From assembly GCA_028706415.1 (NCBI GenBank), contig JAQWBK010000001.1, positions 1 to 51,190 of the forward strand: a DNA stretch of 51,190 bases. The letters are read 5' to 3'. Positions 1-51,190 of this stretch are shown one piece after another. The first letter of the stretch is position 1. Each line of letters starts with the position of its first letter. The notes beneath the pieces were generated by a model. That model searched no databases. It had not been told where the DNA came from and saw only the letters and a list, made by a program, of their open reading frames with translations. Position numbers and translations under genes: made by a program. The DNA comes from Oscillospiraceae bacterium. GTDB taxonomy: Bacteria; Bacillota; Clostridia; Oscillospirales; Acutalibacteraceae.

Positions 1-1308
1 GCCCTGTGCGTGGGGGCTGAGCTGATAGGTAATACCCTTTCGATGATGAACAGCCTGGACGGTGAGCTGCAGTTTTCAAATCGCGCCGATTATGTCAGCT
101 TTATGAATAAGGGAGAGGATATTCGGGCGGCACTCAAACAGGTGGAGGGTGAGGAAGGATCATTCTATCGGGTGGAAAACACTAATGCACGCAATGCAAA
201 TGACGGCATGTCGGTTGGGTATCATTCATTGAGCCACTACTCCTCGTTTTCCCATCGTGACACCTTTGAGTTTTTAAACAACTGCGGGATTATGTGTCTT
301 TCCGACTATAAAATATTCAGATATTACGGCTCAACAACCCCATTGGATGCTGTTTTGGGGGTCAAATATGTATTCAGCCAATCCGAACGCCGAGCCGGCT
401 ATATTCCAACCGTAATTAGTGCGGGGGACCTTCCCCTTTGGCGAAATCAATATGCCCTGCCCCTTGCATTCTTTGCAGACAAGGATATTCTAAAATTAGA
501 AAGCGAGCCTGCCAAGCCCTTTAAAACGCTGAACAGCTTTTTATCCGCCTTGGGGGGGGAACCCAAAAGCTACTACTCTCCCTTGGAGATTACAACATAT
601 TTTGACGGAAAAGAGATTGATGTAACCGGGGAGAATTATTGTATTGAGCGATCGGCGGAGCTGTCATTTTCAATTAATAATCCCCGAAGGCAGCATGTTT
701 TGCTTTATTTTAATAGCAATTTTAATGAATTCAGCCCGGTTTATCTAAACGGTCGGCTGCTTAACACTTCGGGTGAACGGCTTGTCAGGGGGGTAATCGA
801 GCTTGGGGAACTTGACCCGGGTGAGGCGGTTGTATCTGTTTCGGTTCCCGAAGGCAAACACCGGATTTCCAATGTAAGCGCCGCCGCTTTTGAGTATTAT
901 GAATTCTCTGAGCTAGCATTTTGGCTTGCCCAACACTCCCCGGATGAACTGACGGTATCCCAAGACGGATGGGGTCAACCGCTGGTAAGCGGGCGGTTTA
1001 TAGCCCCGAGAGAGGGGGCATTATTCACATCGGTTCCGCAGGACAGAGGCTGGTCGGCGCACATTGACGGTAAGCCGGTAAAGACGATGGCCGTAGGCGG
1101 GGCATTTGTTGCGGTTCCGGTTACCGCCGGTGAACATTCATTTTCCCTGCGTTTTAAAGTTCCCGGCCTGACCGCCGGAATTGGTATCTCAGTGATCACG
1201 ACAATATTAAGTATAATCCTGATACTAATTTCGATTATAAAACTTCCAACAAATCAAGCAAAAAGGTTTAATACTGCTCTCATTATATCTATACAAAAAA
1301 GGGGCTGA
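1..1308 (+). CDS. YfhO-family polytopic membrane protein, C-terminal portion (5' end lies outside the window)
   Basis: Frame 1 is open from base 1 to the TGA at 1306-1308 (track ORF 10..1308). A long soluble region is followed by a terminal hydrophobic helix (GIGISVITTILSIILILISII). The family call rests on remembered YfhO-like sequence patterns, not a search. Confidence 0.6.
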   Translation, partial: ALCVGAELIGNTLSMMNSLDGELQFSNRADYVSFMNKGEDIRAALKQVEGEEGSFYRVENTNARNANDGMSVGYHSLSHYSSFSHRDTFEFLNNCGIMCLSDYKIFRYYGSTTPLDAVLGVKYVFSQSERRAGYIPTVISAGDLPLWRNQYALPLAFFADKDILKLESEPAKPFKTLNSFLSALGGEPKSYYSPLEITTYFDGKEIDVTGENYCIERSAELSFSINNPRRQHVLLYFNSNFNEFSPVYLNGRLLNTSGERLVRGVIELGELDPGEAVVSVSVPEGKHRISNVSAAAFEYYEFSELAFWLAQHSPDELTVSQDGWGQPLVSGRFIAPREGALFTSVPQDRGWSAHIDGKPVKTMAVGGAFVAVPVTAGEHSFSLRFKVPGLTAGIGISVITTILSIILILISIIKLPTNQAKRFNTALIISIQKRG

Positions 1309-1330
1309 TTTATGCGTCAGCCCCTTTATA
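1301..1330 (+). terminator. Candidate intrinsic terminator after the YfhO-like gene
   Basis: An 8-bp stem GGGGCTGA (1301-1308) / TCAGCCCC (1317-1324) overlaps the stop codon. It is followed by a short T-rich tail (TTTATA). Confidence 0.45.
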
Positions 1331-1346
1331 CTATTTTATTGTCTCA

Positions 1347-1543
1347 TACTGTTCTCAAGTAAAAGGTGAGACAAAATTTGCGAGGATGTTTTTCGTCATG
1401 CAAGGCGGAGGAGGAGAGCGGGCTGACGCCCGCCGACGACAACAACGCTGTATGTCGGAAAACAGACCGCAAAGATGTCTTGATTTTTACTTGAGAGCAG
1501 TATTAACCCCCCTCGGCTTTCAGCCGAGGGGGGTTGAGTTGTG
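1347..1543 (+). repeat. Copy A of a long imperfect-palindrome intergenic repeat family
   Basis: Outer arms TACTGTTCTCAAGTAAAA (1347-1364) and TTTTACTTGAGAGCAGTA (1485-1502) are complementary with 1 mismatch. Inner arms 1387-1401 / 1450-1464 pair at 14 of 15 positions, two of them G:T. The centre is CGGGCTGACGCCCG. The 3' module CCCCCCTCGGCT-TTCA-GCCGAGGGGGGTTGAGTTGT recurs in reverse orientation beside copy C. Confidence 0.8.
1507..1533. terminator. GC-rich hairpin between the convergent YfhO-like and HtrA genes (part of repeat copy A)
   Basis: Stem CCCCCCTCGGC (1507-1517) / GCCGAGGGGGG (1523-1533) of 11 bp. It sits 13 nt beyond the htrA stop on the minus strand. The U-tracts are weak on both strands. 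Confidence 0.5.
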
Positions 1544-1545
1544 GG

Positions 1546-3207
1546 TTATTCGCTGTACTCGGTGAGCTTGCAGCTAATGGTGTAATTGCTCTTCTTGCCG
1601 CTTCTGGGATCAACCCTCATCAGGGTCAGTGTTACCCTGTCCCCCACCTTGTGCTTAGACATCTCGTTGCGCAGAGTAATCCCGCTGTCCACCACAACAT
1701 TATCAATTTTCGTGATAATATCGCCGACCTCAACCTTTGTTCCACTCAAGGGCGAATTATCATTTATGCTTTGAATTTGGAAGCCCTCATAGCCGGGTTG
1801 GGTAATATCCAGCCCCGTAACTCCCAGCATCACGCGGTTTTTGACATAGCCGTATTTTATCAGGTCATTAACAATTGACTCCGCCTCTTTTATGGGAATA
1901 GAAAAGCCCAATCCTTCATATCCCTCGGCAGCTATCTTTGCAGAATTTATTCCTACCACCTGACCTTGCGAATTGAGCAGTGGGCCGCCCGAATTGCCCG
2001 GATTAATGGCGGCATCAATCTGAAGACATTTGATGGAATAACCGGTATCCTCATAAACATCCCGCGCCAATCCCGATACTATGCCTTGGGTGGTAGTCCA
2101 TGCAAGACCGCCCGCATTGCCTATTGCCACTATCTTATCGCCGAGTTTAAGGGCGGAGGAGTCGCCGAACTTGGCCGGTTCCAGCTTGACGGCACTTACC
2201 TTGATAACCGCAAGGTCGGTATCCCTATCGGCACCCACAACCTCTGCATCCTTATAAACGGTGCCGTCGTATGTCTTAACATCAACATGCTCATAGGGTT
2301 GGCCGTTATCCTTAGAAACAACATGCATGTTTGTGATGATATAGCCGTCCTCGCTCATTATAATGCCCGAGGCGGCACCTACCTCTTGTACCTGATGGCT
2401 ACCGCCAAACCCATAGGTGTTCACACGGTCATAAATTGTAATAACAACGGTGGAATGCAGGTTCATCTGCACAATCGAGCTGGTACTTAACCCCTGAGCA
2501 TCCGCGTCATTTTCGGCTATCTCAAGGTTGGGTGCATTTGAATTAACCTTGCCTGAGGTCGAGCTTGCATTATTATTTGAACCATTTTGTTTATTAATGT
2601 TGTTTTTGCTGAAGGCCATTGCAAGGAGCACCGACAGGGTAATGATTGCGGTGGCACATGTAACGCTCAGTATGGCAATGGCAATAGTTGCTCCCTTTTT
2701 CTTCTTGGGCGGCTTTGGGGGCGGGGGGGTATTGCCTGAGGGCTGCTGAGGGGGTGGGCTCTGCCAGCCATACTGATTATATCCTCCCTGAGGATTATAA
2801 CCGTTATTGTTGTACTGCTGCTGTTGAGAATATTGGGGAGAATAATCGTTTGTGTTGTTGGGCACCGGATTTTGTGCGTTTACGCCGTAATGGTAGGAGG
2901 TTTGCTCGACCGGACCGGTAGCCTGGGAGCCGCCTGCTTGGTTTGGAAAATTCCAAGAGGGGACGGCATTGTTTGGCTCCTGATTACCGCTTGCCTGGTT
3001 TGGTTGGTTCCAAGTCGGCGTAACCGGAGGGGTTACAGGGGGAGTTGATGCCCATTCCTCATTTTTGGGTTGAGCTTCCTGTTCGTTTGGGGTGGAAAAC
3101 TCGGTATCTAAGTTTGACCCATCGGGTTTTTCCTCCGGGGCGTTAACTTCCGGTTTATCCTCTTGGCTACTTGGGGCATTATTGTTTTCATCAAACCAAT
3201 CTGTCAT
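1546..3207 (-). CDS. htrA: HtrA/DegP-type S1C serine protease with one PDZ domain, a single TM anchor and a ~170-aa P/Q/N-rich N-terminal tail
   Basis: Catalytic-triad contexts are present: ITNMHVV (His), DLAVIKV (Asp), GNSGGPL (Ser). The C-terminal part is PDZ-like (GVTGLDIT...GDIITKID). A TM helix follows a KKKK stop-transfer sequence (ATIAIAILSVTCATAIITLSVLLAMAF). Confidence 0.9.
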   Translation of the reverse strand: MTDWFDENNNAPSSQEDKPEVNAPEEKPDGSNLDTEFSTPNEQEAQPKNEEWASTPPVTPPVTPTWNQPNQASGNQEPNNAVPSWNFPNQAGGSQATGPVEQTSYHYGVNAQNPVPNNTNDYSPQYSQQQQYNNNGYNPQGGYNQYGWQSPPPQQPSGNTPPPPKPPKKKKGATIAIAILSVTCATAIITLSVLLAMAFSKNNINKQNGSNNNASSTSGKVNSNAPNLEIAENDADAQGLSTSSIVQMNLHSTVVITIYDRVNTYGFGGSHQVQEVGAASGIIMSEDGYIITNMHVVSKDNGQPYEHVDVKTYDGTVYKDAEVVGADRDTDLAVIKVSAVKLEPAKFGDSSALKLGDKIVAIGNAGGLAWTTTQGIVSGLARDVYEDTGYSIKCLQIDAAINPGNSGGPLLNSQGQVVGINSAKIAAEGYEGLGFSIPIKEAESIVNDLIKYGYVKNRVMLGVTGLDITQPGYEGFQIQSINDNSPLSGTKVEVGDIITKIDNVVVDSGITLRNEMSKHKVGDRVTLTLMRVDPRSGKKSNYTISCKLTEYSE

Positions 3208-3337
3208 ATCGGCTTCAATCCTTTCGAATATAATTCACATAAAAAAACTCCACCGGCGTAAATAGGCTTTGGCATTGTCTTTATTCTAACCCATTTTTGT
3301 GTACAATTCTTGAAGAAATTAATAATCAATTTTAAAA

Positions 3338-4777
3338 TTACTTAGAAGTGGACGAACTTGACAGCCAAAACTCGAATTCGCAATACTCATTTTGGACAGA
3401 GCGGACCTTTATCTCGCCATGATGAAGATTAATAATAGTTTTAACTATATACAGCCCCAAGCCCATTCCTGCCTTATCCAGACTGCGCGACGGGTCACTT
3501 TTATAAAACCGTTCAAAAATATGGGGCATTTCATGTGAAGGTATCCCCTCACCGGTGTTGCGGATGTTAAAGTAAACCCTTTTATCCCTATGCGAAATAT
3601 TAAGGGTAAGGGTACCACCCTCATTTATAAATTTTATCGCATTGTCAATCAGATTATACACAACCTGACCGATAAGATCGAAATCGGCAAGCACCTCTGC
3701 ACGTGCGCACTCCTCCAGCCCTGTAACCTGAATGTTTTTACCCTCAATGCGCTGCTCAAATGTCAAAAGGATGTTACACACCTGATCGGTCAGGTCATAA
3801 TATACCGGCTTGATATTAAGCTCTCCGTTATCAATTCGTGACAGATCAAGCATGGATTTCACCAGACGAGATAACCGCTTGACTTCATGGGTAACAATCC
3901 TGAGGTAATAGTTCCTTTTCTCCTCGGGTATGGTGCCGTCAAGAATGCCGTCAATAAATCCGGCTATGGTGGTCATGGGAGTTTTCAGTTCGTGTGATAC
4001 ATTGGCAATAAAGCTGCGGCGCATACCCTCGACCGAGGATAGAGATACCGCCATATTATTCAGTGAGGAGGCAAGCTCGGCCACCTCGTCCTGTCCGTTA
4101 ACCGGAATTCGACTGCTGAAATCTCCCGCTCCGAACCTGCGGGCTGCGGCTGCCATCTGGCGCAGCGGCCGAACCATGCGGAATGTCATAAGATATAAGG
4201 CTATAAAGGTCAGAGTCATAACCCCAAGCGCCGACAGAAAAAACACCTGAAGATTATTCATAAGATAAACGTTTAACCCCTGCGCCGATGTGGATGCAAA
4301 AACATATCCCAGCTGGAGCCGGTTGTTGTTCAGGGTTATGGGCTCACCCACCGTATAATGCCGGCTTGTGTAAACTCCGTCCAGCAGACCTACCTCGAAA
4401 AAATTGCCCTCTTCAATCTTCTTTATCAGCCCGGATGAAAGGGTAACATCCCCGAGTATGGGCTGGGCATTTTTCGAGCAAAGAATAACCTTGCCGTTGT
4501 TGTCTGTTATATAAATATATGCATCTATGGTCTCGGACATAAGATTTAGGTATGGATAGAGCGCACTTTCAATTATATTGTATGTCCCCATAATATTTGC
4601 AGTATTCTGGGCGGTTATCTGGGCCAAGCTTTGGGTATTTTCCTTAAGCAGCGCCTGCTTGTCAGCCACCCAGTATCTTGTGGAAAACAGCATCTGCATT
4701 CCGCCCATGGCAGCAAAGCTGACGACGATTATTATTGAAAGAACGGTAAAATATTTTGTGAAAATGCTCTTAAACAC
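3338..4777 (-). CDS. Sensor histidine kinase (two TM helices, extracytoplasmic loop, HAMP, HisKA, HATPase)
   Basis: H-box SHELKTPMT and ATPase boxes (DNAIKF, GMGLGLYIVK) are present. A HAMP-like segment follows the second TM helix. I moved the start to the GTG at 4777 because GGAGGTG lies 5 nt upstream. The track ORF extends in frame to 4804. Confidence 0.9.
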   Translation of the reverse strand: MFKSIFTKYFTVLSIIIVVSFAAMGGMQMLFSTRYWVADKQALLKENTQSLAQITAQNTANIMGTYNIIESALYPYLNLMSETIDAYIYITDNNGKVILCSKNAQPILGDVTLSSGLIKKIEEGNFFEVGLLDGVYTSRHYTVGEPITLNNNRLQLGYVFASTSAQGLNVYLMNNLQVFFLSALGVMTLTFIALYLMTFRMVRPLRQMAAAARRFGAGDFSSRIPVNGQDEVAELASSLNNMAVSLSSVEGMRRSFIANVSHELKTPMTTIAGFIDGILDGTIPEEKRNYYLRIVTHEVKRLSRLVKSMLDLSRIDNGELNIKPVYYDLTDQVCNILLTFEQRIEGKNIQVTGLEECARAEVLADFDLIGQVVYNLIDNAIKFINEGGTLTLNISHRDKRVYFNIRNTGEGIPSHEMPHIFERFYKSDPSRSLDKAGMGLGLYIVKTIINLHHGEIKVRSVQNEYCEFEFWLSSSSTSK

Positions 4778-4859
4778 GCCGTCACCTCCGTGGGTACAAA
4801 TCACTTATTATTATCTTGTTTGACTTCGCGAGGCTTTATAATCGAGATTAAGCAGAATA

Positions 4860-5555
4860 CTATTCGCCGTCTTCCTTAACCTCAAACTTATACCCGACCC
4901 CCCACACCGTTTTCAGGGTCCATCTATCCGAAACGCCGTCAAGCTTTTCACGAAGCCGCTTTACATGAACATCAACCGTTCTGCTGTCGCCGTAATATTC
5001 AAAGCCCCAAACCTCATCCAGCAGCTGATCCCTTGTGTATACACGGTTGGGATTGCTGGAGAGATGATAAATAAGCTCCATTTCCTTGGGGGGTGTATCA
5101 ATCTGTTTACCCCGCACCCTAAGCTCATAGTTTTCCATGTTTATATATAGATTATCAAACTGAACTATCTTGGATTTCTGCTTGTTGTCACCGCTGCGGC
5201 GCAAAACCGCTTTAACCCGCGCAATAACCTCTTTGGCCTCAAAGGGCTTGACAACATAATCATCCGCCCCCAGCTCAAGACCCAAAACCTTGTCAAACAC
5301 CTCGCCCTTGGCGGTAAGCATTATGATGGGGCAGGAGGACTTTTTGCGTATCTCCCTGCATACCTGCCAACCGTCGAGAACCGGCATCATGATATCCAGC
5401 AGTATAAGCTCGGGCTTTTCACGCTCAAACATCTCCAGCGCCTGCGAACCGTTTGAGGCAATGCAAACCTCAAAATCTTCCTTTTCCAGATAAAGCCTCA
5501 AAAGCTCACATATGTTGCTGTCATCGTCAACCACCATTATTTTTCCGATAGACAT
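4860..5555 (-). CDS. OmpR/PhoB-family response regulator
   Basis: The receiver domain shows MVVDDD, LLDIMMP and VVKPF. The C-terminal winged helix shows RTVDVHVKRLREKL and GVGYKF. A GGAGG RBS lies upstream of the ATG. Confidence 0.92.
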   Translation of the reverse strand: MSIGKIMVVDDDSNICELLRLYLEKEDFEVCIASNGSQALEMFEREKPELILLDIMMPVLDGWQVCREIRKKSSCPIIMLTAKGEVFDKVLGLELGADDYVVKPFEAKEVIARVKAVLRRSGDNKQKSKIVQFDNLYINMENYELRVRGKQIDTPPKEMELIYHLSSNPNRVYTRDQLLDEVWGFEYYGDSRTVDVHVKRLREKLDGVSDRWTLKTVWGVGYKFEVKEDGE

Positions 5556-5668
5556 TTCCCCAAACCTCCTCTAATCTTTTTATATTAATATTTTAGCAAA
5601 CAAAGCTTAACAGTTATGAACATTATTTAAATGTTTATTGAAAAAAGCATATAAAACTAATCAATATG

Positions 5669-8600
5669 TTATCCGCCAACCCTGTCCATCGCTTTTATCT
5701 CGTGGGTGGCATCAATTACCGTGTTGAGCGAAAACGAATAAAGCAGGCATTCCCGCACAGGCAGTCTCAGGGTTTTCTCCAGTGCCCGTGAATAAATGCG
5801 TAGCTGCTCTTTATATCGCTGTATCAGCATATCCGGCGTTTTTATATAATCGGTCTTATAATCAACCACCGTTAGCCCGCACCTTTCCTCGATTACACAG
5901 TCAGCAATCCCTTGAATAACCAGCATCTCATCCTCCCCGCCTTCCGGATCATCTCCATCCAAAAGCTCGGTTGCCGGAATTTCAATGGTGAAATGCACCT
6001 CACGAAGCAGGCGGTCGGCATTCTCCATCCTTGTATATAAATCGTTTTTAAAAAACCGTTTAACCCTATCAATCGGAATGGCCTCCCCCTGTTCGGGAGT
6101 AAGAAATCCTTGGTTTATCAGCCTGTCGACCTCGGTCTCGGCATTTTGGGCCGCCGCCTTATATTTTGCAAACTGCATGAAGGAATGAAGTGCCGTTCCC
6201 CGTTCGGCAGGTGTCAGCCCGCCCTGACTTAAAAATGCCGGACGGCCGACCGCCACATTTTCTCGCCGCACCTCTCCATGTGAAAGCTCGGATGCTGCAA
6301 GCTTGGCCGGCAATGCACTGAATTTGGAGTACGGATAGCTGTACTCCATCCTCCGCTCAATCTCGGATATAAATTCGCCATCCGGCTGTTCTCCCTGCTC
6401 TAAAGCCGCCTCGTTTTCTTGGGGGGGAGGGGAACGAAGAACCTCGATTTTCCAATCAAACTCCGCCGGTTTAACAGGAATGCCGTCGTCACCCGCCAAC
6501 CCCCGAAGATGGCCACCCGAGGGATGCCTAAGTGCCGCCGACAGCACCCAATCCCCTATCCCCGACCCACCCAGAACGGCATGGGGGGGCAGAGCATCAC
6601 TGTTCCCTATTAAGGCGGCTAAAGCCCCAAGTTTTTTTTCAGGGGAACCGACCGTCATCACCATACACAGCTTTTCTTTTGCCCTTGTCATTGCAACATA
6701 AAGCACACGAATTTCCTCGGCCCGCTCGCTGCGGGTCATGGTAAGGGATACCGCCAGGCGCGGAAGGGTGTTCCACTGGGTAAGGGTCTGGGAATCCCGC
6801 CGTTTGAACCCAACCCCCATTTCGGCGTGCAGCAACAGGTTGGCGTTTGAAGATTCACGATTAAACTGCCGCCCCAATCCGGCAAGAAGCACAATGGGGA
6901 ATTCCAATCCTTTGGAATTATGTATGCTTATTATGCGAACGGCATCCTCGGCTCCAACCGACGAAACGGCGGATATCTCTCCCTTTTGCCGCTCTACCCT
7001 GTCCAGAAACCTGACAAAAGCAGACAATCCCCTGAAGCCCTTTCGCTCGAACCGCCGTGCAGTTTCGTGAAGCATCCGGAGATTAGCCACCCTCTGAGAA
7101 CCGTGGCTCATGGCGGCGGCTACCGACGGTAGTGAGGCATCCTCATAAACTCTGTGTATCAGCCGGTCGGCGGGCAGGGTTACCGCCAGCACCCGCCAAT
7201 CGTCCACCCGCTTAAGGAACGCCGTAAGTCTGGTCCGGAGCTCGGCATTCTCACCTTTTTTTGAATATCTTCTCAGGGCGGTGAACAGCCGTCCTTCCCG
7301 ACAATTTAATCTTATGCAGGTGAGATCATCCGGGGTAAATCCGAATGCGGCAGATAAAAGCACCGACAAAAGGGGAACATCCTGAACCGGATTATCAATC
7401 ACACGAAGCAGTGATACAGCCACAGCCACCTCGGGGGCGGTGAATAATCCGCCCGAGGATGAGGTCCAGACCGGAATTCCGCAGCGGGTCAATTCATCGG
7501 CATAACCCTGGGCGTGGGCAGTCTTGCTTCGCAGAAGAATGCAGATATCCCCGTAACGCGCCCCTCTTTTCTCCCCGTTTTCGGTGACCTGAAAGTTCGA
7601 CATTATTTCATGGATTTTGGCGGCAATAACCCGCGCCTCGGCCGAGTCGCTGTCCTGGGTCTTGTCTCGGGTTGCCCCGTCAATAATCAAAAGCTCGGTA
7701 TCGCATCCATCCTGAGGCGAATATTCGGCGGCGGCTATTAATTCCTCCCGCCGGTCATAATCCATGCCGCAGATGCTTTTGGTCATAAGCTGCCTAAACA
7801 TAAAATTAACGGTATCGGTTATTTGGGGACGACTTCGGAAATTATGACCCAGCGTTATCGAGGCGGGGAATCCTTTGCCGTCAAAGGGCGGATAGCTGTC
7901 CCGTCGGGCAAGAAAAATTTCGGGCATGGCCTGACGGAAACCGTAAATGCTCTGCTTGACATCCCCCACCATAAACAGGTTCTTCTCATCCCGCGACAAT
8001 GCCCTGAAAAGGGCATCCTGGGCTGCATTTGTATCCTGATACTCGTCCACCATCACCTCATCATACCGCTGGGAAAGCTCATGCGCAAGGGGTGTTTTTG
8101 TGCCGTCTTGATTAACCAGTAATTCAAGCGACATATGTTCAAGATCGTTATAATCCACCAACCCTCGGGCCTTTTTCATTTCGCTAAACCGAACCGAAAA
8201 CCGCCGTACAGCATCAAACAGCACCTCTGCTTGTCCTGCCATTTCACGGATATCATCGCGGCATTCCTCTTGGCTGCCACAGAATAGGGCGGGCAGTTTT
8301 TTGGTGGCTTCGTCCTTGGCTTTATTCCGCAGGGCCTGAACCCTCTCCTTGCGGCTTTCATCCGGATATTTCCTGAGCTGAGGCAGGTTGCCGAAGGTCA
8401 GCCCCCCTACCGAAGCCCTTGCCATATCCCATGTCATTTCCGGTATGCTCAGGGCAGCCGATTCCAACATGTCACAATCCCGCTTTAGGGTTTGCGAGTA
8501 TCTTTCTGCCATGGTGGGATCCTCATCAGACAGGGAAACCGCCCTTGAAATAAGGGAGGCCGCCCCTTTTAGTATATCCCCCGCCCTATCCAGCACCGCC

Positions 8601-9238
8601 TTGCCCCAGGGGGTTTGCTCCAAGGGCAGGTCGGTGGTGTATTCGGCAAGCTTTTCTTCCAGCCATTTTTCAGGAAACGGATGGGATTGAACAAAGGAGT
8701 AAATTTTCAAAATCGTATTAAACAAAGGGCCGTCATTCTTGCCCGAACTTAAAAGCGCGGTGATATCACCAAATTCGGTTGAGTCCTCCTTATATAACTC
8801 CTCAACCACCTCCCCCAGTGCATCCTCGGCAAGCTGCATTGACTCTGTATCCTCCGCAATACGAAACTGAGGAGTGAGCCCCAAAAGGTGAAAATGCTCC
8901 CGCAGCAGGGAGGAACAAAAGCCATGCACCGTGCTTATATTGGCACGGGCTAGCATCATCTGCTGCCGTTGCAGCCTAATATCATCCGGATTTTCGCCGG
9001 CTTTTTTGGATAAAGCCCAAGACAGCCGCTGCTTCATCTCGGCGGCAGCCGCCTTGGTGAAGGTAACCACCAACAGACGGTCAATATCAACCGGCGCATG
9101 GTCGTCGGTAACCAACCCGATAACCCGCTCGACCAGCACCGAGGTCTTGCCCGACCCCGCCGCCGCCGATACCAGCAGGGTACCCCCCCGTGCATTTATG
9201 CACTGCAGCTGTTCACTTGTCCATTGCCGTTCCGCCAT
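5669..9238 (-). CDS. addA: ATP-dependent helicase/nuclease subunit A (AddA)
   Basis: UvrD-type motifs are present: Walker A AAAGSGKTSVL and DEYQDTN. The C-terminal RecB-type nuclease motif is GIADCV...VVDYKTD. It lies immediately downstream of addB. ATG 9238 with GAGG upstream is preferred; the track ORF begins at GTG 9253. Confidence 0.93.
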   Translation of the reverse strand: MAERQWTSEQLQCINARGGTLLVSAAAGSGKTSVLVERVIGLVTDDHAPVDIDRLLVVTFTKAAAAEMKQRLSWALSKKAGENPDDIRLQRQQMMLARANISTVHGFCSSLLREHFHLLGLTPQFRIAEDTESMQLAEDALGEVVEELYKEDSTEFGDITALLSSGKNDGPLFNTILKIYSFVQSHPFPEKWLEEKLAEYTTDLPLEQTPWGKAVLDRAGDILKGAASLISRAVSLSDEDPTMAERYSQTLKRDCDMLESAALSIPEMTWDMARASVGGLTFGNLPQLRKYPDESRKERVQALRNKAKDEATKKLPALFCGSQEECRDDIREMAGQAEVLFDAVRRFSVRFSEMKKARGLVDYNDLEHMSLELLVNQDGTKTPLAHELSQRYDEVMVDEYQDTNAAQDALFRALSRDEKNLFMVGDVKQSIYGFRQAMPEIFLARRDSYPPFDGKGFPASITLGHNFRSRPQITDTVNFMFRQLMTKSICGMDYDRREELIAAAEYSPQDGCDTELLIIDGATRDKTQDSDSAEARVIAAKIHEIMSNFQVTENGEKRGARYGDICILLRSKTAHAQGYADELTRCGIPVWTSSSGGLFTAPEVAVAVSLLRVIDNPVQDVPLLSVLLSAAFGFTPDDLTCIRLNCREGRLFTALRRYSKKGENAELRTRLTAFLKRVDDWRVLAVTLPADRLIHRVYEDASLPSVAAAMSHGSQRVANLRMLHETARRFERKGFRGLSAFVRFLDRVERQKGEISAVSSVGAEDAVRIISIHNSKGLEFPIVLLAGLGRQFNRESSNANLLLHAEMGVGFKRRDSQTLTQWNTLPRLAVSLTMTRSERAEEIRVLYVAMTRAKEKLCMVMTVGSPEKKLGALAALIGNSDALPPHAVLGGSGIGDWVLSAALRHPSGGHLRGLAGDDGIPVKPAEFDWKIEVLRSPPPQENEAALEQGEQPDGEFISEIERRMEYSYPYSKFSALPAKLAASELSHGEVRRENVAVGRPAFLSQGGLTPAERGTALHSFMQFAKYKAAAQNAETEVDRLINQGFLTPEQGEAIPIDRVKRFFKNDLYTRMENADRLLREVHFTIEIPATELLDGDDPEGGEDEMLVIQGIADCVIEERCGLTVVDYKTDYIKTPDMLIQRYKEQLRIYSRALEKTLRLPVRECLLYSFSLNTVIDATHEIKAMDRVGG

Positions 9239-9265
9239 GAATATGTACCTCACATTCGGTTGATC

Positions 9266-12200
9266 TCAATTATCCTCGGCCTTGGCCAATTCGTCAAAAA
9301 CCATCTTATCGTCCCGCTTTTGCAAAAACCGCACCGGATCATCCTGCTCATGCCCGCAAACGGTTTTATAGTCGCACCAGTCGCAGGCCTCCACCTCTCC
9401 CGCCGTGGGGAGGGCGGCAATATCCCCCTGTCGCAGGGTTTGGGCCATTTTTATCAAAAGCCTGTCAATACTCTTTTTCAGTAGCCCCATCTGCTCTAAT
9501 GAAGCGATTCCCGAACCCTTGGAAAACTCCCCGTTATTATTTAATTTGGCGGGTATGAAAAGTCCGGCCGCATCCTTTTCCATTGCGCGTATTACCTCGG
9601 GGTCATCCAGCAGCAAGCCGTTCATCCTGAGTGCCTTAATCTGCTCTGCTTTGACCTTTTCCATATCGGCATCCCGCCCCACCTGAACCACAGGCAGTTT
9701 GGCAGGCATATATAAAATCCCCGCCGGCACAACATCGCCGTATCTTTCCCTGCCGTTCTGCCACACCGAAAAGAGATATATAAGCATCTGAACATTTATA
9801 CCCTCAACCACATCCGACAGGCGAAATTCCTTTGACCCTGTTTTATAGTCCAAAACCCTCACATAGGATGTGCTGCCCTGTTTATATACATCCACCCTAT
9901 CAATTTTACCAACCACCCTGACCTTGCTGCCATCCGGCAAAGTCAGAACAACCGGCGATATGAAGGGTTCATCCCCCTCATACGGCCTACCCACCGAAAG
10001 TTCAAAATCCACAGGTACAAACCTGCTTTGCTTCAGCTCGGATACCACCTGCCAAAGCAGCGCCCCGGTGATTGCACTCAACCGTTTCAGCAGGGCGGCA
10101 AATCGGCTGGTCTTGTCCTCGGTCCCCCCCATAACATCATCCACATATTGACCCACAGCCTCCACCACATCGGCAAACACCCGCGGGCGGTCGATATCCT
10201 CAATCCCCTGGGCAGTATATACCGGCAGCACCTTTTCCATTACCCAGTGTGTCAGGGTGCCGAATGTCAAGCCGTCCAGATCGGCGGTACGGCGGGGTTC
10301 TGCTTTTAAACCATACTTGCAAAAGTATGCAAAACGGCAACGATAATAGGACTCTATGCGAGAGGCTGACAGATTCATCTCACTTGGGAAAAGCAGTCGG
10401 GCGGTGTCGGGGTCATTAAATGCCGCCGGTTTTCTGCTTGCCGCCCGCTCAAGTGAGTTTAGTCGGGGGATATATTCATCCCTGCTTGAAAACACCTTTT
10501 TTAACGCGGCAGCACGGGGGGTTGTGCTCCCCCAGAGCAGCGCCGTATACTCAAAAGCATCCTTTTCGGATTCGGCCGCCCGCTCGTCCCTGTCATGGGC
10601 AATAGAACACTCGGGCAATATTCTTTTAAGCGACTCCACCAGAACCGACGGGGAAAGGCTTTCACCCGCCGCGTTCCCTTTAATATAGCTTACCACCAGC
10701 CCGTCTGAGGGGGCGGCAACCGCCGCATATGCAAAAAATCGCTCCTCAACCGCCCTTTGGTCGGCGGTATCGGACAAAGACAACCCCCGAGAAATAAGCT
10801 GGTTTCGCTCGTTATCTGTCAGAATTCCCCCATCCGAGGGATAGGCGGGGAAAACTCCCTCGTTAGCCCCAAGGATAAATACTGTTTTGGGGGATGAAAA
10901 GCGAATTCTGTCGGCCGCCCCAACCTGAACCGCATCCAGGCTTTGGGGAACCGCACCTAAATCGGTAAGCCCCGCCGAAGTCCGAAGGAGATCGGTCAAT
11001 CGGGTTGGGGAGAAGGAAGCCCCGCGGCACACAACCGCCATTCGGTCGAGCAGTTCCATGGTGACATCCCAAATGCGCGCCATCCGCTCGGCCAGCGCGG
11101 GCTCACCCGCTTTATCCAGCCGTGCCACCCTCATCCTTGTTATCACATCGGCCTTAACCTCGATAATATATCGGTAAACCGCCTTTGCAAAATCCTCTCC
11201 CGAAGCGTGGTTATTATATATTGCGGAGTGCAGCCGCTCCAATGGACTAACCAGTCGGCGGCGCAGCAAATTCAAATATGAGAGCTGCTTACCCGATTGC
11301 TCGTCCGCCCGAACCGCCAGCCCGTTGGGATTACCCTTCCATTCATTCCGCCAACCCGCACCGTTAATCCTCCACATAAGGGCATAGTTTTCAATGAGGG
11401 CAGCCGAATGGGTTGAAAAGCCTGCCAGTCCCGTTTTTATCAGACGGAGGATATCTTCTGTTTTAAACCCTCCCGTTATAACATCAAGAGCCGAGAGGGC
11501 AAGGGTGATAAGCGGTTCTGTGAGTATATCGGTACGCTCATCCATCACAAAGGGGATCCCCTGCTTTTCCATGGCGGAATCCAGCACCCCACGGTATTCG
11601 CCGAGGTTCCTTGCCACCACGGCAAAATCGCGGCAACGCCCCCCGTTTTCACGCAGACGGCGGCGTATCTCCCTTGCCACAAAATCGCATTCATCATATA
11701 TATCGGAACAGGGGGCTATCATAACTTCACCCGCGGGTTTATCATATACCGTCGGACGGGGGGTAAACAGGCTTGCTTCGGCAACTTTAAGCCCCTCGGT
11801 TGCCGCCCTCATGTTCTGGGTCAACAGCTCTATTTTTGCCACCTCAACCCCGTCCTGCCACGCCATATCCTTAAGCCTTGATGCGGTACGGATTACCGGC
11901 GAAAACAGGCCGTAGCCCCCCGCCTTATCCTCTGTTCCATCGGCGCAAAGCGCAACCGTTATCTGTTTTGCTTGCCTAAATAATACACGCAAAACCGCCA
12001 GCTCGGGGGCTGTGAACCCCTTGAACGAATCTATAAATATGTGTGCCCCAACTGCCAAGCTGCTGTCCTGCAGCTTGGCAGCCAAGACGGTTAAATCATC
12101 GGTCGGGTCGATATATTTCATTCCGTCATCGCCGCCGTCGGTAACCCCGGCCGCCACCGCCTCGTATGCGCCCATTATAACCGACAGCTCCTGCATCTTG

Positions 12201-12664
12201 CGGCGCAGGGTGCCGTCCTCCATATCGGCAGCCGTCTTTTCAAGGTCAAGCGGGCTAATTCCGCATTGCTTCATTTCGGCGGTCACCGAGAGAATTGTTC
12301 CCACCGCCCCGGTATCCGAGGCAGCCCGCCTAAAAAGGGTCAGGTTATCCGTCGTAATCTCCAGCGCACGGCTCATAAGCAGGGTTCTTGTCGCATCATC
12401 CATCCTGCGACCGGCCAGCCCGCCCACCTCACGAAAAACCAGCTCTGCCATTCGGGTAAAGCTTAATACCCGAACCCGCCCCGCCATTACAGGCCCCAGT
12501 CGGCGAAGAAGGGTCCGCTCACTTTCAAAAGAAAACTGCTCCGGCACAAGCAAAATCAAGCCCTCATTCTCTTGCAGGTCGGTCGACCAAGCAAGGTCAC
12601 AGAGCCGTTGGTATATGGTATGTGTTTTCCCGGTACCCGAGCGTCCCAGCAGAAGGCGAAGCAT
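9266..12664 (-). CDS. addB: ATP-dependent helicase/nuclease subunit B (AddB)
   Basis: The N-terminal Walker A is GRSGTGKT. The C-terminal nuclease motif RVLDYKTG is bracketed by Cys residues (CRFAYFC ... CDWCDYKTVC), as in the AddB Fe-S domain. Size and synteny with addA also fit. Confidence 0.92.
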   Translation of the reverse strand: MLRLLLGRSGTGKTHTIYQRLCDLAWSTDLQENEGLILLVPEQFSFESERTLLRRLGPVMAGRVRVLSFTRMAELVFREVGGLAGRRMDDATRTLLMSRALEITTDNLTLFRRAASDTGAVGTILSVTAEMKQCGISPLDLEKTAADMEDGTLRRKMQELSVIMGAYEAVAAGVTDGGDDGMKYIDPTDDLTVLAAKLQDSSLAVGAHIFIDSFKGFTAPELAVLRVLFRQAKQITVALCADGTEDKAGGYGLFSPVIRTASRLKDMAWQDGVEVAKIELLTQNMRAATEGLKVAEASLFTPRPTVYDKPAGEVMIAPCSDIYDECDFVAREIRRRLRENGGRCRDFAVVARNLGEYRGVLDSAMEKQGIPFVMDERTDILTEPLITLALSALDVITGGFKTEDILRLIKTGLAGFSTHSAALIENYALMWRINGAGWRNEWKGNPNGLAVRADEQSGKQLSYLNLLRRRLVSPLERLHSAIYNNHASGEDFAKAVYRYIIEVKADVITRMRVARLDKAGEPALAERMARIWDVTMELLDRMAVVCRGASFSPTRLTDLLRTSAGLTDLGAVPQSLDAVQVGAADRIRFSSPKTVFILGANEGVFPAYPSDGGILTDNERNQLISRGLSLSDTADQRAVEERFFAYAAVAAPSDGLVVSYIKGNAAGESLSPSVLVESLKRILPECSIAHDRDERAAESEKDAFEYTALLWGSTTPRAAALKKVFSSRDEYIPRLNSLERAASRKPAAFNDPDTARLLFPSEMNLSASRIESYYRCRFAYFCKYGLKAEPRRTADLDGLTFGTLTHWVMEKVLPVYTAQGIEDIDRPRVFADVVEAVGQYVDDVMGGTEDKTSRFAALLKRLSAITGALLWQVVSELKQSRFVPVDFELSVGRPYEGDEPFISPVVLTLPDGSKVRVVGKIDRVDVYKQGSTSYVRVLDYKTGSKEFRLSDVVEGINVQMLIYLFSVWQNGRERYGDVVPAGILYMPAKLPVVQVGRDADMEKVKAEQIKALRMNGLLLDDPEVIRAMEKDAAGLFIPAKLNNNGEFSKGSGIASLEQMGLLKKSIDRLLIKMAQTLRQGDIAALPTAGEVEACDWCDYKTVCGHEQDDPVRFLQKRDDKMVFDELAKAEDN

Positions 12665-12730
12665 ATCCTACCCCCCCGATTATAATATAATAAATCAATT
12701 ATAACACATTGCATGAAAAACAGGCAATAT

Positions 12731-12853
12731 AATACTAATCGCTCATTAATACTAATCCCTTACTGATAACGCTTAATAGCCCGCCGACGACAACAACGCT
12801 GTATGGCGGAAAACAGACCCCAAAGATGACTTGATTTTTACTTGAGAGCAGTA
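12731..12853 (+). repeat. Copy B of the palindromic repeat family (chimeric or truncated)
   Basis: Bases 12779-12853 match the right half of copy A (1427-1502) with only a few substitutions. The left end TAATACTAATCCCT matches the reverse complement of the right terminus of copy C. Confidence 0.75.
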
Positions 12854-12998
12854 TAATATATAACTCCCCCAGCCGCCTATGGCGACCGAGGGAGTGAAGA
12901 TTTCTGTTAAATGTGGAAGGTGCCTTCCAAGTCTTTTTGGTGCCCCCTTGCATCTCTCGGGCTTTGCTAACAAGAAAAAAAGTCCAAGCCCCTATTAA

Positions 12999-13715
12999 TT
13001 ACTCGGGTAACACCCACATTTTCATAATAAATATCATTTCTCTTAAAAATTCGGCGGGGGCGGCATAAAAAGGTGTATTAACCGCGCTATGGCCTGCAGA
13101 AAAGCCAATGTCCTGGGCAGTTTGTGTCGCCCTGTATATATTATATTCGTTGGTGATGAGAACGCATGAAAAGCCAAGTGGGAAATGCTCATTTAATATT
13201 TCTTTCGAGAAAGAAAGGTTTTCATAAGTTGAGGCTGATTTTTCTTCTTTTATGATATTAGCTGACGGAATATTCTTGGTAAGCAGATAATTCTCCATCG
13301 CCTGCGCCTCGGTGATATCCTCCTGACCGCCTTGGCCGCCGCACACGATTATAATGGCATCTGGGTTCTTGCCGTAATATGCAGCCGCTTGATCCAGTCG
13401 TTTTAAAAGGTTGCCCCGGACTTTTTCGCCGCGTATACCGGTACCCAAAACGATAACGGCATCTTCGTTATAATTTACACTGCTTATATTGCCGTACACC
13501 GTAAGAGCGATCATGGAAAGTAGGGGTATAATTGCAATAATGACTATAATAATATGTGTTCTTTTTTTAAACAAAACAAAATAAAATGCGTATAACATTA
13601 AAAGAATGGCGACAATAGCCTGGATTAACATACCAATATGAAAGGTTGTTATAAACAAAAGGAAAAACACATCCAACAACAAAATGCTTCCTATCGTTAA
13701 TAAAATATGTTTCAT
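12999..13715 (-). CDS. DUF218/YdcF (ElyC/SanA-like) family membrane protein
   Basis: N-terminal hydrophobic helices are followed by a DUF218-like core (VIVLGTGIRG, IIVCGGQGG, STYEN). The family call is from memory. Confidence 0.7.
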   Translation of the reverse strand: MKHILLTIGSILLLDVFFLLFITTFHIGMLIQAIVAILLMLYAFYFVLFKKRTHIIIVIIAIIPLLSMIALTVYGNISSVNYNEDAVIVLGTGIRGEKVRGNLLKRLDQAAAYYGKNPDAIIIVCGGQGGQEDITEAQAMENYLLTKNIPSANIIKEEKSASTYENLSFSKEILNEHFPLGFSCVLITNEYNIYRATQTAQDIGFSAGHSAVNTPFYAAPAEFLREMIFIMKMWVLPE

Positions 13716-13867
13716 ATACTTCCTCCTAATTTAATGAATAGTTTGTTCATAAGCTATAGGAAATTTAGGTTATTAATAGTATATCATATATTAATTGAGC
13801 TTTACACCATTATTTTCATATTATTATATTATTTATTCATGTTAAAGATAAAGTGATAAATCTTTCG

Positions 13868-14020
13868 TTTGCCATACAGTATCCTGCAGGATGTGATGCT
13901 GTGTATCGGACCCAACGCAGGCAGATACAAGGCGGGGGCAAACGCGAGAGCGTGGGTTATGGCAAAATATGTACGAAGGTGGGGGCGCACCTATATATGC
14001 GGCCCTACGGCATCACAAAT
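13868..14020 (+). repeat. Divergent fifth member of the palindromic repeat family (GC-rich structured island in an AT-rich spacer)
   Basis: GCAGGATGTGATGCTGTGTATCGG and ACAAGGCGGGGG...GAGAGCGTGGG resemble the left arm and centre of copies A and C. Self-complementary pairs are TTTGCCATA (13868-13876) / TATGGCAAA (13958-13966) and TGTGATGC (13892-13899) / GCATCACA (14010-14017). Confidence 0.35.
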
Positions 14021-14152
14021 AATCTCTCCGAATAAATGTATTTAATTTTGCGTGCATATAGTTATAAAATACGCATCATTTTGAATGTAATCATAATCCT
14101 TCAAGCGTATTTGTTTCTCTTCGGTAAATTCATTTTTCTGCCACCTACGCGT

Positions 14153-14376
14153 AATACAACTCAACCACCCTCGGCTGAAAGCTGAGGGGTTCGGCTGGCG
14201 GCTGGAATCCGTCTAATACTAATATCCGACTAAAATATTGATAAGGTTTCCGAGGATATTTTGTGTCGGGCAAGGCAGATGACGCAGGCGGGCTGACGCC
14301 CGGCAAGGAGGATACCGCAGACAGACGAAAAACAAACCGCAAAGACAGGATGATTTTTATCAGGGATTAGTATTAG
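14153..14376 (+). repeat. Copy C of the palindromic repeat family
   Basis: Outer arms are CTAATACTAAT (14213-14223) and ATTAGTATTAG (14366-14376). The left arm CCGAGGATATTTTGTGTCGGGCAAGG and the centre CGGGCTGACGCCCG match copies A and D. The upstream hairpin module ACAACTCAACCACCCTCGGCTGAAAGCTGAGGGG is the reverse complement of the 3' module of copy A. Confidence 0.8.
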
Positions 14377-14469
14377 TCATAATCATTTCACAACACTGCC
14401 GTATAAAAAAGCAAATTGTGATTCCATTGTCACACTAGCTTTGCGTCTCATTCTCATCTCAGCTTCCCT

Positions 14470-14514
14470 GCCGAAAACAAAGATACTGCCCAAAAGGGCA
14501 GTATCTTTGTTTTT
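14470..14514. terminator. Boundary hairpin, copy 1 of 2 identical 45-bp sequences; terminator of the minus-strand gene array
   Basis: The sequence is GCCGAAAACAAAGATACTGCCCAAAAGGGCAGTATCTTTGTTTTT. It forms an 18-bp perfect stem (14474-14491 / 14496-14513) with a 4-nt loop. It lies 58 nt beyond the stop of the last minus-strand gene and is identical to 49317-49361. Confidence 0.8.
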
Positions 14515-14572
14515 TCTTATGGCTCGGAATAGCTGCCTGAATTTCAAATACACTGAATTTCAACTGCTTTTT

Positions 14573-15583
14573 CTATTTAACCCGAACGATCCTATTCTCT
14601 CGAATGGCAATATCCGCAGATATTGCCGTGCAGAAGGCGCTGTATACTTCGTCAATTGTCGGATTGGCAGGCACATTTTTTTCAATCATCTCAATCAATG
14701 TGCTTATCTGAGCGTACATATCCTTATACTCCGCCTGCATGTTAATGGTCTCATACTCACCGATATCGCTGTGGTAAATTGAGATCAAGTCGCCCTCTTC
14801 GCAGTTTGATGAACGATGATCCTTTAGTTCAAGCGAAATGCGACCCTTATCTCCGATGAACTCTTTAAGATTCTGGGATGCGGTGTTTTTACTCCAACCA
14901 GCTTCATAAAAACCGATGCAGCCGTTTTCAAGCTTAGCCGTAATCAGACCGTAGTTGGGGTGTTCGGTATCAGGCTCTATGCGTGTACCAATGCCCCCTA
15001 CCTCTATCACCGGCGATCCGGTAAACCATTGCATAATGTCTATGTAATGAACGCCGCAGTCAACTATCGGGGAGCAATCGTCAAGAAGTCTGTTATAACG
15101 CTCCCAATCCATTGCGTGGTGGTTCTGAACCATTCTAATGACACGGATGTTTCCAATCTCTCCGCTTTGTAATAGTTCCCGTATTTTCATATATGACCGA
15201 TTATGCCGAAGGATATGTGCGATTAGCACCTTGCTTTCGGACGCCTTAACCGTATCATAAAATTCCCTGCCATCTTCAGCCGTTGTTGCAATAGGCTTCT
15301 CGCATAATACATGTTTCCCGGCAGCAAGACAATCCTTCAAAATCTCCAGATGGGTCGCTGCGTAGGATGCAATAATAACGATATGTGTATTTGCTTCATT
15401 CAGATACTTCCGATAATCCGTTCCGTAATGAAGCGCATTATATTTCTTTGCGGCTTCCTTTGCTTTATCTATCTGGGGATCTATCACCGCAATGATTTGA
15501 ATATTGTCGCGATAATAAATATCTGCAAGATGCTGTAGTCCTATATGCCCGCAGCCGATCATCAGTATACCATATTGCTTCAT
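14573..15583 (-). CDS. Gfo/Idh/MocA-family NAD(P)-dependent oxidoreductase
   Basis: The N-terminal Rossmann motif is MIGCGHIG. The conserved EKP motif is VLCEKP. The C-terminal alpha/beta domain and length are typical of the family. Confidence 0.88.
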   Translation of the reverse strand: MKQYGILMIGCGHIGLQHLADIYYRDNIQIIAVIDPQIDKAKEAAKKYNALHYGTDYRKYLNEANTHIVIIASYAATHLEILKDCLAAGKHVLCEKPIATTAEDGREFYDTVKASESKVLIAHILRHNRSYMKIRELLQSGEIGNIRVIRMVQNHHAMDWERYNRLLDDCSPIVDCGVHYIDIMQWFTGSPVIEVGGIGTRIEPDTEHPNYGLITAKLENGCIGFYEAGWSKNTASQNLKEFIGDKGRISLELKDHRSSNCEEGDLISIYHSDIGEYETINMQAEYKDMYAQISTLIEMIEKNVPANPTIDEVYSAFCTAISADIAIRENRIVRVK

Positions 15584-15676
15584 TAACCATCAAACCTTAA
15601 GTTATATTTAGAATTATAGAAAATTCATCTGCATTTCAGTGAAGCAAGGCAAGAGCGATGCCCTTGCCTTGATTTT

Positions 15677-16726
15677 TCATAATGTAATCTCTTTATGCTG
15701 CTGCGCAGAATCATAGATCGCCTGTAATACCTTTGCGGTAATGACCACCGTATCAATATTTGACGGAAGCTTTTCTCCGCTTTGGATGCAATCTATAAAT
15801 GCATTTATCTCATTTTCGAAATGGTTGCGCATATTAAATTCAGGTTTATACGAAACCAGAGCTCCATTTTCAGCAGTGAAAACCTCGAAATCACTGCCAT
15901 ACTGAAGTCGAATACCCGCCTTATCACCCATAAAATCAATATACATTTCGCCTTTTCCGATGTTCTGCGCCCATGCACCGTTCAAGGTAATAACCGGCCC
16001 TTGTGTGCGTATCATTCCGGTGACGGAATCGTCCACATCATAGATTCCATCATAATTCGGAGGCCCCGCCCACATATCCTTGTATGTATAATCGTGCATG
16101 TTCTTTCCCAGCTTACAGAATGTCTCCCCCGATACGGTTAAAGGGCTGGGATCACCGCAGCAATACATGACAATATCAAGGAAGTGTACGCCCCAGTCGA
16201 TCAGTGCGCCGCCGCCTGCAATCGCCTTGGTCGTGAATGCACCCCCAAGACCCGGTATTGAGCGATGCGCCCGGAAGCTGATGTAGACATGAAAAACCTC
16301 TCCAAGCTTACCGTCGTCTATATACTTTTTAATATGGTTCACACCGTCATTAAATCGATTGACAACACCGATATTAAGCACCTTGCCTGTTTCTTGCTGT
16401 ACCCGCTGCATTTCCAGCGCCTCGTCATAGGTTCTCGCGGCGGGTTTTTCACACAGCACATGCTTACCAGCCCTGAGACAATCTATGGCAATAATCGAAT
16501 GGACGTTATTGGGAGTACAAACCGAAACAGCCTCCACCTCATCATCCGCCAATATTTCGTGATAATCACTCACGGCTATACCGTAGCCGTATTTCTCAAC
16601 AGCGGCTCCTGCGCGCTCGGGAATGATGTCGCAGAAATACTTAATCTGCGCTATTTCGTTTTTTATGTATGCCGGTATATGTGCTGCGTTCGCTATCGAC
16701 CCGCAACCGATAATTGCTATTTTCAT
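15677..16726 (-). CDS. Gfo/Idh/MocA-family NAD(P)-dependent oxidoreductase
   Basis: The N-terminal Rossmann motif is IIGCGSIA and the EKP motif is VLCEKP. It is a paralogue of the neighbouring gene but clearly divergent. Confidence 0.88.
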   Translation of the reverse strand: MKIAIIGCGSIANAAHIPAYIKNEIAQIKYFCDIIPERAGAAVEKYGYGIAVSDYHEILADDEVEAVSVCTPNNVHSIIAIDCLRAGKHVLCEKPAARTYDEALEMQRVQQETGKVLNIGVVNRFNDGVNHIKKYIDDGKLGEVFHVYISFRAHRSIPGLGGAFTTKAIAGGGALIDWGVHFLDIVMYCCGDPSPLTVSGETFCKLGKNMHDYTYKDMWAGPPNYDGIYDVDDSVTGMIRTQGPVITLNGAWAQNIGKGEMYIDFMGDKAGIRLQYGSDFEVFTAENGALVSYKPEFNMRNHFENEINAFIDCIQSGEKLPSNIDTVVITAKVLQAIYDSAQQHKEITL

Positions 16727-16860
16727 TTTAAATGCTCATCCTTTTACTTGCTTCATTAAATAGGTCTAGGTAGCCTTTGCCATCCACCGGTGTATCTTCC
16801 TGCTTTGAGTAAACCAAATTACAACTCTAAAAGTACCCATTTTGAGTAATATAATCTCTA

Positions 16861-26556: not shown

Positions 26557-28770
26557 CTATATCCCAGATACCGTATAGCCGCCCGCTTTAACCGTAATAC
26601 CCCTTTCCGAAAAATCTCGATTTCCATAATTAACATAAATCTTTACTCCACCGGAGAATATCGTTTCACGCACATCTTGTGTAATGACCCGATGGGAAAC
26701 AATCTGCTGTGCTGCCACGGTATTAAGCACATCTTTTATTTCAACATATTTTTCAGCGGCTTCCTCCGCCCAGTCGTCAAAAAGAGAGCTTATGATATCG
26801 TTGTTCGGGGTGGATTCAAGACGATTGCAATTTTTCATAATAAAGTGGTATTTTATGCCGATTCCAGATTCAAACGCCTTTAAAACACCTTGTTGCGGAT
26901 CGCTCATGGTGTTAATGGCCGGTGTGCTCATTGCGACTCTCCCATGCAGCGCAATCTGATAAAACGGAACGGTATATGTCTCAACCATATAACCACTGCT
27001 GTATATCGGGGTATCGGTAATATGGTCTGCGTATTCGACCGCATAGGCATTAGGCTCTGATAAAAGCTGCTTTTCCTTTGCGTCCTTTAGCCCCCTCAGA
27101 ATAGACTGAATTTCCTTGTCTGCCGTATCCCGCTTTACCGTTTTGCCGCTGAAATCTGAATATACCTTCTGCCCCAGGGTATTTGCGCTTACGCCTGTGA
27201 AGTCATATTTATCTGCTGCATCCGCAACCTTACCGGCAGCTTGTTTAATTTTAATGAAATTTAAAAGGAATTGAGGTTCGGTCAGTATGGCTTTCAGGTC
27301 ATTGATTCTGTATGCGTATTGCAGCGCCGGACTCCTCTGAATTGATGATGCGGAATCAAATCTTGTATTGAATCCCCAGCGGCTTTTTACCATATCTGTG
27401 AAATTGAAATCTAAATATATTTCGGTTCCGTTTTGCTTTAAAAAGTTAAGCATGTTTTTAAAGCTTTTCTTACCACCCAGCCTGCCTTCGGGTTTAATTC
27501 CGTTGGGTATGGCGGCACCTGTCCCGTCTTTGTTCCAATAGACATAATCTATGGCCAACTTGTCAGCACCCAATGAAGCCAGCCGCTTTGTCATCTCCTG
27601 CACATCCGAATATGTCGACAAAGGTACCACACGGTTCACAGGAAAACCCAAGAAGCTTTCTCGTGCCATAATGCCGCCCATAATTTCCATATACAGCGGC
27701 ACAGCGGATACCGAACTTTTCTGCTCACCCAACAGCCATTCTCCAAACCGATGAGCCATACCTACATAATTTGCATCCTTCCCCTCAAGGAAAAAGTAGC
27801 GAATGCGATATCTCCCGGGCTTTGGCGGGTTTTGCTCCAGTACCCGAACCGTCTGTGCTTTCTTTTCGATAAGCACCATATCCGAATCGCGATATATAAA
27901 CTCCATATAAGCGTTGTTGTAACTGCATCGTTTACCGTTGACCGATGCGTTTGCGATTGCTCGTCCGGCGCCGTCGGTTATTATACCCATCATGGCATGG
28001 TCTGCGTTTTTAATCCCGAACACCGGCATACGCACCGTTTCGGCCATCACATCATGCTGAATTCTTGTGGTTGAGTATTCTCTGCCGTATACATATTGAC
28101 TGTAATCTTCGATAAAGCGGTCGGGGCGGTTCATCTCAATTATTGCTCCGCTTCCATCCGGAACAAATATATACCCCTCGGCTTGACTGCCGGCTGCGCC
28201 GAAGTAAGGCATAACCGACACCGTTGTAAGCTTATAGACTTCCTCGGACTCGGTGATATCCTTTGCAATTATGGATACATCAACATAATCCTCTGCGAGC
28301 ACAATCTCGATTGGGATAGAAAAGCCCTCTCTCGGGAAGGCAAATGTAAGAAGAGCCCCGTTTGCAATCTTTTTACAAGTCAGCCCGCCTTTTTTAACCG
28401 AGGCTGTCTTTGCGTTGATGGGGTTTACATTCCCCAGCCTGTCTGAGTATTTCACCTGAATGAGAGACTCCATGGCCAGCCTGGTGCCCCCCTGAGCCAA
28501 GGGATCTTCCATATGGTTATCGGGCACGCTTTTCCAAGTTGTTCCCTCTTTATCCTGCAAAATAAGGAAACCTTGTTCTTCATTGATATAAAGCATAAAC
28601 CGACCGTTCTCGGCATAAAGCTGGTATCCGTCCAAAGCCTGCGCGCTCTCACCCTGATTATTTGCAGTGGTATATATCTGTGTCTGCGCTGCGGCATTTG
28701 GAATTATTAAGGTGATTCCCGCAGCAAATACAACAGCAAGCATAAGTCTATACAGTCTTTTCATATTCAT
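26557..28770 (-). CDS. Secreted DUF5696-like protein (candidate glycan-active enzyme, function unknown)
   Basis: I moved the start to ATG 28770 (MNMKRLYRL...) because AGGAG lies 7 nt upstream. The track ORF extends to 28863. The signal peptide ends in NAAAQ. The DUF5696 assignment is from memory of similar proteins next to Yip1-type and large solute-binding-protein genes. Confidence 0.6.
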   Translation of the reverse strand: MNMKRLYRLMLAVVFAAGITLIIPNAAAQTQIYTTANNQGESAQALDGYQLYAENGRFMLYINEEQGFLILQDKEGTTWKSVPDNHMEDPLAQGGTRLAMESLIQVKYSDRLGNVNPINAKTASVKKGGLTCKKIANGALLTFAFPREGFSIPIEIVLAEDYVDVSIIAKDITESEEVYKLTTVSVMPYFGAAGSQAEGYIFVPDGSGAIIEMNRPDRFIEDYSQYVYGREYSTTRIQHDVMAETVRMPVFGIKNADHAMMGIITDGAGRAIANASVNGKRCSYNNAYMEFIYRDSDMVLIEKKAQTVRVLEQNPPKPGRYRIRYFFLEGKDANYVGMAHRFGEWLLGEQKSSVSAVPLYMEIMGGIMARESFLGFPVNRVVPLSTYSDVQEMTKRLASLGADKLAIDYVYWNKDGTGAAIPNGIKPEGRLGGKKSFKNMLNFLKQNGTEIYLDFNFTDMVKSRWGFNTRFDSASSIQRSPALQYAYRINDLKAILTEPQFLLNFIKIKQAAGKVADAADKYDFTGVSANTLGQKVYSDFSGKTVKRDTADKEIQSILRGLKDAKEKQLLSEPNAYAVEYADHITDTPIYSSGYMVETYTVPFYQIALHGRVAMSTPAINTMSDPQQGVLKAFESGIGIKYHFIMKNCNRLESTPNNDIISSLFDDWAEEAAEKYVEIKDVLNTVAAQQIVSHRVITQDVRETIFSGGVKIYVNYGNRDFSERGITVKAGGYTVSGI

Positions 28771-28878
28771 ATAAATGCTCCTGCGCTGAGGCTTTTGCAA
28801 ATGCATGAATGAAAGATTGCACCGGCTTGCACCTGCCTGTGTGTATTTTTTATGCTCTTTCACACTATCAGCTCCTTC

Positions 28879-30951
28879 CTACATCATCTTGAGCTCGGCG
28901 TAAATGCTTCCTATAAATTCGAGAAGCTGTGATAATATGTTATAGCTTAAGGCGCATATCAACAATATTACCAGCATTCCCGCAAGCGTAAGTATGGTCG
29001 TCCATATTGTCCTTCCTAATGAATACATATGAACTTCCTTAATCGCCATAATAAGCCCTATTGCGGTCCATGCATATACAATAAACCGCGCCATCGAAAT
29101 AAAGGATGCTTCGTTTGTGGTGAGGACATTGCTCATAATTACTACCACAACCGTACCAATGATATAAGGTAGCAGCGCATATGAGCAGTAGTTCCATATT
29201 TCCTTCAGTCTGCCCTTTCCCTCCTGAATCGTGGTGATTGACCAGTTGCAGATGGTAAAGGCTGCGAAAAATCCAATTGTAGAAAGTAGGGAGAACATTA
29301 AATTAAATTTATCCGTGCGATTATAATTAAAAGCAAAGCCTGTCAGCTGCCGCTCGATTATCGAAACAATAAAATACGCCAGCAGCAGAACGTTTGCGGC
29401 TAAGACCGAATCCTTTTTCCGTTCTTTAAGATCTGTATAACCGATAAACGGATGAAGCATGCAGTAAACGGGATAATGAAACCGCCCGATCTTCACATCA
29501 TAAACGCTCTTTTTGTTTCTTCGGCGCAATATAACTATAATGACAGGAGCTACAACAGACAGGATAATCCCAAGCATGAACACCAGAAAATTATGTCTCA
29601 AAATATCTCCGCGGTATTCACTGAACGCTTCAGAATACAGCTCCCGTTCAAAGGCGACTTTATAAAATTTGGCTGCCTTTTTGAAATCGCCCATGCCCTC
29701 ATATGCCTTGCCCAGTCCCCTGTTGGCAAGCTCATATAAATTATCCTGCTTTAAAACTGCGCCCCACGGTTCCATAGCTTGTCGGTATTTGCCATCGTCA
29801 CAAAGGAGAACCGCCTTCCTGACATTTTTTGCGAAATCGGTTGGTGTAAATAATGTTATTAGCCCTGTCTGCCCATCCAAAAGCAGCAGCTTATCGCCCA
29901 GCGATTCTACCGCAACCGGATTTTGTGTAAGCCCATTCTGTATCCCCTTTCCTCCGAACGCAAACATGAGATTGCTCTCCCCATCATACTGAAAAAGCCT
30001 TCCACTTCTGCTGTCCAGAACCGTGATAAATCCATCCGCATCCACCGCAATGTCGGCAAGCATGGTTTCGGTGCCGCGGTCGCCGAACACCTTCTCAGGT
30101 ATGACATTTTCGCCCAGGGCATTCAGCTTCTTTACCTGCCCCTGGGTCACATCGTTCCCTTTTCGTACTGTGTAAATAAAGTTGTTTTTATCCACCGTAA
30201 AGCTGACAAACTCCACCGGAACGGTTCGTTTCATATTGGCAGCCTGTTTATCGGTCAAAATCTGTTTCCAAAAATAATCTGCAAGTGTATCGGCGGTAAG
30301 GGTTATCTTTTCGCTTCCGTAAAAGCCTAGGAAAACCCCTCTTTCGTCATATTGAAGAGCCCCCTGATAACAGTTTGCCGAAACAACATAATAGATGCCC
30401 GCTGAGTCCATAATTGCTTTTACCGGTGCAAAGAAGAAATCCTTGGGCAATATATTGCTGTTTGGTGACTTTAGAGTGTCGATCAGCTTTAAACTCAAAT
30501 CGAATATCAGAACACCGGCTTTTTTGTCGGCGATCACAATTTTTTTATGCTGGTTGCTGACAAAAATGCTGATGGGTTCCATCATGCTCATGGGCTTGCC
30601 GTCCGATTCCATCGGCCCCAGCTCTTTTAAAAGCTTCATATCCCTGTCCATCACCAGAACCCGATTGTTTCCGGAGTCAAGAACATAAATTTCATTATCC
30701 GGGGTGGAGAAAATATCCGTAGGTGATTTCAAAGCGCCTGCGCCAATCGTTATCCCTGAAACAGTACGCTCGGGCAGGTATGTTTGGGCAGTGGGGACAG
30801 AACTCCCCCAATGATCATAGCGGTAACTGTAATATGGTGCTTCGCTCGTTAGGGCACCTGCGCTAAACGAACCCAGCATACCAACAATTAATGTGGCAGC
30901 CAGAAACGTGATTAGTTTTTTTGTTGAGATTTTCACCATACCGGCTACCAT
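28879..30951 (-). CDS. Membrane protein: signal peptide, NHL-repeat beta-propeller, TPR-like segment and a C-terminal Yip1-type multi-TM domain
   Basis: NHL-like repeats are present (IYVLDSGNNRVLVMD, ITVLDSRSGRLFQYD). A TPR-like helix pair reads GLGKAYEGMGDFKKAAKFYK. A TM helix and about five further helices at the C-terminus are typical of Yip1-family domains. Confidence 0.65.
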   Translation of the reverse strand: MVAGMVKISTKKLITFLAATLIVGMLGSFSAGALTSEAPYYSYRYDHWGSSVPTAQTYLPERTVSGITIGAGALKSPTDIFSTPDNEIYVLDSGNNRVLVMDRDMKLLKELGPMESDGKPMSMMEPISIFVSNQHKKIVIADKKAGVLIFDLSLKLIDTLKSPNSNILPKDFFFAPVKAIMDSAGIYYVVSANCYQGALQYDERGVFLGFYGSEKITLTADTLADYFWKQILTDKQAANMKRTVPVEFVSFTVDKNNFIYTVRKGNDVTQGQVKKLNALGENVIPEKVFGDRGTETMLADIAVDADGFITVLDSRSGRLFQYDGESNLMFAFGGKGIQNGLTQNPVAVESLGDKLLLLDGQTGLITLFTPTDFAKNVRKAVLLCDDGKYRQAMEPWGAVLKQDNLYELANRGLGKAYEGMGDFKKAAKFYKVAFERELYSEAFSEYRGDILRHNFLVFMLGIILSVVAPVIIVILRRRNKKSVYDVKIGRFHYPVYCMLHPFIGYTDLKERKKDSVLAANVLLLAYFIVSIIERQLTGFAFNYNRTDKFNLMFSLLSTIGFFAAFTICNWSITTIQEGKGRLKEIWNYCSYALLPYIIGTVVVVIMSNVLTTNEASFISMARFIVYAWTAIGLIMAIKEVHMYSLGRTIWTTILTLAGMLVILLICALSYNILSQLLEFIGSIYAELKMM

Positions 30952-30970
30952 TCCTTTCAGTTTAACTTGA

Positions 30971-31819
30971 TCATTTCAATCCCGAGGTACTCATGGTTTC
31001 AATTATTCTGCTCTGGGAGAATATAAACAGCAAAATAGGCGGTATCATCAATATCAGCGCTGCCGCTGCAGTCGCACCTGTTCTTGTGACACCTCCGGCT
31101 GCAATGGTTGTCATAACAGAAGGGAGTGTCTTGAGCTCCTCCTTGAAAACCAATGCGCCGCTGCCGCTGTTCCAAAGCCCCTGAAAAGAAAATATCATCA
31201 GGGTCAACCATGCAGGCTTGACATTAGGCATTACCACGGTCCAGAAAATGCGTGCTTCCTTTGCCCCGTCTATTCGGGCAGCTTCCAACATCTCTTCCGG
31301 TATCTTCTGCATGAAATTCATCATCAGATACAGCCCCAGCGAGCTTTGCAAAGCAGGTAAAATCAGCGCCCAGTATGTATTGATAGCGCCTATTCCGGAC
31401 AAAATCACATACTGCGGAATATATGTCACCGATGCAGTAAAAAGCAAGGACAACACAATGATTTTGGTTAGTACCTTCTGCCCGTAAAAATTGTGTTTTG
31501 CCAAGGGGTAGGCGGCCATACTGGCAAGCACTATATGCCCGAATGTTCCGGCAATGGTTATAAAAACACTGTTAAATATATATCGTGACAGCGGCACCCA
31601 AAAATCACTGACCAAATAGTTAAGTTGAATGAAATTGTTAAAGGTCGGCTTACGCACAAAAAGGCGGGGAGGGAATATAAAAATTTCATTAAAAGGCTTA
31701 AATGCTGTACTTATAGCATAAACAATGGGCAGCATGAAAAACACACTGAACAACAGCAAGAATAGAAATACAGTTGCCGTACCGACCAAAGAACGTCCCG
31801 GACGTGGTTTCATATACAA
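30971..31819 (-). CDS. Carbohydrate ABC transporter permease (MalG-like, central module)
   Basis: The EAA loop is EEMLEAARIDGAKEARIFWTVVMPNVKP. The predicted six-TM layout fits the family. Confidence 0.9.
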   Translation of the reverse strand: MYMKPRPGRSLVGTATVFLFLLLFSVFFMLPIVYAISTAFKPFNEIFIFPPRLFVRKPTFNNFIQLNYLVSDFWVPLSRYIFNSVFITIAGTFGHIVLASMAAYPLAKHNFYGQKVLTKIIVLSLLFTASVTYIPQYVILSGIGAINTYWALILPALQSSLGLYLMMNFMQKIPEEMLEAARIDGAKEARIFWTVVMPNVKPAWLTLMIFSFQGLWNSGSGALVFKEELKTLPSVMTTIAAGGVTRTGATAAAALILMIPPILLFIFSQSRIIETMSTSGLK

Positions 31820-31903
31820 AACCGTGCCTTTCCGTGTCTATACCCTTTTTAATCGTGAAAAAGAGGACACAAAATTATTTGAAGTAGGTGGATTTATTCC
31901 TGT

Positions 31904-32875
31904 TCAATCTGTGCTGAATTTTCTTAATGCACCGGTTATAATAAAGTTGGTCAAAAACATAAGGGCGAACAAAAATACTGCAATGGTGCAGGCATATCCC
32001 ATTTCGAAACGAGTTGTGCCAATGTCCATAATGTATGTGACAACCGTATCCGCACTGTATTGGGTGGTAGGAAAGCCCGCCAAAAACACGATAACCGTGC
32101 TTACACCGAAGGATGCCGCAATCTGCATGACTGCACTGAACAACAGCTGATTTGACATTGAGGGGATGGTTATATACCACAGCTCCTGACTGCGGTTGCG
32201 TACGCTGTCGATGGCTCCGGCTTCAAAGAGGCTTCTATCCATACTCTGAAATCCTGCTATAAAAGCCAGAAAGCCTGTCCCTAAGCTCATCCAAAGCTGC
32301 ACCACCACAAGCGAAGGCATAATCATATTCTGATCAATAAGCCATCCGATCGGCTCTTTTATAATGTTCATCTGAATAAGAAACCCGTTTACGACACCAT
32401 AGCTGTCGCTTGAAAAGAGGAACGCCCATACAAAATATATGTTTCCTGCTAGAACGGGTATATAGAATAGCACCGTCAAAACCGTTCTTAATGCCCTGCC
32501 GGTCTCGTTTATCAGCCATGCAAACAAAAATGAGAGTATGTAACTGATGGGGCCGGTTATAAAGGCAAAAACTATTGTATTTTTAACGACCTTAAAGAAA
32601 ATCGGGTCGTCCAGCAGCATTCGCTGATAATTTTGCAGCCCGATGAAGCGCGGAATCTCCAGCATATTAAAGCTGGTAAAGCTTAGCCCGATGGCGGACA
32701 GCATCGGTAAAATCGTAAGCAGAGCAAAGATTAGCATAAACGGAGCAAGCAAAATATAACTTTCCCGGCTTCTTTTAATCTTTTCCCAAACGGTGAAATC
32801 AACATTTTTCTCGAGTTTGTTTTTCAATAATACCATCATCCTTTCCCGCGCCATTAAACCCCCGGCAAAACGCAA
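31904..32875 (-). CDS. Sugar ABC transporter permease (MalF-like, central module)
   Basis: The EAA loop is RSLFEAGAIDSVRNRSQELWYITIPS and there are multiple TM helices. The true start may be one of the internal Met codons near the N-terminus. Confidence 0.88.
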   Translation of the reverse strand: MRFAGGLMARERMMVLLKNKLEKNVDFTVWEKIKRSRESYILLAPFMLIFALLTILPMLSAIGLSFTSFNMLEIPRFIGLQNYQRMLLDDPIFFKVVKNTIVFAFITGPISYILSFLFAWLINETGRALRTVLTVLFYIPVLAGNIYFVWAFLFSSDSYGVVNGFLIQMNIIKEPIGWLIDQNMIMPSLVVVQLWMSLGTGFLAFIAGFQSMDRSLFEAGAIDSVRNRSQELWYITIPSMSNQLLFSAVMQIAASFGVSTVIVFLAGFPTTQYSADTVVTYIMDIGTTRFEMGYACTIAVFLFALMFLTNFIITGALRKFSTD

Positions 32876-32955
32876 ATCTATAAAGATTAAAACTTGAACA
32901 GCGTACCAAGTAATCCGTTAAAAGTATTCTCACAAATAAAAATTTGTATCCATTT

Positions 32956-35859
32956 TTATTTTAGCAATCCAAGTTCACGGCGTTTTCTGGTGATTTCCCT
33001 GTTAATGTTACGGTTTTCCTTTTCAAAAATTTCACGAGGATTATCTCCATCGAATATCACTGCACGAAATGCATTGTCAATGCTTCTGGACACATAATAG
33101 CTGCCCGGGATTTCCGGAAGTTCGAACACGCTTTCACGCTGCTTTGACAGAAGCTCCAGCTCGCTGTCAGACCATGGCAGCCTTGAAAATGCGTCTAAAT
33201 TTGCTGTTGTGTATCTTCCTACAGGCCCAAGTATATTCTCAAGAGTAGAGCCGTAGTTATATTGAATATCGTTGCTGGTCCACCAGTCGACAAATTTATA
33301 ACAGCTCTCAGGATTATCGGCTTTTTTGAAGATGACAACCGCCGTTCCCGCTCCCGCCTCTGAGCGATTGATGCTTCCATCCTTCATCCGCGTTCCGGGT
33401 ACCTGCGCCATCCCCCACACTCCGCGTATCTCTTCGGCACCTAATGAAATTGTATTGAACATTTCGTAGGATGCTATGCCAATTGGCATTTCTCCGGATT
33501 TAAAGCGGGTATAGAAATCATATGCAAGATCAAATCCGTATTTGGTATAGAAGTCACACCATGATTTAAACGCGTTTACCGCTGCTTCACTGTCAAGTGC
33601 GGTAGCAGTGTAATCGTCCTTATAAAACGACCCTCCGTTTTGAAGCAAAAGGGTAGCATATAGATCCTTTGCTCCAAGGCCGTTATCCACAGCGGTAGCC
33701 GCAGAAATTACCGAATACGGCAGACCGATGATCATGTGGCTGCGTTGCAGCTTTGGCACTGCTTCAAAAATATCATCCCATGTTTCGGGCAGTTTGATAT
33801 TCAGCTGCGCCAGAATATCCTTACGGTAAAACATCATGTAAAAGGTTTGTGTTAGCGGTATGCCGTATATTTTCCCGTTAAGCTGATATGGCAACATTGC
33901 AGTGTCGGCAAAACGCGGTTTCATATCCTCAAACTCCGAATAACCCTCAAAGTCCAGCAGAGCACTCCGGCTTGCCAGATTAACAGGCTGTCCCCGGGCG
34001 ATACCTATTGCCACATCGGGGCCTTTCCCTGCAAGGCTGGCTTCAATAAATCCGGTCTGCACCACACTGAGATTAACGTCAACATCAGTTTTTGGTGTGA
34101 AATCATCGGTGATCAGATTTTTTATCACCTGGATATGGTCTCGGCCGACATTGGCCCAAACATCTATCGAACCGCCTTTGACTGTTTTGTTTCCGACCGT
34201 ATTGTAATCCTCAAAAAAGGATGCCAAGAAGGTATCAATAAAATGTTTCAAAACCGCAAATAAGCCTGCCTTTGGTGAAGGCAACTTACTATCCGCCGAA
34301 TGTATCATAAAGTAATCCATTTCAAGCGGCTGCTCGGTCATATTATTGAGCCAACCCGACAGGCTGCTTATTCCATCACGATAGCTTGATATCCTAAGGG
34401 GGATCGAGTTGGGATCCTTGATAAAACTATCAAGACGCCGTGCCATCGCTCGTATGGATTCGCTCTCACTTGATTTTTCGCCGCTCAACTTATCAAACAA
34501 ATCTGCAGCTTCGTGAAGATTATTTGCCTGCGTCTTGAAGGAATCAAGCAGGCCCGGAATCTCCTTATCAAGATAATAATCCCTGTATTTGTCGGGGTTT
34601 GTGCCTGTGATCATAACCATTTGCGTATAAAGGCGGTTAAGCTGATAATTTGCTTCATCCACCACCTGCAGAACCTCTGTATACTTGCCGGTACTTACCT
34701 CATATTTTATTAAGTTTCTCCCTTTATTCAGGTAAAACGGTACCGGCTTCACTTTTTCATCCGATATGGTTTTTATATTCCAGCTGATCCCATATGAAAA
34801 GTTAACATTTTCATACGCCACGCTTGGGATTTCTCCATTTATATAAATGTTTCGGAAAACCGTAACATCCACCGCGTCACTCTGTCGATATTTAACCGTA
34901 AGGTAATACAGCCCGTCTTTTGGTATGTTGTCTACCTCATATGAAAGCCACATACCGTTTTCCGACCAGTTTTGACGGCCTATGGTGTTACGGCTGATTC
35001 GGGTTGGGCTGTATGGCTCGGTGGCCGGACTGTTTCTGTCATAGATTGGGTATAAAGTAACATCCGATTTTTCAAATGCTTTTTCAGCTTGATATTTCTC
35101 CAAAAATGAGGGAACCTCAATATATGCGAGTCTTTTATAATATGCCGCAGCCTGTTCTATATCGGGTACGACCTTTTTCACTGCCAACGTAATACCGCCC
35201 ACCAAAAGGATTTCCTGCTTGCATTCTATACGCAGGGAATGCTCTCCTTTTTTTATATAAAGGCACAGCGCTTCACCCGATAGCCCTGAGGTATCACCAA
35301 GCTCGGTCTCCTGCCAGCGAGCATCCTCTATCTGTTCGGGTATTAAGTCATTACCTCGGCTATCCTTCTTAATTTCTGTTTTATCCTTGTATACACGACT
35401 AAGCGCATATCCGCTTAGCTCGTTATAAGGTGTTTCGCCGTCATAAGTTATGTCTATAAGCGGTTTATTGCCTTTAACATGCCCCGCCTTATATTCAAGA
35501 CTAAGAATATATACAGCGTTTTCTTCGGATTCGAATTTCCATTCTATCCACCCGCCAGAGCTTAGCTGAACCCCTTGCTTGCCTTTATCATCCTTCACTC
35601 TTTTAGAGTTTTCAACAGAAATTTGAGCTTCCGACTCGGGAAGAATGATCGGCTCGTTTGCATATTGATTATTTTTAATGATCTCAAGATATTGAACAAA
35701 GCTGTTTTCCCGCCCACTGTAATCGATAACCTCATCCTTTGTATCTTGATTTACACTATTATCCGATACCTGTGCCACTATATTGGGTTGAAAAAGAGTG
35801 GATATCATTATTAAAGACAATATTGCCGCTACCGTTCTTTTCCTTTTATTCGGCTTCAT
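32956..35859 (-). CDS. Giant (967-aa) extracellular solute-binding protein with N-terminal CBM-like domains
   Basis: The signal peptide has no lipobox Cys. The N-terminal half has two galactose-binding-like segments (GGWIEWKFESEENAVYILSLEYK; GMWLSYEVDNIPKDGLYYLTVKYR). The C-terminal ~430 aa look like a sugar solute-binding domain. Confidence 0.8.
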   Translation of the reverse strand: MKPNKRKRTVAAILSLIMISTLFQPNIVAQVSDNSVNQDTKDEVIDYSGRENSFVQYLEIIKNNQYANEPIILPESEAQISVENSKRVKDDKGKQGVQLSSGGWIEWKFESEENAVYILSLEYKAGHVKGNKPLIDITYDGETPYNELSGYALSRVYKDKTEIKKDSRGNDLIPEQIEDARWQETELGDTSGLSGEALCLYIKKGEHSLRIECKQEILLVGGITLAVKKVVPDIEQAAAYYKRLAYIEVPSFLEKYQAEKAFEKSDVTLYPIYDRNSPATEPYSPTRISRNTIGRQNWSENGMWLSYEVDNIPKDGLYYLTVKYRQSDAVDVTVFRNIYINGEIPSVAYENVNFSYGISWNIKTISDEKVKPVPFYLNKGRNLIKYEVSTGKYTEVLQVVDEANYQLNRLYTQMVMITGTNPDKYRDYYLDKEIPGLLDSFKTQANNLHEAADLFDKLSGEKSSESESIRAMARRLDSFIKDPNSIPLRISSYRDGISSLSGWLNNMTEQPLEMDYFMIHSADSKLPSPKAGLFAVLKHFIDTFLASFFEDYNTVGNKTVKGGSIDVWANVGRDHIQVIKNLITDDFTPKTDVDVNLSVVQTGFIEASLAGKGPDVAIGIARGQPVNLASRSALLDFEGYSEFEDMKPRFADTAMLPYQLNGKIYGIPLTQTFYMMFYRKDILAQLNIKLPETWDDIFEAVPKLQRSHMIIGLPYSVISAATAVDNGLGAKDLYATLLLQNGGSFYKDDYTATALDSEAAVNAFKSWCDFYTKYGFDLAYDFYTRFKSGEMPIGIASYEMFNTISLGAEEIRGVWGMAQVPGTRMKDGSINRSEAGAGTAVVIFKKADNPESCYKFVDWWTSNDIQYNYGSTLENILGPVGRYTTANLDAFSRLPWSDSELELLSKQRESVFELPEIPGSYYVSRSIDNAFRAVIFDGDNPREIFEKENRNINREITRKRRELGLLK

Positions 35860-35920
35860 TTGATATCTCCCCTTACCTTTGTGAATTTATCCGTAATTGT
35901 TATTATAAAAAATGCTTTTA

Positions 35921-35944
35921 TACAATATATAACAATATATTGTA
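35921..35944. promoter_or_regulatory. Candidate operator palindrome upstream of the central operon
   Basis: TACAATATAT (35921-35930) and ATATATTGTA (35935-35944) form a perfect 10-bp inverted repeat with a 4-nt spacer. It lies ~60-85 nt upstream of the giant solute-binding-protein start. Confidence 0.3.
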
Positions 35945-36004
35945 CGCATGGTTCTCTTTTTTAAGAATAATCAATAATCGAGGCAATTACAACATACATA
36001 TTGT

Positions 36005-36042
36005 TCGAGTTATTTATCCATATTTGTCTTTTCGCAAATATG
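36005..36042. promoter_or_regulatory. Shared upstream motif (copy 2) plus inverted repeat CATATTTG-N8-CAAATATG
   Basis: TCGAGTTAT[TTAT]CCATATTTG (36005-36026) matches 25541-25558. CATATTTG (36019-36026) and CAAATATG (35-42 of the 36000 block, i.e. 36035-36042) are reverse complements. Confidence 0.35.
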
Positions 36043-36064
36043 CTACTTTAATCAATTAAAGGGA

Positions 36065-36098
36065 TAAAAAACTGCCGGTTGAAAAATACAACCAGCAG
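36065..36098 (-). terminator. Intrinsic terminator of the AraC gene
   Basis: On the minus-strand RNA, CUGCUGGUUG-UAUUUUU-CAACCGGCAG forms a 10-bp stem with one G:U. It is followed by UUUUUUAU and lies 12 nt beyond the stop codon. Confidence 0.7.
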
Positions 36099-36109
36099 AG
36101 TAGCCAAAC

Positions 36110-37024
36110 TTATAATGACTCCGCTTCATTTTTCAGAATACGCTTTCTGTATTCGACAGGAGCGCATCCCATGGAACGCCTGAACATCTTGTAAAAGCTC
36201 TGTACCGTCTCATAATTTAAGACTTCAGCGATTTGAGTAATGCTGTTGCGCTCATCCTTGAGCAACTCTTTGCTAACTTCAATTTTTTTATTATTAATGT
36301 ACTGCTGCAGCGTTATCCCCATCTTCGCCCGAAATAGATGGGATATATATGACGGACTATAACATAAGTCTGTGGCAATATCTTTTATACTCTTAATATT
36401 TAAAATATTATTATCTACATATCGAATAACAGAATAGGTGGTATGTCCAACAATCAGTTTTACCTTTGCTTCCTCAACCGACTGATGATAATTATCTGCA
36501 CCTTCCATCCTAAATATTCTGTATATATGTATCAGAATTTGATTGACATAAGAGTTTATCATGATTTTATTAAGTAATTGCTTGGCATAGATCTCACTCA
36601 AAAGCTGATTGAAATAGGTGCGTGTGTGATTTTTGTCATTAAGCAGAAAAAGCTGGGGATTGTTATAGAATTCCAGTATCTCATTTATGCCGCTTTTTTT
36701 GGCTTCGGGCTTGAAATTGAACCCGATATAAGTATATCTGAGTTGCTCATCCTTATCGGCCAGAATTTTATGAACGCTTCCTTTGGGTATTATATGAATA
36801 TCCCCTTGTGAAGCTTCCATTGCCTTGCCGTTTGTGAAAAATGTGCACCTTCCGGACACAATATAACTAATCTCATTGCATATCTGGGTATGTGCCATTA
36901 CCTCATATCCAGATTCCACAACCAGCTCGCCTGTCTGAACAACATCAACATAGTCCAATGAGATTGGATCCTCAAACCAGTTTTCAAAATGATAGGTTTT
37001 CCCCAGAACCTCCTCTTCGTACAA
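36110..37024 (-). CDS. AraC-family transcriptional regulator (cupin sensor plus dual HTH)
   Basis: The N-terminal region is cupin-like (GDIHIIPKGSVHKI). The C-terminal AraC HTH region reads IKDIATDLCYSPSYISHLFRAKMG...IAEVLNYETVQSFYKMFRRSMGCAPVEYR. Confidence 0.9.
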   Translation of the reverse strand: MYEEEVLGKTYHFENWFEDPISLDYVDVVQTGELVVESGYEVMAHTQICNEISYIVSGRCTFFTNGKAMEASQGDIHIIPKGSVHKILADKDEQLRYTYIGFNFKPEAKKSGINEILEFYNNPQLFLLNDKNHTRTYFNQLLSEIYAKQLLNKIMINSYVNQILIHIYRIFRMEGADNYHQSVEEAKVKLIVGHTTYSVIRYVDNNILNIKSIKDIATDLCYSPSYISHLFRAKMGITLQQYINNKKIEVSKELLKDERNSITQIAEVLNYETVQSFYKMFRRSMGCAPVEYRKRILKNEAESL

Positions 37025-37087
37025 AGCAATCTCTCCTTTAAAAGTCTTGAATCAATTTGTATACTTATTTATCTGAATCAGCTTTTT

Positions 37088-37101
37088 CAATTTATAAATT
37101 G
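37088..37101. promoter_or_regulatory. Perfect 14-bp palindrome in the divergent AraC / DUF4838 promoter region
   Basis: CAATTTATAAATTG is its own reverse complement. A TATAAT hexamer lies at 37109-37114 just downstream, so the palindrome overlaps a plausible -35/spacer for the plus-strand gene. Confidence 0.35.
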
Positions 37102-37163
37102 ATATTTATAATATTCTGAACTATACTGATTTTAACAATGTCATAGAAGGATAGGGAATTATT

Positions 37164-38120
37164 ATGTTTAACTACAAAGGGCTAGTCATATATCAGGATG
37201 AGATCTCCTCTTATTGGAACGGTTTATTATTAAAGTCAGATTTGAATTTGATCGGCATCCATCCCGTCGGAGGTTTAACCGGAGGAAGGGCTGTTGATGA
37301 GGCAATCGAGAACATTAAACGACCGGAGACGCAAGCTCTTTTAAACGAGCTGAAAAGCCATAACATTAATATCGAATATGAAATGCATGCACTTTCATGG
37401 CTGCTGCCCCGGGAATTATTTCAAACACACCCCGATTGGTTCAGGATGAACGACCGGCAGGAGCGGGTTAACGATTATAATCTATGTCCGTCCAACAAGG
37501 ACGCCCTTGATTATGTATCTCAAAGAGCAGCAATCCTTGCAAATATTTTCACACCTACTACCAACCGTTATCATTTCTGGCTGGACGATCATACCGATTC
37601 TAAATGCCGCTGTCATGAATGCACTAAATTGACCGCCTCGGATTCGTCCCTTTTGGTTTACAATGCCATTCTTAAGGGAATTAAAACCGTAAACCCGTTA
37701 GCAAGTCAGTGTTATTTAGCATACCATGATACATTAATTCAGCCGTCTTGTGTGGAACCTGAGCCAGGAATTTTTTTGGAATATGCCCCGATGAACAGGG
37801 ATTTAAATATTCCTTTATCCGACAAGAGTTCCGTTAAAAATGCAGGTCAGATCAAGCCGCTGGATGACCTTTTGGGCTTTTTCGGTACTAAAAACGCCAA
37901 AGCGCTGGACTACTGGCTGGACAATTCATACTTTTCCGAATGGGAAAAGCCTATGAAATATTTTACGCTTAACAAAGATGTTGTCAAAAGGGATGCTGAA
38001 TTTTACCGAAACAAGGGCTTTGATACCGCTACCTGCTTTGCTTGTTTTCTGGGAGAAGAATATTATAACCTGTATAATGAATTCCCGAATATCCAATCTT
38101 ACTGTGACGCAATTAGATAG
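37164..38120 (+). CDS. Short (318-aa) DUF4838-like protein, catalytic-core-only paralogue, cytoplasmic
   Basis: It aligns by eye with the core of the four long paralogues (HALSWLLPRELFQTHPDWF ... CPSN ... WLDDHTDSKCRCHEC ... YLAYH). It lacks their N-terminal domain and the C-terminal IPWVQG/LRWPLWYV region. Confidence 0.65.
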   Translation: MFNYKGLVIYQDEISSYWNGLLLKSDLNLIGIHPVGGLTGGRAVDEAIENIKRPETQALLNELKSHNINIEYEMHALSWLLPRELFQTHPDWFRMNDRQERVNDYNLCPSNKDALDYVSQRAAILANIFTPTTNRYHFWLDDHTDSKCRCHECTKLTASDSSLLVYNAILKGIKTVNPLASQCYLAYHDTLIQPSCVEPEPGIFLEYAPMNRDLNIPLSDKSSVKNAGQIKPLDDLLGFFGTKNAKALDYWLDNSYFSEWEKPMKYFTLNKDVVKRDAEFYRNKGFDTATCFACFLGEEYYNLYNEFPNIQSYCDAIR

Positions 38121-38172
38121 GTTGTTTTCTATTATAGCATATTAGTAACTAAAAAGACCTGAATATTTCTGT

Positions 38173-38206
38173 AATCAGTCGTATATTTTTATTCGGCTGA
38201 TTTTCA
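38173..38206 (+). terminator. Candidate terminator after the short DUF4838-like gene
   Basis: AATCAGTCG (38173-38181) and CGGCTGATT (38194-38202) pair at 8 of 9 positions. The loop is 12 nt and A/T-rich, and TTTTC follows. Confidence 0.4.
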
Positions 38207-38254
38207 TTATGCTTAATTTTTAATTGTTTTGGTTGTCATGTTTTGTGGTAATGG

Positions 38255-38369
38255 TTGCGAATATATGCTTTCTATTATTTGTGCTATTGTAGTTTTCGCT
38301 ATTGGATGCTATGATTGAATTGCATTTATAGTATACAATAATTTGTGATATTTGCGATAATATATATGC
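38255..38369. promoter_or_regulatory. AT-rich 300-bp regulatory spacer with direct repeats TTGCGAATATATGC / TTGCGATAATATATATGC
   Basis: The repeats sit at 38255-38268 and 38352-38369, upstream of the plus-strand operon that starts at 38422. They resemble TCGCAAATATGC at 36033-36043. Confidence 0.3.
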
Positions 38370-38421
38370 AAATTTACGGAATTGGTATTGGAGCTATCAT
38401 CATGCTTTAGGGGGTTGTTTT

Positions 38422-40089
38422 ATGGTGGGAAACAGAAATCCTGTCTATTCCGATATGGTTATTGTTCAGGATGGTCACCCCTATGCAACCATTGTTGTGG
38501 CGCAGAATCCTTCATCAAAGGTTTTAAAAGCTGCCGAAGATCTACAAGATATGATTAAGCGCATATCAGGCGCCACGCTTCCAATATCTGATGACCGCCT
38601 GACAGGAGTGGGAAACAGAATCCTGGTCGGGGAATCAAGAGAAACTATCGATATGGGCTTTTTGCAACCGCACGGTTATCCCGACAATGAGCGGGTGATC
38701 TTATGGCGGGACGGTGAAAAGCTGGTTCTCATGGGAAATGACGATGAGGTGTTCACAGGTACGCAGTTTGCTGTAACCATGCTGCTCGAAAGGCTTGGTT
38801 GCGGGTGGTACGGCATTGACGAGCTATGGCAGGTCATCCCTAAGAAAGATAACCTTTGTGTCGGATATTTACATATAGATCATACACCGGCTTTCAGCTC
38901 CCGCCGGAACTGGGTTCTGAGAACAAATCGCGAACTGAGTCTGCGATGGTATCTCGGAGGCAGCGAAAAAGAAATCGAACACGCATACTGGCGGCTGTTC
39001 CCGCGTGAAATATATTTTGAACAACACCCCCAGTGGTACTGTCTGATTGACGGCGTTCGGAATCCTTTTATTGAATGGTGGCAGATGTGCTATTCAAACC
39101 CTGAAGTTGTACAACAAACGATCGAAAAAATTGACAGGTTTATTATTGATAACCCAACCTATACCCAGGCTACTCTTTCGGCAAACGATGGCTTTTTCGA
39201 AGGCTTTTGCGAGTGTGAAGAATGCCGAAAAATGGGTACGCCCGGAGAAACAATGGTTAGGTTTGTCAATCAGGTTGCTGAAGGCCTTGAAAAATCGCAT
39301 CCTGATAAGCACCTCATGATTTTTATCTATTTCCCCACCTATGACCCGCCGAGAACAAAAATGCCGCTGCACAAAAATGTCATGCTGATGTTCTGTAAGG
39401 AGTCCTGTATGTTCCATTCCGTTGATACCGGACCGGACTGCGGATATCATATCCGGTATCAATATGAATTCGGGCATACCTTTTATGAGCTGCCCTGGCT
39501 GGAAAACGCTAAAAAGTGGATGGATATGACCGACTGCAAAAATGTTTCAATATGGGAGTGGTATTGCCCTGCTGCAGCTCTTCCGGTTTGGAAGGATATA
39601 CCGTGGGTGCAGGGCGATGTAGCCACCCGCAACCAACGCTGTTTTAAGGAACTGGGCGCTCAGTACATATATTACGATCAGGGACCGGTAGATGCGTATA
39701 ACGATACCCAGTCAAGCTATCCGCTACGGTGGCCGCTGTGGTATGTCGTGGCAAAAGGTATGTGGGACATGCATATAACAGCATCCGAAATTATTATGGA
39801 AGCCTGCAAAAAACTTTTTGAAGAAGCTGCCGATCTCATGTTCTCTTATTACAGCTGCCTTGCAGATATCAATGAAAGCTGTGACGCAAAGGCAATTGCG
39901 TGGCATATGCCCGAGCCCTATGAATTTTATACTCCCGAGGCTATATCAAGGGTTGACAGAATCGTCAATTTGGGTGAAAGCATCCTCCCCCAGGTATCAA
40001 AAACCGTGCGGCTCAGAATGGAAAACCAATTTTCGCTTTGGCGTAAAGCAAATGAAGTCATTCAGGAAACCAAGCCCGGTGATAAATAA
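38422..40089 (+). CDS. DUF4838-like putative glycosidase, cytoplasmic form (right arm)
   Basis: It is a paralogue of 18747..20426. Motifs are LGCGWYGIDELW, HPQWY, ANDGFFEGFCECEEC, IPWVQGDVATRN and LRWPLWYV. There is no signal peptide. A GGGGG RBS lies 8 nt upstream. Confidence 0.8.
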   Translation: MVGNRNPVYSDMVIVQDGHPYATIVVAQNPSSKVLKAAEDLQDMIKRISGATLPISDDRLTGVGNRILVGESRETIDMGFLQPHGYPDNERVILWRDGEKLVLMGNDDEVFTGTQFAVTMLLERLGCGWYGIDELWQVIPKKDNLCVGYLHIDHTPAFSSRRNWVLRTNRELSLRWYLGGSEKEIEHAYWRLFPREIYFEQHPQWYCLIDGVRNPFIEWWQMCYSNPEVVQQTIEKIDRFIIDNPTYTQATLSANDGFFEGFCECEECRKMGTPGETMVRFVNQVAEGLEKSHPDKHLMIFIYFPTYDPPRTKMPLHKNVMLMFCKESCMFHSVDTGPDCGYHIRYQYEFGHTFYELPWLENAKKWMDMTDCKNVSIWEWYCPAAALPVWKDIPWVQGDVATRNQRCFKELGAQYIYYDQGPVDAYNDTQSSYPLRWPLWYVVAKGMWDMHITASEIIMEACKKLFEEAADLMFSYYSCLADINESCDAKAIAWHMPEPYEFYTPEAISRVDRIVNLGESILPQVSKTVRLRMENQFSLWRKANEVIQETKPGDK

Positions 40090-40114
40090 ATGCGAATGTT
40101 AGGAAGAAAATACA

Positions 40115-42094
40115 ATGATGGATTTAACCTTTAAAAACTTGTCTCTTAAAAGCGCAAATCTTAACCGGGAAAGTGCATTTCCTTCAATAATACCGGTTAT
40201 AAATGTTCAAACAGAAAAGTCCGTTTCTTTGGATGAGGAAGATGAGATATTTTTTGATATAGGGAAAATCCGGAGTATTTACCCTTATAACCAGCAGGAT
40301 CTGTATGACCGCTCCCTTGAAGATCGTAAGTATAAAGCCGCGGTTCTTGAAAACAATTACCTGAAAGCGATTTTCTTGCCCGAGCTTGGCGGAAGACTAT
40401 GGTCGCTGTATGACAAAATTTCCGGAAGGGAGCTTTTGTATTTAAACGACAGTATAAGATTTTGCAATCTGGCGCTCCGCAACGCATGGTTCAGCGGCGG
40501 CGTTGAATGGAACATTGGGATGATCGGGCACACTCCGTTCACCTGCGAACCCTTATTCACTGCTCGTCTAAAAGCCTCTGATGGAACTCCGATACTGAGA
40601 ATGTATGAATATGAAAGGCTCCGCGGTGTCACCTATCAGATGGATTTCAGCCTGCCTGGGAATTCCCAAATGCTACTGTGCCGTATGCGGATATGCAATC
40701 TGCAAAACCGCACCATTCCCATGTATTGGTGGAGTAATATGGCCATCAGGGAACAAAAAGATGTTCGGGTTATAGTGCCCGCCGATTCGTCCTATTACAG
40801 CACCGGGAATACCATCAGCAAGACCACGGTACCCATACGAAAGGGACGAGATGTGTCATATCCTGTGAACACCGATAGCTCGATGGACTATTTTTACCGT
40901 ATTCCGGATGGGAAAAGAAATTACATCGCAGCGGTTGACCGGACAGGACAAGGAATGGTGCAAACCTCTACCCGCCGCCTAAGGGGAAGAAAGCTGTTCG
41001 TTTGGGGGCAGTGCCAAGGTGGGCATACTTGGCAGCGCTTTTTGACTGATAAAGCGGGTGATTATGCAGAAATCCAGGCAGGGCTTGGGCGCACTCAGTA
41101 TGAATGTATCCCCATGCCGCCGCTCAGCGCATGGGAGTGGGTCGAAGGTTATGGCGCACTTAACGCCAATCCCAGTGCCGTACACGGTGACTGGGACACA
41201 GCTCAAATCGAAGTGGAAAACAGACTTAATGAGATTGCTACCGAAAAGTGGTTTGATGATTATTTGAAATCCTCATTAAAGGATTACACCCTAAAAAAAG
41301 GAGAGGTCATTCAATACGGCTCGGGTTTCGGAGCTCTTGAAAGCCTAAGAAGATTAAAGTCGGGGGAGAAATTTCCCGATCACCTTGATTTCGGAAAACC
41401 GGATGAAAAACAGCAGCATTGGTTGCAGCTACTCGAAACCGGAAAGCTTCCCAGCCCTAACCCCAAAGAAAGCCCTCCTTCTTATATGCTCGACGATAAA
41501 TGGTTTGAATTATTAAAAGAAAGCTGTAAAAATGATGCGACCAACTGGTACGCCCATTATCATATCGGTATGTTCCTTATCGGACGCGGTGATTATCTTA
41601 ATGCCGCGCGGAGTCTTGAAACATCTTGGTCAATACAGCCGTCATGCTGGATCAGCTATGGGCTGGCGGCCTGCTGTTATGCAGACGGTGACCTTGAAAA
41701 CGCAGTCAAACATATACTGGATGCACTGAAGTTTAATCCGGATGATGTATCTCTTGCAAGGGACTGTTTTAGATTTATGTATGAGGCCGATATGTTTGGT
41801 GAAATACAGGAGTGCTATAAAAATATTTCTGTCTCCCTCCAACAGGACGGCAAACTTAAATTCTACCTTGCCGTCGCCTATGCGAAAATGGGTGAGTTGG
41901 AAAAAGCAGAGTCACTGCTATATGAAAATGGTGGTTTGATAATCCCCGTCATTCGGGAAGGCGAGGTTTCGCTTACATCTCTATGGTTTTTCATTGAAGA
42001 GCAGAAACACATAAAGCGCGGCGAGATTTTTGATGCAAATATTCAGCCTCCCGAATTTTTAGATTACCGTACTGCTGTTAAAAATGAAACTTAA
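40115..42094 (+). CDS. DUF5107-like domain protein with C-terminal TPR repeats (cytoplasmic, function unknown)
   Basis: The N-terminal ~400 aa carry NAWFSGGVEWNIGMIGHTP and RKLFVWGQCQGGHTWQRFL, which I remember as DUF5107-type patterns. The C-terminal part is TPR-like (WYAHYHIGMFLIGRGDYLNAARSLE, KFYLAVAYAKMGELEKAE). Confidence 0.55.
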   Translation: MMDLTFKNLSLKSANLNRESAFPSIIPVINVQTEKSVSLDEEDEIFFDIGKIRSIYPYNQQDLYDRSLEDRKYKAAVLENNYLKAIFLPELGGRLWSLYDKISGRELLYLNDSIRFCNLALRNAWFSGGVEWNIGMIGHTPFTCEPLFTARLKASDGTPILRMYEYERLRGVTYQMDFSLPGNSQMLLCRMRICNLQNRTIPMYWWSNMAIREQKDVRVIVPADSSYYSTGNTISKTTVPIRKGRDVSYPVNTDSSMDYFYRIPDGKRNYIAAVDRTGQGMVQTSTRRLRGRKLFVWGQCQGGHTWQRFLTDKAGDYAEIQAGLGRTQYECIPMPPLSAWEWVEGYGALNANPSAVHGDWDTAQIEVENRLNEIATEKWFDDYLKSSLKDYTLKKGEVIQYGSGFGALESLRRLKSGEKFPDHLDFGKPDEKQQHWLQLLETGKLPSPNPKESPPSYMLDDKWFELLKESCKNDATNWYAHYHIGMFLIGRGDYLNAARSLETSWSIQPSCWISYGLAACCYADGDLENAVKHILDALKFNPDDVSLARDCFRFMYEADMFGEIQECYKNISVSLQQDGKLKFYLAVAYAKMGELEKAESLLYENGGLIIPVIREGEVSLTSLWFFIEEQKHIKRGEIFDANIQPPEFLDYRTAVKNET

Positions 42095-42113
42095 ATGATC
42101 CGGGGGTGTAATT

Positions 42114-43004
42114 TTGCTACGTGGCTTGAAATTTCATTTTAATAATGAATATTCATGTGAACCTGTGAGATGCGGTTCCATTCTTATGTGGCAAATCGGC
42201 GACATCGGTTGTGACCCCGGCTATGTAGTAAAGGATCACGAGCAATGTTGCTATGAAATCACCTGCGTTGTGGGTGGCCGCGGCTCAATATCCCGAAATG
42301 ACAAATTTTACGACATTCATAAAGGGCAGCTTTTTTTGAACCGTTGCGGGGAAATACATTGTATAAAATCGGATGTAATGGAGCCTATCCGCTACTTTTA
42401 CCTTGGATTTGATTTTGATAAAAAACTAACACAAGGAATATGGAAGGATATTAAGGACGCTTTTGACGAATGCGAAAACCCGCTGGCCAATGATATATCC
42501 GATGTTCACAATATCTTTTCAAGCGTTTTTAACGAAATGATGACCAATGACACGGCATCCCAGAAAATGATTGAATATTCCGTTTATCAAATACTTTTGC
42601 TCTCATACCGCGCTCTTATGCTGAAAAATCCCCGCCGTTACATATCGGGAGAGCCCATGGAGCAGTCGCGACAGCTGATTTATTCGATCATCGTCTATAT
42701 TGACACAAATATTTGTGCAATAGAGCATCTGAACGATGTTAGCAAACAGGTCGGATACAGCTATACCTATATATCCAGACTCTTCACAAAGGTTGTAGGT
42801 AAATCCCTCAGGAATTATTACAATGAAAAAAGATTTGAAAAGGCCGTTGGCTTTCTGGCGTCCGGAATGAAAAGCACGCAGGTCGCCACTCTACTTAATT
42901 ATAAATCTCTGCATAGCTTCAGCAAAGCCTTCAGTAATTATTACGGTATGTCACCTACCCAATACAAGGAAAAAGTTTTAAACAAAAATAAGGACAATTG
43001 TTAA
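42114..43004 (+). CDS. AraC-family transcriptional regulator (cupin sensor plus dual HTH)
   Basis: The TTG start has GGGGGTG upstream. The cupin-like part reads KGQLFLNRCGEIHCI. The AraC HTH reads LNDVSKQVGYSYTYISRLFTKVVG...VATLLNYKSLHSFSKAFSNYYGMSPTQYK. Confidence 0.88.
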   Translation: MLRGLKFHFNNEYSCEPVRCGSILMWQIGDIGCDPGYVVKDHEQCCYEITCVVGGRGSISRNDKFYDIHKGQLFLNRCGEIHCIKSDVMEPIRYFYLGFDFDKKLTQGIWKDIKDAFDECENPLANDISDVHNIFSSVFNEMMTNDTASQKMIEYSVYQILLLSYRALMLKNPRRYISGEPMEQSRQLIYSIIVYIDTNICAIEHLNDVSKQVGYSYTYISRLFTKVVGKSLRNYYNEKRFEKAVGFLASGMKSTQVATLLNYKSLHSFSKAFSNYYGMSPTQYKEKVLNKNKDNC

Positions 43005-43059
43005 TGCGGTTAAGATAAACGAAAGATGACCGTGAGCTTAAAATCGCATATGTGGAGAA

Positions 43060-43977
43060 ATGGGGATTTTTATGAGAATCATGGGTTTGGATTGTGGAGT
43101 GACCGAAATACGCGGCATTGTATGCAACCAGGACGGAAAAGTTCTTAATACTGCACGAATGGCTGCAGAGTCAGGTGAGGGCTTTTTTAAATATATTCAT
43201 AATATTCAGTCCCTGGTAAATACACTTGCACAACCTTACAGCGAAATTAGCTGCGTCGGGGTGGCTTCAACCGGCCGTATCGATCCCCAAAACGGGATCG
43301 TTTTAAATTCTACAATCCCGGGTTATACAGGAATCAACCTTCGTGTGGTGGTCAGTTCGGTGCTTGATGTGGATGTTGTGGTACAAAATAGTGACCGTGC
43401 AGCCCTAATAGGTGAAAGCTGGATGGGTGCTGCAAAAGGCTACAAAGATGTCGTTCTTTTAACATTGGGAACCATTGTCGGCGGCGCAACCATGATTGAC
43501 GGAAACATTCACCACGGCAGTAGTTTTCGCGCAGGTGAGTGGGGGCATATGCAGCTTATCCCAAACGGGAAACCCTGTTCATGTGGAAGGACAGGCTGTC
43601 TGGAGCAATACATAGCGACAAGTATCCTTTCGGAACAAATGGAAAGAGTGCTTGGCCTAAACGCCTGCAGGGAGGAATACCATGAGCTTTACCCGGGCGA
43701 AAATGAAAATATTGCAGCCGTTCTTGGTGAATTCACCGGTCATCTTGCCTGGGCGGTGGGAAACATAGAAGCTACCGCGGATCCCGAACTGGTTTTGATT
43801 GGTGGAGAAAGCTTTGAATGGTTTGATATTTTTTCACCCCTTCTTTCCGGCGAACTGGCAAAACGAAACATCCGTCTTCCGGTCAAAAAAATACTGCTAG
43901 GCTCAGATTCAGGTTGTATTGGAGCAGTTAAGCTTGCACTTGAAAATTGTCAATGTACGAAAAATAAAAATAAATAA
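43060..43977 (+). CDS. ROK-family protein, sugar-kinase type (no N-terminal HTH)
   Basis: The ROK zinc motif CSCGRTGCLEQY and the ExGH motif GEWGHM are present. The N-terminal phosphate loop is the unusual GLDCGVT. An alternative start is ATG 43075. Confidence 0.85.
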   Translation: MGIFMRIMGLDCGVTEIRGIVCNQDGKVLNTARMAAESGEGFFKYIHNIQSLVNTLAQPYSEISCVGVASTGRIDPQNGIVLNSTIPGYTGINLRVVVSSVLDVDVVVQNSDRAALIGESWMGAAKGYKDVVLLTLGTIVGGATMIDGNIHHGSSFRAGEWGHMQLIPNGKPCSCGRTGCLEQYIATSILSEQMERVLGLNACREEYHELYPGENENIAAVLGEFTGHLAWAVGNIEATADPELVLIGGESFEWFDIFSPLLSGELAKRNIRLPVKKILLGSDSGCIGAVKLALENCQCTKNKNK

Positions 43978-44004
43978 TTCAGCAGAGAAAGGGAATGAAT
44001 GTAA

Positions 44005-44982
44005 ATGCAAAAACAAGCAAGAAGATTTATGGTTTTTTTCTTAGCCTTAAGTTTCATGTTCGGTACATTCATGGGATTTTCCGCTCAGGCCTTGACCGCA
44101 AAAATGATTACGATTAAAACAAACAGCGACATCAACCCCTTCATCCGCATAGGGCTGCATAAGAGAACCTTTGCATCAGGCGGCCCATTTACAGTGAAAT
44201 GTGAAATAAAAATAGACAGCTATCAGAAGTTAAAGCCCGACAGTAATATTTTTGTAAATATTACAGACGGACGCGATCCCGAAAATATGGTTGTATGGTT
44301 GAATCAATACCGAAAACCAACCGACGGATGGGTTGAAATGAAGCAGGACAACGGCAATTTTATAACCTTCAACAATATCGATAAGGTGATGATTAGCGGT
44401 GCGTTTGAGGAATTCGCCCTTCTGCAAATGGGTGCTTATTTTGTAAAAGGTGTCGTCTCTTTCCGCAATTTCCGTGTTTACAACGCTGCCAATATGATAG
44501 TTTATTCCTGGGACACCGATGAGAATTTTAAAGAAGTTACAAATCTGAAGGACTTCGGCGGAGATACTGCTTTTGCCTGCACATTTGGAGACGGCTCGGG
44601 TGAATTTCAAGTCTCGAATTCAGATCTCTCCGGTAAGACTTCCGCTGCGACCACCACAAAGGATGACGGGCCTCTTTATGAGAGCACCACCTCGTCGTCA
44701 ACTAATAAAACCACCCCCACAAAGGCAATCGACACAACCAGTCTTTTGGAGACTACCACAACTTCATCAGACGAAGAAACAGCCGAAACAACCGATGAGA
44801 TTGTTGACGACACAACCCTTGTTAGCACAACCTCTACCCTTGCTTCAGATGTTGAAACAGATGAAAAGGAAAGCTCAATTTTATGGTTGCCAATATCCAT
44901 CGTTGGCGGATTAATAATACTCCTTGGAACGGCATTCCTCATTCTGTGGAAAACAAAAAAACTCCCATGGCAGAATAATTAG
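44005..44982 (+). CDS. Surface protein with one CBM-like domain, T/S-rich stalk and a C-terminal TM anchor (right arm)
   Basis: It is a paralogue of 24450..25430 (ITIKTNSDINPFIRIGL...GGPFTVKCEIKID...FRNFRVYNAANMIVYSWDTD). It has a signal peptide, a stalk, and the TM helix LPISIVGGLIILLGTAFLIL. Confidence 0.7.
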   Translation: MQKQARRFMVFFLALSFMFGTFMGFSAQALTAKMITIKTNSDINPFIRIGLHKRTFASGGPFTVKCEIKIDSYQKLKPDSNIFVNITDGRDPENMVVWLNQYRKPTDGWVEMKQDNGNFITFNNIDKVMISGAFEEFALLQMGAYFVKGVVSFRNFRVYNAANMIVYSWDTDENFKEVTNLKDFGGDTAFACTFGDGSGEFQVSNSDLSGKTSAATTTKDDGPLYESTTSSSTNKTTPTKAIDTTSLLETTTTSSDEETAETTDEIVDDTTLVSTTSTLASDVETDEKESSILWLPISIVGGLIILLGTAFLILWKTKKLPWQNN

Positions 44983-45033
44983 GTGGCCACTTTAAAACAC
45001 CGCTTTTAGGAAATAGCCGGATAAATTTAAGGG

Positions 45034-46077
45034 ATGAGCATTATGATTAATAGATTAAACGCACAATTTAAGAATGTTTTTCAGACAGCCGACAGGTTTA
45101 TGGAGGATAATAAACAACATTATCTAAATAAAAGCGGAGGCTTTTTGAAGAGCGCCGGCAAGGCCGTTTTGATGGTGGGTTTGTGCTTTGTAATGTTATA
45201 TCCAATGCTGTTTATTCTGTCCGCAAGCTTTAAAACGCTGGATGACTTGTATAATCCTTCTGTGGTCTGGTTGCCGCGTTCATTTAATATGGAAGCCATG
45301 AAAATTGCGTTGGCACTCATGAAATACTCAGAGTCTGTTTTAAAAACACTTACAATAATGATTCCAAGCGTTTTATTTCAGTTGGTCGCCGTCCTCATGA
45401 CCGGATACGGCTTCGCAAGATTTAAATTCTGGGGGAAGAATCTACTTTTCGGATTTTTGATTTTCACAATCATTGTTCCAGTGCAGTCATACATCATCCC
45501 TCTGTATGTTAACCTGAAGAACTTTAATTTCTTTGGGGTGGGGTCGCTTATAGGTCTTGTCAGTGGCCAAGCCGTGACTACAAACCTGCTGGATACCAAC
45601 ACCCTCTTCTATTTGCAGGCAATACTGGGTATGGGTATAAGGTCCGGATTGTGCATTTTTATCATTCGTCAGTTCTTTAAAAACATTCCTGTGGAGCTTG
45701 AGGAAGCGGCCACAATTGACGGCTGCGGACCCATCAGAACATTCATGAGGGTTATGATCCCGAATGCGCTGCCGCTTATAGCTACAGTTGTTGTTTTCTC
45801 AATTGTATGGTATTGGAACGATTTTTATTTATCATCAATGTTTTTCCGCACTGATTTCCCTCTATCCGTCAACCTTACAACCCTGAGAACTACTCTAAGC
45901 TCATCAGATCAGGTGGTTAACGGTGTTTCCGGAATATCCAGTCAGGAGCTTGTGCTTATGAGGGAACCGATTTTGGCGTGCGGGTGCCTGATTACGGTCT
46001 TGCCGCTTGTTATTTTTTATGTGTTTTTGCAGCGCTATTTTACCGAAGGCGTAGAAAGAAGTGGCATTGTCGGCTGA
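45034..46077 (+). CDS. Carbohydrate ABC transporter permease (MalG-like, right arm)
   Basis: The EAA loop is VELEEAATIDGCGPIRTFMRVMIPN. It is a close paralogue of 21812..22834. An alternative start at ATG 45043 has better RBS spacing. Confidence 0.9.
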   Translation: MSIMINRLNAQFKNVFQTADRFMEDNKQHYLNKSGGFLKSAGKAVLMVGLCFVMLYPMLFILSASFKTLDDLYNPSVVWLPRSFNMEAMKIALALMKYSESVLKTLTIMIPSVLFQLVAVLMTGYGFARFKFWGKNLLFGFLIFTIIVPVQSYIIPLYVNLKNFNFFGVGSLIGLVSGQAVTTNLLDTNTLFYLQAILGMGIRSGLCIFIIRQFFKNIPVELEEAATIDGCGPIRTFMRVMIPNALPLIATVVVFSIVWYWNDFYLSSMFFRTDFPLSVNLTTLRTTLSSSDQVVNGVSGISSQELVLMREPILACGCLITVLPLVIFYVFLQRYFTEGVERSGIVG

Positions 46078-46130
46078 TTTGCTCGGTCTTGGCGTTGATC
46101 TTATCATTTTGTTATGAAAGGAACTTATTG

Positions 46131-47417
46131 ATGAAAAATCATTTTATAAAATTAGTGCTGTCGGTAATTTTGGTGCTTATAATAATTTTTATATCTGCGT
46201 GTAATAAGCCCGCGGTTTCGGGAACCTCATCAAATGATCAAAGCAAAACATTGAACTTGGATTCGGAAAAAGGCAAAAAACTAACATTTATGCTTCCGGC
46301 CTTCAATTATGATGATACGAATAAGTGGGAAAATAAAGTCTTGAAAGAATTTAAGGAAACCTATCCTGATGTAACCTTGGAGCTCTTATCCGCCAGTATT
46401 GAAAACTGGATGGTAAAGCTTCTTGCCAACGCAAGCGGCGGCGACCCTATAGATGTTTTTCAGGATAGCGCCAACAATAATCCGATGTACGCCCTTCAGG
46501 GCATCAATCAGCCGCTTCAGGATTACATAGACATGAACAACCCCAACCTCCATATGGCGACCATGGATGCCGTATTCAAATACAACGGAAATTACCATGT
46601 CGCAGTTGCAGAATCCAGCGTGTGCATAGTTTATTATAATAAAGATATTTTTGAAAATGAGGGCGTAGATACGCCTGATGAACTTTACAAGGCGGGAAAA
46701 TGGGATTTCGATAATATGATCCGGGTCGCAAAAGAGCTCACTTACAACAACAATAGCGGTAAACGCTGGGGGCTGGCTTGCAATTATCCGTATATATTCT
46801 TCGGCGCAAATGCTACCTCGATGGTAACGCTGGATAAGAACTACAAATATAATTTGAACATTAACGACCCGAATCTAAAGTATTCGTTTGAAGTCATACA
46901 GGATGCATGGTATAAAAGCAAATGGCAGGGCTGGCAAGGTACTCCGTGGAATTCATTTTATAACGGCTCGGCAGCAATGCTGACGGATTTCAAATGGGTC
47001 GAGGAGCAGATTATCGAGGCGAAGAACTACGGATTGTGCGATTTTGAATACGGCGTAGTTCCTATGGCTTCCGGCCCCAACAATCCGAAAGGGCTTGCAC
47101 CCATGACCGCGTTTGGGTTTGCAATGGGTAAAGAAAGCGATACTCCGTATCATTCGGGTATTCTTATCGATATGCTGATAAACGGTGAAGCAGCGCATAA
47201 AAAAGAGACCGGTAAGGTTATCCCCGCCGAACACCAAGAGGTGTATAACAAGCTTTCACTGATTCCGTTTTGCATTAACAGCTATGATTCTGCTGTGGGC
47301 GGAGCCTTTGAGATATGCCAGGCAATAGGTGCCGGTCAAAGCATCTCACAGGCTATTGCGGAATACACCCCGATTTATCAGCAGAAGATTGATCAGGCAA
47401 ACGGCGATAACAAGTGA
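46131..47417 (+). CDS. ABC transporter extracellular solute-binding lipoprotein (right arm)
   Basis: I set the start at ATG 46131 (MKNHFIKLVL...FISAC lipobox) with GAAAGGAAC upstream. The track ORF start at 45978 overlaps the permease. It is a paralogue of 20438..21739. Confidence 0.88.
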   Translation: MKNHFIKLVLSVILVLIIIFISACNKPAVSGTSSNDQSKTLNLDSEKGKKLTFMLPAFNYDDTNKWENKVLKEFKETYPDVTLELLSASIENWMVKLLANASGGDPIDVFQDSANNNPMYALQGINQPLQDYIDMNNPNLHMATMDAVFKYNGNYHVAVAESSVCIVYYNKDIFENEGVDTPDELYKAGKWDFDNMIRVAKELTYNNNSGKRWGLACNYPYIFFGANATSMVTLDKNYKYNLNINDPNLKYSFEVIQDAWYKSKWQGWQGTPWNSFYNGSAAMLTDFKWVEEQIIEAKNYGLCDFEYGVVPMASGPNNPKGLAPMTAFGFAMGKESDTPYHSGILIDMLINGEAAHKKETGKVIPAEHQEVYNKLSLIPFCINSYDSAVGGAFEICQAIGAGQSISQAIAEYTPIYQQKIDQANGDNK

Positions 47418-47442
47418 TATATGAAGCAACTGGAGGGTAAAT

Positions 47443-49311
47443 ATGAAAGGCATCAAGAAAATCGGTTTTGGGCTGTTGACCAAGATATTGGCCTTAACAC
47501 TGGTCGCTTGTAATGTATCCGATGTTACAAGCAGCAGCACCGCTTCCAAGCATGAAGATAACCCCGTTACGAATGGGATAACCTCAACCTCAAAACGCCA
47601 AACAGATAATAGTACAAAAGCCGACAGCACTACGGTCACTACAGCGGCTCCGACTTCAACCACAGTAGTTGTCAAGCCCCAGCCATCGGATTTCATTATC
47701 GCGGAAAATTCAATAGCAAAATCGACCATTGTTATCCCTGCATCCCCCTCCGATAAGGTGAGAGCCACTGCTGAAGAATTACAGAAATATTTAAAGAAAA
47801 TTTCGGGCGCCGGCATTGCGATTGGATTTGATAATGTTGACCGGACAAACGGCAACTTTATCCTGGTCGGCCCCACCGCCCAGACCAAAGCCATGGGTAT
47901 AAAAATCCCGACCGGTTACCCCGATAACGAAAGAGTAATAGTTAAACGAAACAAAAATTACATCGCGCTTATAGGCAATGACGACGGTGAATTCACAGGA
48001 ACCGAGTTTGCTGTTAATATGTTCCTTGAAGAGTTGGGATGCGGCTGGTATGGGCCGGATGAGCTGTGGCAGGTTGTCCCCGAACATAATACTCTTGCTA
48101 TCAAAAAGCTGGATATAAACCATACCCCCCAGTTCAAATCAAGAATAAGCAATGTATGGTTTAATTATCAGAAGTTTTCGAAAAAATGGTACATGGGGGG
48201 AGCAAAAAAGTTTGTAGGGCACGGTGTGACGCAGCTTATTCCGCGAGAAACTTATTTTCCGACCCATCCGGAATGGTTTGCTGAAGTGGACGGCAAGCGC
48301 GATCCCTTTGATGCTTTTTACTGGCAGTATTGCTATACAAACAAGGAACTGGCTTCTGAAGTCGGGAAAAAAGCAATTGCCAAATTTGACGCTGATCCAA
48401 ACCTAACTCAATACTCCGTTGCTGCCAACGACGGTTGGGAAGAAGATTGGTGTGAATGTTCGGTATGTTCGAGTCTGGGTAATGATACAGACGAGCTGCT
48501 TACCTTTGCAAACAATGTCGCCAAGGTGGTTGCAAAAAAATATCCTAATAAAAAGATTTCTATTTTAAGCTACCATTCAACATTTTTCCCGCCTGAGAGC
48601 AGCATAAAAGCAGAGCCTAATGTCGAGGTCATGTTCTGCCGGGAAACAAGCATGACTGTACCGCTTGATCTAAATCTTAAAATTCCAACAGGCTTTAACT
48701 CGATAACACATAACACATACACCCAGTCTTGGCTCGGAAATTTTAAAGATTACATCAATAAAACAAATTTAAAGCACCTTTCCATCTGGGAATGGCACTG
48801 CATCGCTGCCGATAAAACCGTCTGGTCTGAGATCCCGTGGGTGCAGGGCAATGTGTCTTCCAGAAATCAAAAGCTGTGGAAAGATAACGGTGTTTCCTAT
48901 ACCTATTATGATCAGGGGCCAAGCCCGACATATAATGAGACCGAAAAAAGCTTTTCCCTTCGCTGGCCTCTTTGGTATGTATCGGCAAAGGGTATGTGGG
49001 ATGGGCGTTTTACCGGTGAGCAGATCTTAAAACAAGCTTGCGATAAGCTTTACGGCAAAGCCTCGGCGGAAATGTATGAATATTATAAAGCTCTGGCCGA
49101 CAGCAGCGAACAGTGCAGGTCATCAAACAGTGTCGCATGGATACCGCCAAATCCTGGTGAAGTTTATACAACTGCAAGAATTACGGTAATTGATAAGGCG
49201 GTCAGCGCAGCAAAAGCAAAGTTAAGCAGCGCTACCCCAGTTCAAAAGCAACGCATGGAGAATCAGTTCAAATCCTGGGAAAACGCCAAGCTCCTGATAA
49301 AATTAGGTTAA
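47443..49311 (+). CDS. DUF4838-like putative glycosidase, extracellular lipoprotein form (right arm)
   Basis: The lipobox is LVAC and an S/T-rich linker follows. It is highly similar to 16861..18750 along its full length (e.g. ANDGWEEDWCECSVC, KAEPNVEVMFCRETSMTVPLDLNL, ITHNTYTQSWLGNFK). A strong GGAGGG RBS is present. Confidence 0.82.
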   Translation: MKGIKKIGFGLLTKILALTLVACNVSDVTSSSTASKHEDNPVTNGITSTSKRQTDNSTKADSTTVTTAAPTSTTVVVKPQPSDFIIAENSIAKSTIVIPASPSDKVRATAEELQKYLKKISGAGIAIGFDNVDRTNGNFILVGPTAQTKAMGIKIPTGYPDNERVIVKRNKNYIALIGNDDGEFTGTEFAVNMFLEELGCGWYGPDELWQVVPEHNTLAIKKLDINHTPQFKSRISNVWFNYQKFSKKWYMGGAKKFVGHGVTQLIPRETYFPTHPEWFAEVDGKRDPFDAFYWQYCYTNKELASEVGKKAIAKFDADPNLTQYSVAANDGWEEDWCECSVCSSLGNDTDELLTFANNVAKVVAKKYPNKKISILSYHSTFFPPESSIKAEPNVEVMFCRETSMTVPLDLNLKIPTGFNSITHNTYTQSWLGNFKDYINKTNLKHLSIWEWHCIAADKTVWSEIPWVQGNVSSRNQKLWKDNGVSYTYYDQGPSPTYNETEKSFSLRWPLWYVSAKGMWDGRFTGEQILKQACDKLYGKASAEMYEYYKALADSSEQCRSSNSVAWIPPNPGEVYTTARITVIDKAVSAAKAKLSSATPVQKQRMENQFKSWENAKLLIKLG

Positions 49312-49316
49312 TAACA

Positions 49317-49361
49317 GCCGAAAACAAAGATACTGCCCAAAAGGGCAGTATCTTTGTTTTT
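49317..49361. terminator. Boundary hairpin, copy 2 of 2 identical 45-bp sequences; terminator of the plus-strand gene array
   Basis: It is identical to 14470-14514. The stem is 49321-49338 / 49343-49360 with loop AAAA. It begins 6 nt after the stop codon and is followed by a T-run. Confidence 0.85.
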
Positions 49362-49471
49362 AAAGAGTATGCTTATTTAATACTGTGGGTTGAATGGTTA
49401 CTTTCATACGATTCTTTGCTTATTTAGGTGTAGGAAACCATTCCATATCCGCACCTTTAATGAGTATACCC

Positions 49472-50323
49472 TCAGTTTGAGGAGGGGGCTGAAATAAAGG
49501 CCAGACCAACCGCGCCCGGGCCTGCATGTGTTCCCACGACCGGCCCGATATCGGCCGAACGGGTTTCATTCATTTTAAGCTGCTCCCCTGCCAATATTTT
49601 AAGTTTATCCATGGCATCGGGGTAATTGGAATGCCCGAAATATACTGGGTAATCGGTATCAATACCGTCCTTTTTCGCATAATTAATTATGCTCTGATAA
49701 CCGGCCTTTTGCCCCCGCGCCTTGTCTATTCCGACCACCTTGCCGCCAACCACACTTATGATAGGCTTGATGTTCAGCAGTGTACCCACGGCGGCACCTG
49801 CAGAGGAGAGCCTGCCCCCCATCTTTAAATACTTCAGGTCATCTATTACAGCATAAAGACGGATTCGTTTTTTAAGTTCATCTATTTTTTCTACAATACT
49901 CTTTGCATCCAGCCCCTCATCCCTTAGCTTTACTGCAACTTCAACCAAAAGTGCAAGGGCAAAGGTAACATTAAGGGTGTCCACAACATGGATAGAGGCA
50001 TCGGTATACGACGCCTTTGCAAGGAGAGCGCCGTTATATGTTCCGCTCATTTCCTTAGAAATGGGAAGAACCAGTATTTCATCCCCTGCCTGGACATAGG
50101 GATTAAAAACCTCTTTAAATTCATAGGGGCTTATCTGTGCGGTTTTGGGCAGGGTGGGGGATTCCGACATCAGCCGATAGAACTGCTGACGGTTGAGATT
50201 TTGCCCATCAATATATTCGTTATCCCCAAAAAGCACATGGAAGGACAGTATATCTATATTCCAATCCTTTTGTATGGAAAACGGGAGGTCGCAGGAACTG
50301 TCTGTGATTATTCTGAGTGCCAT
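49472..50323 (-). CDS. DegV-family fatty-acid-binding protein
   Basis: The N-terminal motif is ITDSSCDLP. Length and overall pattern are typical of DegV/DUF194 proteins. The call is from memory. Confidence 0.8.
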   Translation of the reverse strand: MALRIITDSSCDLPFSIQKDWNIDILSFHVLFGDNEYIDGQNLNRQQFYRLMSESPTLPKTAQISPYEFKEVFNPYVQAGDEILVLPISKEMSGTYNGALLAKASYTDASIHVVDTLNVTFALALLVEVAVKLRDEGLDAKSIVEKIDELKKRIRLYAVIDDLKYLKMGGRLSSAGAAVGTLLNIKPIISVVGGKVVGIDKARGQKAGYQSIINYAKKDGIDTDYPVYFGHSNYPDAMDKLKILAGEQLKMNETRSADIGPVVGTHAGPGAVGLAFISAPSSN

Positions 50324-50417
50324 GTTGTTTCCCTCTTTCTCGGCTTAAAGAAAATATAGTTTGATTGTCAAACTTATATTGGATAAGAAAAGCACAAAAG
50401 TGCTAAAAACTCTTTAA

Positions 50418-50582
50418 TTAAGGTCACCTCTAAAAACCTGTTTTGAACGGATTCCGAGCAGAATTTTTGTCGGGCAAGGAAAGCCGACGAAGCAATGCTT
50501 TCCGCATTACGAGGAGGTTTGACGCAGTCCGGCGGAAATTGTGCTGGAAGACACCAGAAGGGGCTTTTAGAGGTGACCTTAA
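50418..50582 (+). repeat. Copy D of the palindromic repeat family
   Basis: Perfect 18-bp outer arms are TTAAGGTCACCTCTAAAA (50418-50435) and TTTTAGAGGTGACCTTAA (50565-50582). The left arm CCGAGCAGAATTTTTGTCGGGCAAGG matches copies A and C. The inner helix 50467-50475 / 50527-50535 pairs at 9 of 9 positions if four G:T pairs are allowed on the plus strand. Confidence 0.8.
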
Positions 50583-50648
50583 GATATCATATTATATATT
50601 ATTAGTCAAGATATAATACTGTTCGGTTTTTTTGTTCCCCCAATACTT

Positions 50649-50686
50649 AAAAAAGAAACCGCCTTTTCCGGAAGGCGGTTTTGTTT
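50649..50686 (-). terminator. Intrinsic terminator downstream of the last ORF (hairpin is bidirectional)
   Basis: AAACCGCC (50656-50663) pairs with GGCGGTTT (50674-50681). A-runs and T-runs flank the stem on both sides. Confidence 0.65.
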
Positions 50687-50728
50687 AATCATTATCAGGA
50701 AGTTTCTTTGAACGCTCTGGAAAAATAT

Positions 50729-51190
50729 TTATTTTTCCAAAAGATAACAAGAAGATGAAGAAAACGAAAAATTAATGGAAGATCCTTGACCATCCTCAGA
50801 AGACATATTAGCCGCTGTTATGATCAATTTCTTGTCGCCAAATTCATACTCCATTTTCTCTGTTGTGACCAGTTGATCTCCGGAATTTTCATATTCTAAA
50901 TAAAGAGCTTTCAAGACATCGTAAAATCCCTTGACCTCTTCACTTTCATCATTGTATATTACTATTACTTTTTCATTGCGAACATATACTGAAGCGTCTT
51001 GATAAAGCTTGGTGTAATTTGTCATATCAATATAATCATAATCGTATTGAAATTCAATCCACGAATACGGTTTTTTCCCATAATAATCTCCTTGTTCGAA
51101 ACCAAAGATTGCTTTTTCGGTTTGATTTAAAATGCTTTCATCTAAAAATTCAGGCATATAGCTCGACTGATCAGAATTGTATTGTATATA
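50729..51190 (-). CDS. Hypothetical protein (ORF open to the right window edge)
   Basis: The track ORF is 50729..51157. The same frame has no stop codon between 51158 and 51190, so the gene may start outside the window. I recognise no motif. Confidence 0.5.
   Translation of the reverse strand, partial: YIQYNSDQSSYMPEFLDESILNQTEKAIFGFEQGDYYGKKPYSWIEFQYDYDYIDMTNYTKLYQDASVYVRNEKVIVIYNDESEEVKGFYDVLKALYLEYENSGDQLVTTEKMEYEFGDKKLIITAANMSSEDGQGSSINFSFSSSSCYLLEK

What the first reader, a model, noticed from the sequence alone, without database searches (positions are those of the whole stretch)
1347..1543. Family of ~150-220-nt imperfect palindromes fills five intergenic gaps, and the outer arms differ between copies while staying self-complementary
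The copies are A 1347-1543, B 12731-12853, a divergent copy at 13868-14020, C 14153-14376 and D 50418-50582.

They share an inner left arm (consensus roughly CGAGGATNTTTTNGTCGGGCAAGG) and, in A and C, the centre CGGGCTGACGCCCG. The outermost arms are completely different sequences in A (TACTGTTCTCAAGTAAAA), C (CTAATACTAAT) and D (TTAAGGTCACCTCTAAAA). Each pairs perfectly or nearly so with its own partner arm.

This is compensatory variation, so selection or a copying mechanism acts on the hairpin rather than on its sequence. A and C also carry the same GC-rich terminator-like hairpin module (…CCTCGGCT-N4-GCCGAGGG…GGTTGAGTTGT) but on opposite sides.

No copy lies inside a gene, and none encodes a transposase. 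The options are a MITE/REP-like element, a structured ncRNA family, or a recombination or replication-related DNA cruciform.
Basis: seen in the sequence. Interest (0 to 1): 0.62.

Follow-up and report, generated by a model that had tools for sequence, protein, structure and literature searches.

The report
High-copy hairpin MITE family in Clostridia
The palindromes are copies of a small non-coding mobile DNA element (a MITE) that is present in many copies in uncultured anaerobic Clostridia; it is an ordinary kind of thing, but this family seems undescribed, and its hairpin shape has been kept through many compensating mutations.

Summary
The repeats are real, but not as drawn. A (1347-1502), C (14217-14372) and D (50421-50579) are full copies of one ~158-nt family. 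B (12733-12853) is a rearranged copy that keeps only the right half. The "divergent copy" at 13868-14020 is not a member.

Many genomes hold several near-identical copies, often at contig ends. In metagenomes the k-mer depth over A and D is about 100-390 times that of the flanks.

Among 47 distinct ATAC-type copies, 42 are flanked by the same base inside T-N-A. This is a 3-bp TNA target-site duplication around TAC...GTA ends. Two other subfamilies fit a TA duplication. This is the signature of a non-autonomous cut-and-paste transposon.

The compensatory variation is confirmed: 39 of 55 pairs show double changes and 92.5% of cells pair. It is strand-specific (G·U 94 against A·C 13).

No transposase partner and no empty site were found. 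Rfam, plasmids and phages gave no match. Correia and ERIC elements are architectural analogues, not detectable homologues.

Verdict: a new member of a known kind.

The parts
1347..1502 (+). Copy A: full-length MITE with TAC...GTA ends. It is flanked by TCA (1344-1346) and TTA (1503-1505), a TNA duplication with one later mismatch.
   Evidence: HMM 113 bits. CM 155.6 bits. DNA fold z -9.95. Contigs from other loci diverge exactly at 1346 and 1503-1505.
12733..12853 (+). Copy B: rearranged copy. It holds two left-terminus fragments (ATACTAATCGCTCATT and AATACTAATCCCTTACTGATAA) joined to an A-type right half. It is flanked by TAA (12730-12732) and TAA (12854-12856).
   Evidence: HMM positions 83-158 only, 42.5 bits. 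Alignment with A. Sequence read directly.
14217..14372 (+). Copy C: full-length but apparently hybrid. The left arm looks like the ATCCGACT subfamily and the right arm like the CCCTGAT subfamily. It is flanked by TAA (14214-14216) and TTA (14373-14375).
   Evidence: HMM 125 bits. CM 119.8 bits. Weak fold, z -2.8. Alignments. The 97-99% identical relative L001 lacks 14141-14325.
50421..50579 (+). Copy D: full-length copy of a divergent subfamily with T-TA-AGGTCACC... ends. It is flanked by TA (50419-50420) and TA (50580-50581).
   Evidence: HMM 68 bits. CM 107.6 bits. Fold z -6.1. K-mer depth about 2000 against about 15 in the flanks. A second copy at another site is in L022.
1509..1542 (+). 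34-nt GC-rich terminator-like hairpin plus GGTTGAGTTGT. It is a neighbour of copy A, not part of the element.
   Evidence: Inverted repeat I10 with 14156-14189, 94%. It lies outside the HMM and CM boundaries. Its own depth is raised about 15-fold.
14156..14189 (-). The same 34-nt hairpin module, inverted, 27 nt upstream of copy C. It is a neighbour, not part of the element.
   Evidence: I10. Pattern search. A similar module lies next to the L017 copy.

Best explanation
These are copies of a non-autonomous DNA transposon: a MITE of about 158 bp with no ORF.

**How it most likely moves (inferred)**
- A transposase encoded elsewhere binds the terminal inverted repeats.
- It excises or copies the element and inserts it at a staggered cut.
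- The cut is 3 nt at T-N-A for the main ATAC-type subfamilies. It is 2 nt at T-A for the ATAG-type and D-type subfamilies.
- Repair of the cut gives the observed duplication.
- A TA- or TNA-centred duplication is what IS5-family (IS1031, IS427, ISL2 groups) and PIF/Harbinger-type DDE transposases produce, by my own knowledge. That is the most likely kind of partner. IS630 (TA) and IS30 (2-3 bp) are alternatives.

**What is shown about the hairpin**
- The whole element folds into one long imperfect hairpin.
- Across subfamilies the pairing has been kept by compensatory changes.
- The fold is favoured on one strand only, with G·U tolerated and A·C not.

**What I infer from that**
- The single-stranded form of the + strand is under selection in the lineages that keep propagating. 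It is probably RNA made when the element is co-transcribed. Single-stranded DNA is possible instead.
- Individual inserted copies mostly decay neutrally.

The copies sit in intergenic DNA, often just beside intrinsic terminators.
For: **Copy number and spread**
Almost all are in Oscillospiraceae, Ruminococcaceae or other Clostridia MAGs.
- Several MAGs contribute many loci each, and matches often lie at contig ends.
- 114 non-overlapping HMM hits were found in the fetched loci and the window.
- Metagenome k-mer depth over A is 2304 against about 12-18 in the flanks, and 4857 at position 1455. Over D it is about 2000-2280 against about 15.

**Ends and target duplication**
- In 47 distinct ATAC-type copies, T is at -2 in 45 and A is at +2 in 46.
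- The variable flanking base is identical on both sides in 42 and complementary in only 2. All four bases occur.
- All 19 ATAG-type copies read T|ATAG...CTAT|A, which fits a TA duplication.
- Contigs from other loci diverge exactly at the element ends.

**No coding capacity, and position**
- No ORF is conserved. By a crude ORF call, 3 of the roughly 100 longer hits lie within a long ORF and the rest lie between genes.

**Hairpin**
- 55 consensus pairs, 39 with double changes.
- 92.5% of cells pair, against 72.9% in shuffles and 40-47% with slid partners. 0 of 500 shuffles reach the observed values.
- The + strand is more stable than the - strand in 19 of 19 sequences (mean MFE -75.3 against -57.2 kcal/mol). 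The alifold energy is -61.4 against -23.9. G·U 94 against A·C 13.
- Among near-identical clusters of copies, changes at Watson-Crick pairs give G·U 35, A·C 19 and other mismatches 62.

**Other**
- Metatranscriptome contigs from three studies hold an A-type copy joined to other flanks.
- 17 of 72 copies have a terminator-like hairpin within 50 nt. The control is 29 of 399 intergenic TNA sites.
Against: - No autonomous partner was found.
  - No IS-like repeat occurs in the fetched loci.
  - The ORFs next to truncated copies are housekeeping genes.
- No empty site was seen. The near-identical strains laid on the window all carry A and D. The one scan for the empty site of A gave only a chance match.
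- Orientation relative to co-directional flanking ORFs is 25 antisense to 13 sense. Read-through transcripts would therefore often carry the less stable strand. This weakens the RNA reading of the strand bias.
- The RNA evidence is unstranded contigs and may include DNA carry-over.
- The sequences are related, so the shuffle controls overstate significance.
Confidence: 0.8

Rival explanations
1. A family of structured non-coding RNA genes (sRNA or cis-regulatory RNA) that happens to be multi-copy. On this view the hairpin is the functional product and the copies spread by duplication.
For: - Strong covariation.
- Strand-specific G·U preference.
- Presence in metatranscriptome contigs.
Against: - Near-identical copies lie at many unrelated sites, each with a TNA duplication.
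- Copy depth is in the hundreds.
- No conserved promoter or terminator is seen in the window copies.
- Both orientations relative to neighbouring genes occur.
- There is no Rfam match.
- RNA contigs run on into the flanks rather than ending at the element.
Confidence: 0.07
2. A single-stranded-DNA hairpin element moved by a structure-recognising enzyme. Candidates are REPIN with a RAYT, an IS200/IS605-derived PATE, or an attC-like site for an integrase.
For: - The whole-length hairpin is conserved by covariation.
- Only one strand folds well, as for IS608 ends and attC bottom strands.
- No DDE partner was found.
Against: - A real target duplication with a variable middle base is present in 42 of 47 copies. 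Y1/HUH transposition and attC recombination make none (own knowledge).
- The copies are scattered singly or in pairs between housekeeping genes, not in the regularly spaced arrays expected of attC sites.
- The ends carry no GTAG-type REP motif (read directly from the sequences).
Confidence: 0.06
3. The family is a distant member of one orphan superfamily with Neisseria Correia elements and enterobacterial ERIC. On this view related, still unidentified transposases move all three.
For: - The ATAG-type terminus TATAGTCGATTAAC matches the Correia repeat TATAGTGGATTAAC at 13 of 14 positions (and PMC5039591).
- A real ERIC copy reads TA|TACTC...GAGTA|TA. The ATAC-type reads TNA|TACTAAT...ATTAGTA|TNA.
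- Size and hairpin architecture are alike.
- The best CM hits in the Neisseria loci are the Correia elements, at 28 bits.
Against: - The profile HMM finds no Correia or ERIC element.
- The CM match covers only the AT-rich outer stem and skips the interior. Other hairpins in the same loci score 17-23 bits.
- BLAST of D against E. coli finds nothing.
- Short AT-rich termini can converge.
Confidence: 0.1

Closest known systems
Correia repeat-enclosed elements (CREE/NEMIS) of Neisseria
   Same: - Similar size (about 100-155 bp) and no ORF.
- Terminal inverted repeats, and the whole element folds as a long hairpin.
- A TA duplication, shared with the ATAG-type and D-type subfamilies here.
- High copy number and an intergenic position.
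- One subfamily shares 13 of 14 terminal bases.
- From the literature: co-transcribed and cleaved by RNase III at the hairpin, with no partner transposase identified (PMC10969869, and own knowledge).
   Different: - No detectable homology of the interior. The CM hit covers the outer stem only.
- The main subfamilies here duplicate 3 bp (TNA), not TA.
- The hosts are anaerobic Clostridia, not Neisseria.
- An IHF site and RNase III processing were not tested.
ERIC (enterobacterial repetitive intergenic consensus, 127 bp)
   Same: - An imperfect palindrome with TAC...GTA ends next to TA.
- Intergenic and co-transcribed.
- RNA-level constraint with compensatory changes has been proposed (own knowledge: Wilson and Sharp 2006).
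- Effects on mRNA stability are reported (PMC10969869).
   Different: - No sequence homology by HMM, CM or BLAST.
- Different host phylum.
- Different duplication length for the main subfamilies.
MITEs derived from the IS5 family (IS1031, IS427, ISL2 groups) and Tourist MITEs of PIF/Harbinger
   Same: A 2-3-bp duplication centred on TA (TNA or TWA), short inverted repeats and a small size. This is from my own knowledge of those families, set.
   Different: - No IS with matching ends was found here.
- The typical ends of those IS families (GA/GG...) differ from TAC/TAG.
- Conservation of a hairpin along the whole length is not a known feature of them.
REPIN/RAYT systems
   Same: Hairpin-forming, high-copy, intergenic elements that persist over long times within a lineage.
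   Different: REPINs have no target duplication and depend on a Y1 transposase acting on REP hairpins. Here the duplication is clear.

Membership tests
MITE (miniature inverted-repeat transposable element) | Small size (under about 300 bp) with no transposase ORF | tested here: met
   Lengths are 124-179 nt. No ORF is conserved across subfamilies.
MITE | Terminal inverted repeats | tested here: met
   Ends are ATACTAAT...ATTAGTAT, TATAGTCGATTAAC...CTATA or TTAAGGTCACC...GGTGACCTTAA.
MITE | Target-site duplication of fixed length | tested here: met
   42 of 47 ATAC-type copies show T-x-A on both sides with the same x. All 19 ATAG-type copies fit TA.
MITE | Many near-identical copies at unrelated sites in one genome | tested here: met
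   Clusters of 5-23 copies at 88% similarity or more. Several MAGs contribute many loci each. Depth is about 100-390 times the flanks.
MITE | Insertion polymorphism: filled against empty orthologous sites | tested here: inconclusive
   The strains in four metagenomes all carry A and D. L001 differs at C by a complex indel, not a clean empty site. The scan for an empty site gave a chance hit.
MITE | An autonomous IS with the same ends in the same genomes | tested here: inconclusive
   None was found in the fetched loci. Whole genomes could not be searched.
Correia element (CREE) | Homology to the CREE consensus, including the 26-bp repeat TATAGTGGATTAA... | tested here: not met
   nhmmer gives no hit on real CREE copies. 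The CM gives 28 bits on the outer stem only. One subfamily matches 13 of 14 bases.
Correia element (CREE) | TA duplication | tested here: inconclusive
   It fits the ATAG-type and D-type copies. The ATAC-type copies duplicate TNA.
ERIC | Homology to the 127-bp consensus | tested here: not met
   No HMM or CM hit on a real ERIC copy. No BLAST hit of D in E. coli.
REPIN/RAYT or IS200/IS605-derived PATE | No target duplication; insertion beside a fixed tetra- or pentanucleotide | tested here: not met
   A duplication with a variable middle base is present.
Integron attC site | Arrays that separate promoterless cassettes, with R/L boxes (RYYYAAC/GTTRRRY) | tested here: not met
   The copies are scattered singly or in pairs between housekeeping genes. 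The ends are TAC...GTA.
Any Rfam 15 family | Score at or above the gathering threshold | tested here: not met
   No match over the whole window. Only chance-level hits at permissive thresholds.
IS5-family or PIF/Harbinger-type derivative | A TNA or TA duplication, plus ends shared with a DDE transposon of that family | tested here: inconclusive
   The duplication type fits. No partner element was available to compare ends.

The most novel reading that the evidence does not exclude
The element's spread depends on its folded single strand and not only on the sequence of its ends. In addition, it belongs with Correia and ERIC to one widespread orphan class of hairpin MITEs. All three have TA(C/G) termini and TA/TNA duplications, and their shared type of transposase has never been identified.

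The many Clostridia MAGs with young copies would then allow that enzyme to be found by phylogenetic profiling.
Probability: 0.12. Interest if true: 0.7.

Novelty: new member of a known kind. Interest (0 to 1): 0.42.

Why it matters
- **Assembly and binning.** The element is a high-copy repeat in Oscillospiraceae and Ruminococcaceae genomes from rumen, termite gut, landfill and digesters. It breaks metagenome assemblies, since many copies lie at contig ends, and it may mislead binning.
- **Gene expression.** It sits beside terminators and is co-transcribed, so it may alter mRNA stability or read-through, as Correia and ERIC elements do.
- **Evolution of structure.** Its hairpin has been kept by compensatory change on one strand across many genera. 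This makes it a clean natural case for asking whether a MITE needs its fold to spread.
- **The missing transposase.** The partner is unknown. Finding it here could also bear on the unidentified enzymes behind Correia and ERIC.

Tried and rejected
- **Rfam.** Tried at gathering and at permissive thresholds. Nothing was found.
- **Correia homology.** This started as a lead from memory about the terminal repeat.
  - Real copies were fetched.
  - The profile HMM found none of them.
  - The covariance model matched only the AT-rich outer stem, at 28 bits.
  - Rejected as membership and kept as an analogy.
- **ERIC homology.** A real copy was fetched. There was no HMM or CM hit, and no BLAST hit of D in E. 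coli.
- **Plasmids, phages and viral contigs.** No copies were found.
- **Autonomous partner.**
  - All-against-all BLAST of the fetched loci found no IS-like repeat.
  - ORFs next to truncated copies in L019, L061, L076 and L077 are ordinary genes.
- **Empty site of A.** Looking up flanking proteins gave only what looks like the source genome, or nothing.
- **Built-in promoter or terminator.** The consensus scans show nothing inside the window copies.
- **Small conserved peptide.** An ATG recurs near column 113, but it is absent from several subfamilies and the frames run out of the element. I read this by eye from the alignment and rejected it.
- **REPIN, IS200/IS605 and attC readings.** Rejected because a true target duplication is present.
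- **13868-14020 as a divergent copy.** Rejected.

Full report
**1. What is in the window**

Reading the five regions and running the repeat finder shows one real family.
- A, B and C share a 136-nt direct repeat (family D1).
- A, C and D share the left core (family D6).
- A and D have 28-nt terminal inverted arms (I16, I15).
- As single strands, A and D fold far better than shuffles: z -9.95 and -6.1.
- C folds only modestly (z -2.8). B (z -1.9) and 13868-14020 (z -1.7) are unremarkable.
- The left core TTNCGAGNANNNTTTNNGTCNNGCAAGG occurs three times, against 0.00 expected.
- All copies lie on the + strand.
- Rfam 15 has no match at gathering or permissive thresholds.
- The neighbouring genes are ordinary Firmicute housekeeping genes: YfhO, an HtrA-like protease, a two-component system, AddAB, DUF218 and DegV.

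**2. The family outside the window**

- Almost all loci come from Oscillospiraceae, Ruminococcaceae, "Clostridia" or Ruminiclostridium MAGs. The sources named in the record titles include ruminant gut samples.
- Several MAGs contribute many loci each (WRKY01, CAMHJC01, JAQVYP01).
- Matches often lie within 100 nt of a contig end, as expected of a repeat that breaks assemblies.

I built a profile from 27 non-redundant copies.
- It finds 114 non-overlapping hits in the fetched loci and the window.
- In the window it hits only A (1346-1503), C (14216-14373), D (50424-50551) and the right half of B (12779-12854).
- It finds nothing at 13868-14020.
- A covariance model agrees: A 155.6, C 119.8 and D 107.6 bits.
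- Forward-strand scores are near 100-140 bits and reverse-strand scores near 20-30 bits. The element therefore has a defined orientation despite being palindromic.

The window's organism occurs in landfill, bioreactor, wastewater, fermentation and manure metagenomes.
- K-mer depth over A is 2304 against about 12-18 for the flanks, and 4857 at position 1455.
- Depth over D is about 2000-2280 against about 15.
- Contigs from other loci diverge from the window exactly at 1346 and at 1503-1505, and around 50413-50422 and 50578-50587.
- These depths pool all carriers in a sample, so they show "hundreds of copies in the community" and not a per-genome count.

**3. Ends and target duplication**

I tabulated the flanks of every distinct full-length copy.
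- For the 47 copies with ATAC...GTAT ends, position -2 is T in 45 and position +2 is A in 46.
- The base between is the same on both sides in 42 and complementary in only 2.
- That base can be any of A (17), T (17), C (10) or G (3).
- The sequence therefore reads T-x-A | TAC...GTA | T-x-A. This is a 3-bp TNA target-site duplication around an element with TAC...GTA ends.
- In the window, B has TAA/TAA, A has TCA/TTA and C has TAA/TTA. A and C each carry one mismatch.
- The 19 ATAG-type copies always read T|ATAG...CTAT|A, with no correlation further out. This fits a 2-bp TA duplication.
- The two independent D-type sites (window and L022) also fit TA.

A fixed-length duplication centred on TA, short inverted ends, no ORF and many near-identical copies define a MITE moved in trans by a cut-and-paste transposase.

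By my own knowledge, TA and TNA duplications both occur within the IS5 family (IS427, IS1031 and ISL2 groups) and in PIF/Harbinger. IS630 gives TA and IS30 gives 2-3 bp. Which one acts here is inference.

**4. The hairpin**

I analysed 19 non-redundant full-length copies.
- RNAalifold predicts one long hairpin of 55 pairs. 39 of them have compensatory double changes.
- 92.5% of cells pair. The figure is 72.9% after shuffling partners and 40-47% with partners slid by 1-3 columns. None of 500 shuffles reaches any observed measure.
- Covariation is not confined to the ends. It runs through the inner helices too, while conserved bulges and asymmetric internal loops are kept.
- The arms are therefore not simply fresh inverted duplicates.

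The fold is strand-specific.
- All 19 sequences fold better as the + strand. The mean MFE is -75.3 against -57.2 kcal/mol.
- The consensus energy is -61.4 against -23.9.
- G·U cells number 94 against 13 A·C. By my count from the pair table, the figures are still about 62 against 12 without the three conserved U·G columns.

Among near-identical clusters of copies the picture differs. Changes at Watson-Crick pairs give G·U 35, A·C 19 and other mismatches 62. This looks mostly like neutral decay.

My reading (inference) is that the fold is kept in the lineages that go on propagating, while single insertions drift.

Whether the relevant single strand is RNA or DNA is open.
- Metatranscriptome contigs from three studies contain an A-type copy joined to other flanks. 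That shows co-transcription rather than a discrete RNA. The contigs are unstranded.
- Between co-directional ORFs the element is antisense 25 times and sense 13 times. This does not favour a simple read-through RNA role for the + strand.

**5. Details of the window copies**

- B is a rearranged copy. It has two left-terminus fragments followed by an A-type right half that is close to A's sequence. It is still flanked by TAA/TAA.
- C appears to be a hybrid, judged by eye from the alignments. Its left arm matches the ATCCGACT subfamily (as in L003, L016, L017 and L070). Its right arm matches the CCCTGAT subfamily (as in L020). This would explain its weak fold.
- In L001, a relative 97-99% identical over the aligned stretches, window 14141-14325 is replaced by 74 unrelated bases. 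This locus has been rearranged and is not cleanly empty or filled.
It is a small repeat of its own, with raised depth and a similar module next to the L017 copy.
- More generally, 17 of 72 copies have a terminator-like hairpin within 50 nt. The control is 29 of 399 random intergenic TNA sites (odds ratio 3.9, p about 1e-4). This reflects either an insertion preference or better survival beside terminators.

**6. Comparison with known elements**

The ATAG-type terminus TATAGTCGATTAAC recalled the Correia repeat. The literature gives TATAGTGGATTAAC..., a 13 of 14 match (PMC5039591).
- I fetched real Correia elements.
- The profile HMM finds none of them.
- The covariance model ranks them first in the Neisseria loci, but only at 28 bits. 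It matches just AUA...AAA/UUU...UAU of the outer stem and skips the interior. Unrelated hairpins there score 17-23 bits.

A real ERIC copy reads TA|TACTC...GAGTA|TA but gives no HMM or CM hit. D gives no BLAST hit in E. coli.

These elements are therefore the closest analogues in size, architecture, duplication type and co-transcription. They are not demonstrable relatives. The shared TA(C/G) termini remain a lead.

REPIN/RAYT, IS200/IS605 derivatives and attC sites are excluded by the target duplication.

Literature searches found no description of a MITE of this kind in Clostridia.

**7. What is missing**

- No partner transposase was found.
- No copy occurs in plasmids, phages or viral contigs.
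- No empty site was seen.

**8. Verdict**

The MITE reading is well supported and the compensatory variation is genuine.

This is a new, widespread family of a known kind of element. It has an unusually well-documented, strand-specific conservation of structure and an unidentified transposase.

Noticed in passing
window 14470-14514 and 49317-49361 (and 14515-49316 between them): A perfect 45-nt direct repeat (a long terminator hairpin, GCCGAAAACAAAGATACTGCCCAAAAGGGCAGTATCTTTGTTTTT) brackets about 35 kb. In the 97-99% identical relative L001 the whole 35 kb is absent, and DegV sits next to DUF218 with a single copy of the repeat at the junction. This could be a deletion by recombination between the repeats, an insertion, or a low-coverage assembly join.
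   Followed up: partly
window 1509-1542 and 14156-14189; L017 320-338: A 34-nt GC-rich hairpin plus GGTTGAGTTGT recurs next to three MITE copies. Its own metagenome depth is raised about 15-fold. It looks like a second, small terminator-like repeat family.
   Followed up: partly
window 14141-14325 against L001 2502-2575: At the C locus the close relative has 74 unrelated bases, including the palindrome TTTCGACACAAGTGTCGAAA. These replace the hairpin module and the left two-thirds of C. Only C's right end is kept.
   Followed up: partly
flanks of copies in L003-L088: MITE copies are enriched within 50 nt of intrinsic-terminator-like hairpins: 17 of 72 against 29 of 399 control sites. Some copies abut one another head to head and share one TNA, for example L082 7073-7388.
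   Followed up: partly
L027 against L078; L022; L043: Two 96-99.8% identical contigs carrying a copy are binned as Lachnospiraceae and as Flexilinea (Chloroflexi). Single motif hits also occur in a Desulfitobacteriaceae bin (L022) and a Pseudomonadales bin (L043). The L043 hit was not confirmed by the family HMM and may be a chance match. Mis-binning of repeat-bearing contigs is the likely cause, but horizontal transfer is not excluded.
   Followed up: no
L103 (E. coli ERIC copy), L089-L100 (Correia), family termini: Three orphan hairpin MITE families share terminal trinucleotides next to a TA-centred duplication. ERIC has TA|TAC, Correia has TA|TAG, and this family has TNA|TAC and TA|TAG. No homology was detectable beyond that.
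   Followed up: partly
window 16859-25200 against 39000-49313: Long inverted repeats at 70-81% identity (I1-I8) link two clusters of genes on opposite strands. This suggests paralogous clusters in mirror arrangement around about 37 kb, where gene orientation and GC skew also switch. Their content was not examined.
   Followed up: no
It is not a family member, has no Rfam match and has no significant fold.
   Followed up: yes

Follow-up and report, generated by a model that had tools for sequence, protein, structure and literature searches.

The 35-kb island described here lies in a window of 51,190 nucleotides (the whole stretch of DNA analysed) and is a real sugar-polymer harvesting cluster of an uncultured gut-type Clostridium. 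An earlier note had read it as a locus for glycan capture, import and catabolism, and our analysis agrees. The analysis shows which genes and families are present, what folds are predicted, which localisation signals the proteins carry and how far gene order is conserved; all activities and the substrate are inferred. The island is probably a polysaccharide-utilisation locus of the Gram-positive type, from an uncultured Clostridium of Oscillospiraceae/Ruminococcaceae type, and would be built in two layers. The first would be a widely conserved core cassette with a membrane-anchored DUF5696 protein. The second, lineage-specific layer would comprise five DUF4838 proteins, three stalk proteins, the second and third binding proteins, a DUF5107 protein, a ROK kinase and two AraC regulators, together with two Gfo/Idh/MocA oxidoreductases that would belong to this genome only.

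Island layout and importers

The 24 genes previously counted between two boundary hairpins are confirmed by the ORF list, by Pfam scans and by genes called independently on a contig of the same organism in Logan. The hairpins are real, being one 45-nt sequence, GCCGAAAACAAAGATACTGCCCAAAAGGGCAGTATCTTTGTTTTT, present twice in the same orientation; 0.02 matches per window to the 18-nt arm are expected by chance. The features are as follows.

14470..14514, no strand: left boundary hairpin; 18-nt perfect arms, 4-nt loop, A-run before, T-run after
14573..15583, -: generic cytoplasmic Gfo/Idh/MocA oxidoreductase, 336 aa (Pfam)
15677..16726, -: DgpA-like Gfo/Idh/MocA oxidoreductase, 349 aa, GFO349 (PDB 7xr9)
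16861..18750, -: DUF4838 lipoprotein, 629 aa, predicted extracellular glycosidase (Pfam 137 bits; CxCxxC and N-D motif)
18747..20426, -: DUF4838 protein without signal peptide, 556-559 aa, predicted cytoplasmic glycosidase (Pfam 133 bits)
20438..21739, -: lipoprotein solute-binding protein of importer 2, 433 aa (Pfam SBP_bac_1)
21812..22834, -: ABC permease of importer 2, 340 aa (Pfam)
22940..24385, -: secreted two-domain protein, 481 aa, putative surface glycan binder (no Pfam/NCBIfam match)
24450..25451, -: secreted one-domain protein, 326-333 aa, Thr-rich stalk, C-terminal membrane anchor (no family)
25571..26542, -: ABC permease, 305-323 aa, MalF-type partner in importer 2, core cassette (Pfam; synteny)
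26557..28863, -: DUF5696 protein with N-terminal signal/anchor, core cassette (Pfam 561 bits)
28879..30951, -: NHL-repeat and Yip1 membrane protein, core cassette (Pfam)
30971..31819, -: ABC permease of importer 1, 282 aa, core cassette (Pfam; synteny)
31904..32875, -: ABC permease of importer 1, 316-323 aa, core cassette (Pfam; synteny)
32956..35859, -: giant solute-binding protein, 967 aa, core cassette (Pfam)
36110..37024, -: AraC-type regulator with cupin sensor domain (Pfam)
37164..38120, +: short cytoplasmic DUF4838 protein, 318 aa (Pfam 46.6 bits; His, Asp and CxCxxC retained)
38422..40089, +: cytoplasmic DUF4838 protein without signal peptide, 555 aa (Pfam 131.6 bits)
40115..42094, +: cytoplasmic DUF5107+TPR protein, 659 aa (Pfam; PDB 5cd6, E 4e-17)
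42114..43004, +: AraC-type regulator (Pfam)
43060..43977, +: ROK-family sugar kinase (Pfam; NCBIfam under all cut-offs)
44005..44982, +: secreted one-domain membrane-anchored protein, 325 aa (no Pfam match)
45034..46077, +: ABC permease, 344-347 aa, sole permease of the right arm (Pfam)
46131..47417, +: lipoprotein solute-binding protein, 428 aa (Pfam; gene call)
47443..49311, +: DUF4838 lipoprotein, 622 aa, lipobox LVAC, predicted extracellular glycosidase (Pfam 133.6 bits)
49317..49361, no strand: right boundary hairpin, identical to the left

By Pfam, transport is represented by three SBP_bac_1 binding proteins and five BPD_transp_1 permeases; the candidate enzymes are five DUF4838 proteins, one DUF5696, one DUF5107+TPR, two Gfo/Idh/MocA oxidoreductases and one ROK kinase; the remainder comprises the NHL+Yip1 protein, two AraC regulators and three proteins without a match. 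This is the family make-up proposed earlier, save that Pfam detected no TPR in the NHL/Yip1 protein. Three ABC importers had also been proposed, which is too many. The binding proteins and permeases stand, but the right arm holds a single permease, and no ATPase gene was found by Pfam among the 24 genes. The third binding protein, which most likely starts near 46131 rather than at the maximal ORF start of 45978, is 63% identical to that of importer 2, and the right-arm permease is 67% identical to the one at 21812..22834; this third binding protein and the single right-arm permease probably depend on a permease that also serves importer 2. In the PDB, the importer 2 binding protein found only weak matches, to manno- and arabino-oligosaccharide binders.

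The earlier note called the three stalk proteins CBM-like, a putative label. Each has a signal peptide, one or two domains of about 190 aa, a stalk rich in Thr and, at the C-terminus, a membrane anchor; the profile of the domain matches nothing in PDB or Pfam. The two-domain protein is kept in related loci, and the two one-domain proteins are paralogues (47% identity).

Gram-positive polysaccharide-utilisation loci, as in Roseburia and Eubacterium, combine a CUT1 ABC importer, a regulator and glycosidases. The island follows the same logic, with enzymes and binders at the surface, import that depends on binding proteins, enzymes in the cytoplasm that finish the breakdown, and a regulator within the locus. 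It differs in having two importers interleaved with NHL/Yip1 and DUF5696 genes in fixed order, and in the 570-aa extension on its first binding protein.

The core cassette and its DUF5696 protein

The unexpected result of the analysis is the core cassette, on which we found no paper. It runs from the giant binding protein through two permeases, NHL/Yip1 and DUF5696 to two further permeases. Of 80 species loci, which come from Clostridia, Paenibacillus and spirochaetes, 62 keep this order in full. The C-terminal part of the binding protein is SBP_bac_1/8, and its N-terminal ~570 aa have no PDB match and no family. The NHL/Yip1 protein, which is two separate genes in many species, combines an extracellular NHL-repeat (β-propeller-type) region with a C-terminal multi-pass Yip1 domain.

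The DUF5696 protein (~735 aa, counted from an internal Met) is confidently modelled with a GH129/GH101-type α-glycosidase fold and appears to be a remote GH129 homologue. Its AF2 model (pLDDT 89.4) has three domains, the whole arrangement being common to GH129/GH101 (TM-score 0.69-0.74, normalised to target). Foldseek placed GH129 first (5opq, E 1.9e-34; 5wzn, E 4e-28), with GH101, GH36 and GH31 below it. Pfam gives no GH129 match. The DUF5696 profile matches GH129 sequences (E 1.6e-8 and 8.5e-7) over the N-terminal domain, barrel start and C-terminal domain, leaving unaligned the central barrel, where the catalytic residues are expected; identity is ~14%. The invariant D236 and E665 lie off the expected positions, the canonical β4 Asp is not family-wide (D485 in 31 of 55), and for the nucleophile the best candidate is D570, an Asp in just 44 of 55. 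GH129 includes NagBb, an α-N-acetylgalactosaminidase of Bifidobacterium bifidum, and ZgGH129, a 3,6-anhydro-D-galactosidase of Zobellia; unlike these, the DUF5696 protein is membrane-anchored and its gene is embedded between ABC permease genes.

In other species the cassette adjoins GH32, GH26, GH130, GH10, GH43, GH95, GH13 and GH106 genes, which argues against a single fixed α-GalNAc-type role. The invariant residue set of DUF5696 stays constant whichever glycosidases adjoin, which could point to one ligand shared by all hosts and would suit a locus that serves to remodel or recycle surface glycans of the cell itself. Such a non-nutritional role is extremely unlikely, since a catabolic locus typically contains CUT1-type importers that depend on binding proteins, sugar-sensing AraC regulators and a ROK kinase, and since the island has neither a glycosyltransferase nor a flippase.

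Predicted DUF4838 enzymes and the possible substrate

PF16126 (DUF4838) is the catalytic domain of CAZy families GH163 and GH185 (PMC10570127), two GH20-related families of retaining β-N-acetylglucosaminidases with measured activities (PMC10570127, PMC12834350). The GH163 member BT1035 is an endo-β-GlcNAcase acting on complex N-glycans and the GH185 member Sp_0475 a 6-sulfo-β-GlcNAcase (PMC10570127); the acid/base Asp sits in a CxCxxC-bearing loop (PMC10570127, PMC11776370, PMC12834350). The earlier note had found no enzyme of a characterised family and had regarded the chemistry as unassigned; neither claim holds, and the CAZy placement by HMM that it had named beforehand as refuting was found at domain level.

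Against a Pfam gathering score of 26.6, four paralogues score 131-137 bits and the 318-aa one, a form kept in relatives at 317-326 aa, scores 46.6. All five retain CxCxxC with Asn-Asp directly before it. Across 38 aligned subfamily sequences, these five included, H193, D262, C269, C271 and C274 (as in the 18747..20426 protein, whose homologues were found solely among Clostridia MAG proteins) are invariant and N261 nearly so. Judged by these motifs, the window paralogues look catalytically intact. Lipoprotein signals could be read off two of the five sequences and none off the other three, a distribution that fits outside-then-inside processing. The two lipoproteins are 64% identical, the left one having a signal peptide with Cys, a Ser/Thr-rich linker, an N-domain and a catalytic domain; the two longer leaderless proteins are 50% identical.

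BT1035 of Bacteroides thetaiotaomicron, the GH163 founder, cuts GlcNAc-β1,2-Man. It shares PF16126, a surface lipoprotein form and a glycan-utilisation locus with the window proteins, a likeness at domain level. Its locus is of the Bacteroidota SusC/D type, whereas theirs is Clostridial with ABC importers, and they lack its C-terminal F5/8 type C domain, which counts against our preferred reading. Sp_0475 of Streptococcus pneumoniae, the exo-acting GH185 founder, shares PF16126, CxCxxC after β4 and an Asp in the same loop, and is leaderless and cytoplasmic like three of the five paralogues. It differs in being longer (with the sulfate-recognising R633) and in lying beside a PTS/GH1 locus; its Q174, Y436 and R633 fall outside the residue mapping. 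D262/H193 are equated with Sp_0475 D309/H227 by motif context only. PF16126 also covers a very wide range of sequences: its profile matches 15,933 clusters at 50% identity, and activities are known for two members only, so β-HexNAc specificity is an extrapolation.

It is possible, though less likely, that in the same type of locus the DUF4838 clade attacks a polysaccharide of plant or microbial origin, and does so by something other than β-HexNAc hydrolysis, such as a GH115/GH67-like uronidase activity. Close relatives, which by their domains are extracellular carbohydrate-active proteins, carry fused dockerin (type I in the closest multidomain relative; P0361, 752 bits) or CBM_4_9, fusions that hint at plant or microbial glycans; matches to F5/8 type C and Laminin_G_3 were weak and sub-threshold, and the N-domain of one relative matches Glyco_hydro_67N. 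Plant-glycan GH families accompany the core cassette in other lineages. Sialidase, fucosidase, galactosidase, NagA and NagB, usual in host-glycan loci, were not found in the island by Pfam, which also counts against the preferred reading. Against this alternative, the two members of PF16126 that have been characterised are both β-GlcNAcases. N261 and D262 also lie side by side, reminiscent of the paired catalytic residues in GH20 and GH84, whose catalysis is substrate-assisted, and the island has no xylanase, mannanase or pectinase. Related MAG loci, including some from the human Hadza gut and chicken caecum, carry the island's unit with DUF4838 and DUF5696 as sole glycosidase candidates.

Predicted cytoplasmic enzymes and proposed pathway

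DUF5107 is unlikely to be a depolymerase, since its fold is mutarotase-like by Foldseek. A galactose-mutarotase-like β-sandwich is followed by a helical repeat domain (AF2 pLDDT 93.5; GalM 4bze, E 9e-12), and H139 and E319 are invariant. The whole protein matches 5cd6 (BDI_1685, function unknown). A putative mutarotase-like protein, it differs from GalM (galactose mutarotase/aldose 1-epimerase) in its extra C-terminal TPR domain and in having no Aldose_epim Pfam match. That every candidate enzyme has a DUF name in Pfam, in line with the earlier note, that NCBIfam names none, and that the literature searched mentions no function for DUF5696 or DUF5107 would suit wholly undescribed depolymerising chemistry, with no protein related to a characterised glycosidase family. 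This is very improbable: DUF4838 contradicts it at domain level, as do the GH129-like fold and homology of DUF5696 and the mutarotase fold of DUF5107.

GFO349 aligns over residues 1-280 with DgpA (7xr9, E 4.8e-52), the Gfo/Idh/MocA glycoside 3-dehydrogenase of C-glycoside-cleaving gut bacteria, and matches other sugar 3-dehydrogenases in the PDB; the best PDB matches of its neighbour are PmdC and DgpA (~1e-20). A mainly oxidative route, in which a 3-keto-glycoside is formed and eliminated and the DUF proteins are accessory, could be drawn from this. It is very unlikely, as Pfam finds no DgpB/DgpC-type or other lyase partner in the island, and the pair, outside the conserved unit, is absent from every related locus examined and thus appears to be a late add-on at the operon end. 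The ROK kinase scores alike against glucokinase, ManNAc kinase and GlcNAc kinase in the PDB.

In the hydrolytic pathway that we favour, the glycan would be cleaved outside the cell by the two lipoprotein DUF4838 enzymes, which by analogy with GH163/GH185 would be retaining β-N-acetylhexosaminidase-type enzymes using substrate-assisted catalysis. It would be kept at the surface by the stalk proteins together with the NHL domain and the binding protein that carries the N-terminal extension. DUF5696 may remove an α-linked residue. Fragments would enter through two CUT1-type ABC importers with an ATPase encoded elsewhere. Cleavage would be completed by the three DUF4838 proteins that lack a leader and act in the cytoplasm; there, too, DUF5107 would interconvert anomers, the ROK kinase would phosphorylate the released sugar, and the oxidoreductases would modify sugar or glycoside at a secondary hydroxyl, the two divergent operons being controlled by the AraC regulators. 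The substrate is still unassigned, as the earlier note had it, and no characterised orthologous locus was found in the literature searched; the candidate enzymes either are members of glycosidase families reported from 2017 onwards or are similar to them.

Gene content and borders of the island

The by-eye inventory of 24 genes at 14470-49361 was reproduced by an ORF list, translations and Pfam scans, and the identical set of 24 gene calls was obtained on a Logan contig assembled from the same organism. Pfam identified two Gfo/Idh/MocA oxidoreductases, five DUF4838 proteins, three solute-binding proteins (SBP_bac_1), five permeases (BPD_transp_1), two AraC regulators, a ROK kinase, and one protein each with DUF5696, NHL plus Yip1, and DUF5107 plus TPR; 3 of the 24 proteins had no Pfam match. 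The glycan locus of the earlier note is real, and its role in glycan utilisation by a Gram-positive bacterium is, in our view, very probable; what the analysis shows directly is its gene content, its predicted folds, its localisation signals and its synteny. The genes form two divergent operons with their junction at 37024-37164.

Three ABC importers had been counted by eye. By Pfam, two of these systems each have an SBP_bac_1 and two BPD_transp_1 proteins (CUT1-type), and the third, in the right arm, has a single permease. The binding protein of this third system probably starts near 46131, according to the Logan gene call. No ABC ATPase gene was found by Pfam among the 24 island genes, which is common for CUT1-type ABC sugar importers.

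The left flank consists of housekeeping genes (YfhO, an HtrA-like protease, a two-component system, AddAB and DUF218) and the right flank of DegV. The AddAB genes (5669-12664) have a G+C content of 0.52-0.55, compared to 0.41-0.48 for the island and the other flanks. The two boundary hairpins (14470-14514 and 49317-49361) are one 45-nt sequence in equal orientation, with identity ending exactly at its borders, and a 34,862-bp Logan contig of the same organism ends within this repeat. Att sites of a mobile island were considered and rejected, as the identity covers only 45 nt and the genome contains other small intergenic repeats; since an integrase is also absent, the repeat is probably a dispersed terminator or REP-like element. 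A search of the window for Rfam families and tRNAs returned none. Within an 857-nt gap (13716-14572), where no ORF, Rfam match or tRNA was found, 14247-14375 resembles 1377-1505 (71% over 129 nt), 14156-14189 resembles the reverse complement of 1509-1542 (94%) and 14245-14275 resembles 50449-50479; such repeats are common to other intergenic regions.

Candidate enzymes and their chemistry

According to the earlier note, both the substrate and the bond-cleaving chemistry of the island were unassigned. The part on the substrate stands, but the statement on chemistry is outdated for DUF4838, now a GH163/GH185 domain, and weakened for DUF5696, which is GH129-like. Structure prediction and Foldseek placed DUF5696 with GH129 and DUF5107 with mutarotases.

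All five DUF4838 paralogues (PF16126; 137.2, 133.4, 131.6, 133.6 and 46.6 bits) lie above the gathering score of 26.6 bits. PF16126 is the catalytic domain of GH163 and GH185, which are distant kin of GH20 (PMC10570127). The GH163 founder, BT1035 of B. thetaiotaomicron, is a surface endo-β-N-acetylglucosaminidase acting on GlcNAc-β1,2-Man of complex N-glycans, and the GH185 founder, Sp_0475 of S. pneumoniae, is a cytoplasmic exo 6-sulfo-β-GlcNAcase, retaining by experiment and with evidence of substrate-assisted catalysis (PMC10570127). BT_1035 is independently listed under GH163 (PMC12834350). At the level of the domain, DUF4838 now has a known function, that of a glycosidase catalytic domain. 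A C-x-C-x-x-C motif is conserved after β4 of this domain, in the loop with the putative acid/base (PMC11776370); it reads CECSVC, CECTEC or CRCHEC in the paralogues. In an alignment of 38 sequences (the five paralogues and 33 homologues), C269, C271, C274, H193 and D262 were invariant and N261 nearly so. By their order and motif surroundings, D262 and H193 are possible counterparts of D309 (acid/base) and H227 of Sp_0475, an enzyme that also has a sulfate-recognising arginine, R633, plus Q174 and Y436.

As read from the sequence, two of the five paralogues are lipoproteins with Ser/Thr linkers (16861..18750 and 47443..49311) and three are leaderless (18747..20426, 37164..38120 and 38422..40089). 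A leaderless cytoplasmic form characterises GH185 (cluster 3 of the PF16126 similarity network). BT1035 has a C-terminal F5/8 type C module, whereas Pfam detected none in the five paralogues. The short paralogue of 318 aa is not a fragment, since its length is conserved among relatives.

By word-indexed search the DUF4838 clade of the window is narrow, with 214 matches, the named ones all from Clostridia MAGs and annotated "DUF4838 domain-containing"; the PF16126 superfamily as a whole is very large, with 15,933 clusters at 50% identity (E ≤ 0.001). A single-sequence PDB search with DUF4838 gave nothing useful, and NCBIfam had no name for any DUF protein of the island. Close relatives are fused to dockerin or CBM_4_9 domains (matches to F5/8 type C or Laminin_G_3 were weak and sub-threshold), which indicates extracellular carbohydrate-active enzymes and does not fix the substrate. 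A metagenome protein of 1815 aa (P0361; 752 bits to the window clade) is probably a cellulosome component because it carries a type I dockerin; its N-terminal 1,190 aa had no Pfam match.

The dockerin and CBM_4_9 fusions also speak for the main rival explanation, a plant or microbial glycan degraded by different chemistry, as do a GH67N-like N-domain in one DUF4838 relative, the reported structural resemblance of Sp_0475 to GH115, and the lack of accessory enzymes for host glycans in the island. We consider this rival rather unlikely. β-HexNAc chemistry specifically, the activity of both founders, is the reading we tentatively prefer, at slightly less than an even chance.

For DUF5696, Pfam gave only the DUF5696 family itself (561 bits). 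An AlphaFold2 model built from a 55-sequence alignment (pLDDT 89.4, pTM 0.87) matched ZgGH129 (GH129; 5opq, E 1.9e-34) best in a Foldseek search of the PDB, then the α-N-acetylgalactosaminidase NagBb (GH129; 5wzn, E 4.2e-28), followed by GH101 endo-α-GalNAcases and then by GH36 and GH31. The model has the fold of GH129, an N-terminal β-sandwich, a (β/α)8 barrel and a C-terminal β-domain, with target-normalised TM-scores of 0.69-0.74. A single-sequence PDB search found nothing, and the 55-sequence profile matched the PDB sequences of ZgGH129 (E 1.6e-8) and NagBb (E 8.5e-7). On model and profile comparison, DUF5696 is therefore probably a distant GH129 homologue. Its central barrel, the expected region of the catalytic site, did not align to GH129 in the profile search. 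The pattern of conservation is unusual. Two residues invariant in all 55 sequences, D236 (motif VPDGSGA, N-domain) and E665, lie outside the expected GH129 catalytic positions. At D570 (motif Y-S-D-F), 44 of the 55 sequences and 17 of 17 close relatives have Asp; the corresponding figures among the 55 are 31 for D485 (end of the presumed β4) and 32 for D617. Literature searches that covered DUF5696 and DUF5107, by name and by Pfam accession, and the combination of Yip1 with binding proteins yielded no relevant paper and no reported function for either domain.

The AlphaFold2 model of the DUF5107/TPR protein (pLDDT 93.5) matched 5cd6, of unknown function, and then galactose mutarotases and a hexose-6-phosphate mutarotase in Foldseek. 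It shares the β-sandwich fold of GalM (4bze; E 9e-12, target-normalised TM-score 0.65) and many other mutarotases. H139 and E319, conserved without exception in 45 sequences, may correspond to the catalytic His/Glu pair of GalM. For this cytoplasmic protein, anomerase activity or sugar binding is a likelier role than depolymerisation.

Among the oxidoreductases, the 349-residue protein GFO349 (15677..16726, minus strand) matched the glycoside 3-dehydrogenase DgpA (7xr9) over residues 1-280 (E 4.8e-52, 180 bits). DgpA-type systems have adjacent DgpB/DgpC-type lyase subunits, whereas Pfam revealed no such genes among the 24 of the island. The second oxidoreductase, GFO336 (14573..15583, minus strand), was generic by PDB comparison. 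Neither was found in the related loci examined, where a terminal DUF4838 or DUF5107 gene is followed by housekeeping genes. For the ROK kinase, as for the small binding protein, PDB and NCBIfam matches were unspecific and indicated no sugar specificity.

Three stalk proteins (22940..24385, 24450..25451 and 44005..44982) have, by sequence, a signal peptide, one or two domains of ~175 aa, a Thr-rich stalk and, at the C-terminus, a membrane anchor. The earlier note called these proteins CBM-like; searched as a profile, their ~175-aa domain had no match in the PDB or Pfam and was unrelated to the N-terminal extension found in the giant binding protein (967 aa), and that extension had no match in the PDB.

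A conserved double-importer cassette and a probable mosaic island

The most interesting element of the island is the conserved DUF5696/Yip1 double-importer cassette. A DUF5696 scan of one genome per species yielded at least 592 relatives, of which 80 loci were kept; synteny was determined by phmmer, and ORFs overlapping cassette genes were left out of the neighbour-gene clustering.

Conserved gene orders around DUF5696
Giant binding protein, permease, permease, NHL/Yip1, DUF5696: 67 of 80 loci
DUF5696, permease, (stalk proteins), permease: 72 of 80 loci
Both gene orders together: 62 of 80 loci

In most of the other loci, the end of a contig truncates the gene order. Hosts include Ruminococcaceae and Oscillospiraceae MAGs, Candidatus Avimonas, many Paenibacillus species, Lachnospiraceae, Mahella, Christensenellales and Treponema/spirochaete MAGs. 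NHL and Yip1 form one protein in the window (28879-30951) and its relatives; among loci L016-L082, most of those from Paenibacillus and many of those from Clostridia show two neighbouring matches instead, apparently separate genes.

Among the 80 loci, DUF4838, stalk proteins and DUF5107 occur beside the cassette in the nearest relatives only (L003-L012 and L028). GH32 is found downstream in eight loci (21 ORFs), from Paenibacillus (L013, L016, L020, L021, L024, L039 and L040) and Acetatifactor (L050), with two to three genes each on the strand of the cassette, and four of the Paenibacillus loci (L016, L020, L021 and L024) also have a PfkB kinase gene. This succession of cassette, GH32 fructosidase genes and, in four cases, PfkB suggests a fructan operon with the DUF5696/Yip1 double-importer cassette as its core. 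Other families following the cassette are GH26, GH130, GH10, GH43, GH95, GH13 and GH106. Since the neighbouring glycosidase families vary among loci, the core cassette is independent of substrate-specific enzymes.

A module of stalk protein, permease, binding protein and lipoprotein DUF4838 occurs twice in the island, at 44005-49311 and within 16861-25451, with 47-67% protein identity. Related MAGs contain two separate full loci: type A has DUF5107, AraC and ROK upstream of the core, and type B a short DUF4838 and AraC. One complete cassette copy of each type is present in MAGs CAKUFK01 (L004 and L028) and CALCQJ01 (L007 and L012), and strong ROK matches were confined, among the 80 loci, to type-A loci L003-L007. 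The window island looks like a mosaic whose right arm is a type-A locus minus the core, which leaves one permease partnerless. The ABC system of this arm (45034-47417) has one permease and is missing the MalF-type partner present upstream in every related cassette, and the ROK gene (end 43977) and the stalk-protein gene (start 44005) are separated by a 27-nt gap. Judging by this arrangement, a type-A locus appears to have lost its core cassette cleanly.

Proposed function and significance

From these observations we infer every activity and substrate in the following scheme. The surface lipoprotein DUF4838 enzymes would cleave a glycan, most likely through retaining, substrate-assisted hydrolysis of β-HexNAc bonds. 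The glycan would be held by the stalk proteins together with the extended binding protein and the NHL domain. DUF5696 may take off an α-linked residue. The fragments would be taken up via two ABC importers, and the leaderless DUF4838 proteins, the mutarotase-like protein, the kinase and the oxidoreductases would complete the breakdown, with the AraC proteins regulating the operons. A literature search found no characterised orthologous locus. A broader proposal, speculative and on balance doubtful, is that the core would be an undescribed multi-component surface apparatus of Gram-positives and spirochaetes in which two ABC translocons are coupled to the capture and processing of large oligosaccharides, with DUF5696 as a new glycosidase family distantly related to GH129 and with DUF4838 and other lineage-specific enzymes plugging into this shared platform.

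Loci related to the island occur in human, chicken and ruminant gut metagenomes, which makes them a defined target for enzyme discovery. The DUF4838 clade of the window has no characterised member and could contain new glycosidase specificities, and GH163-type endo-enzymes are of interest as glycan-remodelling tools. DUF5696 is a possible new glycosidase family with more than 590 species representatives, and its fixed pairing with Yip1/NHL and two importers suggests an unstudied uptake module. Solving this cassette would aid the reading of many 'hypothetical' carbohydrate loci in Clostridia and Paenibacillus.

Follow-up and report, generated by a model that had tools for sequence, protein, structure and literature searches.

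A membrane-anchored NHL/TPR/Yip1 protein and a DUF5696 protein are conserved neighbours of ABC sugar importer genes in Gram-positive bacteria

Introduction

Much less is understood about glycan uptake by Gram-positive bacteria of the gut and soil than about the Sus systems of Bacteroidota, and the loci involved have no recognised signature genes beyond the combination of an ABC transporter, a glycosidase and a regulator. The locus studied here lies in a 51,190-nucleotide stretch of DNA from an Oscillospiraceae bacterium (the window), and it raises the question of what two accessory proteins, an NHL beta-propeller/TPR/Yip1 membrane protein and a DUF5696 protein, do beside sugar permeases. An earlier note on this DNA proposed that the propeller/Yip1 protein hands glycan, or an untethered 967-aa solute-binding protein (SBP), to two permeases, and that the DUF5696 protein is a depolymerase. 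The precedent it cited is real, as YknW belongs to the Yip1 family and modulates how the YknXYZ ABC transporter complex is assembled (PMC4887032). The note knew of no described case for a sugar importer and our literature search agreed, finding no paper that links Yip1 or NHL to sugar importers, none that describes the accessory proteins of this module, and none that mentions DUF5696 or PF18952.

Gene organization of the locus

An ORF check of the window placed five co-directional ORFs on the minus strand at 26557–35859, as previously reported, with intergenic gaps of ~15–116 bp (15–108 bp in the earlier note) when the starts best supported by Shine-Dalgarno sequences were used. These encode a large SBP of 967 aa (32956–35859), permease 1, a MalF/UgpA-like transmembrane subunit (31904–32839 from its likely ATG at 32839; the ORF reaches 32875), permease 2, a MalG/UgpE-like transmembrane subunit (30971–31813; ORF listed to 31819), the NHL/TPR/Yip1 membrane protein (28879–30951; 690 aa, or 686 aa from an ATG at 30939) and the DUF5696 protein (26557–28770; 737 aa from an ATG at 28770, or 768 aa from a GTG at 28863). 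Further genes on the same strand lie beyond these boundaries: permease 3, which is MalF/UgpA-like (25571–26542), two surface proteins, orf333 (24450–25430) and orf481 (22940–24385), permease 4, the MalG-like partner of permease 3 (21812–22834), a small SBP (20438–21739), and two DUF4838 genes (16861–20426, comprising 18747–20426 and 16861–18750), the second with a lipobox. The best explanation of the five genes is that they open a single long operon for glycan utilisation on the minus strand, which runs from ~35859 down to at least 16861. An AraC-family regulator (36110–37024, minus strand; cupin/AraC_binding and HTH_18 by Pfam) is set apart from this operon by an intrinsic-terminator-like hairpin of 10 pairs with a T-run (36072–36098, minus strand). 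AraC homologues adjoin the module in 34 of 42 complete loci, and the upstream position is found in most related loci.

Permeases 1 and 2 match BPD_transp_1 (Pfam), and the operon has the composition of a CUT1 importer, with sugar-binding protein (cluster B/D), MalF-like and MalG-like subunits, and two complete permease pairs. No ORF of the window has an ABC_tran domain. Firmicutes with a common MsmK/MsmX ATPase typically carry no ATPase gene of their own in such clusters, and a shared ATPase encoded elsewhere is assumed here. Domain searches of the window found no MacB/FtsX permease, membrane-fusion protein or ABC ATPase, and no SusC (TonB-dependent) or SusD domains.

The surface protein orf333 has a signal peptide, a ~190-aa domain that matched no family, a Thr-rich linker and a C-terminal TM anchor; orf481 has a signal peptide, two copies of the same ~190-aa domain and a C-terminal TM anchor. 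The former is a lineage-specific insertion that occurs in 0–3 copies. Another ORF (44005–44982) is 47% identical to orf333; it was considered as a permease-3 paralogue and rejected, being unrelated to permease 3. Paralogues of permease 4 (67% identical) and of the small SBP (63%) lie at 45034–47417 with no Yip1 or DUF5696 gene there, which rules out that NHL/Yip1 is an obligate subunit of this type of transporter. NCBIfam holds no entry for DUF5696, orf333, orf481, the 433-aa small SBP or the DUF4838 proteins. The beta-GlcNAc-cleaving GH163 and GH185 enzymes have DUF4838 as their catalytic domain (PMC10570127), and in this copy of the module the variable enzymes are represented by the two DUF4838 genes.

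The NHL/TPR/Yip1 membrane protein

This protein opens with a signal peptide, followed by the NHL beta-propeller (about aa 60–375; nt 29827–30774), a TPR segment (about aa 380–450), a TM anchor (aa 456–474; nt 29530–29586), a basic cytoplasmic loop with an invariant HP motif, and the five-TM Yip1 domain (aa 498–664; nt 28960–29460), all on the minus strand. The fusion that had been read from the sequence holds up. In Pfam, the NHL match scored 33.8 bits against a cut-off of 20, placing the protein among NHL-repeat proteins, and the Yip1 match (PF04893) scored 45.2 bits against 28.6 over residues 498–664 (profile positions 4–171 of 173). The NHL domains of Thin and TRIM71 matched the propeller in two regions (E 3e-10 to 9e-9), and the TPR segment is backed by structure matches to consensus TPRs at residues 386–439. 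Beyond the separate anchor helix there are five hydropathic segments (residues 514–667), the number found in Yip1 domains, and the predicted cytoplasmic loops of Yip1 contain invariant residues (HP, GxG). Three acidic residues are invariant in the propeller (D313, D323 and D359); on our reading of the repeat they occupy standard signature positions of NHL repeats, and thus no catalytic site is apparent. Some NHL homologues match SGL/gluconolactonase-type propeller models, and some are named “sugar lactone lactonase YvrE” in IMG.

This architecture is common. The best 150 representatives at 50% identity all had E<1e-190; nearly all were ~700 aa long with full-length matches, and a few were giant proteins with multiple NHL repeats. 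NHL/TPR and Yip1 are fused in 51 loci and encoded by adjacent, separate genes in 28, the split NHL/TPR protein retaining its own C-terminal TM anchor. That the two parts are separated and still adjacent argues for their being one functional unit in the membrane.

The DUF5696 protein

The 737-aa protein matches DUF5696 (PF18952) over its full length (560.9 bits against a cut-off of 25.6, E 4.8e-168, profile positions 4–612 of 612; Pfam), and by this match it is to be counted as a true family member, not merely as “DUF5696-like”. Its structure model (pLDDT 88.9) has the GH129/GH101-like three-domain fold, namely an N-terminal beta-sandwich, a (beta/alpha)8 barrel and a C-terminal beta-sandwich. 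The best Foldseek matches were the GH129-like DagB (5opq; E 1e-35) and NagBb (5wzn; E 1e-28), with TM of about 0.6–0.7, followed by members of GH101, GH36 and GH31. A DUF5696 profile search found NagBb as well (E 4.6e-11), through the N-domain, the first barrel strands and the C-domain only, and a single-sequence search against PDB sequences gave no match. Based on the model and the profile match, DUF5696 is assigned to a distant glycosidase fold of GH129/GH101 type.

Sequence similarity to characterised GH129 members did not extend across the catalytic domain; identity is 13–14%, and the sub-profile of the catalytic region (A5) failed to align to GH129. The GH129 catalytic residues could be placed in DUF5696 by interpolation only; against NagBb D435, which corresponds to DagB D486, the candidate nucleophile is D539 in the motif YSDF (nt 27154–27156). 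Among 105 relatives, 86 have D at this position and 88 have D or E; the 19 in which the Asp is replaced carry S, N, H, Y, A or E and come from several clades. The replaced forms include those of loci L018 and L020–L022, from MAG assemblies with further copies of the module. No acidic residue that might serve as general acid/base (E478 in NagBb, a Glu also missing from DagB) is conserved after strands 5 or 6 among the relatives; positions 571/572, 582 and 586 are acidic in fewer than half of them, the window protein having E572, D582 and D586. The PDGSG motif with D205 (nt 28156–28158, minus strand) is invariant. No other part of the module evolves as fast as DUF5696 (mean distance 1.57). The proposed depolymerase has therefore gained a glycosidase fold, and its activity is uncertain given the replaced Asp, the lack of a conserved general acid/base and its place in a constant core despite varying flanking enzymes and presumed substrates.

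The large binding protein

The 967-aa SBP consists of a signal peptide without lipobox, a disordered linker, beta-sandwich 1 (aa 64–226; nt 35182–35670), beta-sandwich 2 (aa 253–389; nt 34693–35103), a helical domain (aa 391–549) and a MalE-like oligosaccharide-binding domain (aa 564–962; nt 32974–34170), all on the minus strand. The SBP_bac_8/SBP_bac_1 match (Pfam) is confined to residues 578–869. The earlier note had described an oversized binding protein with a signal peptide that lacks the lipobox Cys, and its N-terminus, MKPNKRKRTVAAILSLIMISTLFQPNIVAQ, indeed contains no Cys. As a loose lipobox match was present in at most 3/40 and 5/67 homologues in two samples, the missing lipobox is a trait of the family. 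The small SBP of the same operon, a 433-aa lipoprotein, has a classic LIGC lipobox, unlike its large counterpart.

Two CBM-like segments had also been described, and this claim stands in part. The AlphaFold model (pLDDT 88.6) does show two beta-sandwiches ahead of the helical domain, but Pfam gave no CBM match in the window protein itself, and among 40 homologues CBM_35 was matched in seven and CBM_6 in one, on the first sandwich only and in two cases barely above the cut-off. Comparison of the two sandwiches found no mutual sequence similarity, and Foldseek with the full model returned binding-domain matches alone, with no structural match to the N-terminal domains.

Conservation of the module

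The neighbourhood survey that had been suggested showed co-occurrence far beyond this genome. For comparison there were 112 related loci, which came from Clostridia (including Oscillospiraceae/Ruminococcaceae MAGs), Paenibacillus and Acholeplasmataceae. A 7-sequence NHL/Yip1 alignment, a 16-sequence one being too diverse, served for the genome scan, which found up to three matching loci in a single MAG assembly. The block kept together is NHL/TPR/Yip1, DUF5696, permease 3 and permease 4. Immediately upstream of DUF5696 there is a Yip1 gene in 90/91 cases, immediately downstream a permease-3-type gene in 80/80, and permease 4 follows within the next few downstream genes in 79/80. This synteny persists at 25–31% identity, with Yip1-protein identity down to about 28–31%. 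A chance gene neighbourhood is ruled out by the 90/91 and 80/80 counts, and the long ORFs, strong family matches and conserved synteny put the features of the five genes far beyond chance. The conserved heart of the module is thus this four-gene block together with at least one binding protein, and two of its constant partners, permeases 3 and 4, were outside the five genes originally delimited.

The large SBP is upstream of NHL/Yip1 in 58 of the 65 loci with enough flank. Together with permeases 1 and 2 it is common yet dispensable, as all three are missing from L097, L077, L081 and L103, where NHL/Yip1 and DUF5696 are kept; L095 has the large SBP and no permeases 1 and 2, and in L106 and L109 all three lie downstream. 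They are a frequent second importer added to the heart. Because they can be absent, tethering of the large SBP to these two permeases is ruled out as the conserved role of the propeller protein. DUF5696 and the large SBP mostly have a cleavable signal peptide without lipobox, C-terminal TM or LPXTG. Paenibacillus DUF5696 carries a lipobox, and DUF5696 and the large SBP of Acholeplasmataceae have signal-anchor-like N-termini. The NHL/TPR/Yip1 protein is still kept in both groups, so simple tethering cannot be its whole role.

In the distance matrices the module divides in two, with {large SBP, permease 1, permease 2} on one side and {NHL/TPR, Yip1, DUF5696, permease 3, permease 4} on the other. 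With permease distance removed, NHL/TPR correlated best with DUF5696 (0.35, versus 0.19–0.24 for the large SBP), a weak correlation; this mirror-tree signal may lend weak support to a link between the two.

Flanking enzymes differ by locus, being DUF4838/GH163-like here and GH43, GH130, GH144-like, NamZ, GH36 or GH2/PcRGLX elsewhere, and the core is therefore generic. In Paenibacillus oryzae and P. pasadenensis the module adjoins GH43, and GH10 is close by. The operon of L026 has no glycosidase besides DUF5696.

Discussion

Judged by sequence and gene order, the five genes form part of a larger cassette for sugar uptake that is widespread in Gram-positive bacteria and that we have not found described. 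The propeller/Yip1 protein and the glycosidase-like protein are almost always encoded beside an ABC importer, which makes it probable that both handle complex carbohydrates at the cell surface. We tentatively favour, as a quite possible reading that we would not yet call probable, that the Yip1-anchored propeller is a scaffold holding the GH129-like protein, and the large SBP where present, over an oligosaccharide importer. The propeller and TPR segment would be outside the cell, with the TM helix and the five-helix Yip1 bundle holding both in the membrane, and the scaffold would keep the secreted DUF5696 protein and the anchorless large SBP above a CUT1-type importer. Glycans would be captured by the beta-sandwich modules of the large SBP and, in this lineage, also by the anchored orf333 and orf481; DUF5696 would trim or present them, and the binding proteins would collect the products and deliver them to the two permease pairs, powered by an MsmK/MsmX-type ATPase encoded elsewhere. 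The substrate would be set by the variable flanking enzymes, and the GH163/GH185-like DUF4838 proteins point here to HexNAc-containing glycans, for example N-glycans or other host glycans.

Several other explanations draw on the same data. The family-wide lack of a lipobox, the position of the large SBP in 58/65 loci and the glycosidase fold with D539 kept in the window protein all suit the original proposal of a propeller serving permeases 1 and 2 beside a depolymerase. We nevertheless consider it unlikely, as the accessory pair persists where the large SBP and both permeases are gone, L095 has the SBP without those permeases, the constant neighbours are permeases 3 and 4, and DUF5696, whose candidate nucleophile is lost in 19/105 relatives, is partnered with enzymes for very different glycans. 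Alternatively, the two accessory proteins might be independent surface enzymes, an NHL lactonase or lyase and a DUF5696 alpha-glycosidase, which act in turn on an element common to many glycans, Yip1 being merely an unusual anchor without transporter contact. The lactonase-type propeller matches of some homologues would fit, the structural relatives of DUF5696 (GH129, GH101, GH36, GH31) are all alpha-glycosidases, and many of the glycans to which the flanking enzymes point bear alpha-linked side chains. This explanation seems rather unlikely to us, however, because the invariant acidic residues of the propeller are accounted for by the NHL repeat, a single TM helix suffices to anchor the split form, the invariant HP and GxG of the Yip1 loops suggest more than anchoring, and the strict adjacency to permeases 3 and 4 is left unexplained.

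The variation in DUF5696 itself invites a non-catalytic platform, in which DUF5696 is a glycan-binding pseudo-enzyme in the manner of SusD or surface glycan-binding proteins, NHL/TPR/Yip1 an importer assembly factor as YknW is, and hydrolysis is left to the flanking enzymes. The replaced nucleophiles (including L018 and L020–L022), the lack of a conserved acid/base, a rate of evolution expected of a ligand-contacting protein and the placement of DUF5696 in the constant core, not among the variable enzymes, would all be consistent with it. Against this, the Asp is kept in 86/105 relatives, the window protein is also acidic at 572, 582 and 586, the L026 operon would have no glycosidase at all, and the alignment to the GH129 catalytic residues is by interpolation only; we regard this platform as quite improbable.

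An accessory pair that stays constant would serve as a signature by which Gram-positive glycan loci could be found and classified. The gene order of the pair is fixed across Clostridia, Paenibacillus and Acholeplasmataceae. The module also provides a second, independent context for bacterial Yip1 domains beside ABC transporters. A bolder extension, possible in our view though on the unlikely side, is that the core marks a widespread glycan-uptake machine of monoderms, in which the Yip1-anchored propeller physically couples the surface GH129-like protein and large, non-lipidated SBPs to ABC importers. If true, this would be a “selfish” device for capture, trimming and import, a functional analogue of SusCD, and bacterial Yip1 domains would be general assembly adaptors for ABC exporters and importers. 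Cultured Paenibacillus species carry the module, and the hypothesis is therefore directly testable.

Comparison with known systems

The module resembles YknWXYZ of Bacillus subtilis/B. amyloliquefaciens in that genes for an ABC transporter are accompanied by one for a membrane protein with a Yip1 domain. However, YknYZ is a MacB/FtsX-type exporter that acts with a membrane-fusion protein in toxin resistance, whereas the module has type I importer permeases (BPD_transp_1) and binding proteins in a carbohydrate context, Yip1 fused or adjacent to an NHL/TPR ectodomain, and a near-constant pairing with DUF5696. A YknWXYZ-like exporter is ruled out by the importer-type permeases, the binding proteins and the absence of MacB/FtsX and fusion proteins.

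With GH129 and GH129-like enzymes (NagBb, an alpha-N-acetylgalactosaminidase; Zobellia DagB, a 3,6-anhydro-D-galactosidase) and with GH101, DUF5696 has the three-domain fold in common (Foldseek E 1e-35 to 1e-27 for the GH129 and GH129-like entries); its candidate Asp falls, by interpolation, at about the position of the nucleophile common to NagBb and DagB. It differs in its low identity, its unaligned catalytic strands, the lack of a conserved acid/base and the replacement of the Asp in some relatives, and in having a Yip1 gene on one side and a permease gene on the other, a link that to our knowledge GH129 does not have.

Closer to the module in overall make-up are the CUT1 importers of MalEFGK2 type and the Gram-positive PULs (PMC5320581), which likewise have a MalE-like domain, MalF/MalG-like pairs, an AraC regulator and co-located glycosidases; as in MsmK/MsmX-sharing Firmicutes, the ATPase gene is missing from the cluster. 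The module differs from these in having two permease pairs in a single cassette, a 967-aa non-lipoprotein SBP with two beta-sandwich modules and a helical domain, and two constant accessory proteins, NHL/TPR/Yip1 and DUF5696. The Sus-like systems of Bacteroidota work with a TonB-dependent transporter and SusD at an outer membrane, all of which the module lacks, its ABC importers being in the cytoplasmic membrane. The analogy to SusCD is functional only, and lies in a constant capture-and-import core combined with variable enzymes and occurring at several loci, up to three, per assembly.

Organization of the operon and its surroundings

The five co-directional genes described in the earlier note were all found as long ORFs on the minus strand, and the domains it named in this block were each recovered with Pfam. 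These ORFs encode the large, 967-aa solute-binding protein (SBP; 32956-35859), permease 1 (31904-32875) and permease 2 (30971-31819), both with BPD_transp_1 matches in Pfam, the 690-aa NHL/TPR/Yip1 protein (28879-30951) and the DUF5696 protein (26557-28863), which has 768 aa from a GTG start or 737 aa from the ATG at 28770. Taking Shine-Dalgarno-supported starts, the intergenic gaps of the block are ~15–116 bp. A strong terminator (36072-36098) lies between the operon and an AraC gene (36110-37024).

The operon extends well beyond this block. On the minus strand 3' of the DUF5696 gene, with short gaps, are genes for the MalF-like permease 3 (25571-26542), two secreted proteins that end in a TM anchor (orf333, 24450-25451, and orf481, 22940-24385), the MalG-like permease 4 (21812-22834) and the small SBP, a lipoprotein (20438-21739). 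Two DUF4838 genes and two GFO/IDH/MocA oxidoreductase genes follow on the same strand, again with short gaps. Domain searches of the ORFs found no ABC ATPase gene within the 51-kb window. The transporter is considered an importer because its BPD_transp_1 permeases occur together with binding proteins in a catabolic context.

There are five DUF4838 genes in the window (16861-20426, 37164-40089 and 47443-49311). DUF4838 provides the catalytic domain both in GH163, an endo-beta-GlcNAcase active on complex N-glycans, and in GH185, a 6-sulfo-beta-GlcNAcase (PMC10570127). Since five such genes are present, HexNAc-containing glycans are probably the target of the window's copy of the module. One of the five, at 37164-38120, encodes only 318 aa that match part of the domain, and might be a fragment. 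A lipobox occurs in one of the five proteins, and a signal peptide is missing from at least one.

A divergent arm beside the module encodes a protein with DUF5107 and TPR (40115-42094, plus strand), then a further AraC regulator (42114-43004) and a protein of the ROK family (43060-43977). AddA/AddB-type helicase-nuclease genes (5669-12664, minus strand) have a G+C content of 0.52–0.55, compared to 0.38–0.48 in the remaining window.

The region 44005-49311 (plus strand) duplicates part of the operon's distal half, comprising orf333-like (47% identity), permease-4 (67%) and small-SBP (63%) paralogues along with a DUF4838 gene. A MalF-like partner permease is not encoded next to it; permease 3 of the main operon may have to serve as partner for its single MalG-like permease. 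A ~190-aa domain, unmatched in Pfam and NCBIfam, is common to the proteins encoded at 24450-25451, 22940-24385 (two copies in this 481-aa protein) and 44005-44982, each of which carries a signal peptide, a Thr-rich linker and a C-terminal TM anchor. In related loci, homologues of up to 850–1019 aa are encoded between permeases 3 and 4 in 0–3 copies. These proteins may represent a new type of glycan-binding module at the cell surface.

Conservation of the cassette

A genome scan anchored on the NHL/Yip1 protein produced 27 loci, with up to three per MAG assembly, from uncultured Ruminococcaceae, Oscillospiraceae and Clostridia. In contigs of sufficient length, the gene order was AraC – large SBP – permease 1 – permease 2 – NHL/Yip1 – DUF5696 – permease 3, then 0–3 orf333-type genes, in some cases orf481, permease 4, small SBP and DUF4838. 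An independent metagenome scan with the DUF5696 motif GYxFxPDGSG gave 550 relatives, from which 80 loci were kept. The Yip1 gene was immediately 5' of DUF5696 in 90 of 91 cases over all loci, a permease-3-type gene was immediately 3' of it in 80/80, permease 4 was within the next few downstream genes in 79/80, and the large SBP was upstream in 58 of 65 loci. The sole DUF5696 gene with no Yip1 gene directly upstream is a second copy, of 903 aa, in one locus (L105, 18275-20983). Carriers named in the sources were exclusively Bacillota or Acholeplasmataceae.

The genes around the core varied: GH43, with GH10 nearby, in Paenibacillus pasadenensis, PF10091 glucoamylase-like genes in one further lineage, NamZ and amidase genes in Acholeplasmataceae, and elsewhere GH2, PcRGLX and GDSL genes, GH130, or beta-helix proteins with GH36. 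The large SBP and permeases 1 and 2 were absent from four loci (L097, L077, L081 and L103); one locus kept the large SBP with neither of these permeases (L095), two had the large-SBP unit downstream (L106 and L109), and one had neither a small SBP nor any other glycosidase in the operon (L026). As these variants show what is dispensable, the conserved core is the NHL/TPR/Yip1 protein, DUF5696, permeases 3 and 4, and at least one binding protein. In L097, four tandem 434-aa binding-protein genes follow permease 4 (13711-19514), and a 996-aa Laminin_G_3 protein and a GH130 gene are encoded upstream. A further locus (L067) has the whole cassette with each gene split into several frames, representing either a decayed module or poor assembly.

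The large binding protein

In Pfam, SBP_bac_8 and SBP_bac_1 match the 967-aa protein at residues 578-869 only. With 40 homologues as input, AlphaFold gave a model (pLDDT 88.6) that has an N-terminal helix and disordered linker, beta-sandwiches at ~64-226 and 253-389, a helical domain (391-549) and a MalE-like binding domain (564-962) that matches oligosaccharide-binding proteins. Two CBM-like segments had been proposed for this protein. The two sandwiches agree with that proposal, and CBM_35 or CBM_6 was matched in 8 of the 40 homologues, always in the first sandwich and barely over the Pfam cut-off. However, the window protein itself had no CBM match in Pfam and no similarity was found between its two sandwiches, so the label is no more than plausible. 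The lack of a lipobox, also pointed out previously, proved to be a family trait: loose lipobox matches occurred in at most 3/40 and 5/67 homologues, and most have canonical AxA cleavage sites. In contrast, the small SBP of the same operon bears a classic LIGC lipobox.

The DUF5696 protein

The Pfam match to DUF5696 is full-length (E 4.8e-168). In the structure model (45 homologues, pLDDT 88.9, pTM 0.88), a (beta/alpha)8 barrel is flanked by N- and C-terminal beta-sandwiches. The PDB structures matched by Foldseek were headed by DagB (5opq), a GH129-like 3,6-anhydro-D-galactosidase (E 1e-35), and the alpha-N-acetylgalactosaminidase NagBb (5wzn, E 1e-28), with GH101, GH36 and GH31 further down the list. 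By sequence, the family profile reaches NagBb (E 4.6e-11) and DagB (E 4e-9) in alignments covering only the N-domain, first barrel strands and C-domain; a sub-profile of the catalytic region gave no alignment to GH129. DUF5696 thus matches GH129 in fold, but its sequence does not qualify it as a member over the catalytic domain; it is a distant relative of GH129/GH101-type alpha-glycosidases.

NagBb and DagB have only the nucleophile Asp in common (D435 = D486; Ficko-Blean et al., PMC5698469), which, placed by interpolation between aligned flanks, falls at D539 (motif YSDF) in the window protein. Among 105 DUF5696 sequences this position is D in 86 and E in 2; a residue other than D (S, N, H, Y, A or E) stands there in 19, including copies in L018 and L020-L022, loci from MAG assemblies with further module copies. 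D205 (PDGSG, N-domain), E634, N620 and R547 are near-invariant. No conserved acid/base residue was found after strands 5 or 6 among the sequences compared; the window protein itself has E572, D582 and D586. Enzymatic activity of the window copy is plausible, and catalysis is a candidate role, not an established one, across the family.

The NHL/TPR/Yip1 protein

In the 690-aa protein, Pfam placed Yip1 at residues 498-664 (45.2 bits, cut-off 28.6) and one NHL repeat above its cut-off; in searches of PDB sequences, two regions matched NHL domains and residues 386-439 matched consensus TPRs. By hydropathy, a signal peptide is followed by ~420 extracellular residues, a TM segment (456-474), a basic loop (RRRNKK) and five more TM segments; this layout predicts an extracellular position for the propeller and TPR. 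NHL/TPR and Yip1 were fused in 51 loci and split into neighbouring genes in 28, where the NHL/TPR protein retains its own C-terminal TM anchor and basic tail. Proteins of this architecture are numerous: E was <1e-190 for every one of the best 150 cluster representatives (50% identity), and nearly all were ~700 aa with a full-length match, a few being giant multi-NHL-repeat proteins.

A possible scaffold over the importer

DUF5696 proteins and large SBPs are mostly anchorless, with a cleavable signal peptide. The NHL/TPR ectodomain, built from two classic interaction modules, is firmly bound to the membrane. Its fusion with Yip1 in some loci and fission in others link it to Yip1 in the membrane, and the constant gene order links both to DUF5696 and permeases 3 and 4. 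From these features we propose an inferred mechanism, to which we give somewhat less than even probability: NHL/TPR/Yip1 would be a scaffold that holds the GH129-like protein above the importer, together with the large SBP in loci that have one. This scaffold is weakly supported by distance matrices compared across 53 complete loci. Two blocks were seen, {large SBP, permease 1, permease 2} and {NHL/TPR, Yip1, DUF5696, permease 3, permease 4}, and with permease divergence removed NHL/TPR was best correlated with DUF5696, at 0.35 compared to 0.19–0.24 for the large SBP (scores given without a significance test). The fastest-evolving parts were DUF5696 and the large SBP's N-terminal half, as expected of substrate-contacting parts.

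Counting against a pure tethering role for this scaffold are the Paenibacillus DUF5696, which is a lipoprotein, the anchor-like N-termini of DUF5696 and the large SBP in Acholeplasmataceae, and the window's permease-4 and small-SBP paralogues, which have no accessory pair. In a locus from the wall-less Acholeplasmataceae (L031, 10001-19448), both N-termini look like signal anchors because they are long hydrophobic segments with no AxA site; their counterparts in walled Clostridia have cleavable signal peptides. The narrower version in the earlier note, in which the propeller/Yip1 protein tethers or hands over glycan or binding protein to the permeases, is unlikely in our view. Two enzymes acting independently seem slightly less probable again. 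Least probable of all is a non-catalytic platform.

Comparison with known systems

The Yip1 precedent given in the earlier note, YknW of YknWXYZ, is confirmed by the literature. YknWXYZ is a MacB-type exporter, and its parts other than Yip1 are absent from the window's module. In databases the accessory proteins are named only “YIP1 family protein”, “hypothetical protein” or “DUF5696 domain-containing protein”, and no papers mentioning NHL/TPR/Yip1 or DUF5696 were found in the literature searched. The cassette is widespread and strikingly conserved, and it is testable in cultured Paenibacillus (P. oryzae and P. pasadenensis). Overall, it is a CUT1-type Gram-positive polysaccharide-utilisation locus that includes two constant accessory proteins.
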